Sequence record: OR062945.1 | Source: Escherichia phage 308Ecol101PP | DNA: 64,000 nucleotides | Direction: 5' to 3' (one strand) | Part shown: piece after piece, positions 1 through 64,000 of the stretch | Position numbering within the stretch: the first letter of the stretch is position 1 | How the letters are laid out: each line of letters starts with the position of its first letter | The notes under the pieces: generated by a model | Databases searched by the model: none | What the model saw: the letters and a program-made list of their open reading frames with translations, nothing else | Told to the model about the DNA's origin: nothing | Program-made: the position numbers and the translations under genes

Positions 1-417
1 TCAACTAATGTATATACCGTTGATACCTCATCTATTGGAAGTCAAACTATTGAAGTTACTGCAACTATTACTGCAACTGATTACGATAGCAAAACTGTTA
101 CAGCAGAAGGTCAAGTTCAGATAACTGATAAAGTTGCTCCAGAACCAGAAGGTGAACTACCTTATGTTCATCCTCTTCCACATCGTACTTCAGCTTACAT
201 CTGGTGCGGTTGGTGGGTTATGGATGAAATCCAAAAAATGACTGAAGAAGGTAAAGATTGGAAAACTGAAGATCCAGATAGTAAATATTACTTGCATCGT
301 TACACTCTTCAGAAGATGATGCAAGATTATCCGGAAGTTGATGTTCAAGAATCACGCAATGGATACATCATTCATAAAACTGCTTTAGAAACTGGTATCA
401 TCTATACATATCCATAA
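1..417 (+). CDS. hoc: Hoc outer capsid protein, C-terminal part (5' end outside window)
   Basis: Frame-1 ORF open from position 1 to TAA at 415-417; C-terminus ...WWVMDEIQKMTEEGKDWK...TGIIYTYP matches recalled T4 Hoc capsid-binding tail. Confidence 0.85.
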   Translation, partial: STNVYTVDTSSIGSQTIEVTATITATDYDSKTVTAEGQVQITDKVAPEPEGELPYVHPLPHRTSAYIWCGWWVMDEIQKMTEEGKDWKTEDPDSKYYLHRYTLQKMMQDYPEVDVQESRNGYIIHKTALETGIIYTYP

Positions 418-422
418 TCGTA

Positions 423-450
423 AGGGGCTTCGGCCCCTTTCTTCGTTTTT
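423..450 (+). terminator. rho-independent terminator after hoc
   Basis: AGGGGC-ttcg-GCCCCT hairpin followed by T-rich run. Confidence 0.6.
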
Positions 451-506
451 AAAGCATACAAAACACAACTTGAGATTGATGTGTATAATGGCACAAACCA
501 AATAAT

Positions 507-713
507 ATGGGATTGATTATGAGAGCTGAAGTTGAAGTTTATACATTACATGAGGCGGGATTTTCATTCGTAGAAATTGCTCAAAAAATCGGTTTACAAC
601 CTAAAGAAGTTGGATTACTATGGACTAAAGCCGAGACAGCTCGGTCAAAGTTTAAAGCAAAAGAAAAAGTTGTATACCGTAAACGTTTGATTAACAAAAA
701 GGTGAAGAAATGA
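507..713 (+). CDS. small basic protein with helix-turn-helix-like segment (position of T4 24.3)
   Basis: 68-aa ORF; EIAQKIGLQPKEV resembles an HTH; alternative ATG at 519. Confidence 0.5.
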   Translation: MGLIMRAEVEVYTLHEAGFSFVEIAQKIGLQPKEVGLLWTKAETARSKFKAKEKVVYRKRLINKKVKK

Positions 714-961
714 GTTTTGCACAGGAATTAAGAGAAAGGGCTCTGGCCACTAAAGCCAATTTGTTGAAAGATTTTATTACTAACTTCTCTGTGATGGCAG
801 AGAAAGCCGCTGACAAAGGCCAGACACAATTTACATACTATCCGTCAAAGAATGATTTAACTATCACCGAGCAAATCGGGCAGTGGTTCCGTGATAACGG
901 CTTTCAGTACAAAATTAATCACGACCAGCGTGATGGGCACTGGATAGAAATCAAGTTCTAG
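710..961 (+). CDS. hypothetical protein (position of T4 24.2)
   Basis: 83-aa ORF with ATGA overlap to upstream ORF. Confidence 0.5.
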   Translation: MSFAQELRERALATKANLLKDFITNFSVMAEKAADKGQTQFTYYPSKNDLTITEQIGQWFRDNGFQYKINHDQRDGHWIEIKF

Positions 962-989
962 TATGCTTTACATTTTTTGATGGTATAAT
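962..989 (+). promoter_or_regulatory. candidate T4 middle-mode promoter (MotA box plus -10)
   Basis: taTGCTTTA at 962-970 and TATAAT at 984-989, 13-nt spacer, upstream of rnlB. Confidence 0.4.
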
Positions 990-1080
990 GAATCTAGGTT
1001 CTATCCATTCAAATTAAACATTGGGCCGGAGATAGAGTCTCTGCTAATTATTTTGATATTATTATTTATAATGGTGATTT

Positions 1081-2079
1081 ATGTTTAAGAAATACAGCAG
1101 TCTTGAAAACCACTACAACTCTAAGTTTATTGAAAAACTCTACACTAATGGTTTGACTACTGGTGTTTGGGTAGCACGTGAGAAAATCCATGGGACCAAC
1201 TTCTCGTTAATAATTGAACGTGACAACGTCACATGCGCCAAGCGCACAGGCCCTATTCTTCCAGCAGAAGATTTTTACGGCTATGAAATCGTACTCAAGA
1301 AGTACGATAAAGCTATTAAAGCCGTTCAGGAATTAATGCACGAAGCTCGAGCAGTATCATATCAAGTATTCGGTGAATTCGCTGGTGGTGGAATCCAGAA
1401 AGGTGTTGACTACGGTGAAAAAGATTTTTATGTGTTCGATATCCTTATCAATACAGAAAGTGGTGATAATACGTATTTGACCGATTACGAAATGCAAGAT
1501 TTCTGTAATGAATTCGGTTTTAAAATGGCACCAATGCTTGGTCGTGGAACATTTGATGCTCTTATCATGATTCCAAATGACCTTGATTCCGTCTTAGCCG
1601 CTTATAATGCTACTGCGTCAGAAGACCTTGTAGAAGCAAATAATTGTGTATTTGATGCTAATGTTATTGGCGATAATACAGCAGAAGGTTATGTTCTGAA
1701 GCCGTGTTTCCCTAAATGGCTGCCAAACGGTACTCGTGTAGCTATTAAGTGCAAGAACTCTAAATTCAGTGAAAAGAAAAAGTCTGATAAGCCTATTAAA
1801 ACTCAGGTTCCATTAACAGAAATTGACAAAAACTTGCTTGATGTTCTAGCTTGTTATGTTACATTAAATCGTGTTAATAATGTGATTTCTAAGATTGGGA
1901 CTGTAACGCCAAAAGATTTTGGCAAAGTGATGGGATTGACTGTTCAAGATATTTTGGAAGAAACTTCTCGTGAAGGTATTGTATTAACATCATCTGATAA
2001 TCCAAATCTTGTTAAGAAAGAATTAGTCCGAATGGTGCAAGATGTTCTGCGTCCTGCATGGATTGAATTAGTATCATAA
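1081..2079 (+). CDS. rnlB: RNA ligase 2
   Basis: 332 aa; N-terminus [21 protein letters not shown] and motif EKIHGTN match recalled T4 Rnl2 almost along full length. Confidence 0.95.
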
Positions 2080-2083
2080 CGAA

Positions 2084-2105
2084 AAAGGGACCGTAAGGTC
2101 CCTTT
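2084..2105. terminator. bidirectional hairpin terminator between convergent rnlB and gene 24
   Basis: AAAGGGACC-gtaa-GGTCCCTTT, T-run on plus side and A-run (T-run on minus) flanking. Confidence 0.6.
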
Positions 2106-2109
2106 TGTT

Positions 2110-3393
2110 TTATTCATCAATGATAATTTTTGGTAGCTTAACACCGAGTAAAACAGACAAGTCTGAACGTCCTGCCATTTTATCCATGTCCCCACCATCG
2201 ATTATTCTCGCTTCTTTTTCGTCTTTTGCTACTGTGTAAGGATTTGCTGATAAAGCATATCTAACCAATAATCCAATAGACGGTTGCAAGCTTTCTGGAT
2301 CAACTACAACTTTAAAAGCACCGACATGTTCCGGGTCATCTAAATCTACTCCTTCAGTGTATGGAGCATAAAAGATGGACCCTACAATTTCTTTTTCGCC
2401 GATATTTTCTACAACACCTACAATAACATAATCTAACGGACTGTTGGTATCGCAGTAAAGAGGTAATCCATTTGCCAAGAATCCATAAGCATTTTGTGAA
2501 AGATACTTGTCATCTTCTGGCTTATGTTTTAACCAACCGGAAGCAGCAAGAATAGCAGCCGCACGAGCTGAGGCTACACAAAACGTTGCAGTATAAGTCG
2601 TCTCTTTTTGAATGTGCGATACCATTTCACACACCATTCGATATAATGAACGACCTGCTTCTGGAGCGGATGCATAGCTCAAGTCAATAAATCCGGTATC
2701 GGTAATTCCAGTAACTTTATAACGTTTCGATACAGTAATTAAAGACTGAAGAATATCTTTATTAATTTCATCAGCCATTTCAGTAGCAAGCAAATCTTCT
2801 AAGAAGTTAGGGGCATCAAATCCATTCGCTTCCAAATCTTGCGCTAATTCGACCGTGAGGCCAGTTTTAAGTTTACGTGATTTGACTGAAGTTTGCCATT
2901 TATTAATCTGGAATCTTGCATCAGAAATTTCGCTATCGGAGCTTTCAAATTTGCTTGTTACCGCTGCATCTGAAAATAACCGTACCTTTAAATGAACGAC
3001 TGCAATCTGAAGAGCTAGTTCTAGATCACTTTCTTGAATATCTGCAAATGGTGTATCTTCTAACACTTTATAGACGATATTATTATATTTGAAAAAATCA
3101 CCTTTATTTAGTGTGACTTTTGATTCTTCTGTTAGCTCAGTAATTTTTTCTCGGTCTACATATCCAACTTCACCCGCATAAGTAGCGCCAGTTTTAAATG
3201 TGAATTCGTTATCTGGGTTAAGATATTTGATACCATAAAAAGCAGCAACAGGTTGATTAGTTCTTTGTGTTGCTACAATGTCAGAATATATTAATTTAGT
3301 CGTAGCGCGAGTCAAAGCAACGAGATTTGGGCGACCAATTGAGTTGCTAGTAGACGTTGTAGATTCACGCAATAATTTTTGGATTTTACTCAT
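2110..3393 (-). CDS. 24: capsid vertex protein gp24
   Basis: 427 aa, same length as T4 gp24, directly downstream of gene 23 on same strand; capsid-fold paralog of gp23. Confidence 0.9.
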   Translation of the reverse strand: MSKIQKLLRESTTSTSNSIGRPNLVALTRATTKLIYSDIVATQRTNQPVAAFYGIKYLNPDNEFTFKTGATYAGEVGYVDREKITELTEESKVTLNKGDFFKYNNIVYKVLEDTPFADIQESDLELALQIAVVHLKVRLFSDAAVTSKFESSDSEISDARFQINKWQTSVKSRKLKTGLTVELAQDLEANGFDAPNFLEDLLATEMADEINKDILQSLITVSKRYKVTGITDTGFIDLSYASAPEAGRSLYRMVCEMVSHIQKETTYTATFCVASARAAAILAASGWLKHKPEDDKYLSQNAYGFLANGLPLYCDTNSPLDYVIVGVVENIGEKEIVGSIFYAPYTEGVDLDDPEHVGAFKVVVDPESLQPSIGLLVRYALSANPYTVAKDEKEARIIDGGDMDKMAGRSDLSVLLGVKLPKIIIDE

Positions 3394-3420
3394 TGCATTT
3401 TTTCCTTATGTGATATAGAT

Positions 3421-3428
3421 TATTTATA
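3421..3428 (-). promoter_or_regulatory. late promoter for gene 24
   Basis: TATAAATA on minus strand 28 nt upstream of ATG at 3393. Confidence 0.6.
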
Positions 3429-3434
3429 AAGATT

Positions 3435-3470
3435 GTTTACAACGTATTTGGTATGTGATACTATAGACTT
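3435..3470 (+). promoter_or_regulatory. early-type promoter for the 89-aa ORF
   Basis: GTTTACA at 3435-3441, TACTAT -10 about 17 nt downstream, then GAGGAG RBS. Confidence 0.45.
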
Positions 3471-3494
3471 ATCAACTACAGAGGAGTAAACAAA

Positions 3495-3764
3495 ATGACT
3501 AAAGCACGTTTCTTACGAGATACTTTAAAAGTTCTAGAAGCTGAAGCAGTTAAGTTAGTAGAAAAATATGGTGCAAAAGTTAATGGTAATGCCTTCAACA
3601 AAGTATGGATGAAAGTTGATTCTGAAGCTCGAGCTAAAGGTTATTGGGCCACTGATAAACTTGCATCATTCAAAAACAAAGACGGTTCTCTAGCATATGT
3701 CCAAGAAGGTATGCCTAATTGGCAAAATATTTTGAAAACTTACATCGAAATTGCACAGAAATAA
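3495..3764 (+). CDS. hypothetical 89-aa protein, antisense between genes 23 and 24
   Basis: ORF with GAGGAG RBS 8 nt upstream; own early-type promoter. Confidence 0.6.
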   Translation: MTKARFLRDTLKVLEAEAVKLVEKYGAKVNGNAFNKVWMKVDSEARAKGYWATDKLASFKNKDGSLAYVQEGMPNWQNILKTYIEIAQK

Positions 3765-3774
3765 AACCAAAAAT

Positions 3775-3792
3775 GGGAGACCGAAGTCTCCC
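3775..3792 (-). terminator. terminator downstream of gene 23
   Basis: GGGAGAC-cgaa-GTCTCCC hairpin followed by T-run on minus strand. Confidence 0.65.
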
Positions 3793-3816
3793 AAAATAAG
3801 ATTTAATCAATTAAGA

Positions 3817-5385
3817 TTAGATGCCTTTTACATATACACGGCGGAAGTAAGCGTTCTTACCAAGGCTGTTCAGGATAGACGGCATACCGGACTGGATGCG
3901 AGCACCTGGAGCCTGCAGGGAACTTTCAGCAAACGGGTTAACACCGATACCGTAACGAGTTTTAAAGCCCATTACCGGCTGGAAGTTCTTAGGATCGGAA
4001 CCACGCAGTGGGGTAAGTGCAACGTAAGGAGCATAGTAAATACCTGCATCCATTTCGTTAGCGCCTTTGTAACCAACGGTGAAGTAATCCTGTTTAGCAT
4101 ACTGGTCGATGTATACGCGGTATTTACCACCAAGTACACCGGCAAATACGGACTTAGTAGTGTCGGTATTAAAACCAGAAGCCAGACCCTGTGCAGCATA
4201 AGAAATACCAGTATCAACTGAAGCCAGTACGTTAACTACGTTACGGGAAGCGATAATGAAGTTACCTTCACCACGACCGGTTTGACGAGCAATTTCAACT
4301 GCTTCTTTATCAATCTGGAACAACAGAGATTTAAAGCTTTCACCGGCCCAACGAGCACCACGGATATCAATCGGGTCCTGGAAGTCAAATACACCAGCTT
4401 TAGAACCCGGAGTCAGGGTCATACCAGATTTACCAACCTGTGCTGAGTAGTTAATCCAATCAACAACTTCACGGTTGATTTCTAGCATAATTTCTGTAGC
4501 CAGAATACCGCTCAGTTCAGCATCAGCATCCATACCGTGTACTGCACGGAGGTCTTGTGCTAATTCGATAGAGTAAGCAGCTTTCAGCTGGCGAGATTTA
4601 GCTTCAATAACTTGTTTATCGATACGGAAGCCCATTTCATTCCATGGGTTATCGGTAGAACCGTTGAAACCTTCCTGGAGTTCAGCGATAGAAGTAGCCA
4701 TACCTTCAGCGATTTCTACCAGTGCACCAGCTTCCATTTGTTTCTTAACTTCTGCATCTAATTTAGCTGCATCAGTTGCACCAGAATCAAGTGTTACGAT
4801 AGCAGAAGCTTGCAGATATACAGTACCAGTTTCTTGGAAGAAGTGAGTATAGATATCACCTACAACAGTAGTAGTGTCAGCAGCCAGAGCTGGGAATTTC
4901 TTAGCAGCACCCTGACCAGAGAACATCGCGTCTGGGGCATACATCGGATGGAAAGCTTCTTTAGCGCCAGCAGCGATAGGGTCTTTACCATATACTGCAC
5001 GGAGAGCAAATACCTGACCGGTCGGGCTGTTCATAGGCTGAACACCACAAATATCAAAAGCGATCAGATTAGGAATAGCACGTCGAACCATACCCATAAC
5101 TGCCGGCCCAATTTGGGTTACTGCACCAGAGGTTTGACCCGCTGCGATGTTCTGAGCATTATAACCATGGTCACCGCCAATTTCAGCTTCGGTCAAGAAA
5201 GAACCAAACGCCTGAGCGATTTTCTCGTCTTTATATTCAGGGGATACTTCGAAATCTTTTTCCTGGTTTTCGAAGATTTTAGCGATAATAGCCTGCTTGC
5301 TATTAGCGATTTCCGGCAGGCCTTCACCTTCCAGCAGTTCTTTCCATTTGTCTACGAGCTGAGCTTTAGTTTTGATAGTAGTCAT
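3817..5385 (-). CDS. 23: major capsid protein gp23
   Basis: 522 aa; near-identical along full length to recalled T4 gp23 (MTTIKTKAQL...FRRVYVKGI). Confidence 0.97.
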   Translation of the reverse strand: MTTIKTKAQLVDKWKELLEGEGLPEIANSKQAIIAKIFENQEKDFEVSPEYKDEKIAQAFGSFLTEAEIGGDHGYNAQNIAAGQTSGAVTQIGPAVMGMVRRAIPNLIAFDICGVQPMNSPTGQVFALRAVYGKDPIAAGAKEAFHPMYAPDAMFSGQGAAKKFPALAADTTTVVGDIYTHFFQETGTVYLQASAIVTLDSGATDAAKLDAEVKKQMEAGALVEIAEGMATSIAELQEGFNGSTDNPWNEMGFRIDKQVIEAKSRQLKAAYSIELAQDLRAVHGMDADAELSGILATEIMLEINREVVDWINYSAQVGKSGMTLTPGSKAGVFDFQDPIDIRGARWAGESFKSLLFQIDKEAVEIARQTGRGEGNFIIASRNVVNVLASVDTGISYAAQGLASGFNTDTTKSVFAGVLGGKYRVYIDQYAKQDYFTVGYKGANEMDAGIYYAPYVALTPLRGSDPKNFQPVMGFKTRYGIGVNPFAESSLQAPGARIQSGMPSILNSLGKNAYFRRVYVKGI

Positions 5386-5402
5386 TTGTGTTAACCTTTA
5401 AA

Positions 5403-6215
5403 TTAGAAACGAGATGCGACTTTCGCATATAAACTTACATTAGAATTCTGTTCTACCTGAGTTGTGGTAGTGTCAACTGCTTCGGCAACAAAATTAAGAC
5501 CGGCAGCGTCATTGTCAACTGTATTTATACTTTCGGTAATAGCGGCTTCTTCTTTAGTAGAACCTTTAACCATTTCTACAATAGCAGTTAACTTAGTACC
5601 AAATGCGTCAGAATAATCCATACCTTCAACCAGGCCAATAACTTTTTCTTTCTGAGATTCAGTCAGGTCTTTTACGCTTTCATTAATAGCGGTTTCACGC
5701 TGAACGTAATTGATATATGCATCACGTTTGGTAACTTCTTCGAACAAACGAGCGGTTTCTTCTTTATGTTCGGCCAGCTCTTCTTCCATTTCTGCTACAA
5801 CATCTACAGATTCTTCTGGAACAACAACGTTATGTTCAACAAACAGTTCTTTCAGACCACCAAGCATGGATTCGAACAAATCAGCTTTAATGCCTTTATC
5901 AACTGCGATTTGGTTTTCTGCGAGCCATTCTTTTGCAAGATGGTCTAGGAATTTAGAAGCTTGTTCAGCCAATTTTTTATCAGCTTTCTCTTCAGCATCT
6001 TCTTTAGCCTTTTCAACTTCTTCTTCGGCCTTTTCGGCGATGGCTTTGATATGAGATTCAGCCAGTTTGACTGCTTCCTGCTTAACGGTGGCTTCGAATA
6101 CAGTGCTGAAATTAGCTTTAACGTCCGGAGACAGTTCTACTGATTCGAAAACACTATTAAGAGCAACTGAAGTCTCGATGTTCTGAGCTTCTTTCAAAAG
6201 TTGTTCTTTGATCAT
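5403..6215 (-). CDS. 22: prohead scaffold core protein gp22
   Basis: 270 aa acidic coiled-coil protein; matches T4 gp22 in sequence and position. Confidence 0.9.
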   Translation of the reverse strand: MIKEQLLKEAQNIETSVALNSVFESVELSPDVKANFSTVFEATVKQEAVKLAESHIKAIAEKAEEEVEKAKEDAEEKADKKLAEQASKFLDHLAKEWLAENQIAVDKGIKADLFESMLGGLKELFVEHNVVVPEESVDVVAEMEEELAEHKEETARLFEEVTKRDAYINYVQRETAINESVKDLTESQKEKVIGLVEGMDYSDAFGTKLTAIVEMVKGSTKEEAAITESINTVDNDAAGLNFVAEAVDTTTTQVEQNSNVSLYAKVASRF

Positions 6216-6245
6216 TTTAGTGTCCTGTGGTTTAGATTACATTAT

Positions 6246-6253
6246 TATTTATA
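6246..6253 (-). promoter_or_regulatory. late promoter for gene 22
   Basis: TATAAATA on minus strand 31 nt upstream of ATG at 6215, inside 3' end of gene 21. Confidence 0.5.
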
Positions 6254-6890
6254 ATGCTTTTAAACTCTCTGCGAGAGCTTTAAATGCTTCGTCAGCACTG
6301 TTTTTGGTGATTTCCACCGAATTTTCTGATTCTGATATTTGTTTAGGAGTAACCCAAGCATCTGGAGCAGAAGGTCCCCATACGGCATCTACGCCGACGG
6401 TTAATTTAAATCCTTCGTTCACGATACGGTACCCTTTATTGGTGTCGGTTAAAGAACCAAGACCACGAGAGGAAACACCTGGAATCCAACCAGCTCGTAT
6501 ATTAGCAGCTAATTTATCGCCGGGACCATGGTCGCCTTCAATAATTCTAGCACGTCCATATACATCGTTTCCTTTCCACCACATATCTTCAATAATGATA
6601 GCGGCTTGCATAGGGTCAACATTTGCACGAGGTGGATGGTTTAATTCTCCAAGGGCTTGTTTGGTTGCGACTTGTTCTTTAATATAGTCACTTACTGCTT
6701 TTTCCAAAACGCGTTTAGGATATAAACGTTTATTTCGGTTAACAACCTCTGCCTGAAGAAAAATACCTTCTATATAAAGCCCTGGTTTTAAGCCAGAATC
6801 TTTTCCATCATGAGATTCCAACATTGGAACGCCATCAATAATCTCACCGGGTTGACCCCAAGTTTCAATAAGTAACTCGGGTTTATTCAT
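6249..6890 (-). CDS. 21: prohead protease gp21
   Basis: 213 aa; [22 protein letters not shown]... matches T4 gp21. Confidence 0.92.
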   Translation of the reverse strand: MNKPELLIETWGQPGEIIDGVPMLESHDGKDSGLKPGLYIEGIFLQAEVVNRNKRLYPKRVLEKAVSDYIKEQVATKQALGELNHPPRANVDPMQAAIIIEDMWWKGNDVYGRARIIEGDHGPGDKLAANIRAGWIPGVSSRGLGSLTDTNKGYRIVNEGFKLTVGVDAVWGPSAPDAWVTPKQISESENSVEITKNSADEAFKALAESLKAL

Positions 6891-7315
6891 TAGCTTAATC
6901 CTAATGCTTTACGACGTTTAAGAGCTTTTTTACGCTTACGCAAGCCTTTAACTTGGCCTGAAGGGTTAGCTTTTTTAGCTTTAACGACCTTACGAGCGAT
7001 TTGTCTACGTTTTGCTTTAGAAAGACCGGTTGTTTGGAACGCGTTACGTTCACGAGTTTTACGGTCTTTAGTGCGAGTGACTTCACCACGAGAAGAAACA
7101 TGTTTAACGATAAACTCATTTAACTGTTCTTCATTAATAATGGAAGCCATTGCAACAGCTAAATCCGTTTCAGTTTCAAGCATGTTCTCGATAATAGTAT
7201 TTATATCGTCAATATCGAGAGCAGAAGACAATACATCGATTCGGCCCTGTGCTTCAGGAATAAGTGCTTCGACATTTTCGAGTACCAATTCATAAGATTC
7301 AGGGATAAGATACAT
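6890..7315 (-). CDS. 68: prohead core protein gp68
   Basis: 141 aa, basic C-terminus, synteny between 67 and 21. Confidence 0.8.
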
Positions 7316-7551
7316 TATTCATCGTCCTCATCATCTTCGTCTTCGTCGTCATCGCCTTCATCAGCGTCGTCTTCCGAAGCTTTAGCTTTCTTTTCTTCTT
7401 CAGGTTCTTCGCCTTCAATTAAAAATTGAGAAGCGATTTCTGCTTTGCGTGCTTCAATCAAACGAACCGTTTTTTCTGCCATTGCACTTTCAAAAAACTT
7501 TCGAGTAGCAACGAGGTCGTTTGATTTAATAGCTTGAATTAAATCGTCCAT
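7315..7551 (-). CDS. 67: prohead core protein gp67
   Basis: 78 aa with poly-acidic C-tail ([18 protein letters not shown]), synteny after gene 20. Confidence 0.8.
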
Positions 7552-9122
7552 TAAAAATCCTCTTGTTCTTGGTCGGGGTCTTGGAAACGAGCCTCTTTCG
7601 ACTCTTCTTCAATTTGCTTAGCCTCTTGTTCAATTTCCTCGTCAGACATCTGAAGAATATCTTTCATAGCTGTTCTGTGAGAAATATATTTACCAATAAA
7701 TGGTTCGGCCATCTGAAGCATATTAATGCGGCGCTCCAGAATCTCAGCATCCTTTAATTCCGAGAAATAACTATCCCGATGAAATTTTATCTTAATATTA
7801 TTTATTTCATCATTCCACTCATCTTCTGTAATAATTCCTTTAAGAATTAAATTAGTTTTAAGCGGGTCTAGGAATATCTCTTCAAATTTATGTTGCAGCT
7901 CACGAATAAATTTACCAAACGACAATTCATCTCGTGTAATAGAAGTACCAGCATCAAACTGTATACCACCTTGGTCACTTGGAATACGGGTAATAGGAAT
8001 ACGTAAAGCCATATAAAGCGCATTACGGAACCAACGTACATCTTCCATATTTCCAGTATTATCTGCACCTGGTAATGTATCAACTTCTGTTACTGCTTTA
8101 CCATCACGTCGTTGTAACCAATAATCTTCGGTCATCGACATAATATGCTGCTGGTTTTTAATCTTGCCTGTAGTAGCATCATATGCAATACGGTTTTTCA
8201 TCGTATTCATAACATGTTGCATATGTTCTGCTGCTTTTCTTGAAGGCATATTACCTGTATCAACGTACCATACACGACGATCGGGAGCACGAGTAATACG
8301 ATAAATTACGACGGCATCTTCAAGAAGTTTTAATTGGTTCGCTGGCTTAATAGCCCGATGCAAATAACCGATTATATTTTTACCACAACAATCAACTAAA
8401 CCAGAATGGGCATAAACAATCGCGGCTTTAGGGATTTTTATTTTTGTGCCAGCTTCATATATGCGACCATCACAAGCATAAGATTCGTGTGACGTGTCAT
8501 AAATGAAATATTCTTTATAACCCTTGACTATTTTAACACCGGCTTCAGTGGTTGTAATAACTTCACGGACATATTGAACTTGACGTGGGTCTAAACGACG
8601 AAGCTCTTTAATACCTTCTTTAGGGCGTTTAGGGTCAATAATTTTATGGAAGAAAATTCGAGAATCCACATACCAACGTCTAAAATGATCTGAACCTTTA
8701 CGTTGGAAAGATAAATGATTTAACACTTCATTAAATTCATCCAACATCATTGATTTGATATTTGGACTAAATTTTGTGTTGTCTAAATTTATAGAAACGA
8801 CTTCTGTATCATCTTCATACACGATAGCATCGGAAACTATTTCAGAGACTGCATTATCCACTTCATAGTTCGTCATCAAATTTCGATACGTATCGATTAA
8901 TTCACGGGTTGATTTGAGCCCTGGTTCTTGACTACCGAACATTCTCTGAAACATAGCATTATATGTTTGCTGTGCTTCATTTTCAGATACTTCATATTCT
9001 TTAGCGCCGTCGTCCAATTTTGGTGCGGTGATAGATTCTAAATTTTCTTTTTCTTGGTCTTTGTAATCACGTTCGTCCATTTTTGCCCATGGAGCAAACA
9101 AACTTAAGATATTAAATTTCAT
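7551..9122 (-). CDS. 20: portal protein gp20
   Basis: 523 aa; [18 protein letters not shown]... matches T4 gp20. Confidence 0.95.
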
Positions 9123-9150
9123 TGTATTCTCCGAATGGGAATTATAGTTA

Positions 9151-9158
9151 TATTTATA
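9151..9158 (-). promoter_or_regulatory. late promoter for gene 20
   Basis: TATAAATA on minus strand about 30 nt upstream of ATG at 9122; GGGGA-tttc-TCCCC hairpin just upstream. Confidence 0.6.
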
Positions 9159-9206
9159 TGGACTTCTCCGTCATCACGGGAAGCTGGGGATTTCTCCCCA
9201 ACCAGA

Positions 9207-9698
9207 TTATTCCCACCAATCAAGAGCAAGAGTTACTTCGAACGTTTCAATCTCGTTATTGCTGTCCCAGTCAAGAGATACTTCACCGACGTTAGTAGGC
9301 CACAAGCCAACAATTTCAACTTCTTTAGTGACCGTTTTAGCATCACGAGCAAATTGACGAACGATAGCAGTCTTTTTATATTCAGCAGGTTTACCACCGG
9401 TAATTTCATTACCTTGTCCTGCTGCAATACCTTGCCAATCAACAAATTTCTGACGAATGCTATGAGCATCATCGTTCATTACTGTAATAGTCCAATCATC
9501 GAATGTACGATCACCAGCCACGTTAATTTTACGGTTCATATAAGAAACAGGAACCTTTTCAACGATCGCAGCAGGAAGAGCCGTAGCACGACACTGGAAG
9601 CTAAAGTTTTGCCCAAGATAAGAGATTTCTACTTCGAACAGGTTAGGGCGAGCGAAATCACCAGATTCGAAGGCACGAGTTACGTCATCTACAAACAT
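9207..9698 (-). CDS. 19: tail tube protein gp19
   Basis: 163 aa; MFVDDVTRAFESGDFARPNLF... matches T4 gp19. Confidence 0.95.
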   Translation of the reverse strand: MFVDDVTRAFESGDFARPNLFEVEISYLGQNFSFQCRATALPAAIVEKVPVSYMNRKINVAGDRTFDDWTITVMNDDAHSIRQKFVDWQGIAAGQGNEITGGKPAEYKKTAIVRQFARDAKTVTKEVEIVGLWPTNVGEVSLDWDSNNEIETFEVTLALDWWE

Positions 9699-9770
9699 AT
9701 TAGCCTCTGTAGTAATATGGGCTTAGGATTAACCGGATGCCCATAGAATTAATTTTTAAACGATATAGTA

Positions 9771-9778
9771 TATTTATA
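9771..9778 (-). promoter_or_regulatory. late promoter between genes 18 and 19
   Basis: TATAAATA on minus strand; GGGCTA-ccgaaa-TAGCCC hairpin immediately upstream. Confidence 0.5.
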
Positions 9779-9810
9779 TGGGCTACCGAAATAGCCCATC
9801 AGACGTCTTA

Positions 9811-11793
9811 TTAACCACCTACAGCACCAATCAGTTCGTCGAAATCGGCACCAGTTGCTGTTGCTACAAAGTTCAACGTAATATAATTTATCGAGCGGGC
9901 AGGTTGTAAGTAGAAAGTAGCTACAAATTCATTACGGTCGATAACTGCTGGGGTGTTATTGGTAGTATCACAAACAACTTTAAAGTTATATACACCACCG
10001 AGAGCTTTAATACCCTGTAGATATTGAGAAGTCTCTGTACGGAAAGAAGAACGGGTGAATGCGTTGTTCAATTCAAACAGGCGATATTTGGATGCTGAAC
10101 CAATGTTCGTTTTAACCATATTGAACAAACGACGAACGTTAATACGGTCAAATGGTGAAGGAACAGAAGTGGCAGTTTTATCACCGTACAGAACATACCC
10201 ATCACCACCGGTACCAGTAACAGGGTTAATAGCTTCTTGATACAAACGATCACGCTGTGGTTGGCGAGTTTCAATTGCAAGCTTAATAACGTTAAGAATT
10301 TGACCACGGTTATAACCAGCAGGAGACATCCAAGGCTGAGAAATATTGTCTGTGCGAGCACAAAGACCAGCAATATCAGCAGCTAACGGAACCCAACGAT
10401 TCACATCATTATATTTGTCATATTGATATTTATAGTTACCGTCAATAGCCGCGTAAGTAGAACTTACATTAAAGTTATTATCAGTGTAAGTTCCTGACGC
10501 AGTACGCCAATCAACCAGATTATCAACTGCACGATTAACAGGAATACCGACTATAGTTGCACGTGGCGGCGAGCAAAGAACCAAGCAATCTTGGCGAGAA
10601 TCACCAATTGCTACAACATGTTTCTGAACTGTAGAAGCAACTTCTAAAGATTCACCTGCACAAGAACCGGCAATAAACAACTGCGCATTAACAGATTCGC
10701 GGTCAGCAAACAAATCCCAAGCTTCCATTAAATCACCAGCGTCAACCGTTTCATTAGATGATAAGCCGCCACCCAGTTTGATTACGCCAGAGAAACCTTT
10801 TGGCCAACCTTGTGCAGTAGCGAAAATATAATTGCTTGCGCCTTTAGCAAAGAAATCATCAATAAAGATATTACTACCATAAATATCGCGTTCACCACGT
10901 TTAGTAGAAAGAATTACGCTCTGAACTACAGCATCGTTACGACGAACGATAATTGCATATTGGTCATCAGTTTGTGGGCCATACCCAAAGATTGCTTTAG
11001 CAGTAGATGCACGAGTACCACCATCAGGATAAATTTTTAACTGGGCTGAAGCACCTTTGTCATAGTCTGCTTTAGATACGATTTCAATTTCGAGCTGGTT
11101 GCCAAGTTCACCAGGATAAAGAGCAACTACGCCTGGGACACCATATTTTTTAATAGATTCTTGGAAAGTTAGAGAAGTAATAGCTTCTTCAGAAGTTTCA
11201 ACTTCAGTTAACAGAATACCTGAATCGGTTACGATAGAACCAATTGTAATAACGCCAGAGAGTCCAGAAGAAGAACTGGCAACTTCGGCGGTCCAGTTAG
11301 AACCCAATGCCGGATATTCATTAATTTCTTTTGCACGAGCAATAATTTTACCGGTTGGGATATAAATGTTAAGAATTTTACCATCGACATCAACTGAAGT
11401 GACATAACCATCTGCTTCAACAGTTTCGGTCAAATACTTAACGATAATTTTATCACCAACTGCATAGTTACTACCAGCAGCAGAGATTGTGAATTCAATA
11501 TTGCCTGCTACAGGAGATGAGTTCTTAGCAGTATCACGATCAACTGCGCGTACAACACGAAGGTCATTACCATATTGAAGGAAGTTCATAGCAGACATGA
11601 AATAATCTGCTGTATCTGTATTAGGAGTACCAAACATATCAACCAATGCAACTTCATCAGTGATTTGTTTAATCTGGAATGCAGGTCCCCATTGGAATTT
11701 TCCAGCCAGGGCAGCAGTACCAGTGGAGTTATTAACTACAGTACTCTGTACGGTAGTTTCTTTGAGCTCAACGCCCGGAGAGAGAAGTGCCAT
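9811..11793 (-). CDS. 18: tail sheath protein gp18
   Basis: 660 aa; size and synteny of T4 gp18. Confidence 0.95.
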   Translation of the reverse strand: MALLSPGVELKETTVQSTVVNNSTGTAALAGKFQWGPAFQIKQITDEVALVDMFGTPNTDTADYFMSAMNFLQYGNDLRVVRAVDRDTAKNSSPVAGNIEFTISAAGSNYAVGDKIIVKYLTETVEADGYVTSVDVDGKILNIYIPTGKIIARAKEINEYPALGSNWTAEVASSSSGLSGVITIGSIVTDSGILLTEVETSEEAITSLTFQESIKKYGVPGVVALYPGELGNQLEIEIVSKADYDKGASAQLKIYPDGGTRASTAKAIFGYGPQTDDQYAIIVRRNDAVVQSVILSTKRGERDIYGSNIFIDDFFAKGASNYIFATAQGWPKGFSGVIKLGGGLSSNETVDAGDLMEAWDLFADRESVNAQLFIAGSCAGESLEVASTVQKHVVAIGDSRQDCLVLCSPPRATIVGIPVNRAVDNLVDWRTASGTYTDNNFNVSSTYAAIDGNYKYQYDKYNDVNRWVPLAADIAGLCARTDNISQPWMSPAGYNRGQILNVIKLAIETRQPQRDRLYQEAINPVTGTGGDGYVLYGDKTATSVPSPFDRINVRRLFNMVKTNIGSASKYRLFELNNAFTRSSFRTETSQYLQGIKALGGVYNFKVVCDTTNNTPAVIDRNEFVATFYLQPARSINYITLNFVATATGADFDELIGAVGG

Positions 11794-11820
11794 TTTAATT
11801 CCTCTTAATTTGCTTTATTT

Positions 11821-14137
<2,317 letters not shown>

Positions 14138-14146
14138 ATTTACCTC

Positions 14147-14968
14147 TTATTGTTTTCTAGGACCAGGAGGGGTTGGTGGAGTCGGGATTGGAATATCATG
14201 AGTATAAGTTTGTTCAACTTCGCCATTCCAATCTTGTGCTTCAACGTCTCTCGGTTTAATTTCTGTATCAACTGATTCAAAAACACTGGCGGCTGTTTGA
14301 AGGTCTCGTTCATTAGCATGAAAATCAAGATAAGTCGTTTTAATAAGGCCTTCAGCTGCGCCTACCGGAGGATACATCCATCCATTTACTTCAAATGTTA
14401 ATGACCACTCTAAACGTCGACGAGATAAATTATCACCGTCTATTTGTTCATCCATTGCTGCTGCCATCCATACGACTTTAATATCCCTTTCAAATGGAAT
14501 ATCCTGCCCATATTGCTCAATCATAGTCGTATTAAAATGCGGCTGAAAATATGGAATAATTTGCTCAACGATTTGGAACATATCATCTTCATAACGAGTA
14601 AAGATGCTCAGTTCAAAAATCATTTTAATTGGTGATGGGTTGTATTGGTCTACAATATCCTTAGTCGATTTACTCAAAAGAGAGTTATTCAATATATTCG
14701 TTTTAAACGTTGGGTTATAAACGAAATCTACCATTTGGAGATTTATACGTGGTAGAATAGTTTCGACTTTAGCCACATCTTCTTGTGAGTTTATAGAGGT
14801 CCATTTATTAAGTTTCATCATAAAGTGCTCTTTAGATGCATACGTAATAGGAACTCTAATTAATTTATTGCCTGTAGACAATTGACGGTTAACTTGGATA
14901 TTTGAAAACAAATCGCCCATCATTGTGATATATCGCCTGAACGACGAGTTGTAAAAATAACCAAACAT
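14147..14968 (-). CDS. 15: tail sheath stabilizer / connector gp15
   Basis: MFGYFYNSSFRRY... matches T4 gp15; start taken at second Met. Confidence 0.9.
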   Translation of the reverse strand: MFGYFYNSSFRRYITMMGDLFSNIQVNRQLSTGNKLIRVPITYASKEHFMMKLNKWTSINSQEDVAKVETILPRINLQMVDFVYNPTFKTNILNNSLLSKSTKDIVDQYNPSPIKMIFELSIFTRYEDDMFQIVEQIIPYFQPHFNTTMIEQYGQDIPFERDIKVVWMAAAMDEQIDGDNLSRRRLEWSLTFEVNGWMYPPVGAAEGLIKTTYLDFHANERDLQTAASVFESVDTEIKPRDVEAQDWNGEVEQTYTHDIPIPTPPTPPGPRKQ

Positions 14969-15020
14969 CATTTCTCCTAACCGGCCTTTCGACCGGTGTT
15001 TGCTTTATCTTATCTATTTA

Positions 15021-15785
15021 TTAATTCATAAACCCATCGTCAAATGGTGAATTTTGTCTACCACGGTTGTTAACTACTACATACGGCTCAACGTATTCAC
15101 TTGCCTCTGAATTGATTTGCTCAACTTCAGAATATTCATCGATATTAATGTCATGGATACCGTCAAGATTTCTAACAGGGTTAAGTTCCAAGTCACTAAA
15201 TTCAGGTATATTGATACCTTCATTTTTCTGAAGCACCGGATTGATTTCTTCGCCAGAGTAAATAAACTTGCCTGCAGTAATTTTACGAATCGCATTTTTA
15301 CCTACTTGATAGAATGGGTCATATGGTTCAACCCAGTTAATCTCAAACAAACTGTTGTCCATTGGGAAGTATATTAAATCACCTTCCTTAGGCTCCTGAT
15401 TGTTGACCTGGTGTTTGAAAAGACCCGGGTTAATAGATAATGTAACCTCGTCTTGAACTTGCATTCCGAAGTTGCTGAAGAACGATTTCGCTCCTTCATA
15501 ACCTTCAAAAGAGTTCAGATATGCAGCAAATTTCCATGCTTTAGTAAATTTATTTTTAAGGTCCTCACCAAAGATAAGGTCCACGGCAACATATTCACGT
15601 GGAACATAAAAACATTCAATACCGCGCATCTGTATGCTTTCTGCTACTAACACATCAGCTAGGGTTTGACTATTTTCGTATTTGTTGAAGTTCACGTATT
15701 TGTTTAAAATCTCGGTTTCATTAGTTTTAGAATAGCCTTCTCGGTTTTCTAACTTTGCAAATAAATTTGAATTATACGTCGACAT
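15021..15785 (-). CDS. 14: neck protein gp14
   Basis: 254 aa; size and synteny of T4 gp14. Confidence 0.9.
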
Positions 15786-16407
15786 AATTCCATCCTGCCC
15801 ATTTAGGTTTGTTGTTTTTGCATCGGCCTATAACCGCGCTTGATGTGATATTAAATTCTTCACCACATTCTTTGCAGGTGTTAAATATTTTACCATTTAC
15901 ACTAACTTTTCGAGCTGCTGGATTTTTTGAACCAGAAAAATCAGGATGTCTATGTTTGAAATCTTTCCACATTCTTGCTGTAGATTCTTTACGTTTTCTT
16001 AACCCTTCTTCAGTCCATTTTCTTGATTTTGCGGCGTCAGACATTTTCTTTTTAGATTGGACTGAACGTTTTTGTCCTATAGATGGATTATCTTCTGGGT
16101 TAATATATGACCTTCCGCCTGCACCACCTTTAACAAGATTTGCGCAATTTTCTAAAATGGATAATTCATCTACCAGTAACTCTTCAGCTTCATCCATTAG
16201 AGCTTTAGATTCAAATGGCTTAGACCATATAATTTCTTTTATACAAGACGGACCGTATTTTCTTTTGGCCCTTCGTATAAAGGTACCAGACCCAGTATAA
16301 GGGTCTTTTGAAGGGTCTTCGTAAACTGATTTGTGTTTACCGCCATAAATCTTTATACCGGTGGATGTTTCAAATGTTGTAATATACAATCTGTAGTATG
16401 TTGCCAT
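15772..16407 (-). CDS. putative freestanding homing endonuclease (GIY-YIG-like N-terminus, basic CxxC-containing C-terminus) between genes 13 and 14
   Basis: 211-aa ORF; [20 protein letters not shown] resembles the GIY...YIG motif pair; C-terminal [10 protein letters not shown]; no counterpart between T4 genes 13 and 14. Confidence 0.45.
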
Positions 16408-16408
16408 A

Positions 16409-17335
16409 TTAACCTACCAAAATACCTGCAGGAGGGTCCAGTAAATATAACTCTTCTCGTAAAGCTTCTTTCTCTAAACGAGCTTCTTCAATTAATCGAA
16501 CACCATCAACAGTGACGCCACCCGGTAACATCATACCTTGATGTTTAGCAAGAATTTGTCCATTAAGCTCTTTAGCTAATGCAGTTGCATAATCTTTAAC
16601 CCAGCGGTTGTTGTATGCGCCTTGTTTAGTTGCAGGATCTTCACCAACTCGTCGTCCGACCAAATTATGGTCTGGATTATCATAACGTTCAGAAATAGAC
16701 CATGAATCACGAGGACCTACTTGACCGTACCCTACTGTATTTCCTACCATCTTATGGGTCTCGATATAAGAGCGAACATACGATTCAACGATAATGACAT
16801 CTTTCTGTCTAAAGTTACCCATTACTTTTAATTGCTCGTTTGCAGAGTTAAACCAAAAATCTGGAAGAGGAGCAATCATATCTTGAAGCATACCCATATA
16901 AGATACTAATTGAGAATAATACCCGAGGTCAGCGCCAAAAGCGTTCGGACCGTAGAATTTACCACAATTACTACCCATACCACCTGAAACACCTGCCATT
17001 CCTAAAAGGAAATCAGTGAACCATGGATAAGTTGCATTACCATCCATTGAAGTAATAGAGCCAACATTTGTTCTTATAATTCTTGTTACAGCAAATACGT
17101 TAGAACCGCGCATATCAAATACGCCGTGACGGTATTTTTCTTCGTCATCAACAAAAAATACATGGAAACCTTTATTCAACCCGTCAAAATGGTATTCGCC
17201 ATAAAGTTCTAACGCTCGTGAAATACAATCATAAATTTGGTCTGTAGTTAATTCAACATTTACAATAGGAGCGCCTAAACGACGTAATATTACGTCCTTT
17301 AATTCTTTAGGGTTTTGTGCATTATAACCTGACAT
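16409..17335 (-). CDS. 13: neck protein gp13
   Basis: 308 aa; [24 protein letters not shown]... matches T4 gp13. Confidence 0.93.
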
Positions 17336-17347
17336 ATAAATCCTTTA

Positions 17348-17361
17348 GGGCCCGAAGGCCC
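17348..17361. other. GC hairpin between wac and gene 13
   Basis: GGGCC-cgaa-GGCCC; T-run on plus side, so strand of action unclear. Confidence 0.4.
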
Positions 17362-17367
17362 TTTTCA

Positions 17368-18816
17368 TTAAGCTGTAGGAAGTTCAACCCATGCACCGTC
17401 TTTGCGAACATAGAATTTACCGTCTGAAGGAGCATCTTCAATATATCCAGCGTCCTTAAGAGTTTGGATTTCAGCTTCTGCAGCGGCCAAATCAGTTTCA
17501 AGAGTAGCAATTCTAGAAGTTAAACCATTAATTGTCGTATCGTGACTTTTAACTGTAGGCAATATACCACGTTCTTCAACAGTCGAACCATTTGGGTTGG
17601 TGCCGTTTATAAGAGTATTTAATGTGTTTACAGAACCCTTAATCCCTGTGGTATTAGTCCCAACATCAGTTTGAATGTTCTGAATGTCATTACTCATCTC
17701 ACCGATAGACCCTTCAAGCGCTCGAGTACGATAAAGCAAAGAGCCGTCTGGTTCCGGTTTCCCACCTGAAGCGTCAACACCAACTACGTTATTTAACCAT
17801 GACACATTAAAACGCAATCCTGACGAAGAATCAGAGCCGACAACAGTGTTCAATGCTCCGATAGCATCAGTATTGAGTTTAATACGTCCTTGGATTGTAG
17901 TAGGCAAATCATCGGCGCCAATGGCAGTTTCTACTGTAGTCAAACGAGGTTTAATACCACCCGATTGATTGAGCTCAAGATTAATGTCGTTTATTGCTGA
18001 ACTATTCGCATTAGTTGTAGTAATAATAGAAGTCGTATTAGGATACCCAATAGACTGTTTAATGCCATCTAAGTCAGCATTTTGTCGCGACAAAGTTAAA
18101 TCAATACCGGAAAGACGACTAAATACTGGAGTAGTGAAAGAAGTGCGAGGTCCCATTTCTTCGCGTAAGTGTTCGACTTCATTAGTTAAAGAGCCGACGT
18201 CAGAATCAGCAAATTTAGTTTCTAAATCAGTTAATCGAACACCGTGGTCAACAATCACGGAGCTATTAGTCATAATACGGCGTTTCATACCAGTGCTATC
18301 ATTTCCTGGAGTAGGAACCCCATTAATATCTTGACCGGTATATTGTCCTAATTCATTTTTAATCCAAAGCAGGTCGTTACGAACAGTTCTATAAACTGAA
18401 TCTGTTTCCTGATTATAAACACCAATATCATCAGTATTCGCATCAATATGTTCATTCAAATCATTCAATTCACTAGCATGGGTTTGAACTGTGACTTTAA
18501 TGACATCGATATCTTGGGTGTTCTGGCCTATCTGTGCAAGAGCATCAACATCCCCAGAAACATCTAAAATACCTTGAATAACTTTGATATCTTCATTGGC
18601 CGTATTCAAAGAAGATGCTATAGTTTTAATATTAACATCTAACGCTTCTACGTTACGTTGAACTTCAACAATAGGACGGTTCATTACACCTTCAGAACCG
18701 TATTTTGTGTCAGCACCTGTTATTTCTTCATCGTTTTTAATCCATTCAATACGACTCTGACCCGCGTCTGGCGGGCCGTCAACATATGGTAAATCTACCA
18801 GAGTTATATCAGTCAT
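17368..18816 (-). CDS. wac: fibritin (whisker antigen control)
   Basis: 482 aa; [16 protein letters not shown]... and C-terminal foldon GYIEDAPSDGKFYVRKDGAWVELPTA match T4 Wac. Confidence 0.95.
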   Translation of the reverse strand: MTDITLVDLPYVDGPPDAGQSRIEWIKNDEEITGADTKYGSEGVMNRPIVEVQRNVEALDVNIKTIASSLNTANEDIKVIQGILDVSGDVDALAQIGQNTQDIDVIKVTVQTHASELNDLNEHIDANTDDIGVYNQETDSVYRTVRNDLLWIKNELGQYTGQDINGVPTPGNDSTGMKRRIMTNSSVIVDHGVRLTDLETKFADSDVGSLTNEVEHLREEMGPRTSFTTPVFSRLSGIDLTLSRQNADLDGIKQSIGYPNTTSIITTTNANSSAINDINLELNQSGGIKPRLTTVETAIGADDLPTTIQGRIKLNTDAIGALNTVVGSDSSSGLRFNVSWLNNVVGVDASGGKPEPDGSLLYRTRALEGSIGEMSNDIQNIQTDVGTNTTGIKGSVNTLNTLINGTNPNGSTVEERGILPTVKSHDTTINGLTSRIATLETDLAAAEAEIQTLKDAGYIEDAPSDGKFYVRKDGAWVELPTA

Positions 18817-20399
18817 TATTTTACCTTAATGATATAGTTTAAAGAAATATTCCATGGGCGAGTTTCATTTCCAATTAATTCTGGACGATTCATGGTATAT
18901 TTAGAGTTACGCTGAGACGCTGGATCAATTTCATATCCCTCGTTAGTAAAATACGAACGGTTATCCCAGTCAAGTCCTTTACGAGTACCAACAAAGTTTG
19001 AACGACGAGTATTACCAAATGCACCGGAATCGTCATGTTCACCAAAACCACCGGCATGCTTATGATATGACATCTGTTGTTTTTGCACTTCACCAACATA
19101 TCCACCGGTACAACCTACCGCCAGACGAGGCTTACCGAATTGGTCATTACCATTAACATTAGGGTTAGTTAAATGGTTACCACGACCTGAGCCGCGAACA
19201 AATAATCCACGCATATCAGGCAAGCCTGGGTTAGAAGAACTACCACCATATCGTGTCCCAATTCTGGAAGCATATACCGGACATTCCGAAGCAGAAACGG
19301 TCCCACCGTGACAGAAGCGCCAGTCAGAACTCGGTAAACTATCTGCAGCCCACATTGTAATAGCGCCAACTGGAAGAATTCGGTCTAATTCATTTTGAGT
19401 CACAATACGATTGCCTTGAATATAACCACCAGTCATATTGACATTACCAGTTATATTAGCGCCACCAGAACCGACCGTCAACGTATTATTAATGCGAAGC
19501 GTGCCATTAATAGTTTGTCCGCCTCGTTGGTGGATAACATCAGCATTCCAAGCAAGGGCAGAAGAACCATCACCACCTGATTGGCTACCCGCTTGTGTAG
19601 TTAAACGAACAACTCCACGTAAAGAAGTTGTAGCCCCACGTCCGTTTAATGTTGCGCCGGTCACTACAACTGAAGAGTTGTTACTATTTACTTCAGTCTG
19701 TGTCCCTAGTTTAACGACACCTTTATTAGTTTCTGATGCTACTGAATTCATAAAGGTATAAGGTGAAATTGCATAGCCTTCACGCAGGGTGCCTTGTTGT
19801 GCTTGAGCAACTGTAGCCAAACGAACAACACCGGTAATAGATTCGGTGGCGTCGCTATTATTTGGAGCAATTTGTGAAATAAGTTTAATTGCTAATTGTT
19901 GCGTTTTTAACGGAGTCATTGCTGTTGTATCGTCAGAACCAGCTAATGCCGCAGCAGAAGTTGAAATTTTAATTACACCATTTGTTGCTTCTGTTGACAC
20001 TTTTGTCTGAAATACATTGTCTATTTTTTGATTCAATTTAAGCGGAGTAATTGATGCATCGTCAATAGCTCCGGTTACTGCTTCATCTTCAGTAGCATAA
20101 CGAGTTAAGCCATATTGAGTTTCGGTTGCATTAGGATATTGTAGACGAGCATTCAGTGTTGCCGGAGTAACAGCTTTACTATTATCTAATCCATCAATAA
20201 CTTCTTGTGGAGTAGCTATTTGAATAATTCCTGGTGTAGTAGTTGTTGCTTCCGGTACGCCGTTAACACCTGAAGGAGAAATAGCAGCTAATGCGGCTTG
20301 GACATTAGTGACTGTATCTGGAAAATTCGACCCCGTAGGGTCGAATTCAACGTAAATGGATTCGTTTGAAACGTGTTGGTATGTATTGTTATTACTCAT
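18816..20399 (-). CDS. 12: short tail fiber gp12
   Basis: 527 aa; [14 protein letters not shown]... and C-terminus [10 protein letters not shown] match T4 gp12. Confidence 0.95.
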
Positions 20400-21055
20400 G
20401 AGGCTCTCACAAAGTGGTAGAAAACGGTAGGAGTGCTATGGTTATCAAGAGTAACCGTTTGGGCACCCAATAAATTCCATGTTCCGTATCCGGATTTTGC
20501 TTCAGACAAAATTTCTTGCGAAATTGTTACACCAAACGAAGCATATGTTGGCAACACATGACGTTGGTTATCTAAATATGTCACCTGAAGTTTATTACCT
20601 TCGGTCGGATGGTCTTTATAAGAAGAAATAGCGATTTGATTAGCAATGGCTTCTTGTAAAGCTATACGAACTTGTGCCGTTAATTCGTTATCAGTCATAC
20701 CGATTGTTGCTTTAACAGCAAGTCCAAATACGTTAATAACGACCGGCGTTCCAGGGGTCAAAGTATCGTCGAGAACATCACCAGAAAAAGTCCAATAATC
20801 AACTTGTGCTGTACCTTCAGGTGATATGCCTGAAGTGTTTGTGACAACAGTACCAATATCAGCTCGTGCCATATTATGGACATCATTTATTGCAGATTCT
20901 ACGTTAGCATCATAAAAACCGCGAGCTAACTGAGAAATAGTCACAGAACCTACAGCTTGGTTGTTTAAAACATCGATTTGAGCCGGATTTTTTCTGTAAT
21001 TCAAAAAATCAGCATGACGGGAAATAACTCCCGCCTTTGTATTAAGTACAGTCAT
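20396..21055 (-). CDS. 11: baseplate wedge / short tail fiber attachment protein gp11
   Basis: 219 aa from Met aligned to T4 gp11 N-terminus; TAATG overlap with gene 10 stop. Confidence 0.9.
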
Positions 21056-22860
21056 TATGCAATCCTTACCCAACGGTATACAGTTATAGATGGCTGAATA
21101 TTAGTTATAGAACGCGCTGGAACATGAGATCCATTAGTCTTTGCATGGTCTTCACGATATTTAGTGTAAATAGGACCTTCTTCATCTGGGTCATATTGGC
21201 AACCGCCTATAATTACTGTACCATTATCATCAGAAATAAGAACCTTTTCATCGGTTTGTGTAGCTGGTAAATCAGCATTTTCTAATGTGATGGTTGTTAC
21301 ACCGACGGTCCCACCTGCGGTATGAGTAGGGTTACCATTGACGTCAAGGTCATTATTATTTAATGCAAAATTAGGATCCGACGCGTCATCATTCCAACCT
21401 GCTAATACTTTGCCTTGTCCCCAAATTTTCCACGAACCAAAACCTAAATAAGTTGCCGGATTATTAGGGTTAACCGCATTTTCGTAAATAGTCCCGACAG
21501 GATAAATTGTATCAAATATTGCTGAGATAGTCGAGAATTCACGTTCATATTTAGGAACAGGTTCTACATTAGGCCATCCAATTTTATCGAAATCGGTTAA
21601 TGCAACGTCACCAGTAATTTCAATGTTAGACCCTTGAGAAACATATTTCTCATCAGCGACATCAAGGATTTCTTCCATTTCAAGAAGAGTTCCTAAATCG
21701 TTATTAAACCATGTGATGGTAATAATGTCTTGGTCTTCAAATTGACGGTCAAACAGAATTGCGCTAGGGATATTATCAGTATATTCAATCGCATAATCTG
21801 TATACGATTGGGTCCATGTCCCGCCGAGGTTTGTGCATGACTCTTCAGAATCAGCATCCACACCTTCACAACGGAAAATAGGAGTACCAACAGTACCAGC
21901 TAATTCTTGGAGAATACCATTGAAGCGAACTTCTAATGAATTCGGGTTAGGTGGTTCTGTAGGATTAATACCAAATGCTGTAAATGGAATAGACCGGAAC
22001 GTACTCAAATCAGTGACGTAAATACTTCCGTCAATAGACTTTTTAGCAGTCAATTTACTATCTAAAATGCGAACTTGACGACGAGTATATGAACTACGCC
22101 ACTGAGAAACACCATCTAGAAATGTCTCAATTTGTACGGTGTCGCCAACATTACATGGTTGGCGTAATCTAATATTAAATCCATCGAGTGCAACCAGTTC
22201 ACCAGGATTAGCGCCTGGAGAACCAAAATCACTATTATCACTGAATACATCACCATAATACAATTCGTTGCCACGATGTTTTACGCGAATGTTGTTAACG
22301 TTATAAGAGGTCCCGTTAAAAACATCCATGAAATCGGTCTGACCTTGGGTTTCAACCAGATATTCTCTACGAGCAACATTACTAATGTCAGAGCTAACTA
22401 TTTTATCAATTTGTTTGTTCTTGATGTATTCCCAACGTCCAGGAGCACAATAAACTAATTCTAAATCAGAGAACTGAACGTTAATTTCTACCGGAGATGA
22501 AGAACCTTTAATCGTGTCTCCGTTTGCCGGAATTAAAGTAACAGGGTTAATGTTCCAAGTTGCAAATACGTCACGAGCACGAATAACTTTATTATAGTCT
22601 GCAATTGTCCCTTTAGGAAGATTTACCGAAACTCGTCCAGAAGTAGTATTAATTGCATAAGATTTACCCCAAGCGGCATTAAGATTAAGACCATCAGCCG
22701 CATCATAAGTCTTCCATGCGCCAGCTGAATAAGGAACTTCACCATCACCTAATTCATAATAGATTTCGTCAAAGTTCTCATTTATTTTTTCACCACCTCG
22801 ACGAAGGTAATCGCCTTGTCCGTCATCAACGACGTTACCAATTTTAATATTTTGTTTCAT
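21055..22860 (-). CDS. 10: baseplate wedge protein gp10
   Basis: 601 aa, size and synteny. Confidence 0.9.
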
Positions 22861-23732
22861 TATTGAGCGACCCCAATTTTCTGAGTTGAGATAATTTTAA
22901 CTGCTGAACGTAATCCAATAATATCAGATGTAATCGTCATAGTAACAAAGTTGTTAATAATACTAAAGCTAATATTAGCAATCTCGTCGGTTTCATCTAC
23001 ATTACCAACTCGCATTACTGCAAATTCGGTAGAAAGAACTTCTGAGTTAATTGTATCTATTAGAATATTTATTTCGCATGTTTTTATTTTTCTACCGTCG
23101 GCGGATTGGCATGTAACAAGCAATTTAGCCATGTTATAATCTGTGCGATAAAACAGAGGAATAGAAACTGTGTTTCCTGTAAGACTCCAAGTCCCATCGA
23201 CAGGAGATTCTTTCTGCCCAAACATGCTATCAGTAGAATAATTCCATACTGAAGTCGGCCCATTAAGTTCAATACAACGAAGAACAACATGGGTATAAGG
23301 GGTGGAAATAACAAGATTATTAAGAACGCCTTTAATTGAACCATCGGTTACTTGGATACTTAAAGGATTGTTAACAGAAATAGACCCATTAGAGTTTATG
23401 AATTCTACAGAGTCACCTAATTCAGGACGGTCAATAATAACAATCACACCGCCATCAGAAGCATCAATATCATGCATGGTGCCGGGTTTAATAGGAGTTT
23501 GATAATCGACCGCCTTTCCTTTTTGATAATAACCTGTGGCATGAATAGTTTGACCTGTAGGTCCGGTTCCATCTGCTACGGCCATTTTACGTTGATCGCC
23601 AAATGCATTGTAAATAGCGTTGATATCGTCATTTATTTTATTACCACCGTCGAATAAGATATCACCTGTTGAGGCATTACCAATTTCGCCGGTATCGATT
23701 AATTGTTTAGGAGTTTGCTTAAAAAATGCCAT
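22860..23732 (-). CDS. 9: baseplate wedge protein gp9 (long tail fiber socket)
   Basis: 290 aa; ...QLIDTGEIGNASTGDILFDGGNKIN... matches T4 gp9. Confidence 0.95.
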   Translation of the reverse strand: MAFFKQTPKQLIDTGEIGNASTGDILFDGGNKINDDINAIYNAFGDQRKMAVADGTGPTGQTIHATGYYQKGKAVDYQTPIKPGTMHDIDASDGGVIVIIDRPELGDSVEFINSNGSISVNNPLSIQVTDGSIKGVLNNLVISTPYTHVVLRCIELNGPTSVWNYSTDSMFGQKESPVDGTWSLTGNTVSIPLFYRTDYNMAKLLVTCQSADGRKIKTCEINILIDTINSEVLSTEFAVMRVGNVDETDEIANISFSIINNFVTMTITSDIIGLRSAVKIISTQKIGVAQ

Positions 23733-23764
23733 AATTCTGCCTTTTGTTGTCCGATATTATATTC

Positions 23765-23772
23765 TATTTATA
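23765..23772 (-). promoter_or_regulatory. late promoter for gene 9
   Basis: TATAAATA on minus strand about 33 nt upstream of ATG at 23732. Confidence 0.55.
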
Positions 23773-23774
23773 GA

Positions 23775-23795
23775 TACAAAAATGGGAGCCCGAAG
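23775..23795 (-). terminator. terminator downstream of gene 8
   Basis: GGGAGCC-cgaa-GGCTCCC hairpin followed by T-run on minus strand. Confidence 0.6.
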
Positions 23796-23804
23796 GCTCC
23801 CTAA

Positions 23805-24809
23805 TTAAAACATAAACAAAATGTTAATTTCTTCTGTTTGGTCCATTGCCATAATAACAGGTGGTCGGTTTTCCATATAAATCATTTCACCAGAATGACG
23901 CTGCAGGTCTCTAGGGTCGTAATAATCCTTTTCTGCTTTAACATTAGGGTCATTTGGATTTTTCTTAGCTTCTAACGGGTTTGCGATAATTGATATCTGT
24001 CTAAAACCCTTGTTACCAGGCAAAGCTGCCTCAGGGAAATAAACAGAATCAAAATATGCTTTAAACCGCATCGTATTGGCTTTAACACGGTAAATCAAGC
24101 CGTAGTCATCTTGTTGCCAAGTTAAGTTATTTTCATATCCCCAACGGGTTGGGTCTTCTTTAATTTCTTCCGGCCATGGAACTACAAGATATTCATTAGT
24201 GCAACGGTTAATTGACACATCGGCAGGAATCTCATAAAGGTATTCCCAAATATACCCATCACCGGTTTCGATAACCCCATTAGCATCGCCTCTGCCTTCA
24301 GGAGGAGACATAGAACGAACAGACGGAGTCCATTTACCACCTAATTTAAGACATTCATCTTTATTATCTAAAGATTCTATTGAACAGAGCCCTACGTCAG
24401 GGACATCTAAACAACGGTAAATTAACCAACCAGCTCCAACTTCTGTCGCGTTGTACGGAGCAGTATTACATGCGACTATATCGTTAATTCTAAACGTGTA
24501 AGGGTCTGGATATCGCACATCTCCCCAATCACGTCTAGGAATAACAGAATCTAACATTGAAGGTAAAACTTTAACGATACCCATCATATGGGTCCACATA
24601 TCAGTAACACCAAGAACAGAATCTGTAGGATAAGGTGGGGCGAAGCCCACCTCATTTTCATTTGACGCCCAAGGCTCTGAACGTCCAAACGTAATATAAA
24701 TGGAGTTCTTATAATCTCCATCCCCAACTGAATTATAAAAATTCAGCATTTTCTCTGTTCTAAATTTTGATGTAACTATTGCACGATAGATAACACTTGA
24801 ATCATTCAT
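23805..24809 (-). CDS. 8: baseplate wedge protein gp8
   Basis: 334 aa; MNDSSVIYRAIVTSKFRTEKMLNFYNS... matches T4 gp8. Confidence 0.95.
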   Translation of the reverse strand: MNDSSVIYRAIVTSKFRTEKMLNFYNSVGDGDYKNSIYITFGRSEPWASNENEVGFAPPYPTDSVLGVTDMWTHMMGIVKVLPSMLDSVIPRRDWGDVRYPDPYTFRINDIVACNTAPYNATEVGAGWLIYRCLDVPDVGLCSIESLDNKDECLKLGGKWTPSVRSMSPPEGRGDANGVIETGDGYIWEYLYEIPADVSINRCTNEYLVVPWPEEIKEDPTRWGYENNLTWQQDDYGLIYRVKANTMRFKAYFDSVYFPEAALPGNKGFRQISIIANPLEAKKNPNDPNVKAEKDYYDPRDLQRHSGEMIYMENRPPVIMAMDQTEEINILFMF

Positions 24810-27800
24810 CTAATTTAACCTGTGGTGGATTCACGGGGTCTCTTGGATTTCCTACATTATCGATTAACCGCTGTTCAACCAAATCTCTAAATCTAGAGAA
24901 TGTTGTTCCGGACGCATCAAATAATGGGCTCATCAGTTTACGTCGTTCCGATGGAAGTTGACCTTGAAATATGGAGTTATTGTTTTCAGCGTTATAATCT
25001 TCAGGCAATGGATAATCTTGACCAGCCATAGGGCCTATTTCATATATCGCTTCACCTGTAATAGGGTCAAACTCAACATTTCCTTGTGGGTCTAATTTAG
25101 CCACTCGGTCTGCATATTTAGTCGGTAATCCAGAATCCCACTTATAGTTTTTGTATTTATTAATAATGGTTTCAACATGTTTAAGTGTTAATCCGGTGTT
25201 AATAAACATTGTGAGAAGGGTAATTGCGATAAATCCAAATCCAACCGGATGAACAAAACGTAATACGTCTGATTTCCAACGAGATGATGGAAGTTTAGAT
25301 TTAATCTTCATTACGTAGTATGCTCTACCACGATTTATGTAATCGATGTTGTTCTGAGAAAGCTCTTTACCTTTAATACCACGAACAATTTCACCTTCAA
25401 AACCAGGGAGTCTTTCAGCTTTAACTTCCTGTCCTTGGATTAAACGACCTAAGAGGTTGTGAATTGTTACAGCCCATTGTAATTTACCTTTAGAGTAACT
25501 TCTCTCGATATACGTCACATTACAACGTCCTGTAGCGGTGTATATGGTTTGTCCGACCAAATCTTCTGTCAACGAATCAGATTCAATGATGATATCATAT
25601 TCGGTCCCGGAACTAGATTCAATTTCAATTTCAACATCTTCATTATAAAGCACTTTAAACAAGAATTTATATGATGCTTCAGTTCCTTTAGTTGAATAGA
25701 AGTCATAACTTCTTGATTCAAAGAAACGAGACACTAAATCGCGTTTTTCGGCGTTTAAGTAAATGTTTCGTTTATAAATCTCAGACCATAAATATTCCCA
25801 CGCATGTTCTTCTCGCGGATATTGATTTTTAATAAGATTTAAAAGGTTGTTATAATGGGTCCCATAGCCGTCAGAAAGATACTGAATATAAGCCTCGCAG
25901 AATGCTTCGAAGTTTGTATTATCTAAAAGATAAGACTCCGGCATCATTGTAGTGAGCAATGGTCGTAAATCTGGGTCCGCAATACCGTTCTCTTCCACAG
26001 GAGACCATGTGGTATCTTTTTCTTGGTTTTGTAACGATGCTGTTAAGAATACATTAGTAGGCTTCCAAATTATAGAAACATTATCTCTAACACGGTAACT
26101 AAAATCATAATAAGAAATAATCTCACCTGATGCTTTATAGAAAATCATGCCGGATGCATATTTTTTAAATCCGGTGAAATCTACGTTAGGCATCACTATT
26201 GTACAGTCACCGTCCTTCCAATATTCATGAACTTCACGGTCTGGAGAACTAAGTGGATGACTCTCAATAACCTTAGTGTAAAGTAAATCAGAATAAATTA
26301 CAACGACCTTGTCTGAGTTATTAATCCAACAACGAGTACCAGACTTTCTAGAATAACTAAAGAATGGCTCAGCATAGTATTCCATCGGTTGAGGAGTAAA
26401 CGATTCCCATTGAGAGTCTTCGGTTGAAATAAATGACATCATATGATAATGTTTATCAGCCAACCATTCGCGAGGATACTCGTATTTAACAGCACCGATT
26501 AAACCGTACTTGGCTTGTGTTTTTGGGTCATCAACAATATCTGATTCTAAAAATTTAAAATTACTAGATGAAATAGATAACTCAACACCATCAGTAGACA
26601 TACTGGTGTACCCAGGTTCAATACGACGGCGTTCTTCTTCAGTATTACCAAACACACGTTTAAATGTGCCAGCATCATGGTCTAGAACGTAAACACCCTT
26701 ATCAACAGAATCAACAATAGGAGTGGTCCTCGGGTCGTCATTAAGATTAACAACTTCACCGATAATCAGTGCAAATATTTTACCACCAACAGAATCCATT
26801 TTATAGCAAACTGCCTTAGGGTTACCTGTGATGTTAAATGTTTCTTGTTCAAACAAACGTTCGGAATATGTCGGAGATAATGGGTCCGAATCAATAGGGG
26901 CATTACTAGTTTTAATAAAACGAACTTTATCTCGAGCAGCAACGTATACATAATCGTCATTGCAAACGATAGCTTCTGCAATACGCGATACGTTAGCAGG
27001 TAATGATGCGTAGTTACCAAATATTTCTACATCAAATCCTAAATTTAATTGGTCGCCAATTTTAGCAAATGTTATATCTTGAGAACTAAATCTCACATCA
27101 TCAGCAGACCAACGAACGTCAGTTGATTTACGGCCGTAAAATAATTTATCATACCCAAGAACATACGTGGTGTGATCTGTCTGGTAATACACTGTTCTTG
27201 ATACAGGGTACCCTACACGGTCATTAAACAATTTAACCGATTTCCAGGTTTGTCCCTTATCATTAGAGACTTTAACCACAGGCTGATATCGTTCAAACAA
27301 ATAAAGAATTCCTTCGGATTCCATCAAATAAACACGGTTTATATCATGACACACCTGTTGAATCGAACCTTGAATTTCATGATACTCATTTTCGCCAATA
27401 ATGAAATTTTTAATAGATGAAATATCAGCATAAGCAGGGCTAAATTGGAACGATTCATTCATTAGAGCTGCCATTATAGTGTCGTTATTAAAATCGACAT
27501 AAGCCATGTTGTTATTTGTAAATTTTTCTCTAATAAAAGTGTTAGCCAATTGCATTTCAATCATATGTTGAAATGTATACGCGTTAGTCTGAAATGATTC
27601 AAATATTTCGGTATATACCCAATCAGATCTCTCGAAGCCTTCGGCGGCAGTTGATACACGAATAATATAAGAAGTTAATGGGTCTAAGCTACTTTCGAAC
27701 CAGTTGCTATTAGGAGTATATCCTAAATTTATCCATCTGTAGCTGGCAGGGGGAATTATTTCCCCGTCTGCCGTTTTAGTCTCAGCGATTTCTACGAAAT

Positions 27801-27900
27801 AGTAGAAATTAGCACCAACGTCATCCCAGCGTATTTGAACTTGGTTAGCGGACAACTTGGATATTCTGAGACTTGTGACTGCTGGCGCTTTTACTGTCAT
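24802..27900 (-). CDS. 7: baseplate wedge protein gp7
   Basis: 1032 aa, same length as T4 gp7, synteny. Confidence 0.9.
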   Translation of the reverse strand: MTVKAPAVTSLRISKLSANQVQIRWDDVGANFYYFVEIAETKTADGEIIPPASYRWINLGYTPNSNWFESSLDPLTSYIIRVSTAAEGFERSDWVYTEIFESFQTNAYTFQHMIEMQLANTFIREKFTNNNMAYVDFNNDTIMAALMNESFQFSPAYADISSIKNFIIGENEYHEIQGSIQQVCHDINRVYLMESEGILYLFERYQPVVKVSNDKGQTWKSVKLFNDRVGYPVSRTVYYQTDHTTYVLGYDKLFYGRKSTDVRWSADDVRFSSQDITFAKIGDQLNLGFDVEIFGNYASLPANVSRIAEAIVCNDDYVYVAARDKVRFIKTSNAPIDSDPLSPTYSERLFEQETFNITGNPKAVCYKMDSVGGKIFALIIGEVVNLNDDPRTTPIVDSVDKGVYVLDHDAGTFKRVFGNTEEERRRIEPGYTSMSTDGVELSISSSNFKFLESDIVDDPKTQAKYGLIGAVKYEYPREWLADKHYHMMSFISTEDSQWESFTPQPMEYYAEPFFSYSRKSGTRCWINNSDKVVVIYSDLLYTKVIESHPLSSPDREVHEYWKDGDCTIVMPNVDFTGFKKYASGMIFYKASGEIISYYDFSYRVRDNVSIIWKPTNVFLTASLQNQEKDTTWSPVEENGIADPDLRPLLTTMMPESYLLDNTNFEAFCEAYIQYLSDGYGTHYNNLLNLIKNQYPREEHAWEYLWSEIYKRNIYLNAEKRDLVSRFFESRSYDFYSTKGTEASYKFLFKVLYNEDVEIEIESSSGTEYDIIIESDSLTEDLVGQTIYTATGRCNVTYIERSYSKGKLQWAVTIHNLLGRLIQGQEVKAERLPGFEGEIVRGIKGKELSQNNIDYINRGRAYYVMKIKSKLPSSRWKSDVLRFVHPVGFGFIAITLLTMFINTGLTLKHVETIINKYKNYKWDSGLPTKYADRVAKLDPQGNVEFDPITGEAIYEIGPMAGQDYPLPEDYNAENNNSIFQGQLPSERRKLMSPLFDASGTTFSRFRDLVEQRLIDNVGNPRDPVNPPQVKLDE

Positions 27901-29870
27901 TGTGAAATAGGCTCCAAATCTATAGTTAAGTACTGAGGACGTAAGTCATTTTCGAATACGATTAAAGAACCATCCTTTGTAAAAATAATATCATCTGCAG
28001 GGTCGGAATAAAGTTCAATTGTTTGAACTTCAAAACGGTCTGAAGTGAGGTCAATTTTAGCAATGTTCCAATAAATCGAATCGGCAGGATAATTCACTTC
28101 ACCAATTGAATAGTATTTGTTTCGTCCGTCAGTAACAGTAAGTTTATTAAAATCATTACCTGTATAAGGTTGTATATTTTCGTTTTCAACAACATCGCCG
28201 TCTGCAAATGGACCAATAATAACTTGACCTATGCCACGGTCATTACGGTCAGAAGATACTATGCGAACACCGTATTTAATAGTTTCGTTTGCATTTTCTG
28301 GATTAGGTCTGTGCGAATCAAACGAGAATATATTAGATTCCATCGATCTATCTTTAATCTGATTATTGTATTTAATACCGGCCTCAGGCGTTTTATAGAA
28401 GTTTTGTACTTCGCGAACCATTTGAATAGTAGCTGAAGAACCAATAATAGAAATATCTGCATCATCGACATAAGTTAGCATTTTAGATTTTGCAAACGAT
28501 GAGTTAAAAATTTCTACATCTTCAATATAATAACGGTCAATTTTATTAATAATCTGCCCTTCAAGATATTGCTCTGATTCTTGGAGTTTATTCAACGCGT
28601 ATGTAACTTTGATATTCATTTTGATAAACAAATAATCAGGCGAAATAACAACAGGTGTAATAGTCCCTAAGTTATAATCATTCAAATAGTTTTTGATATC
28701 ATCTCGTTGGACAGAAGTCAAATACAATCCAGATTTAGGCTTAGCAGCAATATATGCGTACCCTGGTTTAGATGAATCTGTGAATGTTTGAACCGCTTGA
28801 ATAATAGAACCAAACCGCTCAGAAACGAATGTGTCATAGTCGGAAGCGGTTACACAACGTTGTTGAGTTTCGCGTTTAATTGTGCCTAATTCGCGGATAC
28901 GTTCAATATCTTCAGGGTCACCACCGCCGTCGGCCCCAACAAAGTCTGGGTTATTGCTAGGGTTCTCGTTAATACCGATTACCGTGATATTAGCTAATGT
29001 ATCAGCATAAGAAAATCCTACAGCACCGTTAGCATCTGCGCCATTAGTAGAAATATACTCAATTACGATTTTAGAACCCTGAACAGGTTTAAGGCCACCA
29101 ATATAGTTAGATGTTAACGCGCCTTCTGATGTGTTAATAGAGATTTCGCCTTCACCAAAATAAAATTCGGTGTTCCCATCAACTGTTTCACGCATATAAT
29201 AGATTGTTGACGTAGAACCAGCGTGAACCATCGACTTACGAGTCCAGTTAATCCATTCTGCTCCGTCAACATACAACTTAACCAAATTACGGTCAATATT
29301 CTTATCACGAATAATGATAGGTTTTAATCTATCAAATGTTAATTCAGTGCGAACAATACGTCCTTGAGCTAATCGAAGACGTGGAAAATATTGGTTATTT
29401 TTGTCTTTAACTACAATGACATCTTCAGTAGAAACAAAGTTATACGGGTTAACAGAAGTATCTTTGGCGTATGCTAAGAAACGAGTGCCACGTGGAATGG
29501 TGATATAGTTTCTATTTAATGCATCCGTACATGTGAGCATAATTTCTGTTTGTGCTGCTGATTTAGATGAAGGCAGATATCCGTTATCTTGAGCCGCTTG
29601 TACAACAGAACTACGCAAGTTTGCAGTACGCATAAAACTTTCATACACTGCACTATTACTGAACTGTTGGATGTAAAGAGTGTTATATGCTAAAAGGTCA
29701 CACAATACGTTTAAACGCGAACCTTCAAAATCATAATCAAGAAATTCATTCTGTCCATTGAGCCATTCGATAATGTTCTGTTTGATTTCGGCAAATGTGC
29801 CCCCGATAAAAATCTCGGGAATAGCATTCGCTGTTCGTGTTAATTGATAATTTACAGGAGTGTTTGCCAT
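27897..29870 (-). CDS. 6: baseplate wedge protein gp6
   Basis: Start set at MANTPVNYQLTRTANAIPEIF (T4 gp6 N-terminus), 19 codons inside the longest ORF. Confidence 0.9.
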   Translation of the reverse strand: MANTPVNYQLTRTANAIPEIFIGGTFAEIKQNIIEWLNGQNEFLDYDFEGSRLNVLCDLLAYNTLYIQQFSNSAVYESFMRTANLRSSVVQAAQDNGYLPSSKSAAQTEIMLTCTDALNRNYITIPRGTRFLAYAKDTSVNPYNFVSTEDVIVVKDKNNQYFPRLRLAQGRIVRTELTFDRLKPIIIRDKNIDRNLVKLYVDGAEWINWTRKSMVHAGSTSTIYYMRETVDGNTEFYFGEGEISINTSEGALTSNYIGGLKPVQGSKIVIEYISTNGADANGAVGFSYADTLANITVIGINENPSNNPDFVGADGGGDPEDIERIRELGTIKRETQQRCVTASDYDTFVSERFGSIIQAVQTFTDSSKPGYAYIAAKPKSGLYLTSVQRDDIKNYLNDYNLGTITPVVISPDYLFIKMNIKVTYALNKLQESEQYLEGQIINKIDRYYIEDVEIFNSSFAKSKMLTYVDDADISIIGSSATIQMVREVQNFYKTPEAGIKYNNQIKDRSMESNIFSFDSHRPNPENANETIKYGVRIVSSDRNDRGIGQVIIGPFADGDVVENENIQPYTGNDFNKLTVTDGRNKYYSIGEVNYPADSIYWNIAKIDLTSDRFEVQTIELYSDPADDIIFTKDGSLIVFENDLRPQYLTIDLEPISQ

Positions 29871-29878
29871 TTTAATTC

Positions 29879-30172
29879 CTATTTTATAAAGACTTTTGAC
29901 GAGGCCTGAGAAACAGTATCCCCGCATGAAATTGAGTCAGCCATTTGAACGGCCTTTTTACCGGTGACGTATACTTTAGATGTACGAGGTTCAGTAACAC
30001 CCCCATGAGTCTCGTATGGTTTTTTAATTTCTGTATGAGGTGTTATTTGGTCTCCTGCCACAAGAACAGGAATACCGCCGGTGAATACTTTAGATTGGGA
30101 AGCATTTATTACAGTAGGAGGCCATGCTTCATGACCTGTTGTAACGCACTTGTCGTAACTTAAGCCAGACAT
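29879..30172 (-). CDS. 5.4: PAAR-repeat spike tip protein gp5.4
   Basis: 97 aa from [21 protein letters not shown]..., matches T4 gp5.4. Confidence 0.9.
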
Positions 30173-30174
30173 TT

Positions 30175-30690
30175 TCACGGCCTCACATAAACATAGTTTC
30201 GTAATTGTTGAGCCCATTTGCTCCAATTTCCTACTATAGTTTTTGTATAAACCTTAGTAAGAGTTTTTTGTACTGGAGCCGGTGGAGGTTCTGTACCAGA
30301 GTCACTTCTAGAACCGCCTGATGAACTTTCTTCTTGGTGGTTATAAATCATTTCAACCGTATAACTAAACACTTTACGAAGATTCTGAGGAGCTCTCCAC
30401 AAATATAACTGTGTGGATTCATCTTTTGGTAAATCATCCCATGAAGATGCGGTTTCAAAATCATCATTTAATCGGTATTTCAATGCATCCGAAGAAAAGC
30501 TAAACACACTTTCATATGTTCCATATAAACGATTACCATCCACCGTAATGCCTTGTGTCGGTTCATAATCTGTTATATTTATTGACACTAAAGTTTCGGT
30601 TGTTTCTAACTGTGGAGTAAAAAGGACGTCAATAGACGCCCCTTCCATGTCTTCTCCTAAGTCGGTATTTAAAGGAAGTATTTGTGCCAT
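30175..30690 (-). CDS. 5.1: gp5.1-like conserved hypothetical protein
   Basis: 171 aa between gene 5 and 5.4, synteny. Confidence 0.75.
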
Positions 30691-30693
30691 ATA

Positions 30694-32427
30694 TTACCCA
30701 ATATCAATACGAGATCCGTCAACAGTGTATTGTCCTGAAGCTACTGAGCTCATTGTAGACATTGTTTCTGCCCAATCCCCGGCAACAGTCATATCAACAT
30801 TACCATTAACAGTCCATTTAACGTTTCCGTTGACGGTGTAATCATGATTCCCTTCGACCTGAGTTTTAGCATCACCTTTAACAAGAATATCTGCATTTCC
30901 GTCAACGACTATTTTGATATTACCCTTAACGTAAAGAGTTCCATCGCCTTCAACAGTTTTATATTGGTTACCACGAATAAAGATTGTGTCATTGCCGTCT
31001 ATTTGATGGAGGCGGTCTGCCATGTTATAATATATTTCATTAGCACCAACGTTAACAAGTTTATCACCAGAAATCAAGAAGTTCCCATCGCCATTAGTGA
31101 TGTCAAAAAGGTCTTCTACAGTTTTACGAGTACGACGCCCAGACGGAGAAACTTCCTCATATGACCCTGTTGGATGAACTAAGCGATAACGTTCATTACC
31201 TGGAGTATCGTCAAATTCTTGGATATGACCGCTTTCTGTTTCCATAGCATGAACGTATGGATACTCACCACGATAACTTGATTCCGGTTCTTTAAAAAGG
31301 ATGCGTGAATCTAACGGAACAGGAGGACCAGCTGGGTCTTCTGGATCGGTATTTCTAGTAACTAAATCGGCACCAACTCCCGGTGAAGGTGGTGTTTTAA
31401 CAGGAACACCGTATGATTCCATGTTACCAGTTAAAATAATTGTTGTTACACGTGAAGCACGCCCTTTAGTCTGTTGGAACCATAACGAATCACGCCCAGA
31501 TTTGTATGCGGTTTTCCAATCACCTGTGGCCATTGCTTTAAGCATAGTATTGAATTTTGCTACACCGCCAACGCCCATCTGGAAGCACATGTTTTCTAAT
31601 GCCATTTGGCGAGATCTGTTCATTTTGGCATAAACAGGACCTACTTTAGAATTAGAACGAATGTCTTTCTGCATCTTAGCAAGGTCCTTCTCAAATAATG
31701 CTGTTGCTTCTTCTAATGTAATAGTTCCGGGATTTCCTGTTACTTCACGCCCTACTTGATCAGATAACAATTTATTAATTCGAGACATATCTCGGGTCTT
31801 TTCCATTACGATAAGGTGTCCAATACCTACTGTAGGATATCCGAGATGGTCCCAATACACTTTATCACGAAGACCTTCGTCACGACGTAACATTTCTGTT
31901 ATTGTAAAATTAGGGTCATCATCTTCTGGAATATTTGCTAAATCTGTATCATCTGGGTTTATACCATAATCCAAGTTGTTATCTTGAATTACGTTAGAGT
32001 TCGAATAATAACCAGCTTCACCACCTTGGTTTAATACGTTCGTATCACTACCTAAACGTCGCGGATACTGACCTGTCGGATCTGAAAAACCTTCAAGTTT
32101 ATTAGGCTTTTCACGTACAATTCCGCCATATGTACCAAGTACAATCCCGTTTGTTTTCCATTTGTCTAAGAAATGACCATATACTCGAGTTCCTTCAACA
32201 GGACCTGTAACAGAACCACCAATACCTGACATTGATGCAGACGTAATAGGTTGAATAACAGTCATCCATGGAAGTTTTTCTGTAGGAATACCTTGTACAT
32301 CACCTTGTGCTCTCTGTGCCGGATGAAGACCAACGACTCGAACTCGAACTCGCCCTTGTTTTAATGGGTCCATTCTGTCCTCGACAACACCCACGAACCA
32401 ATTAAGGCTGCTGCTAATCATTTCCAT
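30694..32427 (-). CDS. 5: baseplate hub / tail-associated lysozyme gp5
   Basis: 577 aa; N-terminus MEMISSSLNWFVGVVEDRMDPLKQGRVRVRVVG matches T4 gp5. Confidence 0.95.
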   Translation of the reverse strand: MEMISSSLNWFVGVVEDRMDPLKQGRVRVRVVGLHPAQRAQGDVQGIPTEKLPWMTVIQPITSASMSGIGGSVTGPVEGTRVYGHFLDKWKTNGIVLGTYGGIVREKPNKLEGFSDPTGQYPRRLGSDTNVLNQGGEAGYYSNSNVIQDNNLDYGINPDDTDLANIPEDDDPNFTITEMLRRDEGLRDKVYWDHLGYPTVGIGHLIVMEKTRDMSRINKLLSDQVGREVTGNPGTITLEEATALFEKDLAKMQKDIRSNSKVGPVYAKMNRSRQMALENMCFQMGVGGVAKFNTMLKAMATGDWKTAYKSGRDSLWFQQTKGRASRVTTIILTGNMESYGVPVKTPPSPGVGADLVTRNTDPEDPAGPPVPLDSRILFKEPESSYRGEYPYVHAMETESGHIQEFDDTPGNERYRLVHPTGSYEEVSPSGRRTRKTVEDLFDITNGDGNFLISGDKLVNVGANEIYYNMADRLHQIDGNDTIFIRGNQYKTVEGDGTLYVKGNIKIVVDGNADILVKGDAKTQVEGNHDYTVNGNVKWTVNGNVDMTVAGDWAETMSTMSSVASGQYTVDGSRIDIG

Positions 32428-33002
32428 TATGCGATCTCCATCTCACGAATCAAATCTGTGATAAACGAGTTTATATCTTCTTTTGCAACAATTTTTATTT
32501 TACGAAGTTTTTCATTATCTAATACTGCCGCTTCATAAGTATCTACTGCGGCTAAAGGTCCTTTATATTGCGGATACTTACGTGCTTCATCACCTTTATC
32601 GTACCACACTAAAGGCTCGTCCGGATATGAAACCAAATTGTAAAATTTCTCACGATTTTCATTAATATGATAAAGAACTTGGTCACCGCCAGCATTAGCA
32701 TATTTCTGAATAGAAGCTTGATACGCTGCTTCCTGAGATGTAATCCAACCATAATACGGATCATAGTTGTCATTACACATCAAAAGGACCCAGTATAATT
32801 GAGGGTTGCCATAAATTATGTTTGCTAGTTCTTCAGGACGCGGAGAGCCTTTAATATAATAAGAACGTAATCTATAATTGGCAGCAACACGCTTAAAGTA
32901 CTCTTTATAGTTACGAAATATGTCTGTCATAGGAATAGTAGGTGCATTCTTATTAACTGTTTTAGCACTATATCCTATTGGGTCGAAGAATGTAAATAAC
33001 AA
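32427..33002 (-). CDS. 53: baseplate wedge protein gp53
   Basis: 191 aa; MLFTFFDPIGYSAKTVNKNAPTIPMTDIFRNYK... matches T4 gp53. Confidence 0.92.
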   Translation of the reverse strand: MLFTFFDPIGYSAKTVNKNAPTIPMTDIFRNYKEYFKRVAANYRLRSYYIKGSPRPEELANIIYGNPQLYWVLLMCNDNYDPYYGWITSQEAAYQASIQKYANAGGDQVLYHINENREKFYNLVSYPDEPLVWYDKGDEARKYPQYKGPLAAVDTYEAAVLDNEKLRKIKIVAKEDINSFITDLIREMEIA

Positions 33003-33029
33003 GATAGTCTCCTTCCAATATGAAATTGG

Positions 33030-33037
33030 TATAAATA
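33030..33037 (+). promoter_or_regulatory. late promoter for gene 4
   Basis: TATAAATA 27 nt upstream of ATG at 33064. Confidence 0.55.
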
Positions 33038-33044
33038 ATAATAC

Positions 33045-33052
33045 TATTTATA
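33045..33052 (-). promoter_or_regulatory. late promoter for gene 53 (divergent from gene 4 promoter)
   Basis: TATAAATA on minus strand upstream of ATG at 33002. Confidence 0.5.
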
Positions 33053-33063
33053 AGGAGGACAAC

Positions 33064-33513
33064 ATGGCCTACTCTGGTAAATGGGTCCCAAAAAATTTAA
33101 AAAAATACCGTGGAGACCATACCAAAATAACGTATCGTTCAAACTGGGAAAAATTCTTTTTCGAATGGTTGGATAAAAATCCAGAAATTATTGCATGGGG
33201 TAGTGAAACGGCAGTAATTCCATATTTTTGTAATGCTGAAGGTAAGAAACGTCGATACTACATGGACATATGGATGAAAGATGCATCAGGTCAAGAGTTC
33301 TTTGTAGAAATAAAACCAAAGAAAGAAACTCAACCACCTATTAAGCCTGCAAATCTTACAACTGCAGCAAAGAAACGTTATATGAATGAAATATATACCT
33401 GGTCTGTGAACTGTGACAAATGGAAAGCCGCCTCAGCTGTTGCTGAAAAGAGAAATATAAAATTTCGAGTTCTAACCGAAGATGGTCTTAGAAAACTCGG
33501 ATACAAGGGGTAA
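33064..33513 (+). CDS. 4: head completion protein gp4
   Basis: [18 protein letters not shown]...; AAGGAGG RBS at 33052-33058; 149 aa. Confidence 0.9.
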
Positions 33514-33515
33514 TT

Positions 33516-34337
33516 ATGAGCATATTCCAAATTATATCTGAAGGCGTACAAGCCCCTAAGATTGCTCAGTCTATGAATGAAAGAAAATGGATTGAGATAG
33601 GATTAGAATACAAGAAAGCTAAAGAGAAAGGAATCACTGCAAAAGCATTTGCAGAATCAAAAGGAATAAAATACTCGTCATTTACATCTGCAATGTCTAG
33701 ATATGCATCATCTATTAAGACTGCACAGAAAATTGAAACGCTTGAATCTAAACCTAAAAATAAACTCAATAAGCAAGAACGTCAACTTCTGATGATAAAC
33801 TCGTTTCGCAGTTCAATACGAGAAAAGATTAGAAATGAAGGCGCAGCAGTAAACAACAAATCATCTAAGTGGTTTGTTGAAACAATTAAGAAAAGTGTAA
33901 AAGGTCATAAAGTAGTCAAGCCTACGCCAGGCAAAATTTATACTTACGTGTATGATGCTAAACATAAAGATACTCTGCCGTATTGGGACCGATATCCTTT
34001 GATTATTTATTTAGGATTAGGTAAACATAATTTGATGTATGGGTTAAACTTGCACTATATCCCACCTAAAGCGCGACAACAGTTTCTTGAAGAATTGCTG
34101 AAGCAATATGCTAGCACAACTACTATTACTAATAACACAAAGTTGAAGATAGACTGGAGCAAGGTGAAAGGATTTCAAGGTGCTGACAAAATGATTAAAG
34201 CATACCTACCAGGCCACATTAGAGGAACAATAACAGAAATCGCTCCTAAAGACTGGGCTAACATAATCATGTTACCTACTCAACAGTTTATGTCAAAAGG
34301 AAAACGTTTCTCTGCGAATACTGTTTGGAAATCTTAA
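33516..34337 (+). CDS. 2: DNA end protector protein gp2
   Basis: 273 aa; [19 protein letters not shown]... matches T4 gp2. Confidence 0.9.
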
Positions 34338-34439
34338 TTCTATTCTCTTCCGTTCTTCTGATATTCTGTTGAACCGGATTAATGGAAGAGACCTAAAACC
34401 ATTATACTGCATTTTTATTAAAGCGTTTTTGAGGTGCTT

Positions 34440-35024
34440 ATGACTCGTCCAGCGAGACAGATTTTTAACCAAACAAATATAACAAACTTTGTTGTGGATA
34501 TCCCGGATAGTACACGAACGTCAGGTTTTGTGCTCAATGCCCAAACGGCTCCATTGCCAGGTGTGAGAATTCCTGTTGTTGAAACTGTGACAGGCACAAT
34601 GGGGTTAGGACGTGCAATGCGTGCAGGCACCACATTTGAATACGACCCTTTTGTTGTACGATTTATAGTTGATGAAGACATGACGTCCTGGATGAACATG
34701 TATAAATGGATGCTCAGCACTAATAACTATATAACCGGACATAATACGGCCCACTCCGATGGTCCTGAGTTTGTTACTTTGCACATTTTAAACAACAATA
34801 AGACAGAAGTAGTTTTGACGGCGAATTTCTATAAACCATGGATTTCTGATTTGAGTGAAATCGAATTTAGTTACACCGAAGACTCTGACCCTGCCGTTAC
34901 GTGCGTAGCAACTATTCACTACGCGTATATGACGATAGAAAAGGATGGTGAAGTCATTGTATCTCAACAACCACGTCAAGCGGTCGAATCTAAATCCATT
35001 TCTAGACACCCTTCCTTGCGTTAA
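34440..35024 (+). CDS. 3: tail completion / sheath stabilizer gp3
   Basis: Synteny between genes 2 and 1; ATG at 34440 preceded by GAGG; tail-terminator-like sequence. Confidence 0.7.
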   Translation: MTRPARQIFNQTNITNFVVDIPDSTRTSGFVLNAQTAPLPGVRIPVVETVTGTMGLGRAMRAGTTFEYDPFVVRFIVDEDMTSWMNMYKWMLSTNNYITGHNTAHSDGPEFVTLHILNNNKTEVVLTANFYKPWISDLSEIEFSYTEDSDPAVTCVATIHYAYMTIEKDGEVIVSQQPRQAVESKSISRHPSLR

Positions 35025-35077
35025 TCGCTTCTAGCTCCGTATGTTATAATCACTCATAAATTATATGAGGAAAACCT

Positions 35078-35812
35078 ATGGAGCTAATCTTTTTAAGTGG
35101 CATCAAACGTAGTGGTAAAGACACTACTGCTGATTACATCAATTCAAACTTTAAATCCGTAAAATACCAATTAGCATATCCAATTAAAGACGCTCTAGCA
35201 ATAGCCTGGGGACGTAGGCATGCTGAAAATCCTGATGTATTCACAGAGTTGAAATACGAATACTTTGAAGGCATTGGATACGACCGTGAAACGCCATTAA
35301 ATCTCAATAAGTTGGATGTTATTGAATTATTGGAAGAAGCGCTAATTTATTTACAAAGTCAATATTTACCAATTAATAATGTTAAAGTATTATCATCGTT
35401 AGAAGGTGGATATTCATATCTAGATATTAAACCATACGAAGCCCTGCGTGAAGCTATAAATAATATCAACGACACATGGTCAATCCGCCGTCTTATGCAA
35501 GCCCTCGGTACGGATGTTGTCGTTAATTTATTTGACCGTATGTATTGGGTTAAACTTTTTGCATTAAATTATATGGATTATATTGGAAGTGATTTCGATT
35601 ACTATGTTGTAACCGATACACGCCAAGTCCATGAAATGGAAACCGCTAGAGCGATGGGTGCTACAGTTATTCATGTGGTTCGCTCTGGTACGGAATCCAC
35701 TGATAAACATATTACAGAAGCTGGGTTGCCTATTGAAGAAGGCGATTTAGTTATTACAAACGACGGCTCTTTAGAAGAGCTTTATTCTAAAATTGAAACA
35801 ATCTTAAGGTAA
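35078..35812 (+). CDS. 1: deoxynucleoside monophosphate kinase gp1
   Basis: 244 aa; MELIFLSGIKRSGKDTTADYI (P-loop) matches T4 gp1. Confidence 0.95.
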   Translation: MELIFLSGIKRSGKDTTADYINSNFKSVKYQLAYPIKDALAIAWGRRHAENPDVFTELKYEYFEGIGYDRETPLNLNKLDVIELLEEALIYLQSQYLPINNVKVLSSLEGGYSYLDIKPYEALREAINNINDTWSIRRLMQALGTDVVVNLFDRMYWVKLFALNYMDYIGSDFDYYVVTDTRQVHEMETARAMGATVIHVVRSGTESTDKHITEAGLPIEEGDLVITNDGSLEELYSKIETILR

Positions 35813-35816
35813 TAAA

Positions 35817-36502
<686 letters not shown>

Positions 36503-36514
36503 TTTAACAAAACA

Positions 36515-36550
36515 GTTTACATAAGGATGATGGCGTGTTACTATCATCCT
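36515..36550 (+). promoter_or_regulatory. early promoter with stem-loop (PeSL-type)
   Basis: GTTTACA, TGTTACTAT -10, inverted repeat AGGATGAT/ATCATCCT. Confidence 0.5.
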
Positions 36551-36578
36551 ATCAAATAAACGACCTCAAGGAAATAAA

Positions 36579-36866
36579 ATGAAAACCTATAAAGAATTTA
36601 TATCACCTGTTGCTAACGTTTCTACTCTGACCGAAGCAACCCTTACTTCCGAAGTTATTAAAGCAAATAAAGGACGTGAGGGTAAACCAATGATTAGTCT
36701 GGTTGACGGCGAAGAAGTAAAAGGTACTGTTTACTTAGGGGATGGATGGTCTGCTAAGAAAGATGGCGCTACTATTGTTATCTCTCCGGCTGAAGAGACT
36801 GCACTGTTTAAAGCTAAGCATATTTCTGTAGCTCAGCTTAAAATTATTGCAAAAACTCTTCTGTAA
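36579..36866 (+). CDS. internal-protein-like protein with capsid-targeting N-terminus
   Basis: 95 aa starting MKTYKEFI...; gp21-type L-x-E site at STLTE. Confidence 0.6.
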   Translation: MKTYKEFISPVANVSTLTEATLTSEVIKANKGREGKPMISLVDGEEVKGTVYLGDGWSAKKDGATIVISPAEETALFKAKHISVAQLKIIAKTLL

Positions 36867-36869
36867 GTA

Positions 36870-36906
36870 GTTTACATGCTGATAGGACTATGTTATAGTA
36901 GTCCTA
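36870..36906 (+). promoter_or_regulatory. early promoter with stem-loop (PeSL-type)
   Basis: GTTTACA, TGTTATAGT, inverted repeat ATAGGACTA/TAGTCCTAT. Confidence 0.5.
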
Positions 36907-36935
36907 TCAAATCAACAACCAAACGGAAAAAACAA

Positions 36936-37199
36936 ATGAAAACGTATAAAGAATTTATCGCTGAATCTCAATCTTCTACTCTGTCAGAGAACTACGAATC
37001 ATTCTCTTACAACAACGACCATGCAATGTTCTACGACCGAAACATCGGTACTTATGTCCATGTATGGGGTGTTAAAGATGGTAACGTAGTTGTTAAGAAA
37101 AACTCTAAAGAAGGCAATGGTCGTGGCCAGGTAAAAATTACCAGCAAGAAAGCTATCCAAGCTTACGTCGATTATGTTAAACGCGAAGCTGGTATTTAA
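36936..37199 (+). CDS. internal-protein-like protein with capsid-targeting N-terminus
   Basis: 87 aa starting MKTYKEFIAE. Confidence 0.6.
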   Translation: MKTYKEFIAESQSSTLSENYESFSYNNDHAMFYDRNIGTYVHVWGVKDGNVVVKKNSKEGNGRGQVKITSKKAIQAYVDYVKREAGI

Positions 37200-37201
37200 T
37201 A

Positions 37202-37239
37202 GTTTACATGATGATAGGACTATGTTATAGTAGTCCTAT
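37202..37239 (+). promoter_or_regulatory. early promoter with stem-loop (PeSL-type)
   Basis: Near-identical copy of the 36870 element. Confidence 0.5.
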
Positions 37240-37261
37240 CAAAACATGAGAGGATAATAAA

Positions 37262-37447
37262 ATGAAACGCGCTGAACTGATTCGTAATGTTGCTGTAGTA
37301 ATTGCTTCAATGGCTTTTAGTTTTTCGATGTTTGTAGGATTCATTTGTGGACTACTGACGACAACTGAAAATTCTATCTCATTGGTAGTAGCATTTCTAA
37401 TCGGCTTAATCGCTATCGTTATGGATAAAATTGCAAAAGGTGAGTAA
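37262..37447 (+). CDS. small hydrophobic membrane protein
   Basis: 61 aa, two hydrophobic segments. Confidence 0.5.
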   Translation: MKRAELIRNVAVVIASMAFSFSMFVGFICGLLTTTENSISLVVAFLIGLIAIVMDKIAKGE

Positions 37448-37448
37448 A

Positions 37449-37811
37449 ATGAAATATCACGTATATGCTGATTTTGAAGCAAATCCTTCTAAAGACCCTG
37501 ATTGTCGTTTGATACGCAGACCATTTGATTCAGCAGCTCAAGCATGGGCTTGGATTAAAACTTGTACTCCTTCTTACACTTTCTTTGAAGTGGTAGACGA
37601 TAACGGAGTTCTGCATCCAGAACCTACAGAAACTATTAATTTCCTTCTGTTTGCTGGTTATGACTGTTATCCTCTTGGTGGTATTGACGACCTTGTTGCT
37701 ACAGGAAAAACTGTTGAGGCTCTTCGCGAAATTTATAAAAACGCAGAAGAAAATTTTGACTGGTATCATATTGTTGATGCTCATACCTTTGAAATGGTGG
37801 AACATTCATGA
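37449..37811 (+). CDS. hypothetical protein
   Basis: 120 aa from ATG after AAGGTGA RBS; ATGA coupling to next ORF. Confidence 0.55.
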   Translation: MKYHVYADFEANPSKDPDCRLIRRPFDSAAQAWAWIKTCTPSYTFFEVVDDNGVLHPEPTETINFLLFAGYDCYPLGGIDDLVATGKTVEALREIYKNAEENFDWYHIVDAHTFEMVEHS

Positions 37812-38098
37812 TTCTTTATGCTAAAGTATCGTCCATTGAGAATGGATATGAAAGCGATCAACGTGCAGCTAAAGCACTAGTTGATGACTACGGTATTCTG
37901 ACTAACTTTGAGGTTGAAAAGGTTTATATCGACCGTTCATCTTCGCAAGTTAAATTACTCTGTGAAGACGATAAATTTAACACAGTTAACTTTGATTTCT
38001 TTATTGAAACAGAAAAAGGCCCTCTTGAATATGATATTTTCAAGAATCCTTTGAAATTACGTTGCATTGAATATAATTACATTAATATGGTACGGTGA
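37808..38098 (+). CDS. hypothetical protein
   Basis: 96-aa ORF. Confidence 0.5.
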   Translation: MILYAKVSSIENGYESDQRAAKALVDDYGILTNFEVEKVYIDRSSSQVKLLCEDDKFNTVNFDFFIETEKGPLEYDIFKNPLKLRCIEYNYINMVR

Positions 38099-38102
38099 GT
38101 AA

Positions 38103-38618
38103 ATGAATATTTGTTTAGGCAGTACAATTCCTAAGGGTTACGTAATTGATGTCACTACTTGGGAAAATGACGGCGACAACTATAAAACCAAAACATTATT
38201 TGGTGTAGAAGAGCATGAGCTCCAACAGTTTAAATATCTCTTAAAGAAATTTAAGAGCCGTCATTCCAGCACTAAAGCTGAACGTTACTGTGGTAATACA
38301 CTATTCAGTGATTGTTCGCTTTTAATCTATGAATACTTGGTTGAAGGACTGTTCTCAGACCAGCTTTATCCAGAATTCATTAAAAAGGTCTTTGGTATCG
38401 AAGTTGACCTTGGTGACAAATCCGAAGAAGATGAAACACGTGTATTCGACCTATTCTTTGAGAGCGGAGATGAGATATCTCAAGGACTTATTGATATTCT
38501 TGGCTATGCTTCCGAATACTATGATTACGATTTCTTGCGTGTAGTTGAACGTGTTGAATTCGCTTATATTGAAGAAGAAATTGTTTTGCCGACTGTTAAA
38601 ATGATTGATTTGCTTTAA
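38103..38618 (+). CDS. hypothetical protein
   Basis: 171-aa ORF. Confidence 0.55.
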   Translation: MNICLGSTIPKGYVIDVTTWENDGDNYKTKTLFGVEEHELQQFKYLLKKFKSRHSSTKAERYCGNTLFSDCSLLIYEYLVEGLFSDQLYPEFIKKVFGIEVDLGDKSEEDETRVFDLFFESGDEISQGLIDILGYASEYYDYDFLRVVERVEFAYIEEEIVLPTVKMIDLL

Positions 38619-38697
38619 GAATTATGTGTTATTATTAATTCATACCCTCTATTACCAAAGGTGCTCTAAAGTGCCTTTCATAATAGAAAGTTATTAA

Positions 38698-38772
38698 GGC
38701 CCTGTAGCTCAATGGGAGAGCTGTCAGCTCATAACTGATAGGTAGCTGGATCGAAACCAGCCAGGGTCACCA
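38698..38772 (+). tRNA. tRNA with CAT anticodon (Met or lysidine-type Ile), encoded CCA
   Basis: Hand-folded cloverleaf: acceptor GGCCCTG/CAGGGTC, D stem GCTC/GAGC, anticodon stem GTCAG/CTGAT with loop CTCATAA, T stem GCTGG/CCAGC. Confidence 0.85.
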
Positions 38773-38775
38773 ATT

Positions 38776-38852
<77 letters not shown>

Positions 38853-38870
38853 ACTTCAAGTGAGGAAAAT

Positions 38871-39215
38871 ATGAAAGGCAATATTTATTTGGTAGTTCAT
38901 GATTTAACGTTTTATTTTAACGAACAGGATACAGTTATTTCCGACCGGTTGATTAATTCGTTATATCAACACGCTGATTACGTTTATTTTCAAAATGAAT
39001 TCGGACATTGGAAGTTTCTTAAAAACCGTTCCGGGTTAACTAGTTTTGAATACTTTGACCGTAAAGACCTTTTAAACGAAATTCCATTACAACATCGGTT
39101 CCAGAAACGCGAATCACTATACTATTGTCGCCATATACCAAATGCTGAATGTGTTTATGAAGCGATTAATCTATGGCGTAGACGTAGAGAGCAAATTGAT
39201 GATATGCCAAAATAA
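38871..39215 (+). CDS. hypothetical protein
   Basis: 114 aa from ATG after GAGGAAA RBS. Confidence 0.55.
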   Translation: MKGNIYLVVHDLTFYFNEQDTVISDRLINSLYQHADYVYFQNEFGHWKFLKNRSGLTSFEYFDRKDLLNEIPLQHRFQKRESLYYCRHIPNAECVYEAINLWRRRREQIDDMPK

Positions 39216-39518
39216 GAAGCCGGGTCGCTACCGGCAAGTCGTCGGACTGATGTTCCCTGAGTAAGGACTGGTCTTAATAAATCTTTATGATTTGTTAATA
39301 TCCCCTTACATCACAGCAGAAACGGCGCAAAGAATTATCGATTCGAGGAAATATCTTTGCCGTAAGCCGAGTAGCGTTTTTGACGGAACGTTCGGATATG
39401 GTCGAGATATGGCCTTTTAAAAATATTGAGTAGCGTCAACTGCTTAATAACCGGGTTCGAATCCCGGCGTTTCGTACAAACACTTGCCTTAGTAGGTGGA
39501 AACCCCGACAAGGTATAT

Positions 39519-39548
39519 AGCCCCTTCCGAAAGGTTGGGGCTTTTTTG
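39519..39548 (+). terminator. rho-independent terminator (module A)
   Basis: AGCCCCTTCC-gaaa-GGTTGGGGCT followed by TTTTT. Confidence 0.6.
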
Positions 39549-39556
39549 TATAAATA
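39549..39556 (+). promoter_or_regulatory. late promoter
   Basis: TATAAATA 36 nt upstream of ATG at 39592. Confidence 0.45.
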
Positions 39557-39591
39557 TAGTAAACAATAAACCTACTTTCTAAGGACCATCA

Positions 39592-40218
39592 ATGTATACT
39601 TTTAATGAATTTTTAGCCGAAACGGAAGTAATCACCGAAGCCGGTGTACGTATGACAAAAGAGAAATGGCAAGCTGCTTACGATGCTATTTCTGGTACAA
39701 AAACTAGTACAGAGTTTTTCAAAAACGTTCAAGCCATGTATGGTATCGACACTTCCAGCCAAAAAGAATATTACAGAGCTTCTAAAGCATTCAAAGATAT
39801 TGTTAGTGGCGGTGTTTCTGCTAAATCGGGTTCGCCTAAAGTAAAACCTGCTCCTACCGTTCCTAAACCTGCGACCCCTAAAGCAATAGCAAAACCTGAG
39901 CCTAAGCCGGAAGTAAAAGCAACTCCTAAAGCTCCTGCTCTTAAGTTTGATACTTCTAGCCTGGAAAAAAAATATAAACAACTATCTTCGCTTGTTCGTG
40001 ATATTGAATCCGATACATCTTCACTCGTTCGTGAATTCAACAGTCTTCGTAATGGCCAACATATCAACAACCTTGATACCCCAGACCTTTATCGTCTTTA
40101 TTTGACTATTGAAGGTTTGAAGTACACTCAACCACTTCATGATGAGATTAAAGAAAAACTTCGTCAGGCAGGTCGTTTGGCTGCTGACGCTGCTCAGTAT
40201 GCAAAAACTCGTAAGTAA
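39592..40218 (+). CDS. internal-protein-like protein, Pro/Lys-rich central repeat
   Basis: 208 aa starting MYTFNEFLAE; KPAPTVPKPATPKAIAKPEPKPEVKATPKAP. Confidence 0.5.
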   Translation: MYTFNEFLAETEVITEAGVRMTKEKWQAAYDAISGTKTSTEFFKNVQAMYGIDTSSQKEYYRASKAFKDIVSGGVSAKSGSPKVKPAPTVPKPATPKAIAKPEPKPEVKATPKAPALKFDTSSLEKKYKQLSSLVRDIESDTSSLVREFNSLRNGQHINNLDTPDLYRLYLTIEGLKYTQPLHDEIKEKLRQAGRLAADAAQYAKTRK

Positions 40219-40223
40219 AGAAT

Positions 40224-40245
40224 GGGGACTTCGGTCCCCTTTAGG
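40224..40245 (+). terminator. rho-independent terminator (module B)
   Basis: GGGGAC-ttcg-GTCCCC followed by TTTAGGGGG. Confidence 0.55.
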
Positions 40246-40270
40246 GGGTCTATAACTTACTGAAAAAGTT

Positions 40271-40307
40271 GTTTACTTCTTCCCTAGATGTGTTACTATA
40301 GTCCTAT
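40271..40307 (+). promoter_or_regulatory. early promoter (PeSL-type)
   Basis: GTTTACTTCT...TGTTACTATAGTCCTAT...GAGGAG. Confidence 0.5.
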
Positions 40308-40327
40308 TAAAACATGAGGAGAATATT

Positions 40328-40831
40328 ATGAGTCTTTACACTGAACTGAATAAAAAATCTGAAGAATCCGCTGAAACTATTTTTAAAAACGTGCAAAAGC
40401 GTATTTTAGAAAAGATGTATAACACTGCAGCTAAAGGTGAAAAATCTTGCCGGTTTCCGATGAGGTGTTCTTCCGATTTATGCGCAAATACTATTGAATG
40501 GCTGGAAAGTGAAGGTCTTACGGTAGAGAAAAACCCGGCGTCTTCTATTGACAGTGAATCATATATTAGTATTTCTTGGGATAAATCAAGGGTAGAAGAG
40601 AAAGATGGTGATTGGGTTGTAGATGTTAAAACTTCTGATGGCGGACGTTCTGTTGAAGTTTCAGCTGTAGTTAAAGGTACCCACGAACAAAGGACTTGGG
40701 GATGGGGTGGTGAAGAAAAAGAAATTGTTCTTAGTGTGATTGCCAGGTCAACTAGTAATAAAATTGCACAAAGCATCATTGACGCTGCAATTGCTGAAGC
40801 AGAAAAAATTTGCAAAATTAAAAATAAATGA
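40328..40831 (+). CDS. hypothetical protein
   Basis: 167-aa ORF. Confidence 0.55.
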   Translation: MSLYTELNKKSEESAETIFKNVQKRILEKMYNTAAKGEKSCRFPMRCSSDLCANTIEWLESEGLTVEKNPASSIDSESYISISWDKSRVEEKDGDWVVDVKTSDGGRSVEVSAVVKGTHEQRTWGWGGEEKEIVLSVIARSTSNKIAQSIIDAAIAEAEKICKIKNK

Positions 40832-40889
40832 TGTACAAACGCCAAGGACGGTGTTACTATAGACCTATCAACTACAGAGGAGAAACAAA

Positions 40890-41117
40890 ATGGCTACAGT
40901 TAGTATTGATGTCGTTGATTATGAATACACCGAAGAAGTTATTCGCAGCCGTCACCCTGAAGTTCGTATCGATTCAGTCCAAGATTCCAAGTTTTGGACA
41001 ACCGAGCTTAATCTGAGTGGTCCTTATGAAGCTGTTAAGAAGTTCATGGTTGAAGAATACTGCGAAGGCATGCACCCCGAAGACGCCGAGTTTTATGTCA
41101 ATTTGATTAAAAAATAA
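40890..41117 (+). CDS. hypothetical protein
   Basis: 75-aa ORF after promoter-like TGTACAAAC...TACTAT and AGAGGAG RBS. Confidence 0.5.
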   Translation: MATVSIDVVDYEYTEEVIRSRHPEVRIDSVQDSKFWTTELNLSGPYEAVKKFMVEEYCEGMHPEDAEFYVNLIKK

Positions 41118-41152
41118 TTTACAAACTCTTGAGAGCAGAGTATAATGCTCTC
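41117..41152 (+). promoter_or_regulatory. early promoter with stem-loop
   Basis: ATTTACA, 17-nt spacer, TATAAT inside inverted repeat GAGAGCA/TGCTCTC. Confidence 0.5.
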
Positions 41153-41187
41153 GTTGGATAATAAACCACCAATTGAAAGGTAATAAT

Positions 41188-41781
41188 ATGAACACACTGA
41201 AGAAACTTGTTGAATTCATCCGCACTAAACTTGGTACTGCTATGGCTAAAAATCTGACTGTCGAAGAACAGTATAACGCAGCTGCAGATAAGTTGATTAC
41301 CCAAATCAAAGAACTAAAAACGGCTTCTGTTAAATCTATTAATGAAGAAAAACGTATTCGCGAACTTGTTATTGAAAAGAATAAGCAAGCCGCTTCTAAG
41401 GAACGTGAAATTCGTAAGCTCTTGGCTGAAGGACAAGATGTTACCATGCATGCCAAGCTTGGTCTTCTGTATCGTCGAACTGCCGAACAACTTAATACAA
41501 AAGCTGACGGGTACGCTGCTATGCGAATTGAAATTGCTCGTAAGGTGGTTGAACTTGATGATGCTCGTCAGAACCTGGCAATCAAACTCGAATACATTCG
41601 TGAAACTCGAGCAGCCAATGCCCTTGGTATCTCTACGGCTGATGATGTAATTGAAATCGCTGCACTGACTAAGGTTGATATCGAAGACACTCTGACTCGT
41701 GTTGAAACGTTCAATGGCACTCCAGCTGGTGTCGAAACCACTTCTGCTGATGTACAAGAATATATTAACTCTTTGAAATAA
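41188..41781 (+). CDS. coiled-coil protein
   Basis: 197 aa, heptad-rich. Confidence 0.5.
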
Positions 41782-41789
41782 AATAATAC

Positions 41790-41812
41790 GGAGGACTCCG
41801 GTCCTCCTTTTG
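41790..41812 (+). terminator. rho-independent terminator
   Basis: GGAGGAC-tccg-GTCCTCC followed by TTTT. Confidence 0.6.
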
Positions 41813-41830
41813 GATAATAAAGGAGTTAAC

Positions 41831-42427
41831 ATGCGAAACCAAAATAATGATATTGACTCAATGTTCGAAGAGTTCCGAGATAAGGTAAATCCACCTACGT
41901 CTTTAGTTGATTCATTACGATATGTTGCAACTGGACGTAAATGGTACTGGTCGTCTTCTTATGAGACAACTGAATATGCAAATAACCGAAAATCTTTATT
42001 AGCCCCAGGTATTATGATTCATGATATCGGAGCTATTGCTAAACTAGTTGCAGACCATGATATTAGATTCACTGATTTCATTGCTCCTACGTGGTCTGTT
42101 TGTTGTTTAAACACTGAATGGGACTACATCAGTGAACGTTCAGATGATTACGTAGGCTTTAGAGATAAGCTCTTAAGGTCTAACATGTTTTATATCGATA
42201 CAGAAGTTCTAGTCGATAATAAAAAATATTACTTTACGTTAATCGTCGATTCTGAAACTATGTATGAAGGCAAGCCTTTGCTTAAAAGAGTTGATGCTTT
42301 AAGTGCTATTGATGCGCTTTATGAAACTATGGTTGTTAGTCCTAATTTCACTAACAATTTAATCCTTGAGCAATTTATTATGGAATGTAGAGAATATGTC
42401 AAAGCCAACCCTATACATGCCAATTAA
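41831..42427 (+). CDS. hypothetical protein carrying FIMECRE junction motif near C-terminus
   Basis: 198 aa from ATG after AAGGAG RBS. Confidence 0.55.
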   Translation: MRNQNNDIDSMFEEFRDKVNPPTSLVDSLRYVATGRKWYWSSSYETTEYANNRKSLLAPGIMIHDIGAIAKLVADHDIRFTDFIAPTWSVCCLNTEWDYISERSDDYVGFRDKLLRSNMFYIDTEVLVDNKKYYFTLIVDSETMYEGKPLLKRVDALSAIDALYETMVVSPNFTNNLILEQFIMECREYVKANPIHAN

Positions 42428-42791
42428 GCCCTGGGCATACGAATACAAACGTAAATTAATTCCTAATGAAGTGTTGTTTGGTCCTATTTTAGCTTTAGCA
42501 TTTTTAATCTTTATGATTATAGGAGCTATTTTAGATTCCAATAAAGTTATATCGTCTGATGCAGCATTTTCATTAATGTTCGTCGCACCACTTATTGTAC
42601 CGTTTTTATTAATGCCTATTAATTGGGTAGGATATTGGCACCAAGGCCGTCATCACAGAGCCCGATTAAGAGAATGGAAAGTTCAGTGCGCAAAAGCCCA
42701 AGCTCAATATGATGAAGCTGTTAAAAAGTATGAATATGAAGAAGCTATGGAATTCGTTAAGGAAATAAGATGCAAAAGCCTCAACTCTTAA
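42396..42791 (+). CDS. small membrane protein with conserved C-terminal tail
   Basis: 131 aa, hydrophobic segments, ends EFVKEIRCKSLNS. Confidence 0.5.
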   Translation: MSKPTLYMPIKPWAYEYKRKLIPNEVLFGPILALAFLIFMIIGAILDSNKVISSDAAFSLMFVAPLIVPFLLMPINWVGYWHQGRHHRARLREWKVQCAKAQAQYDEAVKKYEYEEAMEFVKEIRCKSLNS

Positions 42792-43129
42792 CCGTATGGC
42801 CGTCTCTTGGTGAGAACATTCTAATTTTTATTATGAGTATTGGCATGGGATTTGCCTTTGGATTAGTTGGATTTCTTATTGACGGAGTTGTGTTAGGATT
42901 TATAGGGAATACAGGTGGATTCACAGACCAATGGCAGGACCTAAGATACACCCAAGCTTTTGCATCTATCGCATCATTTTGTACTGTAGTCTATTTTTAC
43001 TACGATTTTATAAACCATAACAAGAAAAATAAAAAGGTTTACGCTTCTCAAATGATTAGTTATAATGAACTCCTAGCTAGACGTGAAAATGAAACAATAG
43101 AAAACTTTATTAAGGAATGTAGAAAATGA
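42770..43129 (+). CDS. small membrane protein with conserved C-terminal tail
   Basis: 119 aa, ends ENFIKECRK. Confidence 0.55.
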   Translation: MQKPQLLTVWPSLGENILIFIMSIGMGFAFGLVGFLIDGVVLGFIGNTGGFTDQWQDLRYTQAFASIASFCTVVYFYYDFINHNKKNKKVYASQMISYNELLARRENETIENFIKECRK

Positions 43130-43431
43130 GTAAGATTATTGAAATTAAAGTACCAGAGTTTAATGATGCTAAATCCGCTTCAGATGCAATTTATAAACTT
43201 CTGAATCAAGCTGAACGTATCGAAGAAGAAGCAACAAAGATCGCGGACCAATATGCTGTATCATTTTCTGTAGGTGATTATGGTAGCGGTCGTACTTATT
43301 ATCCTAAGGGTGAAATTGTATCCCAGTGGATGAAAGATGAAATTGAAAATAATGGTGGTGATGTTAAACGTGAAGGTAATGGTTACGTTATTACTGAAGG
43401 TGCTTGGGTTTCGTCTTCTGCGATGTGCTAA
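43126..43431 (+). CDS. hypothetical protein, member 1 of tandem trio
   Basis: 101 aa, C-terminus GAWVSSSAMC. Confidence 0.55.
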   Translation: MSKIIEIKVPEFNDAKSASDAIYKLLNQAERIEEEATKIADQYAVSFSVGDYGSGRTYYPKGEIVSQWMKDEIENNGGDVKREGNGYVITEGAWVSSSAMC

Positions 43432-43440
43432 GGAATCATT

Positions 43441-43713
43441 ATGTCTAAAGAACAAACCGAACTGGCTGAAGCCGTAGCAAAAATCTATGCAGCTATTGAG
43501 GCTGCCAAAGAAATTGCTGATAAACAAAACACAACATTCAACTTGTATCCAGCTTATGGTATGGGTGGAACCTATCATTCACCCGGACAACTTAAAGCCG
43601 ATCTTGAACGTTGTACAAAAAACGGCTATGCCGAATGGGCTGACGTTTACCAATACGACTACAACCTGAGCCTCGAAACTGGTGGTTGGATTGCATCTTC
43701 TCACACTTGCTAA
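43441..43713 (+). CDS. hypothetical protein, member 2 of tandem trio
   Basis: 90 aa, C-terminus GGWIASSHTC. Confidence 0.55.
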   Translation: MSKEQTELAEAVAKIYAAIEAAKEIADKQNTTFNLYPAYGMGGTYHSPGQLKADLERCTKNGYAEWADVYQYDYNLSLETGGWIASSHTC

Positions 43714-43722
43714 GGAAACCAT

Positions 43723-43920
43723 ATGTCTCGTGAATTAGATTGTGCTGTACGTACGGCAGTAGCTGCTCTGGAAAACCTGTTCCAAATTGCAACAGAAGAA
43801 CGCGAAGAAGTTACATTGTGGATTGAAGATAACGCAGGTCTGAATCTCCAGGACGCGATCTCATTATCCAATAATAGCATTACTGTTCAAGGCTGGGTAT
43901 CATCTAGTTATTCTTGCTAA
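43723..43920 (+). CDS. hypothetical protein, member 3 of tandem trio
   Basis: 65 aa, C-terminus QGWVSSSYSC. Confidence 0.55.
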   Translation: MSRELDCAVRTAVAALENLFQIATEEREEVTLWIEDNAGLNLQDAISLSNNSITVQGWVSSSYSC

Positions 43921-43924
43921 AACA

Positions 43925-43962
43925 GTTTACAACAAGATAGGGCTATGTTATAGTAGTCCTAT
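43925..43962 (+). promoter_or_regulatory. early promoter with stem-loop (PeSL-type)
   Basis: GTTTACA, TGTTATAGT, ATAGGGCTA/TAGTCCTAT. Confidence 0.5.
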
Positions 43963-43982
43963 CAAATTAAATGGAGTCCACA

Positions 43983-44222
43983 ATGATTTATTACGAAAGT
44001 ATCGGAACCAAAGTGGTTGGTAAAACCATTACTCGCGAAAAGTTTGCAAAGATATTCGATATGCGTTATAAAAAATCTGAACACAAAGGCATCCGATTCG
44101 AAGATGCGCACTGTACAATTTGTCCTTATAATGAAGACATAAACGGTACAATCGTTCCATTGGTAGAGGCTTCACATGATGACCTCTGGGATGAATATAA
44201 TATCGCATGTCGTGAAATTTAA
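43983..44222 (+). CDS. hypothetical protein
   Basis: 79 aa from ATG after TGGAG RBS. Confidence 0.5.
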   Translation: MIYYESIGTKVVGKTITREKFAKIFDMRYKKSEHKGIRFEDAHCTICPYNEDINGTIVPLVEASHDDLWDEYNIACREI

Positions 44223-44246
44223 GTTAATTAATCCGAGGAAAATATT

Positions 44247-45203
44247 ATGATGTTAGTTATTGGTTCTCGTGCACTTCACTATCATGGTCTTATTGATTCT
44301 AACGCTATCAAAAATAGTGATTGGGACTTTATTGCAGACCAAGGTTCTTGGAATGCATTCAAAAATCAAATGATGGGTGTATATGTTCATCAAGATAACC
44401 CTGATGTCCAAGTTTTCAAATGCTTCCATAATGGACGCGAAACTCATTTTGAAGCATATATTGTTCCGGCAATCACTAATGTCCGTGAATTAGTCGGTGA
44501 ACTCACTCCTGAAGATTTCACGTCTTCTTATGACCTTTTAAAATACGCCAAGAAAAATTTGACTAAAGACCGTTTGAACGGGTTTTACTGGGCAACTCCT
44601 GAGATATGTCTTGCAATTAAGATGTCTCATCGTTTCAAGAAAAATAATCCATTCTTTTTAAAGACTATGAACCATATTCAGTATCTTCGTGGTAAAGGTG
44701 TTACACTGAACGATGAACTTACTGAAATTATGCTGAAACGCCAGAAAGAAACCTTGAACTATGCTCACCCGATTCTTGACACTTCTAAAAGTGCGTTCTT
44801 TAAAGATGACATCTATACATATGACCATGATACTATTCATGAAGCCATTGCACTAACAGACCGTCCGGCTTATACGTTTTATATGAAAGACGGTTCTGAA
44901 GTAATGACCTCACGCGAGAAGTTTGAATCACTTCCGGAAATGGTCAAATTGGCCGGTGTATATGAAGAAACATGTGTACTAGCGTTAGAACGTTCTCAGA
45001 TTCCTAATGGCTTTGAAATCCATCCTCGTGATAGTTTTATGATGGCATTAGAAAAGGTCTGTACTTCAATCACATCAGGCTGGTTCCGTGAGTATGCCTG
45101 GGAGAACTATGGCAAAGTAGTAAGTATGTATCAAAGCTTAGGACACGACGATTACGTCAAGCGTTTCAAACAAAATTTTCATATGGTAAAACCTTTCAAA
45201 TAA
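44247..45203 (+). CDS. hypothetical protein with possible nucleotidyltransferase-fold signature
   Basis: 318 aa; VIGSRALHYHGLIDSNAIKNSDWDF resembles G-S ... D-x-D. Confidence 0.4.
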   Translation: MMLVIGSRALHYHGLIDSNAIKNSDWDFIADQGSWNAFKNQMMGVYVHQDNPDVQVFKCFHNGRETHFEAYIVPAITNVRELVGELTPEDFTSSYDLLKYAKKNLTKDRLNGFYWATPEICLAIKMSHRFKKNNPFFLKTMNHIQYLRGKGVTLNDELTEIMLKRQKETLNYAHPILDTSKSAFFKDDIYTYDHDTIHEAIALTDRPAYTFYMKDGSEVMTSREKFESLPEMVKLAGVYEETCVLALERSQIPNGFEIHPRDSFMMALEKVCTSITSGWFREYAWENYGKVVSMYQSLGHDDYVKRFKQNFHMVKPFK

Positions 45204-45215
45204 TTTCACCAAACT

Positions 45216-45250
45216 GTTTACAAGGTCTGTAGTTGTTGATACTATAGACC
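45216..45250 (+). promoter_or_regulatory. early promoter with stem-loop
   Basis: GTTTACA, TACTAT, AGGTCT/AGACCT. Confidence 0.5.
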
Positions 45251-45282
45251 TATCAAAACAAATGAGTGAATGGAGATACAAA

Positions 45283-45483
45283 ATGACTACTTTGAATAAA
45301 CGTTTCGGTAAAGCTAAACCTGGCTGTGCAGCAGAACGTCGTTACATTTTCGCTCAGTTAGAAGATGTAGAGTATCAGATTAATCAAGTTCACATTACTG
45401 GCATCGAGCCTATGTGTGGCCTTGAAGCTCTTCGTGAAGTTCGTGACGGGTATCGTCGTGATATCGAAGAAATGTCAAAATAA
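45283..45483 (+). CDS. hypothetical protein
   Basis: 66 aa from ATG after TGGAGA RBS. Confidence 0.5.
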   Translation: MTTLNKRFGKAKPGCAAERRYIFAQLEDVEYQINQVHITGIEPMCGLEALREVRDGYRRDIEEMSK

Positions 45484-45521
45484 GTGTACAAACTGATAGG
45501 GCTATGTTATAGTAGTCCTAT
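45484..45521 (+). promoter_or_regulatory. early promoter with stem-loop (PeSL-type)
   Basis: GTGTACA, TGTTATAGT, ATAGGGCTA/TAGTCCTAT. Confidence 0.5.
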
Positions 45522-45541
45522 TAAAACATGAGGAGAATAAT

Positions 45542-45847
45542 ATGAAATTAACAGAAACCAACCGAATTGGTCTTTTAACAATACTTGCATCACCTTTTTA
45601 CGCAGCTCTTTCTGTTGCAGTATTACAAAAGGCTTACGATATGGATGGTGTTCCTGGTTTTGTATTCTTATCACCGTTTTTGCTATTCGTTGGAGCATTG
45701 TTATTATACGCCACGACTAGTTTCGACCATAATGTCTGGGTCAATTATAAATGTAAATTGTCTGAAGAAGAACACGCAGAAGCTCGTAAAAAAGCTATTG
45801 AATCTACCAATCTAGAAAATTTCATTAAAGAATGTCGAGGAAAATAA
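45542..45847 (+). CDS. small membrane protein with conserved C-terminal tail
   Basis: 101 aa, ends ENFIKECRGK. Confidence 0.55.
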   Translation: MKLTETNRIGLLTILASPFYAALSVAVLQKAYDMDGVPGFVFLSPFLLFVGALLLYATTSFDHNVWVNYKCKLSEEEHAEARKKAIESTNLENFIKECRGK

Positions 45848-45848
45848 T

Positions 45849-46535
45849 ATGAATAGTTCTAAAGTGTTTAATAGTCAAGCTCGTGCAGTAGGTGGTTTTG
45901 CTCATGCGATTAAAAACGACCAGATTAAAAACGAGCCTATGTTCTTTAACTGCGATTTGAATTTTGCTTTTGATAATGGCGGCCCGATTACTCGTAGCTT
46001 TATCCAAAATCTTCCTGATGATTGGAAAGACTCGGATGTAGTATTTGATTCACGAGTCCACATGCTGATGCCTGGTTGGTATCCTGCTATTCCTGGATAT
46101 CACCATGATGACGTACCACGCCCAGATATTCCAACAGGACAACATTTTATTACTGCAGGACAACCTGATTATGACAACCCTCGTTACCATTCTGAACATA
46201 TTCTTGGTCTTGTTAACGCTGATGTGTGTCCTACTCATTTTGCAACAGGAACTGCAGAGTTCAGTCAGATTCCTGATGGCGAACTTATCTATCGCCAGTG
46301 GCACAAAGAAGTCCTCGAAAAAATTGAAAAAGGTGAACTAGAGAAATGGGAAGCTCCAGATCGTACTCTTCTTCAGTTTGATTGGCAAACATGGCACACT
46401 GGTTCTCGTGCAATTAGTAATGGATGGCGTTGGTTCGGACGTGTATCTCGTAATACAGACCGAGTTAAAAAGATTACCAATGAAATTCGTGTCAACGCTC
46501 AAGTTTATCTAGAATTCCCTATGGAAGGCTGGTAA
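45849..46535 (+). CDS. hypothetical protein, possible 2OG-Fe(II) oxygenase-like
   Basis: 228 aa; YHHDD and distal WHTGSRAIS...GRVS loosely fit HxD...H...RxS. Confidence 0.3.
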   Translation: MNSSKVFNSQARAVGGFAHAIKNDQIKNEPMFFNCDLNFAFDNGGPITRSFIQNLPDDWKDSDVVFDSRVHMLMPGWYPAIPGYHHDDVPRPDIPTGQHFITAGQPDYDNPRYHSEHILGLVNADVCPTHFATGTAEFSQIPDGELIYRQWHKEVLEKIEKGELEKWEAPDRTLLQFDWQTWHTGSRAISNGWRWFGRVSRNTDRVKKITNEIRVNAQVYLEFPMEGW

Positions 46536-47026
46536 TGATTAACAAAACATATTGGTCTAATATAGACGATGACAACGAAGGTATTTCATACTATTCAGTA
46601 GATTGGACGGGATGTCCATCCTACTTAGTGAAACATATTTGCCAAGAATTTAAAATCGACCAGCCAGCAGGTATTATTGTGAACAGATACATTAATGGAT
46701 ATCAACCTATCGATGAAGTAATACGAACAACTCAAGCTGATCTTGAAAAGTTTTTCAATAAGTGCCAATGGATAACAGGATGGATTATATTTGTACCGTC
46801 GGTATGGTTTTTTAGTACTAAAGTAAGTGCCTTTGCTGTACTAGATATTATCGCTATCTTATTAGCATCTACTATTGTAAGTATTATTGGTGGTATTATT
46901 GGTGGAGGTACTGTAGGCATCATTATTAATCTTGTTAAAAGTAGTTTACAGGAACGTAAAGACAAGATAAAGGCCAAGAATAATGAAGTTGAACGTTTTA
47001 TTACCGAATGCAGGAATTTGAGATGA
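46535..47026 (+). CDS. membrane protein with conserved C-terminal tail
   Basis: 163 aa, Gly/Ile-rich TM segment, ends ERFITECRNLR. Confidence 0.55.
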   Translation: MINKTYWSNIDDDNEGISYYSVDWTGCPSYLVKHICQEFKIDQPAGIIVNRYINGYQPIDEVIRTTQADLEKFFNKCQWITGWIIFVPSVWFFSTKVSAFAVLDIIAILLASTIVSIIGGIIGGGTVGIIINLVKSSLQERKDKIKAKNNEVERFITECRNLR

Positions 47027-47259
47027 GTATAGCAATTTACATTAAATCAGAATCATGTGATAGTTATCTGTACACATACGATAAAGACGTGTCAGAAGAA
47101 AAAATCAAAGACGATCTTAATATGGACCTTGATATGTTCTGTCCTATTGCAGATTACAAACTTGCGGTCTCTAATAGTGAAAGTCCATCTAAAGAAACGC
47201 GCATTGAAGAATTTATGTCCGAATTAATGGCTAAATCATGGGACCGAGATGATGAGTAA
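47023..47259 (+). CDS. hypothetical protein
   Basis: 78 aa; ATGA-coupled start. Confidence 0.5.
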   Translation: MSIAIYIKSESCDSYLYTYDKDVSEEKIKDDLNMDLDMFCPIADYKLAVSNSESPSKETRIEEFMSELMAKSWDRDDE

Positions 47260-47707
47260 GAAAAATAAAGTGAAAGAACTATCAGCCGGTATTATTTTCC
47301 TTACCGAAGATAAAGAATTATTCATGGGGCGTGTAACTGGTTCTCGTCCTAAAGGTTCTTTAGCTCATCGGTGGGATATTCCTAAAGGTCGTGTCGAGCC
47401 CGGTGAATCTCCTATCGAAGCCGCTATTCGTGAATGCGAAGAAGAAACTGGGTTTACACAATATGACCCTGCCTTCCTGAAAGACCTAGGTGAACATCAT
47501 TACTCAGACAATAAGAATATTCATCTGTTCCTATATACCATCCCTGTAGAGCACGAGCAATTCAGAAACAGTGTTTGTAATTCCTATCATACGTTCCCAG
47601 ACGGACGACAGATTCCTGAATTTGATGCATTCGCTTTAATTAAACCTTCTCAGTGGGAATATGTAATGGGCAAATCATTATATAAGGTGCTCACTACCAT
47701 CCTATAA
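47249..47707 (+). CDS. nudE: Nudix hydrolase
   Basis: 152 aa; Nudix box GRVEPGESPIEAAIRECEEETGF; adjacent to e as T4 e.1. Confidence 0.9.
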   Translation: MMSKKNKVKELSAGIIFLTEDKELFMGRVTGSRPKGSLAHRWDIPKGRVEPGESPIEAAIRECEEETGFTQYDPAFLKDLGEHHYSDNKNIHLFLYTIPVEHEQFRNSVCNSYHTFPDGRQIPEFDAFALIKPSQWEYVMGKSLYKVLTTIL

Positions 47708-47741
47708 GTAATAAATACCTCCTATAAACGTGGGAGGTATT

Positions 47742-48230
47742 ATGAATATATTTGAAATGCTTCGTAATGACGAAGGTCTTAGACTGACTTTATACAAAGA
47801 CACTGAAGGCTTTTGGACAATTGGCATAGGTCATTTAGTAACAAAGAACCCGTCTTTAGCTGTAGCTAAAGCTGAACTTGACAGAATGATCGGGCGTAAA
47901 TGCAACGGTACAATTACCCTTGATGAGGCTGAAAAGTTATTTAATGAAGACGTTGATAAAGCTGTTCGCGGAATCTTGGGTAATGTTAAACTTAAACCGG
48001 TATATGATTCTTTAGATGCGGTTCGTCGATGTGCATTGGTCAATATGGTCTTCCAAATGGGTGTAGCAGGCGTCGCTGGTTTTACTAATTCTCTTCGTAT
48101 GCTTCAACAGAAACGTTGGGATGAAGCGGCAGTAAATCTAGCACAATCTAAATGGTATCGTCAGACACCTAATCGCGCGAAACGCGTAATCTCAACATTT
48201 AAAACAGGAACTTGGAAAGCGTATATATGA
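47742..48230 (+). CDS. e: lysozyme (endolysin)
   Basis: 162 aa [31 protein letters not shown]..., near-identical to T4 lysozyme; GGGAGG RBS. Confidence 0.96.
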
Positions 48231-48508
48231 AAACATATAGTGAATTTTTATCAGAATCTATTCTTAACGAAGCTACTGACACATTTGCAACTAAGCTAGG
48301 TGCAGCTTTGGTTGAAGCTGAAAGTCTATTAGCACGTATTTCTGAACTTGCTAGTAAGATAGATACTCGCAAATTTGAGCGCACCAGTGATATCGTTAAG
48401 CTTGAAGCCTTGTTGCGTATGTGCGATAAACCGGAAGAAATCGCTAAGAACGGCTCGCTGATGAAACAACGTCTTGAAAAATATATTTCAGGCGCTTCAG
48501 AAAAATAG
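48227..48508 (+). CDS. internal-protein-like protein with capsid-targeting N-terminus
   Basis: 93 aa starting [10 protein letters not shown]; ATGA overlap with lysozyme stop. Confidence 0.55.
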
Positions 48509-48509
48509 T

Positions 48510-48545
48510 GTTTACTTCCTCCAAGGGTTTTGATACTATACATTC
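48510..48545 (+). promoter_or_regulatory. early promoter for denV
   Basis: GTTTACTTCCTCC...TGATACTATA. Confidence 0.5.
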
Positions 48546-48566
48546 ATCAACTACTTGGAGGAAATT

Positions 48567-48980
48567 ATGACTCGTATCAATTTAACACTTGTTTCTGAAC
48601 TGACCGACCAACATCTTATGGCTGAGTATCGTGAATTACCACGCGTATTTGGTGCAGTCCGTAAACATGTTCAAAACGGTAAACGTGTAAAGGATTTTAA
48701 AATCTCTCCAACATTTATCTTAGGCACAGGTCACGTAACATTCTTTTACGACAAACTCGAATTTTTACGTTTACGTCAAATCGAGCTAATCGCCGAATGC
48801 TTGAAACGTGGTTTCAAAATCAAGGACACATCTGTCCAAGATATTTCCGACATCCCTGCCGAATTTCGTAATAATTATGTCCCGTCCGAAGCGTCCATTG
48901 CGATAAGTCAAGCACGCTTAGATGAAAAAATTGCTCAGCGCCCGACTTGGTACAAATACTATGGTAAATCAATTTACTAA
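48567..48980 (+). CDS. denV: endonuclease V (pyrimidine dimer DNA glycosylase)
   Basis: 137 aa [31 protein letters not shown]..., near-identical to T4 endo V. Confidence 0.95.
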
Positions 48981-48986
48981 GGAAAA

Positions 48987-49247
48987 ATGAAAATGTATCA
49001 AGAATTTATCGCTGAAGCAGATGCCAAAGGTCCTAAATTTAAAGTTAAAGCTTTCATTGGTGATGCGGAAGACTTTGGCTCATTAAAACGTAATGGGTAT
49101 TCTTTCTTAGGTGGCGATGGTAAAGAAATCAACACCTATGCAAAACGTAGTGAAATTGCTTATGTTGTAGCAAGCCCTAAAGTAGATGTTGACGATATTG
49201 GATACGATTTTAACAACTTTGGAATTATTTCTGGCGGTAAAGCTTAA
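48987..49247 (+). CDS. internal-protein-like protein with capsid-targeting N-terminus
   Basis: 86 aa starting MKMYQEFIAE. Confidence 0.6.
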   Translation: MKMYQEFIAEADAKGPKFKVKAFIGDAEDFGSLKRNGYSFLGGDGKEINTYAKRSEIAYVVASPKVDVDDIGYDFNNFGIISGGKA

Positions 49248-49250
49248 ATT

Positions 49251-49280
49251 GTTTACGCTTAAGTATTAATATGGTATAAT
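49251..49280 (+). promoter_or_regulatory. early promoter
   Basis: GTTTAC, 18-nt spacer, TATAAT. Confidence 0.5.
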
Positions 49281-49310
49281 TACTCTATCAAAACAAATAA
49301 GGAAACAAAA

Positions 49311-49640
49311 ATGAAAACGTATCAAGAGTTTATCACTGAAGTTACATTATCTGCGGAACAGAAAGCTGCTATCGAAGAAGGTAAAAATCCCAAAGTAACA
49401 TATAAAGTAAATGGTAAAGGCGTTTTTGATGGCTTGGTTCAAGACCCTGAATTGAAAAAAGCTCTTTCTAAAACTAATGCGTACTTTGCTCCTAAATTTA
49501 ACGCAGCCGGTGTACTTATTGGATTGGATGTATTCAACTCTAAAGGTGTTCTATCTAATGCCTTTGGTTATGCCGCTAACAAAATTACCAAAGCCGAATG
49601 GGAATCCAATACCAAACAAGCTCAAAAGCCTAGAGTATAA
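49311..49640 (+). CDS. internal-protein-like protein with capsid-targeting N-terminus
   Basis: 109 aa starting MKTYQEFITE. Confidence 0.6.
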   Translation: MKTYQEFITEVTLSAEQKAAIEEGKNPKVTYKVNGKGVFDGLVQDPELKKALSKTNAYFAPKFNAAGVLIGLDVFNSKGVLSNAFGYAANKITKAEWESNTKQAQKPRV

Positions 49641-49812
49641 TTCTTGCCTAATAAAGGGAAACGCAACCTCTCCTTATGAACGTCGAGTCCTCTAAGTGAT
49701 GTACCTTTTCCAACCTGTAATAAGGTCGAGCGCAATGCGGTAATGGGTTTACATAGCGAGTCGAAGGACCTAACATGTGCCACGGAACGGCCCAAACCTT
49801 AAGAGAAATAAT

Positions 49813-50352
49813 ATGAGAACATTTTTAACTGGACCTTATCTATCCCTGATGAATGCTTTTACACACCATTCTGATGCTAGAGTAGAAGAAATTTGTAAGA
49901 ACGGTTATGTCCCACCATTTGAAGACGTACTCAAGCAGTACTGTACACTTCGTTTAGACGGTGGTAGACAATCAGGTAAATCGACCGCAGTAACTAATTT
50001 TGCTGTTAATTGGCTGTATGACGGTGGAACAGTTATTGTTCTTTCTAATACTTCAGCTTACGCTAAAATTTCTGCTGGCAACATTGAAAAAGAATTTTCT
50101 CGTTATTCTAGCGACGATATTCGATTCCGTTTATTTACTGATTCTGTCCGTAGTTTTATTGGCAATGAAGGTTCTAAATTCCGTGGATTAACGCTTTCTC
50201 GTATTCTGTATATAATTGACGAGCCTATTAAAGCTCCTGATATGGATAAGATTTACAACATACATATTAAAACAGTCCAACACTGTTGCAAAAGCAAATA
50301 TTGCATCAGTGGTATTGCTCGTCCTCAATTTTTTGTGATTGGAATGCAATGA
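49813..50352 (+). CDS. small P-loop NTPase
   Basis: 179 aa; Walker A GGRQSGKST and Walker B-like LYIIDE. Confidence 0.5.
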   Translation: MRTFLTGPYLSLMNAFTHHSDARVEEICKNGYVPPFEDVLKQYCTLRLDGGRQSGKSTAVTNFAVNWLYDGGTVIVLSNTSAYAKISAGNIEKEFSRYSSDDIRFRLFTDSVRSFIGNEGSKFRGLTLSRILYIIDEPIKAPDMDKIYNIHIKTVQHCCKSKYCISGIARPQFFVIGMQ

Positions 50353-50657
50353 TGACCACTATTGAAGTTTTTGAGTATTGTTATAACAGCCCAGTATGCA
50401 ATAAAAGGGCTCTTGTAGAAAATTACGAGATTTACCATTTTAAACCTAAACGATATCGTTTGACTAAAGGTCCGTTCGCAGGGCAGCAGGTTCTTTGTAC
50501 TGCTCCTAATGCACGGTTGATGACTAGTATTCCGCATTTCAAAATGGAATTTATTGATGGGCCATTTAAGGGATTAATCACTCAAAGTTTAATGGCGTTT
50601 AATTCCGACCCATTTTTGATTAAAGAAAAATCTTGGATAAATTTATTTTCTAATTGA
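50349..50657 (+). CDS. hypothetical protein
   Basis: 102 aa; ATGATG coupling to upstream stop. Confidence 0.5.
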   Translation: MMTTIEVFEYCYNSPVCNKRALVENYEIYHFKPKRYRLTKGPFAGQQVLCTAPNARLMTSIPHFKMEFIDGPFKGLITQSLMAFNSDPFLIKEKSWINLFSN

Positions 50658-50663
50658 GGTTAT

Positions 50664-51026
50664 ATGAAAGCATATCAAATTCTTGAAGGCACACACAAAG
50701 GCACTATTTATTTTGAAGACGGTACTCAAGCCCGGATTATTGTCTCTAAGACTTTTAAAGAAGACGCTATTGTAGACCCGGAAATTTTCTACGGTTTGAA
50801 TGCCCGTGAAATTGAAATTGAACATCAACCTAAAGTTAAAATTGAAGGTGGTCAACACCTGAACGTTAACGTTCTGCGTCGTGAAACTCTGGAAGATGCA
50901 GTTAAGCATCCGGAAAAATATCCGCAGCTGACCATCCGTGTATCTGGTTATGCAGTTCGCTTTAACTCTCTTACTCCAGAACAGCAGCGCGACGTTATCG
51001 CTCGTACCTTTACTGAGAGTCTATAA
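50664..51026 (+). CDS. grcA: autonomous glycyl radical cofactor (GrcA/YfiD-like)
   Basis: 120 aa; C-terminal half ...[59 protein letters not shown] carries the RVSGY glycyl-radical motif. Confidence 0.9.
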
Positions 51027-51229
51027 TGGCTAAATTGATTATAGAAGGGACTGAAGATGTTTTAAAATGTTTTGCCGCCTGGTTTAGTTGCTCAGGCGAG
51101 CAATCATTCATTGAAGCATTTAGAATGGGTGATATTACTGGAAAATATCCGTCAACCGATATCACTGTACGCGGATATGGTATTAATGAGCCTATCCAAT
51201 TGGTCGAATATGACCCTTGCCACCGATGA
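51026..51229 (+). CDS. hypothetical protein
   Basis: 67-aa ORF, TAATG coupling. Confidence 0.45.
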   Translation: MAKLIIEGTEDVLKCFAAWFSCSGEQSFIEAFRMGDITGKYPSTDITVRGYGINEPIQLVEYDPCHR

Positions 51230-51240
51230 GGAAATTCCTT

Positions 51241-51507
51241 ATGTCGATTGAAGACATCAAAGGCTACAAGCCACATACCAATGATAAAATCAGTAAAGTG
51301 AACGCTATTAAAGACGCAGAAGTCCGTCTTGGATTGATGTTTGATGCTCTGATTGAAGAAGCATATATCTTGAAAGAAAATGAATCAGAGCAACAAACCA
51401 AAGAAGATATGGATGCAGTGCAGGCTCTTAAGTATGCTAAGCAACATCTAAAAGAAGCCAGCATGTGGGCATGTCGTGCAGTATTTCGACCTGAGGAAAA
51501 ATACTAA
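51241..51507 (+). CDS. hypothetical protein
   Basis: 88 aa from ATG after GAGGAAA RBS. Confidence 0.5.
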   Translation: MSIEDIKGYKPHTNDKISKVNAIKDAEVRLGLMFDALIEEAYILKENESEQQTKEDMDAVQALKYAKQHLKEASMWACRAVFRPEEKY

Positions 51508-51722
51508 TGGCTTCTACTATTACTGGGTTATTGGACTTTCAAGAAAAGGTCAACAAAATTTGTAGTGAATACTTAAAGTATCTTGAAGAAGACCTTGAAG
51601 ATTGTAAGGAAGAAGGCGAAGAAGACTATGCTGACCAGCGTCGTCGCCAAATCGAAGAGATGAGGCATTTCGCCGATATGGTATCTAAAGAATCTTGGGC
51701 TTTAACTCCATTTTATCAATAA
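51507..51722 (+). CDS. hypothetical acidic protein
   Basis: 71-aa ORF, TAATG coupling. Confidence 0.5.
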   Translation: MASTITGLLDFQEKVNKICSEYLKYLEEDLEDCKEEGEEDYADQRRRQIEEMRHFADMVSKESWALTPFYQ

Positions 51723-51726
51723 AGTA

Positions 51727-51772
51727 GTTTACTTCTCCTCTAGTTGTGTTACTATAGACCTGTCAACTAGAG
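51727..51772 (+). promoter_or_regulatory. early promoter with stem-loop (PeSL-type)
   Basis: GTTTACTTCTCCTC, TGTTACTATAG, CTAGTTG/CAACTAG. Confidence 0.5.
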
Positions 51773-51783
51773 GAGAAATCAAA

Positions 51784-52242
51784 ATGACTATCAATTCAGA
51801 CGTTTTTATCCGCCGCAATAAACTCCGTCGAATCTTTGAAACGGAGTTCCGCAAAATAAATGCCGGTATAAAAGATGCTGCAAAGTCTCTTGGACTACCA
51901 GGCTTTCATATCAAGTATTCTCAACATCTCTTAGATCGTGCCATCCAGAGAGAAATAGATGAGAACTACGTTTTTGAATTATTTCGTAAAGTAAAAAATC
52001 ATGTTAAAGAAGTTGCAGAATTTTTATCAATGCCGGCACGTCCAGATGTTGATGAAGATTTTGTCGAAGGTGTCGAATACCGTCCAGGCCGTTTAGAAAT
52101 AACTGACGGAAATCTTTGGTTAGGACTTACAGTTTGTCGCGAAAATCCAGCATTCAAAATGAAGACTCTTCAATGCAGAATGGCTATTATTAACAGTAAA
52201 CGACTACCAGGAAAAGCTTCTAAAGCAGTGATTAAAATCTAG
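51784..52242 (+). CDS. regB: endoribonuclease RegB
   Basis: 152 aa; size, position near tk/denV and recalled similarity to T4 RegB. Confidence 0.7.
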   Translation: MTINSDVFIRRNKLRRIFETEFRKINAGIKDAAKSLGLPGFHIKYSQHLLDRAIQREIDENYVFELFRKVKNHVKEVAEFLSMPARPDVDEDFVEGVEYRPGRLEITDGNLWLGLTVCRENPAFKMKTLQCRMAIINSKRLPGKASKAVIKI

Positions 52243-52250
52243 AGGTAAAC

Positions 52251-52793
52251 ATGAGAAAAGCACTACTCGCTGGTCTATTTGCTCTTTCATTATCAGCACA
52301 TAGCTCCGAGCATACTTTTAGTAATGTCCAACTCGATAACTTGAATTATGCTTATCAGTTTGGGGAACAGTTTTCTAAGGACGGAAAATTTAAAACGCAT
52401 GAAAATATGCATAAGAAAGGACTTGGATACATAATGGCCGCAATACTATGGCAGGAATCATCTGCCGGTATTAATCTTAAAGATAAGAAAGGTCACCATG
52501 CGTATGGAATGTTCCAAAATTATCTACCAACAATGAGGGCAAGAATTAACCAGCTTGGTTATAATATGACTGATGCCCAAATTAAGAAAATGCTATCTAA
52601 GCGGTCTAATTCAGCCAGATGGGCTTATATCGAATTTTCTTATTGGTTAAATATACATAATGGGGATATAAGAAAAGCTATATCCTCATATAATGCGGGA
52701 TGGAAGACAAGTGCTGGAAGTAAATATGCTTCTGAAGTCCTAGAAAAGGCTAATTACCTTAAATCAAACAAACTACTGGAAATAAAAGAATGA
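52251..52793 (+). CDS. exported lytic transglycosylase-like protein (SLT/GH23 motifs)
   Basis: 180 aa; signal peptide MRKALLAGLFALSLSAHS; WQESS, AYGMFQ and YNAG motifs. Confidence 0.55.
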   Translation: MRKALLAGLFALSLSAHSSEHTFSNVQLDNLNYAYQFGEQFSKDGKFKTHENMHKKGLGYIMAAILWQESSAGINLKDKKGHHAYGMFQNYLPTMRARINQLGYNMTDAQIKKMLSKRSNSARWAYIEFSYWLNIHNGDIRKAISSYNAGWKTSAGSKYASEVLEKANYLKSNKLLEIKE

Positions 52794-53137
52794 CCAAAAT
52801 GTTGGCTTTAATAGTTGGCTTGGTTTCATTTAACGCTCTTGCTAATACTACATATACTGATGTAACGGAGTATACAAACAGAACAGCGTCTGATTATTGT
52901 GGTAAAAGTCAAGAGTGTAAAGTAGATTTTTCACAAAAATTGTTATATGCGTATAAAGACGGAGAAAAAGATGGGGCGTCTAGTAGGTTCAAGGCGTCTA
53001 CCTTAATTAAAAGATACTATAAAAAATGGCAAATATTAGAATGCTCGGTGGCGGAACCTAAAGATAAGGCAGCATGCAATTCTATGGTGGACCGTCTAGT
53101 TGACTCTTATACTAGAGGACTTGCAGCAAGTGATTAA
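52790..53137 (+). CDS. exported Cys-containing small protein
   Basis: 115 aa; signal peptide MTKMLALIVGLVSFNALA; four Cys. Confidence 0.5.
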   Translation: MTKMLALIVGLVSFNALANTTYTDVTEYTNRTASDYCGKSQECKVDFSQKLLYAYKDGEKDGASSRFKASTLIKRYYKKWQILECSVAEPKDKAACNSMVDRLVDSYTRGLAASD

Positions 53138-53597
53138 AAACTATATCAAGGGCGATATTGTCGCCCTGTTTTCTAAAGGTAATAATATCGCTCATGGGTG
53201 TAATTGTTTTCATACAATGGGCGCCGGCGTGGCAGGACAATTAGCAAAGGCTTATCCAAAAATTCTGGAAGCCGATAAACTTCAAACCGAATTTGGAGAC
53301 GAGTCTAAACTCGGGACTTATTCGGTTTATGAAAAATATTTTAAGACCCATAAAGCTTATTGCTTTAATCTTTATACACAGTTTGAGCCTGGACCTAATT
53401 TTGAGTACTATGCTTTAATGAATTGTATAATAGAATTAAATGAATTCGGAAAGAATAAGATAACAAAGCCTGTACTTTATATGCCAAGAATTGGTGCAGG
53501 TATCGGTGGCGGAAACTGGGATGTCATCGAAGAGATTTTAGATACGTATTCCACTAAACTAGAAATTGTGATTGTTGATTGGGAACCATTATTATGA
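53130..53597 (+). CDS. macro-domain-like protein (start uncertain; longest frame begins at TTG 53100)
   Basis: IAHGCNCFHTMGAGVAGQL and RIGAGIGGGNW resemble macro-domain Gly-rich motifs. Confidence 0.4.
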   Translation: MIKNYIKGDIVALFSKGNNIAHGCNCFHTMGAGVAGQLAKAYPKILEADKLQTEFGDESKLGTYSVYEKYFKTHKAYCFNLYTQFEPGPNFEYYALMNCIIELNEFGKNKITKPVLYMPRIGAGIGGGNWDVIEEILDTYSTKLEIVIVDWEPLL

Positions 53598-53806
53598 ATA
53601 TACATTATCCACATCCATATGACCCAAAGAATAAGGCAGTAATTATTCGTCAATGGGAACGCATTTGTCGTACCAAATGTCCAATTAATAGTCCACATGA
53701 TGTAGATAAAGACTACATCGGAACATTCGTTGAATATACCTTTATTGATAAGAAAGGCCGTAAACAACATGTAGAAGAATATTGCTTAAAGGTGTCATGG
53801 CTATGA
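53594..53806 (+). CDS. hypothetical protein
   Basis: 70 aa; ATGA coupling. Confidence 0.45.
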   Translation: MNIHYPHPYDPKNKAVIIRQWERICRTKCPINSPHDVDKDYIGTFVEYTFIDKKGRKQHVEEYCLKVSWL

Positions 53807-54009
53807 GTCAAACAAAAATTCTTACAGGTGCTAAATGCGAAAAATGCGAATGGCCTGTAGTTTTTGCTTTATGCAATAACGAAATGGCTTGTGATTTTGA
53901 TTATTGGTGTTACTGTTCGAACAAAGGTTGTAGCAATCATAAAGGTGAAGGGTTTTACTCAGGATTTTACCCTTACCCGGATTTCGTTAAAGAAGGTGAA
54001 CCTAAATGA
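53803..54009 (+). CDS. Cys-rich small protein (possible zinc-binding)
   Basis: 68 aa; CEKCEW...CNNEMACDFDYWCYCSNKGC. Confidence 0.45.
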   Translation: MSQTKILTGAKCEKCEWPVVFALCNNEMACDFDYWCYCSNKGCSNHKGEGFYSGFYPYPDFVKEGEPK

Positions 54010-54188
54010 AATTAACTAAAGAAGAGAAAGCTAAACTGTTCGAACTTATCCATGACCTATTGGATGAACAAGCAGCCACCAATGCGTATGATGAATATGC
54101 TCCTTTAACAGATGAAGAATATCAAGCATTGTTGGAATCATTTGACAGGAAAGAACAAGAACTTATTGACTACGTGAATTCACTATAA
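54006..54188 (+). CDS. hypothetical acidic protein
   Basis: 60-aa ORF, ATGA coupling. Confidence 0.45.
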   Translation: MKLTKEEKAKLFELIHDLLDEQAATNAYDEYAPLTDEEYQALLESFDRKEQELIDYVNSL

Positions 54189-54197
54189 GGGACTCTT

Positions 54198-54779
54198 ATG
54201 GCTAGTTTAATTTTTACATATGCCGCTATGAACGCTGGTAAGTCTGCTTCATTACTTACTGCCGCACATAACTATAAAGAACGTGGCATGGGTGTATTAG
54301 TTCTTAAACCGGCTATTGATACTCGCGATTCAAAAGGTGAAATAGTCTCTCGTATTGGTATTCGTCAGGACGCCAATATAATTACAAAAGACATGGATAT
54401 CTTTGAATTCTATAAATGGGCTGCAGCACAAAAGGATATTCATTGTGTATTTGTTGACGAAGCTCAGTTCTTAACTACTGAAAAGGTGTATCAACTTAGT
54501 CGTATTGTTGACGTATACAATGTGCCGGTAATGGCATATGGACTACGAACAGATTTTAAAGGTAATCTATTTGAAGGTTCTCAAGCATTAATGGCTATTG
54601 CCGATAAGCTTGTTGAACTTAAAGGTGTCTGTCATTGTGGTAAAAAGGCCACAATGGTAGCTAGAGTCACGGAAGACGGACTTCCAATTACGGATGGCAG
54701 TCAAATTGAAATTGGTGATACCGATAGATATGTGTCATTATGCCGGAAGCATTGGAATGATTTGACAGGGTTGTTATAA
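54198..54779 (+). CDS. tk: thymidine kinase
   Basis: 193 aa; P-loop AAMNAGKSASL, C-terminal CHCG...C zinc motif; same length as T4 Tk. Confidence 0.92.
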   Translation: MASLIFTYAAMNAGKSASLLTAAHNYKERGMGVLVLKPAIDTRDSKGEIVSRIGIRQDANIITKDMDIFEFYKWAAAQKDIHCVFVDEAQFLTTEKVYQLSRIVDVYNVPVMAYGLRTDFKGNLFEGSQALMAIADKLVELKGVCHCGKKATMVARVTEDGLPITDGSQIEIGDTDRYVSLCRKHWNDLTGLL

Positions 54780-54782
54780 ATA
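54775..54782 (+). promoter_or_regulatory. late promoter
   Basis: TATAAATA 25 nt upstream of ATG at 54807. Confidence 0.45.
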
Positions 54783-54806
54783 CTAATATCTAACCAAGAG
54801 GTATAT

Positions 54807-55019
54807 ATGCAGCAATTAAACGAAAGACAACTTCGTAATCTTACTGTAACCCAATTGGATGAAATCCGAAGAGAATTAGGACATTCTATTTCTCATTTAA
54901 ACGAGGATATCCGTCAAACTGGTTCTAAAGCTGATTATACACGCAAGCGCAAGCTGGAAAAATACCTCACAGATGTTAAGGCCGTCCAAAGGCGAAAAAT
55001 AAATACTGGCCAAAATTAA
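54807..55019 (+). CDS. hypothetical basic protein
   Basis: 70-aa ORF. Confidence 0.5.
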
Positions 55020-55031
55020 CAGGAGGCCTAT

Positions 55032-55334
55032 ATGGCCTTAAGAGCGATAGCTGTCATGGCGATGCTGGGGTTTTTTGCAGCAACAACTCCTATCGTTGGT
55101 ACTGCGTACACTGACCCATATTTTGATAACTTTATGGAATCAGGGATTAAAAACGTATATACTTTGTTTGAAATTCAAAATGTCGAGAATTCTGAAAAAT
55201 TCTATAAGTATATGGCAAAGCATTACAAAAATAGCCCCTGTGATGATGCATTTGAATGTCATGAACAAGGCATAAAAACTGCCAGACAATTTGCCGAGTT
55301 CATGAAAATAAAATTAGAGCCTACATCTATCTAA
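55032..55334 (+). CDS. exported small protein
   Basis: 100 aa with N-terminal hydrophobic signal-like segment. Confidence 0.5.
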   Translation: MALRAIAVMAMLGFFAATTPIVGTAYTDPYFDNFMESGIKNVYTLFEIQNVENSEKFYKYMAKHYKNSPCDDAFECHEQGIKTARQFAEFMKIKLEPTSI

Positions 55335-55340
55335 TTTAAT

Positions 55341-55370
55341 AGCCCCTTCCTTATGGTTGGGGCTTTTTTG
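55341..55370 (+). terminator. rho-independent terminator (module A, second copy)
   Basis: AGCCCCTTCC-ttat-GGTTGGGGCT followed by TTTTTT; same stem as 39519. Confidence 0.6.
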
Positions 55371-55379
55371 CATTTAGCA

Positions 55380-55415
55380 GTTTACTTCTCCTCAGGTTGT
55401 GTTATAGTAGACCTT
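55380..55415 (+). promoter_or_regulatory. early promoter (PeSL-type)
   Basis: GTTTACTTCTCCTC...TGTTATAGTAG...AGAGGAG. Confidence 0.5.
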
Positions 55416-55435
55416 ACTTACTAGAGGAGAACGTT

Positions 55436-55615
55436 ATGTCACGTAAAGAAAAAATTTCTAAGTTAATGTTTTTGATTGAAGAGTACGCTAATGCGGTATC
55501 TGATTGGGAAAATGCTCATGGTTGCGAAGATGGAGACATCGACATTAACAGAGCTATGAAAAAGATGGCAGATGCCCACACCGAATTGCAAATGTATGTT
55601 AACGAGATTATGTGA
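55436..55615 (+). CDS. hypothetical protein
   Basis: 59 aa. Confidence 0.45.
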   Translation: MSRKEKISKLMFLIEEYANAVSDWENAHGCEDGDIDINRAMKKMADAHTELQMYVNEIM

Positions 55616-55622
55616 GGATATT

Positions 55623-55790
55623 ATGCTTTACGATTATACTGGAAAATCTGAAGACGGTGTACTTGAACTTTTACCTGAAAGCGCTGAAGATGATGATATG
55701 GTGGTGATATATTGTGTTGGTTGTCAATCAATGCATGATGAAATTTTTAAACGTGAACCAAGAAACTGTTGGCACAGGAGCATGAGATGA
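55623..55790 (+). CDS. hypothetical protein, MLYD paralog 1
   Basis: 55 aa starting MLYDYTGKSEDGV. Confidence 0.45.
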   Translation: MLYDYTGKSEDGVLELLPESAEDDDMVVIYCVGCQSMHDEIFKREPRNCWHRSMR

Positions 55791-55882
55791 TTTATTATCT
55801 TGAACCTTGGGCTTGGTTAACAATGGCTGTAGGACCTGTTTTAATTGGTTTATTCTTTTCATGGTTGGCGAGGAAACTGTAA
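55787..55882 (+). CDS. possible 31-aa hydrophobic micro-protein
   Basis: ATGA and TAATG coupling on both sides; MIYYLEPWAWLTMAVGPVLIGLFFSWLARKL. Confidence 0.3.
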   Translation: MIYYLEPWAWLTMAVGPVLIGLFFSWLARKL

Positions 55883-56097
55883 TGTTATATGACCCAAGCG
55901 GTTGTTCTGAAGATGGTGTGATTGTTCTGGAGCCTGAGCATCCAGTTGGTGATGTATATCGCACCGTTGAAGTATGTGAATGTAATTTCGTTGAAGGTAA
56001 TACTGGCGGAATTTCCATTGAGCAAGAAGATGATGTTATTTACCTGGATGCAAGCCAAGTAGAAGCTCTTTATAGCATTTTAAAACATAATCGGTAG
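55882..56097 (+). CDS. hypothetical protein, MLYD paralog 2
   Basis: 71 aa starting MLYDPSGCSEDGV. Confidence 0.5.
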   Translation: MLYDPSGCSEDGVIVLEPEHPVGDVYRTVEVCECNFVEGNTGGISIEQEDDVIYLDASQVEALYSILKHNR

Positions 56098-56135
56098 TTT
56101 ACGTCTTGGTAGGACTATGTTATAGTAGTCCTACC
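56097..56135 (+). promoter_or_regulatory. early promoter with stem-loop (PeSL-type)
   Basis: GTTTAC, TGTTATAGT, GGTAGGACTA/TAGTCCTACC. Confidence 0.5.
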
Positions 56136-56154
56136 AAAACAAATGGAGAACAAA

Positions 56155-56265
56155 ATGAAACTTTTGCTTATCGCTTATGTTGTAGTACAATACAATTATC
56201 CGATGTTTACTTATAACATGGTAAACGGCATAGTGAATCTTATTGAAACGAGTATGGTAAAATGA
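56155..56265 (+). CDS. possible 36-aa hydrophobic peptide
   Basis: ATG after TGGAGA RBS, below ORF-track size cutoff. Confidence 0.35.
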   Translation: MKLLLIAYVVVQYNYPMFTYNMVNGIVNLIETSMVK

Positions 56266-56441
56266 CCCGTGAACAAGCTAATAAATTGATGGACCTTATT
56301 CGTGACTTGCGCGAAGCTGATTCAGATTTGAATGATGTAGCTTATCATGCGGTAAATGATAATGTAGACTTTTATGAAAATCAGGTTGATGCTTGTCAGA
56401 ATGCTTTGGTGAATTTTGTTGAAACTTTAATTGGTGAATAA
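56262..56441 (+). CDS. hypothetical 59-aa acidic protein
   Basis: ATGA-coupled, below ORF-track size cutoff. Confidence 0.4.
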   Translation: MTREQANKLMDLIRDLREADSDLNDVAYHAVNDNVDFYENQVDACQNALVNFVETLIGE

Positions 56442-56442
56442 T

Positions 56443-56973
56443 ATGAAAACTGTAATTGAAACAACCGAGTTGTTTGGTGATTTATGTATCGAAAAACGTG
56501 GTTATGTGTATGTTCTGACACAAGAAGATGATGCTGCTACTATTCTTCCTATGGAACTGGACAAGATTTTGAAACTCAATCCACCGGGTCATGCATCTGT
56601 AATTAACATTAATGAAGACCTTCAAGTTCGTTTTTATCATGGACTTTATAGTGGGGTTAATATCGAAACTGAAGACGAATGTTTTTCTATTAATAATTGG
56701 AAAACATTCGTCACTAAGGTGAAAGAATTCGTGGAATCTGAAACAGCCAAAAAGGCCAAACTTCAATGGGCTAAATGCCGTAATGCTTTTATTACAAATC
56801 AGGACCGCCCTGACTATACAACAGTCCTAGGCGTTAATCCTTCTTATGAAGATGGTGATGTCGTAGTTATTCGTCAAATTGATGACCTTCGACAACATAT
56901 CATTACATTAGACAAAGATGAAGCAGTTGCTCTTAAAGCTTATCTTGATTCTATTATCCCGACTTTGAAATAA
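56443..56973 (+). CDS. hypothetical protein
   Basis: 176 aa. Confidence 0.55.
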   Translation: MKTVIETTELFGDLCIEKRGYVYVLTQEDDAATILPMELDKILKLNPPGHASVININEDLQVRFYHGLYSGVNIETEDECFSINNWKTFVTKVKEFVESETAKKAKLQWAKCRNAFITNQDRPDYTTVLGVNPSYEDGDVVVIRQIDDLRQHIITLDKDEAVALKAYLDSIIPTLK

Positions 56974-56982
56974 GGAATTATT

Positions 56983-57456
56983 ATGATTATCAATGAAAAC
57001 TCTTGGCACTTTAAAATTTATGCCGCGTTCAATAGTACATGGAATCGCCCGAAAACATTATGTGCTTATTTTTGGAAAACGTTAATCCCGGTATTGTCTG
57101 TTTCAATTATTGGATTTGCGATTTTAGCAGCAGTCGTAATCATTGGCCAGGAAATTTTAACTAAATTCTTTGTTTTTAGCAGTCTATGGACATTAGTTCC
57201 AGCCTCAATTGGTGTAGGCATTTTAATTGTAGCAGTCATGGCTTTTATTGCTACCGGGTTGGTAATTGGTCCGTCTTGGTTGTTAGACAAATATAACGAC
57301 AGAAAATATTATAAAGAAATTGAGCTCATTGCACAAAACCAAGAACGAATTAAAAATGGACTTGCGCCTATTGAACGTAAGAAATCATTAATAGGCGAAT
57401 ACCTTAAAGCTCGTAAAGAAAAAGTCTGTCCTACTCTTGAATATAAGGCTAAATGA
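56983..57456 (+). CDS. membrane protein
   Basis: 157 aa, two long hydrophobic segments. Confidence 0.55.
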   Translation: MIINENSWHFKIYAAFNSTWNRPKTLCAYFWKTLIPVLSVSIIGFAILAAVVIIGQEILTKFFVFSSLWTLVPASIGVGILIVAVMAFIATGLVIGPSWLLDKYNDRKYYKEIELIAQNQERIKNGLAPIERKKSLIGEYLKARKEKVCPTLEYKAK

Positions 57457-58442
57457 TGAAAACAATTATGAAAGGCTACTTTGGTAGTCACCTTTATGGA
57501 ACGTCTACTCCTGAATCTGACGTCGATTTTAAAGAAATTTATGTCCCTCATGCTCGTGATATCTTGACCGGTAACGTTAAAGAACACATGAGCAAGAACA
57601 CGAATAACACATCTTCTAAGAACACAAAAGACGACGTGGACCATGAGTTGTATAGTCTCAAATATTTCTTTAAACTAGCTGCGGACGGTGAAACTGTCGC
57701 ATTAGATATGCTTCACACTCCACAAAGTTTAGTAGTTAAATCTGATTTGCCTGATGTATGGAAGTATATTCAAGATAACAGGTCTCGTTTCTATACCACT
57801 AACATGAAATCTTATTTAGGGTACGTCCGTAAGCAAGCTTCTAAATATGGTGTCAAGGGTTCTCGACTGGCTGTTCTTCGTCAAGCCCTTAAACGTTCTA
57901 ATGAATGGGGACAATACTTTGATAATGGTGCAGTAATTCGTTTATCACATATGAAGAATGTTCTGCCTGTAGGTGAATTTGCTTCATGGGTTGAAACCGA
58001 AAACGAGAAAACAGGTAAGCAAACATTCTATAATCTGTTAGACCGTAAATTCCAAGACACGTTAACCAATAAAGAGTTCAATGCCATCCTTGTTAAACTA
58101 GAAGAGAACTATGGCGAACGTGCTCGTAAAGCAGAAGCTAACGAAGGTATTGACTGGAAAGCATTGAGTCATGCATGCCGTGGTGGACTTCAATTATTGG
58201 AAATTTACAAAACAGGCGACCTGGTTTACCCACTTCAGGATGCTCCATTTATTCTCGATGTTAAGCTTGGTAAACATACTTTTAAAACTGTACAAGAATT
58301 CCTAGAAGATATCGTTGACCAAGTTGAACATGCGTCAGAACAAGCTGCCAAGAACGGTATGCAACAAAAAGTAGATATGAGTTTCTGGGATGACTTCCTT
58401 GAACAGGTCTATCTCGAAAATCATAATTCTTACTATAAATAA
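57453..58442 (+). CDS. nucleotidyltransferase-fold protein
   Basis: 329 aa; GYFGSHLYGTSTPESDVDF fits the h-G-S-x(9-13)-D-h-D motif. Confidence 0.55.
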   Translation: MMKTIMKGYFGSHLYGTSTPESDVDFKEIYVPHARDILTGNVKEHMSKNTNNTSSKNTKDDVDHELYSLKYFFKLAADGETVALDMLHTPQSLVVKSDLPDVWKYIQDNRSRFYTTNMKSYLGYVRKQASKYGVKGSRLAVLRQALKRSNEWGQYFDNGAVIRLSHMKNVLPVGEFASWVETENEKTGKQTFYNLLDRKFQDTLTNKEFNAILVKLEENYGERARKAEANEGIDWKALSHACRGGLQLLEIYKTGDLVYPLQDAPFILDVKLGKHTFKTVQEFLEDIVDQVEHASEQAAKNGMQQKVDMSFWDDFLEQVYLENHNSYYK

Positions 58443-58473
58443 GTAGATAAATAACCATTAACTTGAGGTAAAT

Positions 58474-58737
58474 ATGAAAAAATTGGTAATTGGTTTATTC
58501 GCAGTAATGATGGCATTCTCTGTTGGTGCTACCACGGGTGCAGCCGGCGGTAACCAGTCTTCTGGGCCTTCTAATGGTTCGGTAAATGCATCACATTCTC
58601 AGGGTATTGAGAACATTAAATCAAGCTATATTAATAGCACGGCCGGACAAGCAACTGAAGCATGGTCAAAGGGACGAGTAGTTACTCGCTCCGTATTCTG
58701 TGATATGCCTAATTATGTTGCTAAGTGCGATAAGTAA
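58474..58737 (+). CDS. exported small protein
   Basis: 87 aa; signal peptide MKKLVIGLFAVMMAFSVGA. Confidence 0.5.
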   Translation: MKKLVIGLFAVMMAFSVGATTGAAGGNQSSGPSNGSVNASHSQGIENIKSSYINSTAGQATEAWSKGRVVTRSVFCDMPNYVAKCDK

Positions 58738-58741
58738 ATGT

Positions 58742-58765
58742 GGGGACCTTCGGGTCCCTTTAGGG
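58742..58765 (+). terminator. rho-independent terminator (module B, second copy)
   Basis: GGGGACC-ttcg-GGTCCC followed by TTTAGGGGG. Confidence 0.55.
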
Positions 58766-58789
58766 GGTTAAAATATTTTTAAAAAAGTA

Positions 58790-58826
58790 GTGTACATGCT
58801 TTTAGGATATGTTATTATAGACCTAT
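58790..58826 (+). promoter_or_regulatory. early promoter (PeSL-type)
   Basis: GTGTACA...TGTTATTATAGACCTATCAAAAC. Confidence 0.5.
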
Positions 58827-58856
58827 CAAAACGAAATGAGTAAATTGGAGAATAAA

Positions 58857-59837
58857 ATGTTCAACGTTCAAATCAAAAAAGGTATCTATCGTAATAACGA
58901 AATCTCTGGTTCTTATGTTGCCACAAAGACCTGGTTCCCAGCAAAGCTTAATCCTGAATGTTCCCACTTAGGTGATGGTAAAATTTTCGTTATGATTGAT
59001 GGTTCTGAACGCGGAGTATGGGTCTTCAAATCAGACATCGTAATGGAAGGAGTTGAGACGTCACCAGTTGCAGTTGTTGAAAGCACTGAAGATATGAAAA
59101 CTCGTATCAACAAACGCTTTAAAGTAATGAACATGATGACGAATGGCATTATCGATGGCAAAATTCGTTCACTCATTATTTCAGGTGCAGCTGGTATTGG
59201 TAAGACGTATTCTCTGGATAAAGCACTTAATAATGCTAATGATAACGGTTTCATCAAATACAAAAGCATTAATGGTAAAATCTCTGGTATTGGCCTTTAC
59301 GAACAACTTTGGCTCAACCGTGATGCGGACAGCGTTCTCTTAATCGACGACGTTGACGTATTCTCAGATATGGACATCTTGAACCTTCTTAAAGCAGCAT
59401 TAGATACTGGAGATAAACGCAAAGTTTGCTGGAGCACTGCGTCATCTTATCTCGATGATAAGGGTATTGATAAAGAATTTGAGTTTGAAGGTACTATCGT
59501 TTTCATTACAAACGTTGATATCGATAAAGAGTTAGAACGCGGTTCGAAACTTGCCCCACACCTTCAAGCTTTAGTATCTCGTTCAGTGTATCTCGACCTT
59601 GGAGTACACTCTAATGAAGAGATTATGGTTCGAGTTGAAGATGTAATATTATCTACTGACATGATGCAGAAACGTGGTCTGACAGATGCAGAAACGTATA
59701 AAGCATTGTCCTGGATGAAGGCTAACGTATCTCGTCTTCGCAATGTATCATTACGTACGGCTCTTTACGTAGCAGATTTTATTTCAACTGATAAAGATGG
59801 TTGGGAAGAAATCTCGGAAGTTACTTTACTGAAATAA
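58857..59837 (+). CDS. P-loop ATPase (AAA-like)
   Basis: 326 aa; Walker A GAAGIGKT, Walker B VLLIDDVD. Confidence 0.55.
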   Translation: MFNVQIKKGIYRNNEISGSYVATKTWFPAKLNPECSHLGDGKIFVMIDGSERGVWVFKSDIVMEGVETSPVAVVESTEDMKTRINKRFKVMNMMTNGIIDGKIRSLIISGAAGIGKTYSLDKALNNANDNGFIKYKSINGKISGIGLYEQLWLNRDADSVLLIDDVDVFSDMDILNLLKAALDTGDKRKVCWSTASSYLDDKGIDKEFEFEGTIVFITNVDIDKELERGSKLAPHLQALVSRSVYLDLGVHSNEEIMVRVEDVILSTDMMQKRGLTDAETYKALSWMKANVSRLRNVSLRTALYVADFISTDKDGWEEISEVTLLK

Positions 59838-59975
59838 GCTTATAGGAAGTTCTGAGGTAACAAAAGCCATAAAGATGAATAATCATATGGCTTACCTCAA
59901 AGAAGGACACCAGGAACCTACTGAGGGCATAGAAATATTTAAAAATAATGATGTACAAATCAAAGAGGATATGTT

Positions 59976-60263
59976 ATGGATTTTATGCAAAAAATTAAAG
60001 CCGCAGTAGAACTCTATGCTCATCGTATGGTTAGTTCTACAATGCAATATAGCGAGGAGGTTCGCCAGGACTCTTCCTTGAAAGGAAAAACTAAAGCCTT
60101 AATTACCTTAGATCGTTTGCAAAAGAATGCCATAGAGATGCTCCAGTACGACAAGGCTGTATATAAGAAAGAACAGGAAGAGAAACTTAAATCTGAAAAA
60201 TTACAGAAAATTCCGAAATCGGTTTGGTTCAGTGGAAAAAATACCGAAAAAAGTTTCTTTTAG
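59976..60263 (+). CDS. hypothetical protein
   Basis: 95 aa. Confidence 0.5.
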   Translation: MDFMQKIKAAVELYAHRMVSSTMQYSEEVRQDSSLKGKTKALITLDRLQKNAIEMLQYDKAVYKKEQEEKLKSEKLQKIPKSVWFSGKNTEKSFF

Positions 60264-60265
60264 TT

Positions 60266-60300
60266 GTTTACAAGGTCTATAGTTATGTTATTATAGACCT
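60266..60300 (+). promoter_or_regulatory. early promoter with stem-loop (PeSL-type)
   Basis: GTTTACA, TGTTATTATAG, AGGTCTATA/TATAGACCT. Confidence 0.5.
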
Positions 60301-60321
60301 ATCAACTACTGGAGGTAAAAC

Positions 60322-60849
60322 ATGAACGCTAAAGATATTTTCAACCTGGTAAATTATAACGACGGTAAATTTAAATCTGAAGCACAAAGCAAGTTCTTTA
60401 ATGACGTTGCTTATGGTAACGAGATTACCGTGGACGGAGGTCAGATTTTCAAATCTCGCTGGAATTGGATTGCTATCATCGATTCAGTTGGAATTGTGGA
60501 AGTCTACAAAAACACTAACAAAAAACGTACATTATTCTGGTCTCGTGAAACTAACGAGCAGTACAAAAAGGATAAAGCATCTCGTTTATCCAAAGTAACC
60601 CAGGAAGATATCGAGTTTATCAAGAAAGATATCGAGATGTACGAAAATTTAATCGCTGAAGACCAGGCAGTACTCGATAAGTTTGATGAAATTAAAGCTT
60701 CTCGTGAAATCCCTGACTTCATGAAAGAAACAGTAAACGAACGATACGCTCTCACTTCAGAACGTATTGCAAACTATACAAAACAGAAAGCAGAACGTAT
60801 TAGTACTCTTCGGAAATTTGAAGAACGTTTAAAGACGGTTCACGCATAA
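60322..60849 (+). CDS. hypothetical protein
   Basis: 175 aa. Confidence 0.55.
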   Translation: MNAKDIFNLVNYNDGKFKSEAQSKFFNDVAYGNEITVDGGQIFKSRWNWIAIIDSVGIVEVYKNTNKKRTLFWSRETNEQYKKDKASRLSKVTQEDIEFIKKDIEMYENLIAEDQAVLDKFDEIKASREIPDFMKETVNERYALTSERIANYTKQKAERISTLRKFEERLKTVHA

Positions 60850-60911
60850 ACGCTTTACCCAAGGACGGGTTATAATGGTTTTGAGTTCCAATTCAATCTG
60901 AGGAAATAGAT

Positions 60912-61907
60912 ATGAGCATTACATCTGATGCGGTAAAACATGAAATTAACGGTTTATGTGCTTCACAGATTAAAGTGTGGTTTAAAGACCATAATGATCG
61001 CAGAGCACTTAATTATGAGCAAATTGCTATCCAAGTTCATCAATTACTGACTAGTAAATTTGATTTTCATATGCCGTCTGAAATTTATACTAATCTACCG
61101 CGAGCGCTTATTAAAGCGTGTAAAGGTTACGGAAAATCAATGGCTGATGGAATCTTCAGCGCGCTGAATAAACTTAACGTTCTGTCGATGATTAACTCTA
61201 ACAACATTCTGCGTAATCTAGGACGTACTGATTTGTTCGGTCGTGAACAGTGTAAAATGCCTTTGAAATGGATTGTTGCTCATCTTAACGAGAACCAAAC
61301 ACGTTTTATGGCCGTATCAGCACGCTTACAAATGGGCCTAGATCGTCAGATGAACTTTAAAACTCATCCACGGTATTCAGGTTCAACAGACTTTTATAAA
61401 TGTGAGCTTCAAAAGGTTGCAGGTAAAACTGTCTTAGTAGTTCGTGTAACGTTTGAAGGACGACGTCAAGGATATTTTGACCTAATCGGCTCTGGTCTTA
61501 AACATTGTGGATTTATTGACGAAGTTGATATTAAGCGAGACGGCATTGGATACCGTATTGGATATGTTTGTACTCTTAAAGAAGAGATTTCAGGACCAGC
61601 ACCAGGACTAAAAGACGTTAGATATAAAGACGAGCTTGTTGAAGAAATAAAAGAAGTTGAATATGATATCAACCAAGAAGATGCTCTTAAAGACCTTATT
61701 GATGAACTAAACCAAGACATTATTCCGGTTCAGAAATTTGAATCAAAACATGCTGAGCAAATCAAATACTTTGAAGCTTTGATTAACGAACTTAATGTAA
61801 CTATTCAACAGACTGATGATGAAATCTCACGATTAGCAGGCTTAAATGGTAAAAATAAAACGGAACGAGCTAATCTTATTCAAGTAGTAAAACTTCTTAA
61901 GGAATGA
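60912..61907 (+). CDS. hypothetical protein with C-terminal coiled coil
   Basis: 331 aa. Confidence 0.55.
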   Translation: MSITSDAVKHEINGLCASQIKVWFKDHNDRRALNYEQIAIQVHQLLTSKFDFHMPSEIYTNLPRALIKACKGYGKSMADGIFSALNKLNVLSMINSNNILRNLGRTDLFGREQCKMPLKWIVAHLNENQTRFMAVSARLQMGLDRQMNFKTHPRYSGSTDFYKCELQKVAGKTVLVVRVTFEGRRQGYFDLIGSGLKHCGFIDEVDIKRDGIGYRIGYVCTLKEEISGPAPGLKDVRYKDELVEEIKEVEYDINQEDALKDLIDELNQDIIPVQKFESKHAEQIKYFEALINELNVTIQQTDDEISRLAGLNGKNKTERANLIQVVKLLKE

Positions 61908-61936
61908 TGTACAACCAGGGATGGTTGGAGTATAAT
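61908..61936 (+). promoter_or_regulatory. early promoter with stem-loop
   Basis: TGTACAACCAGGGATGGTTGGAGTATAAT. Confidence 0.5.
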
Positions 61937-61962
61937 AAATTTTTCAACATGAGGAATATAAA

Positions 61963-62898
61963 ATGGCTTCTATTACACGTAGAGAACTTATCAAAGAATT
62001 TACCTCGAACGCATATACCCCAGGTCCTAATCCTATCCGTATGCCTGTAAAGACTCCTGAAGAGATTGAGGAAATCTGTTCATATTATGGGATTACTTCT
62101 CGTAAGTTTACTCAATTTGAATGCGTTACTAACACACCAGTTAAAGAGTTCATTAAAAATGGCGAGTTCAGTCGTTTATTAGCCAAACAGAAACTTCGTA
62201 ATTTTTGTATTGGCGGTGAAGGACAATATTTTGCTAAACAGTTCAGAAATAACCTTAACAATCTGATGGCCATTGCTTCTCGTATTCGTCCTCAAGCAAT
62301 TAACATGAAACATTTGAAATATACTTACGATAAGTTAGAAATCATGGTTATCAGTGAGAACGAGTTCACTCTTACGTATAAACCTAAGAATGATAACGTT
62401 GCTCGTGTATTCCACCAAGCGTTGGAAGTGTTAGGTGATAATATTTACCAGATTAAAGCAATTTATTCTCGTGAGCTTAATATTATCAACCCTATCAAGA
62501 ATAAGGGCCATATCGCTATCCAGGCTCGTGTATCTATTGGTAAAAAGGTTCCTGCGCCATGGTGGCACAAAGACTCTGAATACTATCAAAATCTTAAAAA
62601 GGAAAATGCAACGTTCGAAGCGTCAATTACTGCAACCCCAATTGGCAACGCTGAAGTTCTAGGTGCATATTCTACTGCTCCATCTATATACACTTCACCG
62701 TCGACTAAACTGGAAATCTCTAACGGTCTTCTTCCTGCCGAAGATTACTATTATAATCAAATCAAAGCCACTGTGGACCAACTGTCTGTTGAACTTGACA
62801 AAGCACAAGCTAAGCTTCGTGATGCTCAACAAGTAGTTACCAAGCTCCAGTTGCAGTACTCTAAACTTTTTAACGCAATGAATGCATTAAAATCATAA
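61963..62898 (+). CDS. hypothetical protein with C-terminal coiled coil
   Basis: 311 aa. Confidence 0.55.
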   Translation: MASITRRELIKEFTSNAYTPGPNPIRMPVKTPEEIEEICSYYGITSRKFTQFECVTNTPVKEFIKNGEFSRLLAKQKLRNFCIGGEGQYFAKQFRNNLNNLMAIASRIRPQAINMKHLKYTYDKLEIMVISENEFTLTYKPKNDNVARVFHQALEVLGDNIYQIKAIYSRELNIINPIKNKGHIAIQARVSIGKKVPAPWWHKDSEYYQNLKKENATFEASITATPIGNAEVLGAYSTAPSIYTSPSTKLEISNGLLPAEDYYYNQIKATVDQLSVELDKAQAKLRDAQQVVTKLQLQYSKLFNAMNALKS

Positions 62899-62901
62899 AT
62901 C

Positions 62902-62931
62902 AGTTTACAACCAAGGATGGTTGGAGTATAA
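62902..62931 (+). promoter_or_regulatory. early promoter with stem-loop
   Basis: GTTTACAACCAAGGATGGTTGGAGTATAAT; near-copy of the 61908 element. Confidence 0.5.
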
Positions 62932-62960
62932 TCTTTCTATCTTAACGAGAGGAAAATATT

Positions 62961-63905
62961 ATGACACGTTCACATTACATTGATTATTTTGCAGGTCTTA
63001 TCGCTAACGTTCATGCCCAACGTGCTTCTGGTTCATTAGGATTTGATGTTCCACACCGAGTTGTAGTAAGTGGTATTCTTCGCGATTTTGGTACATACAC
63101 AGGCCAAGAAAATCATATCTGTAAAGATACTCAGAATGCATATTCTCATTCATTAGGGACACTGCTTCAATGGTTCAAACGTTCTCGTTTATTATCTTCT
63201 ACTGTAGCTCGCGATAACATTAAAAACTTTATGAAGCCGAGCTTTATTAAATCTGTGACATCTAAAACCGATTTGGTTGAATTCACTATTGTTAATGATG
63301 TTAAAAAGACTCATTTGGCTGATTGGTTATCTACCATTCCTGAAACTAAATTTGCTGATAAATTTGCTTGTGAATTCAATAACCAAGTGAATATGCTTTT
63401 TAAACATTCACGTAAATTATTCACAGGTGGCGATGATCGTACAAATACAGTTCATGCTAAAGATTGGGTTACTGCAGTGTTCAAACCAACAGGTAATGGT
63501 ACCGCATCATTATCAATTGATATCCAGGTTCCTTATTACTACTCACGTAATCTCGGTACCATGAAAGCCGAAGAAATTAATAAGCACAACAAAACCATTC
63601 GTTCGCTGTCTTATAAACTTCGCATGATGTTAAGAATCATGGACGTGGTAGAAATGTATGATGAAACCGAAGATAATGGTTCAATGTTATACAGTTCTCG
63701 CATTCAAATTAAGTTGAAGAACCCTAACGAGTATAAGCCTATTAAAGAGCCTAAAGCAGAAAAAGTTGATAACTTAAGAGAAGAACGCGAATATCTCAAA
63801 TCTCGCCTGAAAGAAGTCGAAGCCCAGATTGCAGAACAAACTAAATCATTAAAAGCTCTGAATGCAAAAGCTGATGGTTTACGAAATGCCATTGAGGTTT
63901 TATAA
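62961..63905 (+). CDS. hypothetical protein with C-terminal coiled coil
   Basis: 314 aa. Confidence 0.55.
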   Translation: MTRSHYIDYFAGLIANVHAQRASGSLGFDVPHRVVVSGILRDFGTYTGQENHICKDTQNAYSHSLGTLLQWFKRSRLLSSTVARDNIKNFMKPSFIKSVTSKTDLVEFTIVNDVKKTHLADWLSTIPETKFADKFACEFNNQVNMLFKHSRKLFTGGDDRTNTVHAKDWVTAVFKPTGNGTASLSIDIQVPYYYSRNLGTMKAEEINKHNKTIRSLSYKLRMMLRIMDVVEMYDETEDNGSMLYSSRIQIKLKNPNEYKPIKEPKAEKVDNLREEREYLKSRLKEVEAQIAEQTKSLKALNAKADGLRNAIEVL

Positions 63906-64000
63906 TGAAACTACGTCTTTTAGAGGATATTGATATGAGCACTAATCACGGCTTGGTTAAGTTTATTGACGATAGTTCAAAGATTGAATTTGTTCAGCGA

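Follow-up and report, generated by a model that had tools for sequence, protein, structure and literature searches.

We analysed a 64,000-nt stretch of DNA from Escherichia phage 308Ecol101PP (OR062945.1; henceforth the window), which, as judged by similarity to known genomes, is part of a Mosigvirus (i.e., RB69-like) genome: over the 451 bases around the locus studied here, identity reaches 100% with Escherichia phages HX01, JS09 and DCP548 and is at least 95% with more than 130 further records, which come almost without exception from RB69-like T4-type phages (Mosigvirus). The genes follow one another in the order rnlB (1081-2079, plus strand), gene 24 (2110-3393, minus strand), an 89-aa ORF (3495-3764, plus strand), gene 23 (3817-5385, minus strand) and genes 22 and 21. 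Genes 24 and 23, both late genes, correspond to ORFs of 427 and 522 aa and are annotated, in records 99-100% identical to the window, as encoding the capsid vertex protein gp24 and the major capsid protein gp23, respectively. The sole non-coding gap between them, bounded by the ATG of gp24 at 3393 and the stop codon of gene 23 at 3817-3819, holds what is probably a self-contained accessory early-gene cassette in the opposite orientation, in which the 89-aa ORF is convergent with gene 23. The genes rnlB and 24 are convergent too, and related records annotate a terminator on both strands of the gap between them (2080-2110); here too, as at 3774-3793 (see below), two convergent genes would share a hairpin.

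The initial annotation had placed an 89-aa plus-strand ORF with a GAGGAG ribosome-binding site between the two minus-strand capsid genes. That ORF (ATG at 3495, TAA at 3762-3764) is a real protein-coding gene, as indicated by its conservation, the selection acting on it and its confidently predicted fold. Its product matched the phrog_6003 profile over its full length (E = 7.2e-45, with residues 1-89 aligned to positions 1-90 of 90). AlphaFold2, run on the family alignment, returned a model with a pLDDT of 91.6 and a pTM of 0.77, consisting of two helices (residues 3-25 and 31-48), a beta hairpin (52-70) and a C-terminal helix (76-88). Across 21 family sequences seven residues were invariant (M1, K3, F6, G31, N32, N35 and Q70). 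All family members are hydrophilic and basic (GRAVY of -0.4 to -1.0; pI of 8.0 in one and 9.2-9.9 in the others), nearly all are free of cysteine, and none resembles a membrane protein. The 89-aa product of the window has a pI of about 9.6.

Pfam, NCBIfam and PADLOC yielded no family for the 89-aa protein, a sequence search of the PDB found no solved relative (best E = 0.87), and structure comparison of the model gave no informative neighbour; by its predicted structure, the family has a new fold. There was likewise no match to a nuclease family in Pfam or NCBIfam, and a GIY-YIG domain is absent from this protein of only 89 residues. Several candidate relationships were considered and set aside. 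Pfam DUF4859 scored 17.8 bits, below its cut-off of 22.6, and was matched by 3 of the 21 members, all of them near-identical. Two giant repeat proteins found by exhaustive search, P0009 (E = 1e-11) and P0011 (E = 7e-6), are not homologues: their scores stem from 5-10 near-identical repeats, each stretch alone reaching about 26 bits, and the family-invariant residues G31, N32 and Q70 are among those unmatched. A PHROG family labelled ‘internal virion protein’ was matched only weakly (E = 0.022), far from significance. Within the window the protein has no paralogue, and the DNA repeats found there are shared promoter-leader motifs. Our literature search found no paper discussing the function of RB69ORF188c, as the RB69 counterpart is called, and no ribosome or proteome data on the gene.

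The homolog search that the initial annotation had proposed showed that the gene is widespread. Using tblastn, we detected the 89-aa protein in 240 phage records, in 237 of which it appeared as a single uninterrupted match. Homologues of the same length, in the same slot and orientation and with 30-38% identity, were found in Gaprivervirus VR7, Dhakavirus JS98 and the metagenomic T4-like phages L013, L016 and L017, which places the gene family between genes 23 and 24 in three Tevenvirinae lineages besides Mosigvirus. In diverged pairs, synonymous differences were saturated (pS of 0.59-0.93) compared with a pN of 0.19-0.30. More distant members (about 33-36% identity) lie within long arrays of small same-strand genes on contigs of 35-141 kb of the Vequintavirinae type, and one occurs in a similar array in the Vequintavirinae phage ABPH49; in another phage, a distant member adjoins a GpJ-like tail gene. 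The Vequintavirinae-type homologues sit far from any capsid gene, which argues that the protein itself, and not its position opposite gene 23, is the unit under selection. As a separate observation, the phages VR7 (L003), JS98 (L004), L013 and L016 carry two tandem copies of gene 24 (24a and 24b) upstream of the slot; since L016 combines this duplicated backbone with an ORF of the Mosigvirus type (60% identity), the subtype of the ORF is not tied to that of the backbone.

Disrupted copies of the gene also occur. In the RB69 reference (L018, NC_004928, 5292-5532) it is annotated as two pieces, ORF189c (29 aa) and ORF188c (41 aa), because, compared with the intact copy of the window, it carries two indels, +1 and -1, some 150 nt from each other; these may be either real disruptions or old sequencing errors. 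The homologue in phage mogra is split, and the copy in phage 310Ecol104PP is frameshifted to 64 aa. Taken together, these cases suggest that the gene is dispensable, at least in the laboratory. The near-universal retention of the gene in Mosigvirus and its synteny across genera, both read from sequence comparison, could nevertheless point to a role more specific to this locus than the label ‘generic accessory gene’ implies.

Upstream of the ORF we found a T4-type early (sigma-70) promoter on the plus strand, GTTTAC-N18-TACTAT with an extended -10 element (3435-3464), as the initial annotation had suggested from its GTTTACA...TACTAT boxes. The -35 box GTTTAC(A) occupies 3435-3441, the TG 3456-3457 and the -10 box TACTAT 3459-3464, i.e., the arrangement follows the expected GTTTAC, spacer of about 17-18 bp and TGnTAnnAT. 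Directly upstream of the -35 box lies the A/T-rich sequence TTATTTATAAAGATT, an UP-like region that overlaps the late promoter box of gene 24. In the window as a whole the pattern GTTTAC-N14-16-TGNTANNAT occurred 8 times, all on the plus strand, against 0.08 expected, so that this promoter class is enriched about 100-fold and confined to one strand. The ORF starts 31 nt past the -10 box. The promoter is conserved, with the same layout, in the eight phages we aligned; it is annotated in OL960576, and an RB69 early promoter, Pe:109605, was predicted with a score of 29.9 (Nolan et al. 2006, PMC1524935, supplementary tables). From the usual spacing we infer a transcription start near 3471. The Shine-Dalgarno sequence GAGGAG (3481-3486) lies 8 nt ahead of the ATG, and the leader with its translation-initiation region is unstructured (-3.1 kcal/mol, z = +0.92). 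GGAG is the core of the sequence at which the T4 nuclease RegB cleaves many early mRNAs (PMC3014915), and the GGAG within this GAGGAG may thus be cleaved by RegB. A literature search found no early-infection transcript data for the locus.

The -10 box and the initial transcript form a motif, TACTATAGACTTATCAA (3459-3475, plus strand), that is common to six other early promoters of the window. The sequence TAYTATAGACYTATCAA (i.e., the -10 box and about the first 11 transcribed bases) was found at seven plus-strand sites (3459, 40294, 40855, 45240, 51750, 58813 and 60289) against 0.05 expected, and at each of them a ribosome-binding site of the GGAG type and an ORF come next. The module often continues with CTAC..GGAG and precedes unrelated early ORFs. 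It resembles the promoter half of the PeSL cassettes discussed below, with no upstream stem-loop at the sites sampled. A variant of the early promoter at 48534 also precedes an ORF, which, from inspection by eye, we take to be denV-like.

On the opposite strand, the T4-type late promoter box of gene 24, TATAAATA, is present as an exact match at 3428-3421 (minus strand; it reads TATTTATA at 3421-3428 on the plus strand), 28 nt upstream of the gp24 ATG and thus, as expected of a late promoter, a short way ahead of a late gene with the same orientation. The late promoter that the initial annotation had described alongside the early one is therefore there, only 6 bp from the -35 box, and its position is invariant in the eight aligned phages, which represent at least five lineages. 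It is annotated in OL960576, and an RB69 late promoter, Pl:109573, has been predicted at gene 24 (Nolan et al. 2006, PMC1524935, supplementary tables). Because the upstream region of the early promoter includes the late box, at 6 bp from the -35 box, the two promoters presumably cannot be occupied simultaneously. In the whole window TATAAATA is enriched only about 2-fold (16 observed compared with 7.4 expected). A further exact copy at 1063-1070 (minus strand) lies just upstream of the start of rnlB and antisense to the 24.2/24.3 homologues; given the modest overall enrichment of the motif, it could be a chance match.

The far side of the ORF is closed by an 8-bp G+C-rich hairpin, TGGGAGAC-CGAA-GTCTCCCA (3774-3793), 23 nt from the stop codon of gene 23. 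On the minus strand it presents a C(UUCG)G loop followed by UUUUUGGUUUU, so that a G+C-rich stem-loop with the U tract TTTTTGGTTT stands at the end of gene 23, and the reading of the hairpin as the gene 23 terminator held up well. Its folding energy is -13.5 kcal/mol on the plus strand and -16.1 kcal/mol on the minus strand, better than 200 of 200 shuffled sequences on either strand. All seven phages compared keep the late-strand U tract (7-8 U in 9-10 nt), and in VR7 and T4 the sequence of the stem differs while the pairing is kept. For RB69, Nolan et al. (2006, PMC1524935) list a TransTerm terminator, ‘23-><-RB69ORF188c’, which likewise lies solely on the strand of gene 23. By these sequence features gene 23 ends in a canonical intrinsic terminator.

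For the early strand the picture is different. After the hairpin the plus strand of this phage reads AAAATAAGAT, with 2 T in 10 nt, and it thus lacks the U tract of an intrinsic terminator for the 89-aa ORF; a terminator scan reported the minus-strand site only. Among the phages compared this tail varies between 2 and 8 T in 10 nt, VR7 having a proper U tract (8/10 T). With no U tract on the plus strand, the hairpin probably does no more for the early mRNA than stabilise its 3′ end or make the polymerase pause. Farther downstream on that strand there are just weak stem-and-T-run matches, at 4877 and 6303, and this, with the T-poor tail, suggests that some early transcription probably runs antisense into the 3′ end of gene 23, as the initial annotation had proposed. 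OL960576, however, annotates the hairpin as a terminator on both strands, in which case read-through may be small. Antisense RNA that is not translated is expected to be limited by Rho and decay. Scanning 3000-4300 against Rfam yielded nothing above threshold, the weaker matches being terminator-like. One hairpin common to two convergent units is also found among convergent-gene terminators, but conservation of the U tract is confined to the late strand, so that in this phage the hairpin is not a symmetric bidirectional terminator.

To compare the slot across phages, we aligned the region from the gp24 start to the start of the cargo in eight phages including T4. The CAT of gene 24, TATAAATA, (G/A)TTTACA and TGnTAnnAT occur with fixed spacing in all eight. 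The cargo differs: in T4 and T6 it is segD, a gene for a GIY-YIG homing endonuclease on the same strand as the 89-aa ORF, and segD of that kind was found in about 53 records. In T2, RB14 and hundreds of other Tequatroviruses there is an 83-bp gap (at 300-384 in T2, L020) with the late promoter and the hairpin and no GTTTAC box, which suggests that the early promoter travels with the cargo. Direct evidence of cassette exchange between genera comes from the Tequatrovirus 310Ecol104PP (L005, 2400-2815), in which flanks that are 96-97% T4-like surround a slot 96-100% identical to that of Dhakavirus JS98, with the breakpoints of the transfer at the ends of genes 24 and 23. From these comparisons, the slot is an exchange site with three states, i.e., empty (T2-type), occupied by segD (T4, T6) or occupied by the 89-aa family (Mosigvirus, Dhakavirus, Gaprivervirus and related metagenomic phages).

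The arrangement itself is already public, the gene and all three signals having been annotated previously. The record OL960576 (SA79RD; 99.3% identical) contains the late promoter, the early promoter, a hypothetical protein and the terminators on both strands, and the record of PhAPEC2 describes the gene as similar to RB69ORF188c. RB69ORF188c/189c, PhAPEC2_170, SA79RD_184, JS98 orf173 and VR7ORF190c (phrog_6003) are the same gene as that of the window, in the same slot and orientation. As a discovery the locus therefore matters little, the more so as its topology was already noted for T4 segD. Its value lies in the conserved, confidently folded family common to several coliphage groups, which makes it a candidate early effector, and in the gap between genes 23 and 24 as a site of exchangeable cassettes, with its three states and a case of transfer between genera.

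Mobile PeSL (promoter-early stem-loop) cassettes of T4-type phages (Arbiol 2010; Comeau et al. 2014, PMC4122927), whose promoter-leader modules are repeated in the genome, offer a close likeness. As in these, a conserved early promoter (TTTACW-N17-TAYWAT), a ribosome-binding site and a start codon precede a small variable ORF that only some close relatives possess, and copies of the module recur in the genome; the conserved promoter/ribosome-binding site/ATG module stands beside insertions, deletions or replacements among related phages. Full membership of this class was nevertheless rejected because no stem-loop lies upstream of the early promoter, the region 3385-3436 folding at only -2.6 kcal/mol (z = +0.87). 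The locus also differs from PeSLs in that its only hairpin is downstream of the ORF and its site is in a conserved structural block and not in a hyperplastic region.

We consider it likely that the locus is an ordinary T4-type early accessory unit in a variable slot, whose functional product is the protein, whose expression is separated in time from that of the adjacent late promoter, and whose cassette is exchanged via its flanks. Specifically, judging by motif class and conservation, the sigma-70 RNA polymerase of the host would fire the early promoter at 3435-3464 right after infection, and the short unstructured leader with its GAGGAG would drive translation of the basic, soluble 89-aa protein in the first minutes. 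The protein would most likely be cytoplasmic, with a macromolecule of the host or the phage as its target; the analogy of other small, basic and dispensable early proteins shared between phage groups makes a host-directed takeover or anti-defence role the most likely one. The early mRNA would end at the hairpin at 3774-3793 or be trimmed back to it, and polymerases passing the hairpin would produce untranslated antisense RNA of the gene 23 3′ end, probably cut short by Rho and decay. Later, with the early promoter off, gp55-polymerase would use the adjacent TATAAATA for gene 24, and transcripts of gene 23 would terminate at the same hairpin, with the U tract on their strand. The normal early-to-late switch would separate the two promoters in time, and recombination in the conserved flanks would move cassettes between genera.

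The initial annotation implied that the locus exists for the sake of its antisense arrangement. Transcription of the early strand across from late genes is possible, as with the classical ‘anti-late’ RNA of T4, on which our literature search returned nothing usable. The early plus-strand RNA might then be the functional product, delaying or tuning genes 23 and 24 through anti-late RNA, promoter occlusion or polymerase collision, with the ORF secondary. The absence of a U tract behind the plus-strand hairpin (with 2 T in 10 nt), the merely weak matches farther downstream (4877 and 6303) and the physical overlap between the upstream region of the early promoter and the gene 24 late promoter all agree with such a role. 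Nevertheless, we regard it as quite improbable, as selection acts on the amino-acid sequence of a confidently folded protein, homologues occur in genomes with no capsid gene nearby or downstream, and the plus-strand tail is not conserved, ranging from intermediate forms to the good U tract of VR7 (8/10 T). In addition, T2-type phages have the same capsid genes with no cassette and no early promoter in the gap, T4 has segD instead, and untranslated antisense RNA would be a substrate for Rho. Antisense transcription into gene 23 thus remains plausible from the sequence, but it is not what selection preserves, and the implied purpose of the arrangement is not supported. At the other extreme, a chance open frame in the spacer, never translated, might be suspected from the short length of the ORF (89 aa) and from the two fragments that are all the RB69 reference shows; given the phrog_6003 match, the 237 of 240 intact copies, the invariant residues, the pN and pS values, the AlphaFold2 confidence and a strong, well-spaced ribosome-binding site in an unstructured leader, this is scarcely credible, and the comparative data have, in effect, already refuted it.

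Two further readings accept the protein and differ on its role. The fixed place of the gene, which at least four Tevenvirinae lineages keep in strict synteny in the gap between genes 23 and 24, would be explained if the protein were an accessory of head morphogenesis, e.g., a chaperone or regulator of gp23 or gp24, in keeping with the ‘internal virion protein’ match (E = 0.022). That match is far from significance, however, and an early promoter on the strand opposite to every head gene, the absence of the gene from T2 and T4 (which build the same head), its disruption in the viable laboratory phage RB69, and distant homologues among small early-type Vequintavirinae genes and not among head genes make such a role very unlikely. 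The cassette might also be selfish or neutral cargo of a recombination hot spot, a module with its own promoter that spreads, like homing endonuclease genes, in a PeSL-like or flank-mediated manner with no benefit to the phage: T4 and T6 carry segD, which encodes a homing endonuclease, in the same slot, a cassette has passed from one genus to another, the promoter-leader modules are repeated in the genome as for PeSLs (PMC4122927), and several phages carry disrupted copies. We consider this rather unlikely, since the protein has no nuclease or recombinase signature, the PeSL definition fails for want of a stem-loop before the promoter, and purifying selection long enough to saturate synonymous sites, with 237 of 240 copies intact, speaks for a selected function.

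A broader form of the early accessory unit is possible, though we hold it only tentatively. Here the gap between genes 23 and 24 would be a conserved landing pad into which unrelated cargo is exchanged between Tevenvirinae genera, an early promoter being supplied at one end and a terminator hairpin at the opposite end, and the commonest cargo, phrog_6003, would be a basic early effector with a new fold, shared with Vequintavirinae and hitting a host component such as a defence system or the nucleic-acid machinery. T4 segD shows an identical topology, being an opposite-strand gene with the late promoter box TATAAATA of gene 24 at one end and the C(UUCG)G terminator hairpin of gene 23 at the other, but its product is unrelated (223 aa with a GIY-YIG domain, compared with 89 aa without a nuclease motif). 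According to a review (PMC2988022), it alone among homing endonuclease genes points the opposite way to its neighbours (genes 23 and 24), no segD-specific promoter could be identified, and very low expression is expected; a multi-omics paper on T4 mentions neither segD nor antisense RNA. If the landing-pad reading is true, segD, reported as promoterless, would be served by an orthologous, slightly degenerate early promoter. Indeed, upstream of segD in T4 (L007, NC_000866, about 107233-107322) we found ATTTACA-N17-TATTAT with the TG, orthologous to the early promoter of the window; the latter fully matches the early consensus, whereas the T4 counterpart is of early type. As a small new lead, the T4 segD gene may thus have an early promoter that was overlooked.

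Follow-up and report, generated by a model that had tools for sequence, protein, structure and literature searches.

In phage T4, the closest described counterpart of the gene reported here is SegC, a free-standing GIY-YIG endonuclease with demonstrated activity (2010 review, PMC2988022). SegC, SegF and SegG have been described as promoter-less cassettes in late messages, and SegF and SegG spread by "intronless homing", that is, by double-strand-break repair with co-conversion of the adjacent sequence (PMC2988022). [quoted passage not shown] The T4 mobile elements compiled in the same review include no endonuclease at the junction of the neck genes 13 and 14 (13/14 junction), and our literature search returned neither a paper on an endonuclease at this junction nor reports of activity or mobility for its clade.

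Here we describe a gene located at this junction in a 64,000-nucleotide stretch of DNA from the T4-like (Mosigvirus) Escherichia phage 308Ecol101PP (OR062945.1), the whole of which is referred to as the window. The gene probably encodes a Seg-type free-standing homing endonuclease that would spread by intronless homing together with a recoded 5' end of gene 14. It is none of SegA to SegH, and its locus is not listed for T4. We note that elements of this type are ordinary in T-even phages, and public records already name it a putative homing endonuclease. The locus consists of three genes:

16409..17335, minus strand: gene 13, neck protein (head-tail adaptor), on the upstream side; from the ORF and comparison with relatives
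15772..16407, minus strand: probable Seg-type GIY-YIG free-standing homing endonuclease gene; from the ORF, PHROG_314, SegC colinearity and 12 near-identical records
15021..15785, minus strand: gene 14, neck protein (head closure), on the downstream side; Pfam T4_neck-protein match at 2e-127

The endonuclease ORF starts with ATG and encodes 211 amino acids plus stop. After the TAA of gene 13 (16411..16409) comes one T (16408), then the ATG of the endonuclease (16407..16405), and the end of the ORF overlaps gene 14 by 14 nt (15772..15785); in T4, genes 13 and 14 are adjacent with the same 1-nt spacer. The encoded protein is basic (pI 9.58; 40 K+R vs 25 D+E), with a pI of 10.1 for its C-terminal half. 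Coordinates and pI thereby bear out the original prediction, made from the sequence without database searches, of a 211-aa basic ORF that fills the gap between two genes adjacent in T4, beginning 1 nt past the gene 13 stop and overlapping the gene 14 start by 14 nt; the minus-strand orientation is an addition to that prediction. The ORF is not a chance reading frame, because it is 99–100% identical in 12 phage records, has homologues in five genera and shows dN/dS values of 0.05–0.26, corresponding to purifying selection on the endonuclease proteins. The Pfam family Phage_T4_gp13 was matched by the counterpart of gene 13 in locus L021.

Signals for separate transcription were sought around the gene. 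On the minus strand, the T4-type late promoter sequence TATAAATA is absent from 11829 to 23764, and scans for sigma-70-like promoters and terminator-like elements did not exceed what shuffled sequence gives. The gene thus resembles a cassette that lacks its own promoter and is read within a late message. The segC gene is likewise a promoter-less cassette overlapping both of its neighbours in a late structural operon, although it is located between genes 5.1 and 5.4 rather than between 13 and 14, and its target is presumably different.

The ORF stands alone between the complete genes 13 and 14, outside any intron or intein, whereas I-TevI, the td group I intron endonuclease of T4, is intron-encoded. 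An intron-encoded origin would accord with the label "group I intron endonuclease" given to a Krischvirus homologue (MK327947) and with a weak C-terminal match to TIGR01453 grpIintron_endo (4.9e-6, below the cut-off), but it has practically negligible probability: complete ORFs flank the gene on both sides, one of them overlapping it, and insert-free alleles show a simple 13/14 junction with no exon interruption. A search of 14000–18900 at E<=1 matched no Rfam RNA family, group I introns included, and a group I intron was rejected.

The protein consists of three parts:

16114..16407, minus strand: N-terminal GIY-YIG catalytic domain, aa 1–98, with Y8, Y21-x-G23, E75 and N90
15943..16113, minus strand: basic linker, aa 99–155, NUMOD3-like at aa 105–123, with two long helices; from Pfam NUMOD3 and the structure model
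15775..15942, minus strand: I-TevI-type helix-turn-helix (HTH) DNA-binding domain, aa 156–211; from Pfam I-TevI_DNA-bd, the 1I3J profile match and Foldseek

Searches with the single sequence identified the C-terminal parts and a full-length family, namely PHROG_314 "homing endonuclease" (5.5e-37), Pfam I-TevI_DNA-bd (9.9e-5, aa 159–204) and Pfam NUMOD3 (E 0.0026, aa 105–123), the two Pfam matches being under the gathering score. A GIY-YIG or HNH nuclease domain was found in neither Pfam nor NCBIfam by this route. Pfam GIY-YIG (PF01541) gave no match at E<=1 for the window protein, and neither PF01541 nor PF19835 matched at E<=0.1 for five clade members; phmmer against the PDB returned a marginal match to the I-TevI DNA-binding domain (E 0.19). 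Since single-sequence searches fell short, the nuclease assignment needed a family profile and a fold search. A word-indexed homology search yielded 12 close homologues with 53–64% identity, and a profile search widened the set to relatives bearing PF01541, PF19835 and NUMOD3. The gathering score of PF19835 (SegE_GIY-YIG) is passed by a distant full-length relative (P0047) and by T4 SegC (26.4 bits, cut-off 25), in contrast to the window protein, which has no Pfam nuclease match. An exhaustive profile search reached 7073 representatives at E<=1e-3, and the endonuclease therefore sits in a very large family.

In an alignment of 39 sequences, Y21, G23, K50, E75, N90, G94 and G95 are invariant. 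The family profile matches the I-TevI catalytic domain (1LN0, 2.9e-9, residues 8–88) as well as the I-TevI DNA-binding domain (1I3J, 5.8e-7), and aligns Y8, Y21, G23, E75 and N90 with I-TevI Y6, Y17, G19, E75 and N90, respectively. The GIY motif corresponds to R6-L7-Y8, invariant in the 12-member clade and part of a strand (4–14) in the model; the YIG motif corresponds to Y21-x-G23 in the second strand; E75 is the counterpart of the metal-binding Glu and N90 that of the conserved Asn. The N-terminal string YRLY...IYGG, which had been read as a likeness to the GIY...YIG pair, is thus correctly interpreted. An AlphaFold2 model built on the 39-sequence alignment (mean pLDDT 91) shows an alpha/beta fold with a three-stranded antiparallel sheet, linker helices at 116–127 and 133–149 and HTH-domain helices at 178–185 and 189–197. 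The best Foldseek match of the model is 1i3j, the I-TevI DNA-binding domain, and the C-terminal region is modular, combining NUMOD3 with the I-TevI-type HTH. In the HMM comparison with GIY-YIG and HNH families that had been proposed as a check, the single sequence has no nuclease match in Pfam, and the family profile matches the I-TevI catalytic domain. The designation as a seg/mob-type enzyme holds in its first half, as a Seg-type GIY-YIG protein; a Mob-type HNH endonuclease was rejected, as no HNH family appeared in the Pfam, NCBIfam or PHROG results and the fold is GIY-YIG.

The closest T4 protein is SegC, with 33% identity over the colinear residues 4 to 197 (3e-16). Both proteins consist of the same three parts—GIY-YIG, NUMOD3 and I-TevI-type HTH—and share the motif variants G-x-H-K-[ST], D-x-Y-x-G-S-G and A-x-K-K-Y-G; the N-terminal motif reads R-L-Y in the window protein and Y-L-Y in SegC. 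The zinc finger in the I-TevI linker is without counterpart in the window protein, which has no Cys cluster and a single, non-conserved CxxC. The CxxC-containing basic tail noted earlier does exist (C178-K-E-C181), but it is not a conserved motif, because C178 occurs in none of the 11 homologues, all of which have G or L at this position. A zinc-finger reading was rejected: C178 is unique to the window lineage and the segment forms the first HTH helix. No invariant Arg is evident at the position of I-TevI R27, I-TevI residues 27–34 being an insertion relative to the family profile, and segment 28–41 of the model is mostly loop in place of the I-TevI helix that carries R27 and H31. In this region the window protein reads GGKHKS, the closest clade GGKRHS and T4 SegC GVHKT; because SegC deviates as well, the difference is more probably a trait of the Seg subfamily than decay.

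The window contains no paralogue detectable by tblastn with either the window protein or T4 SegC. Another protein (P0018) has the nuclease domain in common (44% identity over ~58% of the query) and carries an unrelated C-terminal part. Its gene is found at another locus, near or downstream of nrdD/nrdG-like genes (L022, a Logan SRR31864812 contig, 3001–3810). Such shuffling of nuclease domain and DNA-binding tail agrees with the modular way in which these enzymes are expected to evolve.

The segment spanning gene 13, the ORF and gene 14 is 98.3–99.4% identical to 12 Escherichia phage records (including F2, mogra, moskry, SQ17, JM10 and phiEC1), nearly all classed as Mosigvirus. In these, the ORF is labelled variously as "putative endonuclease", "homing endonuclease", "GIY-YIG endonuclease" or "hypothetical protein". 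The flanks are found at >=95% identity in 148 records, 12 of which contain the ORF; in the remaining 136 the match is split in two and leaves it out. This disposes of the possibility that all relatives carry the ORF, which had been named as an observation that would count against a mobile gene. Sporadic presence at an otherwise conserved junction, in Mosigvirus and in minorities of four other genera, supports the proposed free-standing homing endonuclease along with the family profile and the SegC homology, and the proposed lifestyle resembles that of SegF and SegG, free-standing GIY-YIG genes between conserved genes and sporadic among relatives. Among the carriers, F2 (MN864145) is filed under Tequatrovirus while its sequence groups with Mosigvirus. 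P0001, at 99% identity, carries the name of a hypothetical protein from Shigella flexneri; phage DNA within an assembly of the bacterium is the presumed source.

Comparison with insert-free relatives, in two of which gene 13 TAA-T-ATG gene 14 was read directly as in T4, shows how the gene is joined to its neighbours. In coding sense, the insert-free junction reads ...GTAGGTTAA-T-ATGGCAACTTATGATAAA... (gp14 = MATYDKNLF...), and the insert-carrying junction reads ...GTAGGTTAA-T-ATGGCAACATACTACAGA... (endonuclease = MATYYRLY...). The relevant elements are:

16413..16418, minus strand: Shine-Dalgarno-like GGTAGG within the gene 13 3' end; read from the sequence
16396..16407, minus strand: endonuclease start (ATGGCAACATAC, M-A-T-Y); from junction alignments
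15789..15796, minus strand: Shine-Dalgarno-like AGGATGGA in the endonuclease C-terminal codons; read from the sequence
15738..15785, minus strand: recoded gene 14 nt 1–48; from comparison with insert-free alleles

The start of the endonuclease takes the position of the native gene 14 start, where insert-free relatives read ATGGCAACTTAT (M-A-T-Y); the first four codons of the endonuclease and of native gene 14 are hence common in sense. GGTAGG is identical in two insert-free alleles (L001 and L002) and, judged by its sequence and position, is the putative native ribosome-binding site of gene 14 now serving the endonuclease. The new gene 14 ATG lies within the last endonuclease codons, ...TGG AAT TAT GTC GAC GTA TAA (W-N-Y-V-D-V*), and is preceded by AGGATGGA, which would serve the relocated start. 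The context GGA..TGGA(A/G)TT-ATG is kept in homologues of all five genera. RNA at the two translation starts folds no better than shuffles (z +0.4 to +1.1). A 20-nt near-palindrome containing a SalI site (15770–15789; coding sense AATTATGTCGACGTATAATT) extends across the stop codon of the endonuclease and the start codon of gene 14. It is able to fold into a hairpin of 8 bp in which the AUG is enclosed, with a folding energy no better than that of shuffles, and its stem is not obviously conserved in MX01.

Downstream of the restart, gene 14 is recoded. Its nt 1–48 differ from insert-free alleles by 16 substitutions, resulting in 4 amino-acid changes and 8 silently changed codons. In a comparison of six insert-carrying and six insert-free Mosigvirus loci, differences amount to 16/51 in gene 14 nt 1–51 vs 19/1641 over the remainder of the two neck genes (Fisher p 1e-16), with 0–2 differences within each class and 15–17 between classes in the former segment. 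Carriers and insert-free phages are not told apart by their distances in gene 13 or over nt 52–765 of gene 14: gene 13 of the window differs from that of insert-carrying SQ17 at 26 sites and from that of insert-free 348Ecol098PP at 6. A 4.8-kb alignment (window 13500–18900, insert removed) contains 630 variable columns, 14 of which separate the classes perfectly, all at 15738–15782. At >=98.6% identity, a database search with the recoded allele returned those 12 records and no others, the remainder being at <=79%. Recoding is thus strictly linked to the insert, and the mobile unit therefore comprises the endonuclease gene plus the recoded gene 14 5' end, roughly 15738..16399. Among carriers the endonuclease gene differs at 3–5 of 622 nt (0.5–0.8%), and the flanks of this near-identical cassette interleave with the corresponding sequences of insert-free phages. 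If the insert were inherited vertically, ordinary recombination around it could also produce such interleaving.

Homologues with 53–64% identity are found between genes 13 and 14 in Dhakavirus (MX01), Gaprivervirus (RZ, SP18, VR26), Krischvirus (G5211), Slopekvirus (phT4A, KpF2) and a 175-kb metagenomic contig. In Gaprivervirus, Slopekvirus, Krischvirus and Dhakavirus, the gene is carried by a minority of records. Position of the endonuclease start and gene 14 differences in the first two 51-nt bins (elsewhere mostly 0–3 in each genus) are as follows:

Gaprivervirus: ATG at the native gene 14 ATG, ATGGCTACTTA common to both alleles; 12 + 9 differences
Slopekvirus: ATG at the native gene 14 ATG, ATGCAA and the GGGGGAAAA spacer common to both; 16 + 17 differences
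Dhakavirus: ATG at the native gene 14 ATG, same TAA-TT-ATG; 12 + 9 differences
Krischvirus: ATG not at the gene 14 ATG, within a 36-nt spacer; 28 + 19 differences

The length of the recoded tract varies by genus, from ~50 to ~100 nt, and the restart ATG of gene 14 lies inside conserved W-(N/S/R)-Y codons in all genera compared. In Slopekvirus, the endonuclease alleles of phT4A (L008 1195–1809) and KpF2 (L009 1198–1812) are deeply diverged (dS about 1.8, dN/dS 0.11), and their flanking genes are far more alike. These alleles represent either two co-circulating lineages or more than one invasion of the genus. The 36-nt spacer of Krischvirus, as seen in RB49 (L025 1034–1069), holds a GGGGGAGTATTCCCCC hairpin, which the endonuclease insertion of G5211 splits exactly in the loop.

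A different enzyme occupies the junction in Krischvirus phage KFS-EC (L024, NC_055757.1, 1087–1902). This longer, 271-aa protein likewise belongs to the GIY-YIG superfamily (YVYKITN...KIYVGV...YMGSGKIIKQAIKHHG) and is annotated as a homing endonuclease, but it represents a different lineage with several NUMOD3-like repeats. In contrast to the window gene, it is placed inside the intergenic spacer, flanked by spacers of its own and clear of gene 14, and the first 51 nt of the RB49-type gene 14 are left almost unchanged (3 differences). A second copy of the 13/14 spacer is kept downstream of the KFS-EC endonuclease. The presence of this distinct enzyme suggests that the junction is a hot spot for at least two endonuclease lineages.

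The most probable reading, Seg-type intronless homing, would proceed as follows. The endonuclease would be read within the late wac-13-14-15 message and translated from the former ribosome-binding site and start codon of gene 14, while gene 14 would be re-initiated at the ATG and Shine-Dalgarno-like sequence in the last endonuclease codons. Upon co-infection, the enzyme is predicted to cut both strands of the insert-free genome in the 13/14 region, most likely in the first 50–100 nt of gene 14. T4-type recombination would then repair the break from the insert-carrying template, copying the endonuclease gene as well as the adjacent recoded segment (intronless homing with co-conversion). With gp14 nearly unchanged and the DNA altered, the recoded 48 nt would render the carrier allele uncleavable. 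The recoded tract is most simply understood as a variant target that protects the carrier and is co-converted with the gene. The analysis establishes the gene with its fold and family, its sporadic distribution, the anatomy of the junction, the tight linkage of the recoded tract and purifying selection. That the enzyme cleaves DNA, where it does so, that the recoded allele is immune and that the gene is mobile today are predictions from comparative sequence data; the sequence footprint at the locus is of the kind expected from SegF/SegG-like co-conversion.

The cleavage sites of SegF and SegG are described as distant, whereas the polymorphic tract observed here directly adjoins the gene. [quoted passage not shown] The recoded 48 nt would then be a remnant of a diverged donor with no role in immunity, brought in with the cassette because the tract overlaps and adjoins the ORF. 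The variable tract length between genera (~50 to ~100 nt) is compatible with such a remnant, as is the constraint on the first 14 nt of the tract by the overlapping endonuclease C-terminus (YVDV*), which is common to MX01 (ATGTCGAC...). Against it, the same gene 14 segment is recoded in five genera from different donor sequences. Furthermore, 13500–18900 contains no other class-separating site, so that a distant protected site would have to be located more than ~2 kb away or be non-polymorphic.

Homing also has to be weighed against a domesticated or immobilised relic, kept for the start signals of gene 14, whose location inside the ORF would make a clean deletion difficult, or another role such as DNA-binding regulation or the exclusion of competitor phages. 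I-TevI-type enzymes double as DNA-binding repressors, as in I-TevI autoregulation, and a repressor role would have this precedent; in addition, the gene 14 ATG and Shine-Dalgarno-like sequence sit in the last codons of the ORF in all genera, and a canonical catalytic Arg is not identifiable. We nevertheless consider this explanation improbable. The last ~25 nt of the ORF suffice for gene 14 initiation, yet purifying selection extends over the whole 211-aa protein, and Y21, G23, E75 and N90 are invariant; selection on the whole protein and conserved catalytic residues together make a non-mobile relic less likely. The active SegC has the same motif deviations, and the phages that carry the gene, at 0.5–0.8% divergence, resemble each other in their flanks no more than they resemble insert-free phages.

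Within the preferred homing interpretation, a more specific and tentative possibility is that the element forms a locus-adapted unit, spliced in where translation of an essential neck gene begins and bringing along a copy of its presumed target that is recoded by synonymous changes. It would have captured the start codon and ribosome-binding site of gene 14 in at least four genera and replaced them from its W-N-Y codons in five. Such a unit would be cleavage-immune and hard to delete cleanly, with translation of gene 14 tied to that of the endonuclease. If the recoded 48–100 nt are the recognition site, the five genera provide a series of target and immune-allele pairs for the study of GIY-YIG target specificity. 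Start-codon capture, embedded restart site and tightly linked recoded target make up a ready experimental system. The repeated capture, restart and recoding across five genera is the only mildly unusual aspect of an element that is otherwise unsurprising to specialists.

The clade is an uncharacterised, locus-specific addition to the T-even Seg family, at the 13/14 junction of five Straboviridae genera. Seg-type elements drive localised gene conversion and marker exclusion when phages co-infect, so the window element probably shapes mosaicism of the neck and late region in therapeutic-type coliphages and Klebsiella phages. The findings also suggest an annotation rule, as the gene goes under "group I intron endonuclease", "segC" or "hypothetical" in several records, and gene 14 is annotated too short in one. 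In SP18 (GQ981382, L006 1829–2617), where the endonuclease is named "segC", gene 14 is annotated from an internal start at locus position 1931; the ATG at 1829, which overlaps the endonuclease, yields full-length gp14.

Two observations concern the region upstream of gene 13. The spacer between wac and gene 13 contains a GC-rich perfect hairpin (17347–17362, AGGGCCCGAAGGCCCT), listed as a putative terminator in the annotation of KAW3E185; because it is a palindrome, it could form on the transcript of either strand. The wac (fibritin) gene of SQ17 (L011 3869–5311) differs from that of the window (17368–18816) at 406 of 1443 sites, compared with 1–3% in the neighbouring genes, and this divergence marks a sharp mosaic boundary beside the neck genes.

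Follow-up and report, generated by a model that had tools for sequence, protein, structure and literature searches.

Between positions 36515 and 62931, the window (the whole 64,000-nt stretch analysed, from Escherichia phage 308Ecol101PP, OR062945.1) contains a recurrent element that joins an early promoter, an inverted repeat and the ribosome binding site of the next gene. The window belongs to an RB69-like T4-type phage (Mosigvirus). The locus raises two questions, namely to which kind of element these cassettes belong and what their inverted repeats do.

The pattern TTTAC or TGTAC, followed by N16-19 and TA[TC][AT][AG]T, matched 23 times on the plus strand and three times on the minus strand of the window; dinucleotide shuffles gave a whole-window expectation of 2.1 ± 1.4. 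Between 36.4 and 63 kb, the plus strand contained 19 matches compared to 0.84 ± 0.92 in shuffles, and 18 of them are intergenic. These 18 plus-strand cassettes are located between 36515 and 62963, the copies running from 36515 (first start) to 62932 (end of the last -10 box). The density is 18 intergenic copies in 26.4 kb, versus one in the remaining 37 kb, where the window carries structural genes. A sequence-only reading of this DNA had reported at least 18 copies at 36515-62931. The recurrence was confirmed and the consensus agrees with the motifs quoted there; its census holds for that range, except that one match (43038) is intragenic and one full copy lies outside, at 3435-3497. A search of 36-64 kb with Rfam covariance models (E <= 0.1) yielded two tRNAs only, and the cassettes match no family. 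The individual copies are listed in Table 1.

Table 1. Early-promoter cassettes of the window, all on the plus strand. Copy, position under which a cassette was counted; SD, Shine-Dalgarno sequence.
Cassette	Copy	Next gene	Embedded hairpin	Other features
3435..3497	3436		no significant hairpin	-35 3435-3440, -10 3459-3464, ATG 3495
36515..36581	36516	ipI-like internal-protein gene	over -10, AGGATGATGG 36524-36533 / CTATCATCCT 36541-36550	indel junction in RB69, FL31
36870..36938	36871	extra small ORF (36936-37199)	over -10, TGATAGGACTAT 36880-36891 / GTAGTCCTATCA 36898-36909	left copy of gene-plus-cassette unit missing in RB69, JN02, p000y, PhAPEC2
37202..37264	37203	tRNA.4	over -10, 37212-37223 / 37230-37241, hairpin family of 36870 cassette	
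40271..40330	40272	ORF146c-like gene	no significant hairpin (none at -10; spacer/SD complementarity weak)	preceded by G+C-rich terminator-like hairpin 40224-40242; right breakpoint of replacement at 40265/40300
40831..40892	40832	frd.3	no significant hairpin	-35 ATGTAC overlaps upstream stop codon; indel junction (insertions of 138-153 bp, four relatives)
41117..41190	41118	e.6	over -10, TGAGAGCA 41130-41137 / TGCTCTCG 41146-41153, flanking TATAAT	different arms in orthologous promoters of other genera
43925..43985	43926	ORF135c homologue	over -10, GATAGGGCTAT 43936-43946 / GTAGTCCTATC 43953-43963	
45216..45285	45217	extra 66-aa ORF	over -10, AGGTCTGTAGT 45223-45233 / ACTATAGACCT 45241-45251	left end of -35-to--35 unit missing in RB69, PhAPEC2, FL31
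45484..45544	45485	ORF133c homologue	over -10, 45494-45505 / 45512-45523	
48510..48569		denV	spacer arm TTCCTCCAAG 48516-48525 paired with SD arm CTTGGAGGAA 48554-48563	
49251..49313	49252	ORF123c homologue (internal-protein-like N-terminus)	no significant hairpin	indel junction in 7/7 relatives
51727..51786		regB	spacer arm TTCTCCTCTAGTTG 51733-51746 paired with SD arm CAACTAGAGGAGAA 51764-51777	
55380..55438	55381	mobD.2a	spacer arm TTCTCCTC 55386-55393 paired with GAGGAGAA 55424-55431	preceded by terminator-like hairpin
56097..56157	56098	small mobD.2-like ORF	over -10, 13 bp, 56106-56118 / 56125-56137	compensatory A-T to G-C change relative to 36871 family
58790..58859	58791	nrdC.10	no significant hairpin, none embedded	preceded by terminator-like hairpin 58742-58762; right end of ORF replacement
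60266..60324	60267	nrdC.8	over -10, AGGTCTATAGT 60273-60283 / ATTATAGACCT 60290-60300	spacer pairs with SD instead in orthologous promoter of Tequatrovirus-like contigs
61907..61965		nrdC.5	small spacer hairpin CAACCA/TGGTTG; weak helix 61939-61946 / 61950-61957 over SD	left partner of FL31 deletion
62903..62963		nrdC.3	small spacer hairpin 62908-62913 / 62918-62923	right partner of FL31 deletion

Each cassette consists of a stop codon, a GTTTAC-type -35 box, a 17-nt spacer, a TGnTA..T -10 box, the start region CCTATCAA, a Shine-Dalgarno (SD) sequence and an ATG. In most copies 0-6 nt separate the upstream stop codon from the -35 box, and SD and ATG are positioned 28-45 nt 3' of the -10 box. 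The consensus across copies is aaAataGTTTACa ... tTGtTAtaaTAg.CCTATCAA (second part tTGtTAtaaT Ag.CCTATCAAa) and includes an A-rich upstream stretch and a TGn extended -10; the A+T content of the 20 nt upstream is 75%, compared to 62% for the window. This agrees with the description of T4-type early promoters, which have GTTTAC at -36 to -31 downstream of an A-rich element, a -10 box with a GT-rich/TG extension and, in RB69, C at -3 to -1 (PMC1524935). With start sites placed by spacing, each cassette is probably a sigma-70 early promoter of the T4 type joined to the leader and ribosome site of the following gene. For RB69, 58 early promoters were predicted by Nolan et al. 2006 (PMC1524935, Additional file 3), 21 of them within the matching 27 kb. 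Each of the 20 elements detected in the RB69 locus has an entry there, and this holds also for the counterpart of the intragenic 43038 match. The 2006 paper gives a promoter logo only, and a term search of its text found no mention of stem-loops, hairpins or inverted repeats.

The inverted repeats are of several types. The sequence-only reading had placed their arms on either side of the -10 box, which is the case for nine of the 18 copies. In two or three others the spacer pairs with the SD (denV, regB and, weakly, mobD.2a), two have a small hairpin within the spacer, and four carry no significant hairpin (five of 19 when the outlying copy is counted). For eleven of the 19 elements, the fold surpasses that of at least 97.5% of shuffles; the mobD.2a cassette folds no better than shuffles. 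At least seven unrelated arm sequences occur among the hairpins of the window, and one hairpin family is common to five copies. The arms covary (GATAGG..CCTATC versus GGTAGG..CCTACC, with a G-T intermediate in relatives), and the orthologous e.6, nrdC.8, regB and denV promoters carry unrelated arms in other genera. Covariation and arm replacement point to selection on pairing, not on sequence. In 19 of 22 structured clusters, stability was higher for the sense than for the antisense fold, compared to 63% of random 55-mers, these and the hairpin counts not being independent since many copies are paralogues or orthologues.

These data bear on two simpler readings. If the cassettes were ordinary early promoters only, consensus and recent duplication would explain their similarity, the hairpins would be inherited passively, and indels would fall into gaps where genes are spared. 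Such a view fits the plain promoter listing of the RB69 orthologues in 2006, the single hairpin family of five window copies and a breakpoint enrichment that is not significant against other long spacers. It is nevertheless unlikely, given the number of unrelated arm sequences, the compensatory changes and wholly different arms at orthologous promoters of other genera, and the crossovers within the shared core that left chimeric cassettes at junctions. Alternatively, the -10-centred palindromes could be bound as operators by a dimeric phage repressor responsible for silencing early promoters; their symmetry overlaps the -10 box, and the T4 early-promoter shut-off mechanism has been described as incompletely understood. 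A protein site would conserve sequence, whereas arm sequence and register to the -10 box vary between copies while complementarity is kept, and half of the promoters lack such a repeat. A role as operator is thus extremely unlikely.

The best explanation, which we consider probable, is that PeSL-type (promoter-early stem-loop) cassettes of an RB69-like phage carry hairpins that act in read-through RNA, and that their shared core recombines. As each cassette fills the entire gap between two genes, any RNA hairpin must sit in unconstrained promoter positions. Host RNA polymerase would start at the A of CCTATCAA, approximately 7 nt past the -10 box as judged from spacing. Whatever the hairpin type, its 5' arm falls within the -35/-10 spacer and precedes this predicted start. 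The cassette's own transcript would therefore lack the arm, and the hairpin could form only in RNA from an upstream promoter; this predicted restriction to read-through RNA appears to be new. The nine -10-spanning hairpins would leave the ribosome site free, and most likely serve as an intercistronic attenuator or as a 3'-end decay barrier for the upstream message, activities for which the literature offers one RB49 element only. An intrinsic (Rho-independent) terminator was considered as well. It needs a G+C-rich hairpin and a U run; terminator scans called none of the embedded hairpins terminator-like, and ATCAAAAC follows them instead of a T run, which makes a classical terminator role of the -10-spanning hairpins unlikely.

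A less ordinary point is that some hairpins are predicted to hide the ribosome site of the next gene. Predicted SD accessibility in read-through RNA versus the own transcript was 0.10 versus 0.60 for denV, 0.18 versus 0.48 for regB and 0.16 versus 0.57 for mobD.2a. For most -10-spanning hairpins, it was unchanged or lower in the own transcript. The shift for denV had the same direction in 27 of 27 distinct upstream regions, and its spacer/SD pairing is conserved in other T4-like phages with different arms. At regB, pairing is kept via compensatory changes in Mosigvirus, Tequatrovirus, Gelderlandvirus, Moonvirus and Jiaodavirus. A hairpin type that masks the SD of regB and denV and has been maintained through compensatory changes in five genera would likewise be new. 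No terminator-like site was found on the plus strand between the upstream promoters and the SD-masked genes, so that read-through is to be expected. If the SD is masked in that RNA, translation of denV, regB and mobD.2a would depend mainly on transcripts from their own early promoter, and the GGAG would be protected against RegB.

The spacer/SD helices might also bring about translational coupling: the ribosome of the upstream gene would melt the 5' arm, making downstream translation dependent on upstream translation. Classical coupling hairpins, such as those of RNA phages, have a stop codon just before the 5' arm, and here it precedes the arm by 6-12 nt. A terminating ribosome, in contrast, would get no further than the first pairs of a helix of 10-14 bp, and the 5' arm of many denV lineages does not begin until the -10 box or beyond it, at least 30 nt from the stop codon. 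Since the arm is always upstream of the start site, gating by the promoter fits better, and coupling is regarded as improbable. Promoter gating has precedents in T4 e, soc, 49 and I-TevI, where the ribosome site is hidden in a hairpin containing the proximal promoter (reviewed in PMC3014915). In silico, the denV and regB cassettes share this arrangement, conserved across genera: the SD is covered by the fold of long transcripts, and RNA started at the proximal promoter does not include the 5' arm. The T4 promoters are late and delay expression, whereas the gating promoter here is of the early type (GTTTAC N17 TACTAT) and would restrict denV and regB translation to the first minutes. Both genes are absent from the list of hairpin-gated genes in PMC3014915. 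Their cassettes thus appear to work like the T4 class without being members of the described set.

The locus was compared with that of seven relatives. Indel breakpoints were found in 13 of 18 cassette junctions and in 14 of 45 other junctions. Compared to other non-overlapping intergenic spacers of at least 25 nt, the difference is not significant (13/18 against 5/11, p = 0.24), so the indel tolerance of any spacer explains part of the enrichment. Several events are exact gene-plus-cassette units with a crossover within the shared core. For example, FL31 lacks nrdC.5, the gap extending exactly between two cassettes and one chimeric cassette being retained; RB69 has a single cassette where the window has cassette-gene-cassette, and chimeric elements occur at junctions in both phages. 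The near-identity of 25-75 bp between copies would be a substrate for homologous recombination, leading to insertions, deletions and swaps of such units. The expectation that relatives would show cassettes gained, lost or replaced at these elements was thus borne out; the opposite picture, identical gene content free of breakpoints at the elements, was not what the relatives as a group showed. That nearly every accessory cassette is bounded by one was an overstatement: there are 18 elements for about 62 genes (one per 3-4 genes), stretches of 7-13 genes are element-free, and 27 of 47 breakpoint clusters lie away from any element.

A different reading places the action of the inverted repeats in DNA: folded into cruciforms or single-strand hairpins they would attract recombination or structure-specific nucleases, or else they would be targets of a site-specific recombinase, with shuffling as their purpose and not a side effect. 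The PeSL papers left homologous versus site-specific recombination open and detected mini-circles, and one RB49 crossover was mapped to the loop. Tolerance of G-T pairs on the sense strand and the more stable sense fold argue for RNA; moreover, the hairpin-free cassettes 40832 and 49252 are also indel junctions, and the FL31 and RB69 events require only 25-45 bp of homology. A role in DNA is accordingly very unlikely.

The cassettes are a known kind of element, the PeSL, at which related T4-like phages swap small genes; this assignment by the sequence-only reading stands, as the architecture agrees with the published definition. Like the PeSLs of RB49/phi1 (Arbiol et al. 2010, PMC2839356), they begin at a stop codon within A/T-rich sequence, continue with an early promoter of the sigma-70 type (box spacing approximately 17 nt) and end with SD and start codon of the following gene. 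The stem-loop lies mostly between -35 and -10 or over -10 in both, and both cluster in a hyperplastic region with indels in close relatives at or near the elements; here chimeric elements accompany indels and replacements, without significant excess over other long spacers. Published stem-loop positions are upstream of -35, over -35, between the boxes, over -10 and just after -10 (PMC2839356; Comeau et al. 2014, PMC4122927). Eleven copies conform (nine over -10, two in the spacer), whereas the spacer-to-SD helices of three more fall outside these five positions. The -35 box is GTTTAC (T4 type) instead of TTGACA, and the stems have more A/T and contain no polyG/polyC. Measurements of promoter, terminator and mini-circle activity come from the RB49/phi1 elements (PMC2839356). 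With the T4/PST and KVP40/nt-1 PeSLs (PMC4122927) they share the promoter consensus (TTTACW N17 TAYWAT for T4/PST), the genome region and the association with swapped ORFs, including internal-protein genes. In PST, the stem-loop is depicted immediately 5' of the promoter; here the arms lie inside the promoter, most copies have no room upstream, and only three (40271, 55380, 58790) possess a separate upstream hairpin.

Concerning the SD-masking helix, a ribosome terminating 12 nt upstream of its 5' arm could partly open it. The hairpin of gene e is also present in the window, at 47714-47741.

The region studied shares approximately 96% identity with Escherichia phage RB69 and with about 100 further Mosigvirus genomes. 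Structural genes (major capsid, portal, baseplate, others) occupy the first 36 kb of the window. According to the RB69 annotation, the plus strand carries in this order 57B, ipI, tRNAs, e.8-e.2, nudE, e, denV, vs.8-vs.4, regB, vs, tk, rI, mobD.x, and nrdC.11-nrdC.3; T4-type phages have their classical hyperplastic early region in this stretch from 57B to nrdC.3. The two tRNA genes (38698-38849) are Met and Arg in this annotation, and the size of the array varies among relatives, with three in PhAPEC2 and ten in p000y.

Early promoters were located with the strict pattern (TTTAC/TGTAC) N16-19 TA(T/C)(A/T)(A/G)T, and dinucleotide shuffles of the window served as control. In the whole window, 23 matches were found on the plus strand and 3 on the minus strand (shuffles, 2.1 +/- 1.4); between 36.4 and 63 kb there were 19, compared to 0.84 +/- 0.92 in shuffles. 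This confirmed the promoter, stem-loop and RBS cassettes that a sequence-only reading had listed in 36515-62931. Eighteen of the 19 matches are intergenic. The upstream gene usually ends 0-6 nt before the -35 (in two copies its stop codon overlaps the -35), and in the intergenic copies a Shine-Dalgarno sequence (SD) and ATG follow 28-45 nt downstream of the -10. The consensus is aaAataGTTTACa, a 17-nt spacer, tTGtTAtaaT, and then Ag.CCTATCAAa; the A+T content of the 20 nt upstream of the cassettes is 75%, compared to 62% window-wide. Transcription would start at the A of CCTATCAA, approximately 7 nt after the -10, which is consistent with the C-rich positions -3 to -1 noted for RB69 (PMC1524935). 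Matches to the generic sigma-70 consensus were not in excess overall, the DNA being A/T-rich (56 vs 45, and 48 vs 49 expected); the T4-type pattern is the only informative promoter scan here. Rfam contains no family for these elements. Their RB69 counterparts are included in the 2006 list of 58 predicted RB69 early promoters, 21 of which fall in this 27-kb region (PMC1524935); a term search of the text of that paper found no mention of stem-loops. The concept of promoter-early stem-loops (PeSLs) originated from RB49/phi1 (PMC2839356) and was later applied to T4/PST and KVP40/nt-1 (PMC4122927). Judged by sequence, the window cassettes possess all sequence-level features that define a PeSL.

Folds of each element, covering the -35 through the start codon, were compared with those of shuffles. 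The arrangement proposed by the sequence-only reading, with repeat arms flanking the -10, was found in nine copies, i.e. half of them, where a helix of 8-13 bp places the upstream half of the -10 in the loop; the other copies display pairing with the SD, a hairpin within the spacer, or none. Four unrelated arm pairs occur among the nine. In two copies (denV, regB) the spacer pairs with the SD of the next gene. The mobD.2a copy has an outer spacer/SD helix like that of denV and regB, yet its fold is no better than that of shuffles. Copies 40272, 55381 and 58791 instead have a hairpin of their own upstream, G+C-rich and followed by a short T run; these were recognized by eye, and automated terminator detection missed all three. 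No T run follows the embedded hairpins and none of them appeared in terminator-like scans, which led us to reject canonical terminators as their explanation. Protein operators were likewise rejected, because arm sequence and register vary between copies while complementarity is kept. Because the helix register varies between families, the -10-spanning hairpins were not reduced to one consensus structure.

Positions and pairing arms of cassettes and associated features (copies are named by position)
Feature	Position	Arms or sequence	Remark
Further complete cassette	3435-3497		outside 36515-62931
-10-spanning hairpin	36516, 36871, 37203, 41118, 43926, 45217, 45485, 56098, 60267	AGGATGATGG/CTATCATCCT; (TG)ATAGGACTAT/GTAGTCCTAT(CA); TGAGAGCA/TGCTCTCG; AGGTCT(A/G)TAGT/A(C/T)TATAGACCT	
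Spacer/SD helix, denV	48511	TTCCTCCAAG/CTTGGAGGAA	-19.1 kcal/mol, z = -4.5
Spacer/SD helix, regB	51728	TTCTCCTCTAGTTG/CAACTAGAGGAGAA	-21.6 kcal/mol, z = -4.5
Outer spacer/SD helix, mobD.2a	55381		8 bp
Hairpin within spacer	61908, 62904		6 bp
No significant hairpin (folds vs shuffles)	3436, 40272, 40832, 49252, 58791		five copies
regB helix, position 7		C-G/G-C/T-A	
regB helix, position 10		G-C/G-T/T-A/A-T	
regB helix, position 11		T-A/A-T/G-C	
nrdC.8 spacer/SD helices, two other lineages		GTTCCTCTGT/ACGGAGGAAC; CTCCAGTAG/CTACTGGAG	
Hairpin over SD of lysozyme gene e	47714-47741	AATACCTCCTAT/GTGGGAGGTATT	12 bp, -16.3 kcal/mol, z = -4.1
Promoter-like site in e.3 homologue	43037-43066 (match 43038)	GTTTACGCTTCTCAAATGATTAGTTATAAT	
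Cassette-site insertions in relatives	36547-36601, 40852-40925, 41112-41126, 49287-49333, 58797-58861		15-74 bp junction overlaps
Events without any cassette	42786..43037, 47026..47246, 53587..53998, 55715..56023		
Genes with shared N-terminus	36579-36866, 36936-37199, 48227-48508, 48987-49247, 49311-49640, 39592-40218	MKTY(K/Q/S)EF(I/L) or MY..EF(I/L)AE	

Several results argue that the hairpins are selected for pairing and not for sequence. Within Mosigvirus, GATAGG...CCTATC is replaced by GGTAGG...CCTACC, and the G-T intermediate exists in other genomes. New arm pairs occur at other Mosigvirus promoters (GATAGGGTA/TACCCTATC in LF82-41, GGGCTCAT/ATGAGCCC in PhAPEC2), and orthologous promoters in other genera have entirely different arms. 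For example, the arms upstream of e.6 are GAGAGCA/TGCTCTC, GGCTCAT/ATGAGCC or GTGTAGGAG/CTCCTACAC in other genera, and upstream of nrdC.8 Mosigvirus has a -10-spanning hairpin where two other lineages have spacer/SD helices. The sense fold is better than the antisense fold in 19 of 22 structured sequence clusters, which are not fully independent (mean -16.1 vs -13.2 kcal/mol); in random 55-mers from the region with similar structure, the corresponding share is 63%. This bias favours RNA, with its G-U pairs, over duplex DNA. In some promoters both hairpin types are nested, the -10-spanning helix lying inside the spacer/SD helix, as upstream of regB in Jiaodavirus-like sequences (L020/L021) and upstream of denV (L058); the inner arms are GGGCCAT/ATGGCCC or ATAGGGT/ACCCTAT.

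The regB spacer/SD helix was found in Mosigvirus, Tequatrovirus (Sf21-like), Gelderlandvirus (STML-198), Moonvirus (CF1), and Jiaodavirus (KPV15). MAFFT combined with RNAalifold returned no structure for the regB upstream regions, because small indels shift the arms out of register. In an in-register pair table anchored at GGAGA, the six outer pairs are constant and inner positions vary on both sides. For denV, an SD helix is present in nearly all of 28 distinct Straboviridae-like upstream sequences, which contain at least eight different arm pairs.

Relative to the putative transcription start, the 5' arm would always lie upstream; in some denV lineages it begins where the -10 ends and reaches about +3. 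The transcript of the cassette's own promoter would therefore lack the 5' arm, and the hairpin could form only in read-through RNA started at a promoter further upstream. Read-through is to be expected, since scans of the plus strand found no terminator-like site in 45485-48511 and 49252-51728, between the upstream promoters and the denV and regB cassettes. Of the denV upstream regions, 27 have a placeable promoter; in all 27 the SD is predicted to be less accessible in read-through RNA than in RNA from the own promoter (median accessibility 0.20 vs 0.51). The corresponding values in the window are 0.10 vs 0.60 for denV, 0.18 vs 0.48 for regB, and 0.16 vs 0.57 for mobD.2a. For most -10-spanning hairpins the predicted accessibility is the same or lower in the own transcript. 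These hairpins may act as attenuators or decay barriers; a literature search found no T4 3'-end or Term-seq maps able to show ends at such hairpins.

It is conceivable, although we consider it somewhat doubtful, that T4-like phages conserve a translational switch in the form of an anti-Shine-Dalgarno arm in the early-promoter spacer: translation of regB and denV (by lineage also of nrdC.8 and mobD.2a) would require RNA of their own early promoter, and on read-through RNA these genes would be silent and RegB-resistant. In the T4 genes e, soc, 49 and I-TevI, the masking hairpin contains a late promoter (PMC3014915). The regB and denV cassettes follow the same logic in that the proximal promoter lies inside the masking hairpin; however, this promoter is early, which makes them a mirror image. 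The effect of such gating would be reversed, with translation only in the first minutes. This fits the shut-off of the regB promoter after 2-3 minutes, the tight limitation that the regB product needs, and the protection of GGAG from RegB by RNA structure (PMC3014915). If true, the switch would explain how RegB synthesis comes to be limited to the earliest minutes of infection. The gene e arrangement known from T4 is conserved in the window, where a TATAAA late-promoter-like motif spans the top of the hairpin. Neither regB nor denV is in the list of the T4 post-transcriptional review (PMC3014915). Arbiol's five stem-loop positions in RB49/phi1 PeSLs (PMC2839356) do not include SD pairing, in contrast to the denV and regB cassettes, and SD masking gated by an early promoter appears neither in the PeSL papers nor in PMC3014915. 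The arrangement is possibly a new variant, but its novelty is uncertain and the regB and denV helices may have been described earlier.

For gene shuffling, positions 35-64 kb of the window were aligned with its counterpart in seven Mosigvirus genomes (RB69, JN02, LF82-41, p000y, PhAPEC2, FL31, PNJ-9). Of 47 breakpoint clusters, 20 are in the 18 cassette junctions, 14 in other gene junctions, and 13 are intragenic. Thirteen of 18 cassette junctions contain a breakpoint, compared to 14 of the 45 remaining junctions (odds ratio 5.8, p = 0.0045). The contrast arises against tight or overlapping junctions (9/34, p = 0.003); compared to element-free spacers of at least 25 nt it is 13/18 vs 5/11 (p = 0.24). 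Indel tolerance of spacers may thus account for part of the association, and the evidence for mechanism comes from the form of the events. In FL31, nrdC.5 is missing, the loss falling exactly between cassettes 61908 and 62904; the one cassette kept is chimeric, with the upstream flank of 61908 and the downstream flank of 62904, and the crossover lies inside the shared ACAACCA(A/G)GGATGGTTGGAGTATAAT. A unit of cassette, ORF 36936-37199 and cassette corresponds to a single cassette in RB69, JN02, p000y and PhAPEC2, and ORF 45283-45483 is present or absent as a whole -35-to--35 unit. At five cassette sites, the junction overlaps of insertions in relatives are the cassette itself. The earlier view was right in kind, but it overstated the reach of the elements in having them bound nearly every accessory module: one cassette occurs for every 3-4 genes, the hairpin layout it gave is seen in half of the copies, and over half of the breakpoints are away from cassettes. 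LF82-41 and FL31 have a 250-bp deletion whose right end coincides exactly with the promoter-like site within the e.3 homologue; in RB69 this site corresponds to a low-scoring entry (Pe:70143) of the published list. Several small genes share an N-terminus, three of them matching PHROG families of internal head/virion proteins. At indel junctions, the repeats extend from the promoter into the first codons of these genes, and internal-protein genes are therefore swapped as promoter-plus-targeting-peptide units.

These data show the sequence architecture, its excess over chance, covariation in the hairpins, and indels of unit length that leave chimeric cassettes. As stated, this extends a published element type, the PeSL, to RB69-like phages and changes little else; it adds clean documented cases of cassette-mediated gene gain and loss, and aids the reading of accessory genes, including injected internal proteins, in therapeutic T4-like phages. 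The more useful outcome is the 5'-arm rule, which leads to a model of time-limited regB and denV expression testable in T4 itself, and by which the hairpins become markers that tell own-promoter RNA from read-through RNA.

Two non-coding stretches have no Rfam match. The first (39216-39591, approximately 300 nt) follows the ORF150c homologue; rnaC is annotated at this locus in one relative. A terminator-like hairpin (~39520-39548) and a TATAAATA late-promoter motif (39549-39556) precede a 208-aa gene, in whose place RB69, p000y and PhAPEC2 have other genes. The second (49641-49812, 170 nt, G+C-richer) lies upstream of the vs.8 homologue; PhAPEC2 and FL31 carry 634-1314 bp in its place. Upstream of nrdC.6 (60852-60876), GCTTTA, 13 nt and TATAAT fit a MotA-dependent middle-promoter pattern rather than an early one. 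A second TATAAATA late motif (54775-54782) lies in front of rI.1, overlapping the stop codon of tk.

What the first reader, a model, noticed from the sequence alone, without database searches (positions are those of the whole stretch)
36579..37199. Two unrelated internal-protein-like genes at the ipI-type locus right after acb1 (57B)
Both ORFs open with MKTYKEFI(A/S)..E, matching the T4 internal-protein capsid-targeting sequence (MKTYQEFIAE, removed by gp21 protease after Glu in L/I-x-E). Their bodies share nothing with each other. In T4 such proteins are packaged in the head and injected with the DNA, and IPI* blocks the GmrSD restriction enzyme. These are therefore candidate injected counter-defence effectors with unknown targets, next to the anti-CBASS nuclease acb1.
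Basis: partly seen in the sequence, partly recalled or inferred. Interest (0 to 1): 0.75.

Follow-up and report, generated by a model that had tools for sequence, protein, structure and literature searches.

The report
IPI plus an unnamed injected-protein cassette
The first gene is the well-known T4 restriction-enzyme inhibitor IPI, and the second is an unannotated member of the same known class of phage proteins that are packed in the head and injected with the DNA; it was built by joining the head-targeting leader to a small protein that related phages make without that leader.

Summary
The window is a Mosigvirus (RB69/JS09-like T-even phage). Two ORFs follow 57B/Acb1, at 36579-36866 and 36936-37199, and they resemble each other only in their first 18-19 residues, which form an internal-protein leader.

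- **ORF1 is IPI itself.** It matches Pfam IPI_T4 at E 1e-50, and residues 20-95 are 72/76 identical to the solved IPI* structure 2JUB. Its target, GmrSD, is already known.
- **ORF2 (87 aa) is a new, unnamed Ip cassette.** All 35 phage-record matches are annotated only as hypothetical protein or left unannotated. It has no Pfam family.
  - It carries the leader MKTYKEFIAE plus two gp21-type sites, IAE at 8-10 and LSE at 16-18.
  - It is under purifying selection.
  - Its body folds confidently (pLDDT 88.5) as a five-stranded sheet plus a helix, with no informative structural relative.
  - The body belongs to a family of eight protein clusters, all from T4-like phages. Every other member lacks the leader and sits in a different variable region.

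Both cassettes lie between three promoter/stem-loop (PeSL) repeats. Other Mosigviruses carry IPI alone, ORF2 alone, Ip7, or another Ip in these slots. This is the ipI-locus polymorphism described in 1994. ORF2's target is unknown, so it counts as a new member of a known kind and is of modest interest.

The parts
35455..35462 (+). TATAAATA, a T4 late-promoter-like box inside gene 1. It is the nearest upstream late signal that could drive late transcription through 57A, 57B, ipI and ORF2.
   Evidence: T4 has the same box at a similar depth in its gene 1: 362 nt in T4 against 377 nt here. Its function is inferred.
36047..36502 (+). 57B / Acb1 (151 aa), the conserved left border of the variable slot
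   Evidence: Pfam Acb1 PF23474, E 1.3e-58; same position as T4 57B
36513..36559 (+). PeSL 1: early promoter TTTACA-N17-TACTAT overlapping a 10-bp stem-loop
   Evidence: Repeat family D1; promoter scan; fold -13.2 kcal/mol, z -3.2
36579..36866 (+). ipI: IPI precursor, 95 aa. The leader is aa 1-19 (36579-36635), ending in LTE. Mature IPI* is aa 20-95.
   Evidence: Pfam IPI_T4 E 1.3e-50 over aa 20-95; 72/76 identical to PDB 2JUB, whose chain starts at ATLTSE; phrog_4363 internal virion protein
36868..36914 (+). PeSL 2: TTTACA-N17-TATAGT overlapping a 12-bp stem-loop
   Evidence: fold -17.7 kcal/mol, z -5.2
36936..37199 (+). ORF2: unnamed Ip cassette, 87 aa. The leader is aa 1-18 (36936-36989), with IAE at 8-10 and LSE at 16-18. 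The body is aa 19-87 (7.9 kDa, pI 9.4).
   Evidence: Leader similarity to IPI; cleavage motifs and purifying selection; body family of 8 clusters, the others leaderless; AF2 pLDDT 88.5
37200..37246 (+). PeSL 3, 96% identical to PeSL 2, upstream of trna.4
   Evidence: fold -17.5 kcal/mol, z -4.8
37262..37447 (+). trna.4 homologue (61 aa, hydrophobic), the conserved right border of the variable slot; no leader
   Evidence: phrog_1692; noted as RB69 trna.4-like in Shf125875; same position in T4

Best explanation
This is the polymorphic ipI locus of a Mosigvirus, holding two independent internal-protein cassettes. Each cassette has its own early promoter/stem-loop (PeSL), a ribosome-binding site, about 30 nt encoding the capsid-targeting leader M-K-T-Y-K-E-F-I, and then an unrelated body.

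Cassette 1 is IPI. Its 19-residue leader takes it into the prohead core. The head protease gp21 cuts after LTE-19. The 76-residue IPI* is then ejected with the DNA and blocks a GmrSD-type modification-dependent nuclease.

Cassette 2 (ORF2) is an unnamed Ip. An IPI-type 18-residue leader has been joined to a small sheet-plus-helix domain that other T4-like phages express as an ordinary early protein without a leader. I infer that ORF2 is packaged the same way and trimmed after E10 and/or E18 to a basic protein of about 7.9 kDa, close in size and charge to IPI*. It would then be delivered with the DNA, so that it acts before any phage gene is expressed.

Its most likely job is to neutralise a host defence that attacks incoming modified DNA, since all three T4 Ips do that. 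The target itself is not identified.

Shown here: gene identity, the leader and its cleavage motifs, modular architecture, cassette exchange between phages, purifying selection, and the fold.

Inferred: packaging, processing, injection and the anti-defence role of ORF2.
For: - **Phage identity.** The closest record is Mosigvirus vB_EcoM-ZQ3, at 99.7% identity.
- **ORF1 is IPI.**
- **ORF2 leader.** It is homologous to the IPI leader over 18-19 residues.
- **Shared cassette head.** Ten cassette upstream regions from six phages share the PeSL, the RBS and the first ~30 coding nt, then diverge.
- **Cassette arrangements in other Mosigviruses.** IPI+ORF2, IPI+Ip7, IPI alone, ORF2 alone, ORF2 plus a fourth family, and Ip7-like plus that family in either order.
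- **Crossover inside the leader.** In ST0, ORF2 sits directly behind the IPI-type upstream region and has IPI's third codon (ACC), so IPI was lost by a crossover inside the leader codons.
- **Selection.** In six ORF2 alleles, 17 variable codons are synonymous-only and 6 change the amino acid. Four of those six lie in the linker at aa 12-17, and both L/I-x-E sites are kept in every allele.
- **Body family.** There are eight clusters among 5.8 billion proteins. The others are leaderless and sit after gene 52, after a dexA-like gene, or near cef/gene 39 in T4-like phages.
- **Fold.** The AF2 model has pLDDT 88.5 and pTM 0.78. Independent BFVD models of the family superpose at TM 0.90-0.98.
- **Late promoter.** A late-promoter box inside gene 1 is conserved with T4.
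- **Literature.** The leader suffices to package foreign proteins, and Ips are described as a diverse set of defence proteins sharing only the leader (PMC3012670). T4 Ip1, Ip2 and Ip3 each inhibit a distinct GmrSD (PMC12373910).
Against: - There are no virion proteomics or processing data for ORF2 in anything I could search.
- ORF2 has no late promoter of its own, and each PeSL stem-loop could reduce read-through from upstream.
- Its RBS (AACGGAAAAAACAAATG) is weaker than IPI's.
- All relatives of the body work without a leader, so the body does not need injection to function.
- Ten other ip genes tested against a panel of GmrSD variants gave no new inhibitory pair (PMC12373910).
- NicPhage carries IPI plus an identical ORF2 and is still sensitive to the GmrSD-family enzyme BrxU (PMC13390438).
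Confidence: 0.7

Rival explanations
1. ORF2 is an ordinary early cytoplasmic accessory protein. Its leader is a recombination scar, kept only because the leader codons are part of the sequence that shuffles cassettes in and out of this locus. It is not packaged in useful amounts.
For: All seven other clusters of the body family lack the leader and sit behind early-type promoters in other variable regions. ORF2 has its own early promoter and no late promoter of its own. The leader codons demonstrably serve as a crossover site.
Against: The leader and both protease motifs are intact in all six alleles examined, despite several synonymous and linker changes. The leader alone is sufficient to load foreign proteins into T4 heads (PMC3012670). 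A conserved late-promoter box lies upstream in gene 1, as in T4, where IPI is packaged from the same arrangement.
Confidence: 0.15
2. ORF2 is packaged but has no specific target. It would be a generic basic filler protein that accompanies the condensed DNA.
For: The mature form is small and basic (7.9 kDa, pI 9.4), like IPI* (pI 9.0). No enzyme or inhibitor family is recognised.
Against: The slot is dispensable and variable between near-identical phages, which points to host-dependent selection rather than a structural need. The body is a conserved, well-folded domain under purifying selection. It is also used without packaging by other phages. All three T4 Ips turned out to have specific targets.
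Confidence: 0.1
3. ORF2 is not a real gene.
For: It is short, is called hypothetical everywhere, and has a weak RBS.
Against: It is intact in 28 phage records at 95-100% identity. Variable codons split 17 synonymous-only to 6 amino-acid-changing. There are distant homologues at 30-63% identity, and the predicted fold is confident.
Confidence: 0.02

Closest known systems
T4 internal protein I (IPI / IPI*, PDB 2JUB, Pfam PF11634), inhibitor of the CT596 GmrS/GmrD type IV restriction enzyme
   Same: ORF1 is its orthologue. It has the same length (95 aa), the same 19-residue leader ending in L/I-T-E before ATLTSE, 72/76 identity in the mature part, and the same position between 57B and trna.4.
   Different: There are four substitutions in the mature part. 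The host phage has arabinosylated rather than glucosylated cytosines (PMC13390438), so the enzyme it meets in nature may differ. ORF2 shares only the leader with IPI.
The variable Ip cassettes of the ipI locus in T-even phages (Repoila et al. 1994, e.g. RB15 Ip7; cited in PMC12373910 and PMC3012670)
   Same: ORF2 has the same leader, the same locus, the same cassette behaviour and a similar size. Ip7 (phrog_2667) and a fourth family (phrog_7673) occupy the same slots in sister phages.
   Different: The ORF2 body is unrelated to IPI, Ip7 and the fourth family. No record or database names it as an internal protein, whereas Ip7 and the fourth family do carry that name. Its body has leaderless relatives at other loci.
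PeSL (promoter-early stem-loop) mobile regulatory cassettes of T4-type phages (PMC2839356, PMC4122927)
   Same: The three elements flanking the cassettes match the published T4/PST form, TTTACW-N17-TAYWAT with an overlapping stem-loop. They sit in a hyperplastic region next to ORFs that differ between close relatives.
   Different: Nothing substantive. At this locus the conserved recombination module extends beyond the PeSL into the first ~30 nt of coding sequence, the leader codons.
T4 Ip2 and Ip3 (inhibitors of GmrSD-ECOR21 and GmrSD-ECOR17; PMC12373910)
   Same: They are leader-bearing, injected and non-essential. They are the functional precedent for guessing ORF2's role.
   Different: Neither appears among ORF2's eight-cluster family. 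They lie at a different locus; the window's own ipII/ipIII-type slot is at about 48200-49650.
AcrIF13 (PDB 7FI4)
   Different: Identity is only 8%. Foldseek finds no PDB match (best E 1.5). Polo-box and LolA domains score nearly as well, so this is a common sheet-plus-helix topology rather than evidence of kinship.

Membership tests
IPI (Pfam PF11634 IPI_T4), for ORF1 | Sequence match above the curated threshold over the mature domain | tested here: met
   169.7 bits against a cut-off of 25, aa 20-95 covering the whole 76-position profile; 72/76 identical to 2JUB
IPI (Pfam PF11634 IPI_T4), for ORF1 | Leader of about 19 residues ending in an L/I-x-E protease site directly before the mature N-terminus | tested here: met
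   MKTYKEFISPVANVSTLTE|ATLTSE; the solved chain starts at ATLTSE; the T4 leader is MKTFKEFTSTTTPVSTITE
IPI (Pfam PF11634 IPI_T4), for ORF1 | Inhibits a GmrSD-type nuclease | not testable with these tools
   Inferred from 95% identity to the characterised protein
T-even internal proteins (Ip) carrying the capsid-targeting leader, for ORF2 | N-terminal M-K-T-[YF]-x-E-F-[IL] leader | tested here: met
   MKTYKEFIAE; the motif occurs 6 times in the window against 0.012-0.02 expected, always at an ORF start
T-even internal proteins (Ip) carrying the capsid-targeting leader, for ORF2 | gp21-type L/I-x-E site just after the leader | tested here: met
   IAE at 8-10 and LSE/LTE at 16-18, none in the body, kept in six alleles
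T-even internal proteins (Ip) carrying the capsid-targeting leader, for ORF2 | Located in a variable Ip slot and exchangeable with other Ip cassettes | tested here: met
   Seven arrangements seen in Mosigviruses
T-even internal proteins (Ip) carrying the capsid-targeting leader, for ORF2 | Made when proheads assemble (late transcription) | tested here: inconclusive
   No late box of its own. The nearest + strand TATAAATA is at 35455 in gene 1, conserved with T4. Read-through past two stem-loops is assumed.
T-even internal proteins (Ip) carrying the capsid-targeting leader, for ORF2 | Present in virions in processed form and ejected with the DNA | not testable with these tools
   No proteomic data found
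GmrSD inhibitors (Ip1/Ip2/Ip3), for ORF2 | Homology to a characterised inhibitor | tested here: not met
   Only the leader aligns with IPI. The whole family is eight unnamed clusters. No PDB sequence hit.
GmrSD inhibitors (Ip1/Ip2/Ip3), for ORF2 | Protects the phage from a type IV restriction enzyme | not testable with these tools
   The only indirect datum is that NicPhage, with an identical ORF2, is sensitive to BrxU
PeSL elements | TTTACW-N17-TAYWAT promoter with an overlapping stem-loop, repeated in hyperplastic regions | tested here: met
   11 copies in the window against 0.09 expected; published consensus from PMC4122927

The most novel reading that the evidence does not exclude
ORF2 would be an injected inhibitor of a host defence other than the GmrSD enzymes tested so far. 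Its family would exist in two delivery modes: pre-loaded in the capsid in Mosigviruses, and expressed after entry in Dhakaviruses and other T4-like phages. That would give a natural experiment on whether the timing of delivery decides which defences a counter-defence protein can beat. It would also show that the ipI slot can turn any small early protein into an injected one.
Probability: 0.2. Interest if true: 0.55.

Novelty: new member of a known kind. Interest (0 to 1): 0.3.

Why it matters
IPI here adds nothing new.

ORF2 adds one more Ip to a list of more than ten, and only the three T4 Ips on that list have known targets. It is present in about 28 sequenced coliphages, several of them therapy or typing phages, and is annotated as hypothetical in all of them.

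The useful point is the pairing of a leader-bearing form with leaderless relatives of the same domain. This shows directly how the locus recruits cargo. It also gives a clean comparison for testing what injection adds.

If its target were found, it would extend the map of defences that T-even phages disarm at the moment of DNA entry. That bears on host-range prediction.

Tried and rejected
- **First AF2 run.** Full-length ORF2 with a 3-sequence alignment gave pLDDT 45.8, which is unusable. It was replaced by the 9-sequence run.
- **Structure libraries.** The AlphaFold-database library afdb50 was not available. Foldseek against the PDB found nothing. BFVD returned only the family itself.
- **Family databases.** PADLOC, NCBIfam and Pfam found nothing for ORF2. 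The PDB sequence search gave only a chance ankyrin-repeat match at E 0.3.
- **False positive.** In the exhaustive profile search, a 3562-aa protein (P0016) matched through a repeated TDGNGRAT motif of an adhesin-like repeat. I discarded it.
- **Unavailable paper.** Repoila et al. 1994 is not held. I therefore could not compare ORF2 with each named Ip directly. I relied on the absence of any Ip name in its family, with a control showing that Ip7 and the fourth family do carry such names.
- **Literature searches.** Text searches for the ORF2 sequence, and in the supplements of PMC12373910, found nothing.
- **RNA genes.** Rfam found only the two tRNAs downstream, so no RNA gene explains the region.
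- **Longer ORF2.** I rejected the version starting at 36876. That start lies inside the promoter, and its extra residues are the translated PeSL.

Full report
**What is there**

The window comes from a Mosigvirus, an RB69/JS09-like T-even phage. The 760 bases around the finding are 99.7% identical to Escherichia phage vB_EcoM-ZQ3, and 299 phage records match part of the stretch.

The gene order is 4, 2, 3, 1, 57A, 57B, then the two ORFs, then trna.4, trna.3, trna.2 and tRNA genes. This is the T4 order. The gene before the finding is 57B/Acb1 (Pfam PF23474, E 1.3e-58).

ORF1 is 36579-36866 (95 aa). ORF2 as listed mechanically starts at 36876, but the real start is 36936 (87 aa, ending at 37199). 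That start is the one annotated in most related records, and the earlier ATG lies inside the promoter hexamers at 36871-36899.

BLASTP aligns only residues 1-19 of ORF1 with 1-18 of ORF2: MKTYKEFISPVANVSTLTE against MKTYKEFIAE-SQSSTLSE. Nothing else aligns.

A loose pattern for the leader occurs six times in the six-frame translation of the window, each time at the start of an ORF. The expected number is 0.012-0.02.

**ORF1 is IPI itself**

- It matches Pfam IPI_T4 at E 1.3e-50 over residues 20-95.
- It matches phrog_4363, internal virion protein.
- Residues 20-95 are 72/76 identical to the solved IPI* chain 2JUB, which begins at ATLTSE.
- Its only L/I-x-E site is LTE at 17-19, exactly before that residue.
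- T4's own IPI leader reads MKTFKEFTSTTTPVSTITE.

ORF1 is therefore not a protein with an unknown target. It is the orthologue of the known inhibitor of the CT596 GmrSD enzyme (PMC3012670; PMC12373910).

**ORF2 is a real but unnamed gene**

- *Annotation.* A protein-level search of 50,697 phage records finds it in 35 records. Of these, 28 are full length at 95-100% identity, all in Mosigvirus-type phages. Every match is annotated only as hypothetical protein or is unannotated.
- *Databases.* No member of its 90% cluster carries a name. Pfam, NCBIfam, PADLOC and PDB sequence searches give nothing.
- *PHROGs.* It falls in phrog_13302 (unknown function), whose profile starts only at ORF2 residue 16, after the leader.
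- *Control.* The other cassette families at this locus do carry the name. Ip7 is phrog_2667 and a fourth family is phrog_7673, both "internal head protein", and several GenBank and UniProt entries say the same.
- *Selection.* Across six alleles, 17 variable codons are synonymous-only and 6 change the amino acid. Four of those six lie in the linker at residues 12-17 and only two lie in the 69-residue body.
- *Cleavage motifs.* IAE at 8-10 and L-(S/T)-E at 16-18 are kept in every allele.
- *Predicted mature form.* After cutting at E18 the protein would be 69 aa, 7.9 kDa, pI 9.4. IPI* is 76 aa, 8.0 kDa, pI 9.0.

**The body has leaderless relatives**

The word-indexed search of 5.8 billion proteins found only two clusters. 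One is the Mosigvirus form. The other is a 73-aa Dhakavirus protein, 63% identical over residues 15-82, that starts MKTLNINSFFY with no leader.

In phage AnYang that Dhakavirus gene lies after gene 52 (topoisomerase II medium subunit), between two promoter/stem-loop elements. No in-frame upstream leader is present.

An exhaustive profile search of 1.84 billion representatives, followed by a second profile search, raised the family to eight clusters. The additions are a 47-aa fragment in Pectobacterium phage PM2 and five proteins from metagenome (Logan) assemblies. On the two contigs I examined:

- one gene lies after a dexA-like exonuclease, downstream of uvsX and gene 41 homologues;
- the other lies upstream of cef and a gene 39-type topoisomerase subunit.

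None of these proteins has the leader. The conserved core reads H-x-M-M/F-F/Y-D ... Y-V/I-H-V/I-W-G ... V-V-K-x-N ... K-K.

ORF2 is therefore a fusion of an IPI-type leader to a domain that other T4-like phages use as an ordinary early protein.

**Structure**

With three sequences the model was poor (pLDDT 45.8). With the nine-sequence alignment the body folds confidently (pLDDT 88.5, pTM 0.78). It has five strands followed by a C-terminal helix.

Independent BFVD models of the Mosigvirus and Dhakavirus proteins superpose on it at TM 0.98 and 0.90. No other viral protein matches.

**Architecture of the locus**

Three copies of a 47-nt element lie at 36513-36559, 36868-36914 and 37200-37246. 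The last two are 96% identical.

Each element is an early-type promoter (TTTACA-N17-TATAGT or TACTAT) overlapping a 10-12-bp stem-loop of -13 to -18 kcal/mol, with z-scores of -3.2 to -5.2. This fits the published PeSL of the T4/PST group, TTTACW-N17-TAYWAT plus a stem-loop (PMC4122927). Eleven such elements occur in the window against 0.09 expected.

An alignment of ten cassette upstream regions from six phages shows a shared PeSL, RBS and about 30 nt of leader codons. After that the sequences diverge completely.

Sister Mosigviruses carry these arrangements in the same place:

| Arrangement | Example phages |
|---|---|
| IPI + ORF2 | this window, ZQ3, G53 |
| IPI + Ip7 | Shf125875, LF82 series |
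| IPI alone | JS09 |
| ORF2 alone | ST0, DCP548 |
| ORF2 + fourth family | AV113 |
| Ip7-like + fourth family | F27, PTE-Eco05 |
| Fourth family + Ip7 | SQ17 |

In ST0, ORF2 follows the IPI-type upstream region and has IPI's third codon. IPI was therefore lost by a crossover inside the leader codons. This is the polymorphism attributed to Repoila et al. 1994 in the papers I could read.

**How it most likely works**

The leader alone is enough to load foreign proteins into T4 heads (PMC3012670). ORF2 has the leader and two protease motifs, so I infer packaging, trimming and ejection with the DNA.

Late synthesis is plausible but not shown. ORF2 has no late box of its own. A TATAAATA lies in gene 1 at 35455, and T4 has one at a similar depth in its gene 1. 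T4 IPI is packaged from that same layout.

For function, all three T4 Ips inhibit distinct GmrSD enzymes. However, ten further ip genes tested against a GmrSD panel gave no new inhibitory pair (PMC12373910). NicPhage carries IPI and an identical ORF2 and is still sensitive to BrxU (PMC13390438).

My confidence estimates are:

- about 0.7 that ORF2 is a packaged, processed, injected protein;
- about 0.3 that its target is a modification-dependent nuclease.

**Verdict**

The finding is real, and its general interpretation is the textbook one for this locus.

One of the two genes is already fully known. The other is a new, unannotated member of a known class. Its instructive feature is that the cargo domain also exists without the leader elsewhere.

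Noticed in passing
window 39592-40218 (+), with TATAAATA at 39549-39556: A 208-aa ORF opens with a leader-like MYTFNEFLAE followed by ITE at 14-16. A late-promoter box sits 43 nt upstream. The centre of the protein is Pro/Lys/Ala-rich. It is called hypothetical in every source (phrog_2280, unknown function). It may be a larger, unrecognised packaged protein.
   Followed up: partly
window 48227-48508, 48987-49247, 49311-49640 (+): Three more leader-bearing ORFs ([30 protein letters not shown]) surround the endonuclease V-like gene at 48555-48980, after the lysozyme gene. This is the ipII/ipIII-type locus. Two fall in PHROGs named internal head protein. The third (49311) is phrog_3966, unknown function, and has a PeSL at 49251-49291. 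The window therefore encodes six leader-bearing proteins.
   Followed up: partly
window 3435, 40831, 43925, 45216, 45484, 49251, 56097, 62903 (+): Eight further PeSL-like promoter/stem-loop elements lie outside the finding, all on the + strand. Including the three at the finding, there are 11 in the window against 0.09 expected by chance.
   Followed up: partly
L003 (phage AnYang) 2495-2716; L009 5001-5219; L010 824-1105: Leaderless relatives of the ORF2 body sit in three different variable regions of T4-like genomes: after gene 52, after a dexA-like gene, and upstream of cef/gene 39. The small domain has moved around independently of the ipI locus.
   Followed up: yes
window 36929-36935 compared with L006 (phage F27) upstream of its first cassette: ORF2 and the unrelated Ip7-like cassette of F27 share the same unusual, weak-looking translation start region, AAACGGAAAAAACAAATG. 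Other cassettes have TAGGAAAATAAAATG. The 5' untranslated module is thus exchanged independently of the body.
   Followed up: no
window 38698-38852 (+): Only two tRNA genes (Met-CAT and Arg-TCT) lie downstream of trna.2. T4 has eight tRNAs plus two small RNAs and segB at the corresponding place.
   Followed up: no
cluster 1: The 90% cluster that holds Ip7 of Shf125875 also lists many 61-68-aa trna.4 proteins. This looks like a clustering artefact, perhaps from fused gene calls across the Ip7/trna.4 junction, and not a biological relationship.
   Followed up: no

Follow-up and report, generated by a model that had tools for sequence, protein, structure and literature searches.

A Lys/Pro-rich gene with a variant capsid-targeting leader as a probable new family of T4-type internal head protein

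The gene at 39592–40218 (+ strand) of the window, that is, of the whole 64,000-nucleotide stretch of Escherichia phage 308Ecol101PP analysed here, probably belongs to a new family of T4-type internal head proteins. Judged from its features, the 208-aa product would be an unnamed addition to the internal proteins that carry a capsid-targeting sequence (CTS), a kind that is expected in T4-type phages. A sequence-only reading of this DNA had proposed a late-expressed, virion-packaged protein, and the leader residues at mapped positions, a conserved late-promoter motif, a size and charge like those of IPIII, and the relative g140 of Yersinia phage fD1 (phiD1) all argue for that proposal.

Results

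A Conserved Mosigvirus Gene

The stretch is from a Mosigvirus (Tevenvirinae): about 1 kb around the gene is 99.1% identical to Escherichia phage vB_EcoM_JS09, and T4 genes 2, 3, 1, 57A, 57B, ipI, e, and denV are found in T4 order within the 64-kb window. Genes 21 and 22 lie outside the window, and the gp21/gp22 prohead-core system, expected of a phage with such proteins, is taken from the membership in Tevenvirinae that the identity with JS09 indicates. The ORF is the counterpart of JS09_035 (“hypothetical protein”), and it encodes the same protein as WLY86049.1 of phage 308Ecol101PP. It is indeed the Pro/Lys-rich 208-aa ORF that the sequence-only reading described, and its start, MYTFNEFLAE, uses the first possible start codon past the in-frame stop. 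A putative Shine-Dalgarno sequence, AAGGA (39581–39585, +), can be read 6 nt before the ATG. The protein matches PHROG 2280 (3e-58), a group of unknown function; this match, the homology to JS09_035, and the pattern of codon-position divergence are the basis on which we annotate the CDS, as a predicted internal head protein precursor.

Relative to three homologs, divergence is 0.50–0.53 at third codon positions and 0.16–0.26 at positions 1 and 2. This pattern implies coding constraint, and ORF 39592–40218 is a real gene under purifying selection. The antisense ORFs at 39613–39981 and 39771–40070 were considered as genes and rejected, since the codon-position pattern favours the + frame.

A Variant Capsid-Targeting Leader

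The leader occupies residues 1–16, MYTFNEFLAE↓TEVITE↓A (39592–39639, +; arrows mark predicted cleavage), and is supported by alignment, ranking of ORF starts, and synonymous codons. In the CTS of T4 IPIII, amber suppression (Mullaney & Black 1996) assigned targeting mainly to residues 4 and 7 and processing to residues 8 and 10 (PMC9026906). MYTFNEFLAE has F4 and F7 at the targeting positions, thus matching MKTYQEFIAE in its aromatic residue 4 and Phe 7, and L8 and E10 at the processing positions; F4 is also found in T4 IPI. Over the first 10 residues it scores 33 against MKTYQEFIAE (BLOSUM62), 5.5 sd above the background of the 536 ATG-initiated ORFs of at least 50 aa in the window (−1.8 ± 6.3). 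It ranks sixth among these 536 starts, after five canonical MKTY(Q/K/S)EF ORFs (36579, 36936, 48227, 48987, and 49311), and the next ORF scores 20. ORF 36579 is an IPI homolog, 88% identical to T4 IPI.

The leader differs from MKTYQEFIAE at four of 10 positions; it has Tyr2 in place of Lys, and the P1′ residue of the first site is Thr, not Ala. Among 23 aligned family and superfamily sequences, position 4 is aromatic, position 6 is E/D/Q, and position 7 is F/I without exception, position 8 is L/I/V in 21/21, position 10 is E in 19/20, and positions 16 (E) and 17 (A/S) are kept in 21/21. The same CTS pattern is present in 10 further superfamily members whose starts were read directly. It is kept while the remainder of the relatives' proteins falls to 21–37% identity, and phages and loci differ in the synonymous codons they use for the conserved leader residues, which argues for selection on the leader peptide and not for a recent exchange of DNA. 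In Dhakavirus, the orthologs have the near-canonical start MKTYNEFLNES, which reads as a bridge between the variant leader and the canonical form.

Two gp21 sites are predicted in the leader, LAE10 and ITE16↓A, so that it would end in a cleavable (L/I)-x-E motif. In T4 Alt, gp21 is proven to cut at ITE (ITE-6) (PMC5694885), and T4 IPI contains ITE↓A. An extended leader of the form ...LxES-[IV]L[NST]E↓A is common to the 208-aa family and to ORF 48227 (...FLSES-ILNE↓A), which is at the ipIII position. MYTFNEFLAE had been called a leader variant, and the preserved IPIII positions, the high rank, and the conservation in relatives bear this out: it is best read as a genuine CTS variant.

Late Promoter Motif and Flanking Hairpins

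The gene is preceded by an exact T4-type late-promoter motif, TATAAATA (39549–39556, +), 43 nt upstream of the ATG, from which a late promoter is predicted. The motif, which had been noted before, occurs 16 times in the 64-kb window (7.4 ± 2.7 expected from shuffles). Of seven homologous loci, four (those of IME281, PG7, fHe-Yen9-01, and the window) carry it unaltered, at −35 to −43 relative to the start codon. In Marfa, CHI14, and EcS1, C/GATAAATA takes its place; constraint on the T4 late motif is lowest at its first position. The remotely related genes of RB69/ECML-134 type at the same locus have AATAAATA there, and the position of the motif is conserved across six genera. Hence, expression compatible with prohead assembly is predicted. 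The other CTS ORFs of the window follow early-type GTTTAC promoter motifs or share a transcript with gene e, with no exact late motif, so a late promoter is not a requirement of the class; the 208-aa gene is the only CTS gene of the window with its own canonical late-promoter motif.

TATAAATA starts one base past the U-run of an intrinsic terminator (39519–39547, +; stem-loop 39519–39542 plus U-run, −16 kcal/mol, z = −2.9). This terminator closes the tRNA-Met/tRNA-Arg/rnaD/rnaC cluster, has a homolog after rnaC in T4, and would isolate the gene from upstream early transcription. An Rfam scan of 38500–40400 returned two tRNAs only, the rnaC/rnaD homologs being without an Rfam family.

After the stop codon lies the hairpin GGGGAC-UUCG-GUCCCC (40224–40239, +; −12 kcal/mol). 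This GC-rich UUCG hairpin is kept in IME281, Marfa, CHI14, EcS1, and PG7, with compensatory stem changes (e.g., GGAGAC/GUCUCC in IME281). It had been described as a strong terminator, and its presence and conservation stand, but its strength was overstated: it is followed by UUUA and no U-run, its z value against shuffles is −0.8, and it was not called in a terminator scan of the + strand. It probably forms or stabilises the 3′ end of the transcript and, with only three U's behind it, is a weak terminator. A putative T4 early-type promoter (GTTTAC, 17-nt spacer, TACTAT; 40271–40299, +) can then be read for the next gene at 40328. The arrangement of a hairpin followed by an early promoter also occurs in the homologous loci and before T4 e.8, and resembles a PeSL-type cassette boundary, a concept from PMC2839356. 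A literature search found no transcript data for this gene or its close orthologs.

Two Helical Domains and a Disordered Linker

The predicted mature product has 21.9 kDa if cut at E10 or 21.3 kDa if cut at E16, and for these predicted cleavages we compute a pI of 9.6–9.7 and a net charge of +11 to +13. The AlphaFold2 model (shallow alignment of nine sequences, mean pLDDT 70.8) predicts the leader as a low-confidence helix, followed by an N-terminal three-helix domain (residues 17–73, of which 20–73 are modelled at a pLDDT of about 85; 39640–39810, +; pLDDT about 81–88 overall), a disordered Lys/Pro/Ala-rich linker with a net charge of +8 (residues 74–118; 39811–39945, +; pLDDT 33–50, and below 50 across residues 74–112), and a C-terminal three-helix domain (residues ~119–208; 39946–40215, +; pLDDT 76–89). 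The C-domain is the most conserved part of the protein (FDTSS...NNL-TPDLY-LYL...YTQP), and the invariant columns cluster there.

Among relatives, the linker is conserved in composition (K, P, A, T, V, E) and length (~30–50 aa) and not in sequence, which, with the predicted disorder, agrees with the earlier suggestion of a flexible linker. The central tract KPAPTVPKPATPKAIAKPEPKPEVKATPKAP (residues 84–114), taken at first for a low-complexity repeat, is of low complexity at the protein level only; “repeat” was a loose word, as Tandem Repeats Finder detected no DNA repeat in it. The alternative suggestion of a cell-wall-binding tail is supported by nothing in the analysis. In composition only, the linker is like the C-terminal domain of histone H1, bacterial PAKKA-type tails, and the Pro-rich spacer of TonB, which share its K, P, A, and T; it resembles such Lys/Pro/Ala-rich basic tails in its net +8 and predicted disorder. 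Solid-state NMR of T4 heads showed that only the Lys of internal proteins contacts DNA phosphate (PMC3012670), which fits a proposed DNA role of the linker.

Profile and fold searches gave little. Pfam returned only a sub-threshold hit to SIX1_SD (14.5 bits, cutoff 27.4 bits), and NCBIfam only TonB NF008084 (17.4 bits, cutoff 315 bits), over the low-complexity tract at residues 80–122; the full-length build of TonB (N-terminal anchor, Pro-rich spacer, C-terminal domain) is not found in the protein. PADLOC gave no match, the sequence profile search of the PDB none below E = 0.8, and the fold searches matched the C-domain with generic helical hairpins only, none informative; WXG100/EsxA-like helical hairpins gave no significant structural match. 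Reading the sequence by eye revealed no long hydrophobic stretch of the signal-peptide or transmembrane type.

A Widespread Family at a Separate Locus

A HMMER scan of 1.84 billion representative proteins gave 13 clusters only, and tblastn found the gene in 143 phage records, all annotated hypothetical, from Mosigvirus, Dhakavirus, Kagamiyamavirus, Winklervirus, Tegunavirus, Karamvirus, Marfavirus, and other genera. Searching with a profile built from 18 diverse members brought up further subfamilies, and each of those read starts with a CTS-like leader; superfamily members have about 160–220 aa. In RB69, ORF149c plus ORF148c make up a 187-aa CTS gene (MKTYAEFLTE...). A frameshift splits the gene in that record only; 164 other phages, among them Tequatrovirus ECML-134, ime09, and UFV13, have it intact. 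Its product is a remote homolog of the 208-aa protein (hhalign 92.8%, E = 4e-7). Related genes thus occupy the locus in over 300 phage genomes (143 records for the 208-aa family and 165 for the RB69/ECML-134 type), in genera including Mosigvirus, Dhakavirus, Tequatrovirus, Karamvirus, Kanagawavirus, Winklervirus, and Jiaodavirus.

The domains are shuffled among relatives. The CTS, N-domain, and linker are joined to a different C-domain in Kanagawavirus CIP9, Jiaodavirus W1W2-10, P0023, and P0026, and the C-domain is joined to a different N-domain in gp153 of fHe-Yen9-01, in P0025, and in P0027. fHe-Yen9-01 has two family members in tandem, and some Tequatrovirus contigs have 157-aa and 187-aa members in tandem.

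The locus is bounded by the rnaC terminator on one side and the e.8/e.6 block on the other. In T2, T4, and T6, nothing but an intergenic gap separates this terminator from e.8, and this is plausibly why the family has escaped characterisation. The gene sits outside the known ip loci (57B–trna.4 and e–denV–vs.8), and a positional equivalence with T4 ipII/ipIII was rejected, because these are on the other side of gene e. Conservation with respect to Dhakavirus is 68% for the 208-aa gene and 40–72% for its neighbours. The gene is therefore less variable than expected for an arms-race effector, and we rejected its description as a hypervariable arms-race gene. None of the records that we examined annotates the family as Ip; a relative may be named in Repoila et al. 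1994.

Virion Evidence

The 157-aa g140 protein of Yersinia phage fD1, encoded at the same locus and with the leader MKSYTQFLNEAVLNEA, is a remote homolog of the core family (hhalign 91%, E = 1e-6); cleavage after E10 would leave the N-terminus AVLNEASSTEIQAVAK. It was detected in purified virions by LC-MS/MS and is listed as particle-associated (PMC8309999, Table S3). That set is permissive, with 113–137 of 277 phage products plus 672 host proteins, and it includes DenV, lysozyme e, NudE, and Tk (PMC8309999). The detection of g140 thus shows expression and co-purification, not location in the head. We found no virion proteomics or N-terminal sequencing for the 208-aa protein or its close orthologs in the literature; searches on virion proteomics of Mosigvirus, JS98, and fHe-Yen9-01, and on the locus tags, returned nothing, and the fPS-phage paper contains no proteome.

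Discussion

Proposed Role

As an internal head protein, the product would be made late in infection from its own TATAAATA promoter, as a near-monocistronic transcript bounded by two hairpins. The first ~10 residues would act as a CTS and attach the precursor to the scaffolding core that gp22 forms in the prohead. The leader would then be cut off by gp21 at one or both of LAE10 and the canonical ITE16↓A, the latter being the likelier site. This would leave in the head a basic protein of 21–22 kDa (pI about 9.7, +11 to +13), whose disordered Lys/Pro-rich linker may lie on the packaged DNA while the two small helical domains stay folded, small enough to exit through the tail with it. In the new host cell it might act before phage gene expression, as a DNA-associated protector or an inhibitor of host defence, by analogy with Ip1–Ip3.

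T4 Ip1–3 are all injected and are specific inhibitors of GmrSD (type IV restriction) that share only their leader (PMC12373910). Homology to any named Ip (Ip1–Ip7) is likewise confined to the leader here, and no fold was informative, so that an intracellular role is drawn from analogy only; an anti-defence or DNA-protective role is our leading guess, and a tentative one. Homology in the mature part is not required of the class, since internal proteins share only the CTS (PMC3012670, PMC12373910). The window has an IPI homolog and, beyond the leader, no homolog of IPII or IPIII. Because an IPIII homolog is lacking, we assign the 208-aa protein to the slot of the large basic IP of the window.

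A bolder and rather doubtful proposal is that the rnaC–e.8 gap is a fourth ip locus, overlooked because it is empty in T2, T4, and T6, which would house a modular superfamily of ejected proteins made of a CTS, an N-domain, a DNA-riding Lys/Pro tether, and an exchangeable C-domain. Through its tether, the protein would stay attached to the DNA end that enters the cell, and the shuffled helical domains would neutralise defences besides or beyond GmrSD-type restriction.

Alternative Readings

The shared leader, late promoter, and basic charge would also suit a prohead core or scaffold accessory like T4 gp67, gp68, or gp22, acting in assembly or DNA condensation only. Such a protein would have no post-injection role, and it may be degraded or kept merely as a DNA counter-ion. 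The family is fairly well conserved across genera, the C-domain most, which suits a phage-internal partner (DNA or core), and a Lys-rich linker suits charge neutralisation (PMC3012670). We nonetheless consider this reading unlikely. Scaffold proteins have multiple gp21 sites, are acidic, and are essential products of the head gene cluster; the 208-aa protein has a pI of 9.5 and is encoded outside that cluster, and its only (L/I)xE motif beyond the leader sites, IKE188, lacks conservation in homologs, so that degradation to peptides like those of gp22 is unlikely. T2, T4, and T6 lack the gene and assemble normal heads, and it is therefore dispensable for assembly; its domain shuffling and tandem paralogs look like the evolution of an accessory or effector.

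The leader's four differences from MKTYQEFIAE could instead be those of a late non-virion protein (associated with lysis, DNA, or the envelope) that owes its likeness to a CTS to ancestry or recombination with ip genes and is not packaged. This is quite improbable, because the four changes are conservative ones that respect the positions mapped as functional (PMC9026906), selection maintains the leader peptide across deep divergence, unlike decaying ancestry, and a second conserved protease-type site follows the leader. A TonB-like Pro/Lys tract could in principle span the periplasm, but the TonB match (17 bits, with a 315-bit cutoff) covers the low-complexity tract only, and no long hydrophobic stretch was seen on reading the sequence. 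This reading draws some strength from the classing of non-structural late proteins of fD1 as ‘PPAP’ too and from the indirect nature of the evidence for packaging. A non-functional gene, that is, a chance ORF or a decaying remnant comparable to the split RB69 ORF149c/148c, is scarcely credible: the RB69 reference record does have a frameshifted member at the locus, but it is a different and remotely related member of the superfamily, and this allele is intact in 164 other phages. At least 130 phage records have the ORF itself intact (≥80% coverage), its third-position divergence shows coding constraint, and it is accompanied by a Shine-Dalgarno site, a promoter, and a hairpin. On these comparisons, the non-gene reading of ORF 39592–40218 is effectively refuted.

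Significance

CTS-bearing internal proteins are a known and notoriously diverse class, so another one will not surprise a T4 specialist, and the concept of T4-type head protein loading is unchanged. What seems new is a family unnamed in databases, at a separate locus, with a two-domain, linker-joined, and domain-shuffled build, and with a wide occurrence outside the three classical T-even phages. Recognition as a probable packaged protein corrects the annotation “hypothetical”. Injected internal proteins act ahead of any phage gene expression, and the genera bearing the family are widely used in phage therapy work; the probable packaged status makes the protein a concrete candidate for host-range or anti-defence screens. 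The natural CTS variants (Y2, F4, N5, L8, and the double cleavage site) may be useful for engineering packaging in non-T4 phages. If the reading as a fourth ip locus is true, the family would amount to a system of domain-swapping effectors that enters the cell along with the genome.

Comparison with Known Internal Proteins

The closest known counterparts are T4 IPI, IPII, and IPIII, which have an N-terminal CTS of ~10 residues with the same features (aromatic residue 4, Phe7, Ile/Leu8, Glu10) and a similar (L/I)xE gp21 site. The IPIII precursor has 193 aa (208 aa here), and IPIII* has 20.4 kDa, a pI of 9.65, and a charge of +10, whereas the predicted mature product has 21.3–21.9 kDa, 9.6–9.7, and +11 to +13. 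Both the T4 IP genes and the 208-aa gene are found among early genes in the 57B-to-denV region and encode non-essential accessory proteins. The alignment of the 208-aa family to IPIII covers the leader only (hhalign, 26% probability, 25 columns), as does the one to IPII, and the family HMM aligns with Ip1–Ip7, including Ip4–Ip7 of T2/T6, only from residue 1 to about residue 26. Unlike the T4 IPs, the 208-aa protein is encoded between the rnaC terminator and e.8, has two domains joined by a disordered Lys/Pro linker, and has a leader with Tyr2, Phe4, Asn5, Leu8, and a second site at E16. IPIII inhibits the GmrSD of ECOR17 (PMC12373910), a function that cannot be transferred to the 208-aa protein.

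The polymorphic Ip proteins of other T-even phages, namely Ip4–Ip7 of T2/T6 and the ipI-locus variants reportedly described by Repoila et al. in 1994, are likewise diverse and otherwise unrelated, being united only by the CTS, and they likewise evolve through the exchange of cassettes at hot spots with regulatory hairpins and promoters on their flanks. They differ from the 208-aa protein in being mostly of 77–157 aa and single-domain, and in their location at the ipI and ipII/ipIII loci. The layout of the 208-aa protein is also found in fD1 g140 and in RB69ORF149c/ECML-134 gp131, at the same locus: a CTS, a helical N-domain, a short PK linker, and a helical C-domain. These proteins have only 25–28% identity to it over the hhalign alignments and shorter linkers, and the N-domain of g140 is of another type. 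The g140 and RB69ORF149c types occur in Tequatrovirus or RB69 and not in JS09-type Mosigvirus.

Paralogs and a split gene at the JS09_035 locus

The locus that holds the predicted internal head protein gene, the JS09_035 homolog (39592-40218, + strand), carries tandem paralogs with a capsid-targeting sequence (CTS) in other phages, namely gp154/gp153 of Yersinia phage fHe-Yen9-01 (3001-4116) and a pair of genes of 157 and 187 aa in the Tequatrovirus contigs L016/L017 (3001-4163). These tandem pairs suggest duplication and domain exchange at this hot spot. In RB69 (NC_004928, 9429-9991, - strand), RB69ORF149c and ORF148c are the halves of one CTS-bearing gene; when joined, they code for a protein of 187 aa starting with MKTYAEFLTE. 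The frameshift is confined to the RB69 record, where it reflects either an error in sequencing or a pseudogene specific to that strain; in 164 other phages, many belonging to Tequatrovirus, the gene is intact.

Promoters and leaders of the CTS genes

Upstream of the JS09_035 homolog there is only the late promoter motif. This is unlike the CTS ORFs starting at 36579 (the IPI homolog), 36936, and 49311: each of these lies downstream of a promoter of the T4 early type (GTTTAC ... TACTAT or TATAAT), and the exact late motif was not found in their upstream regions. A further CTS ORF (93 aa; 48227-48508, + strand) occupies the ipIII position and overlaps the 3′ end of the lysozyme gene e. Its leader (16 residues, not reproduced here) is of the extended two-site type, as in the Dhakavirus orthologs of the JS09_035 homolog, and its body is similar to Ip5 of T2/T6.

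Neighboring RNAs and possible ORF families

Upstream of the JS09_035 homolog, the + strand carries nearly identical homologs of two T4 stable RNAs, rnaD (about 39216-39336; species 2) and rnaC (about 39335-39480; species 1), with a conserved terminator after them. Neither matched an Rfam family in a scan of this region of the window. The mechanical ORF call at 38823-39215 (+ strand; TTG start, 130 aa) overlaps tRNA-Arg (38776-38852); its annotated homolog, JS09_034/RB69ORF150c, has 114 aa and starts at the ATG at 38871.

Two groups of possible paralogs are found downstream, also on the + strand. The products of three consecutive small ORFs (101, 90, and 65 aa; 43126-43920) share the motif G-x-W-[VI]-[SA]-S-S-x-x-C at their very C-termini (GAWVSSSAMC, GGWIASSHTC, and QGWVSSSYSC). 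These ORFs resemble a family of tandem paralogs in which this C-terminal cysteine motif is conserved. Three others (42770-43129, 45542-45847, and 46535-47026) are apparently membrane proteins, given their long hydrophobic stretches, as judged by eye. They share a C-terminal tail, NFIKECR or RFITECR, and may be dispersed paralogs of e.3/e.4-type proteins.

A possible cassette boundary downstream

Between the JS09_035 homolog and the ORF at 40328, a hairpin is followed by an early-type promoter (40224-40305, + strand), which looks like a cassette boundary of the promoter-early stem-loop (PeSL) type, elements described in connection with modular shuffling in T4-type genomes (PMC2839356). The same arrangement of hairpin and early-type promoter is present in T4 before e.8.
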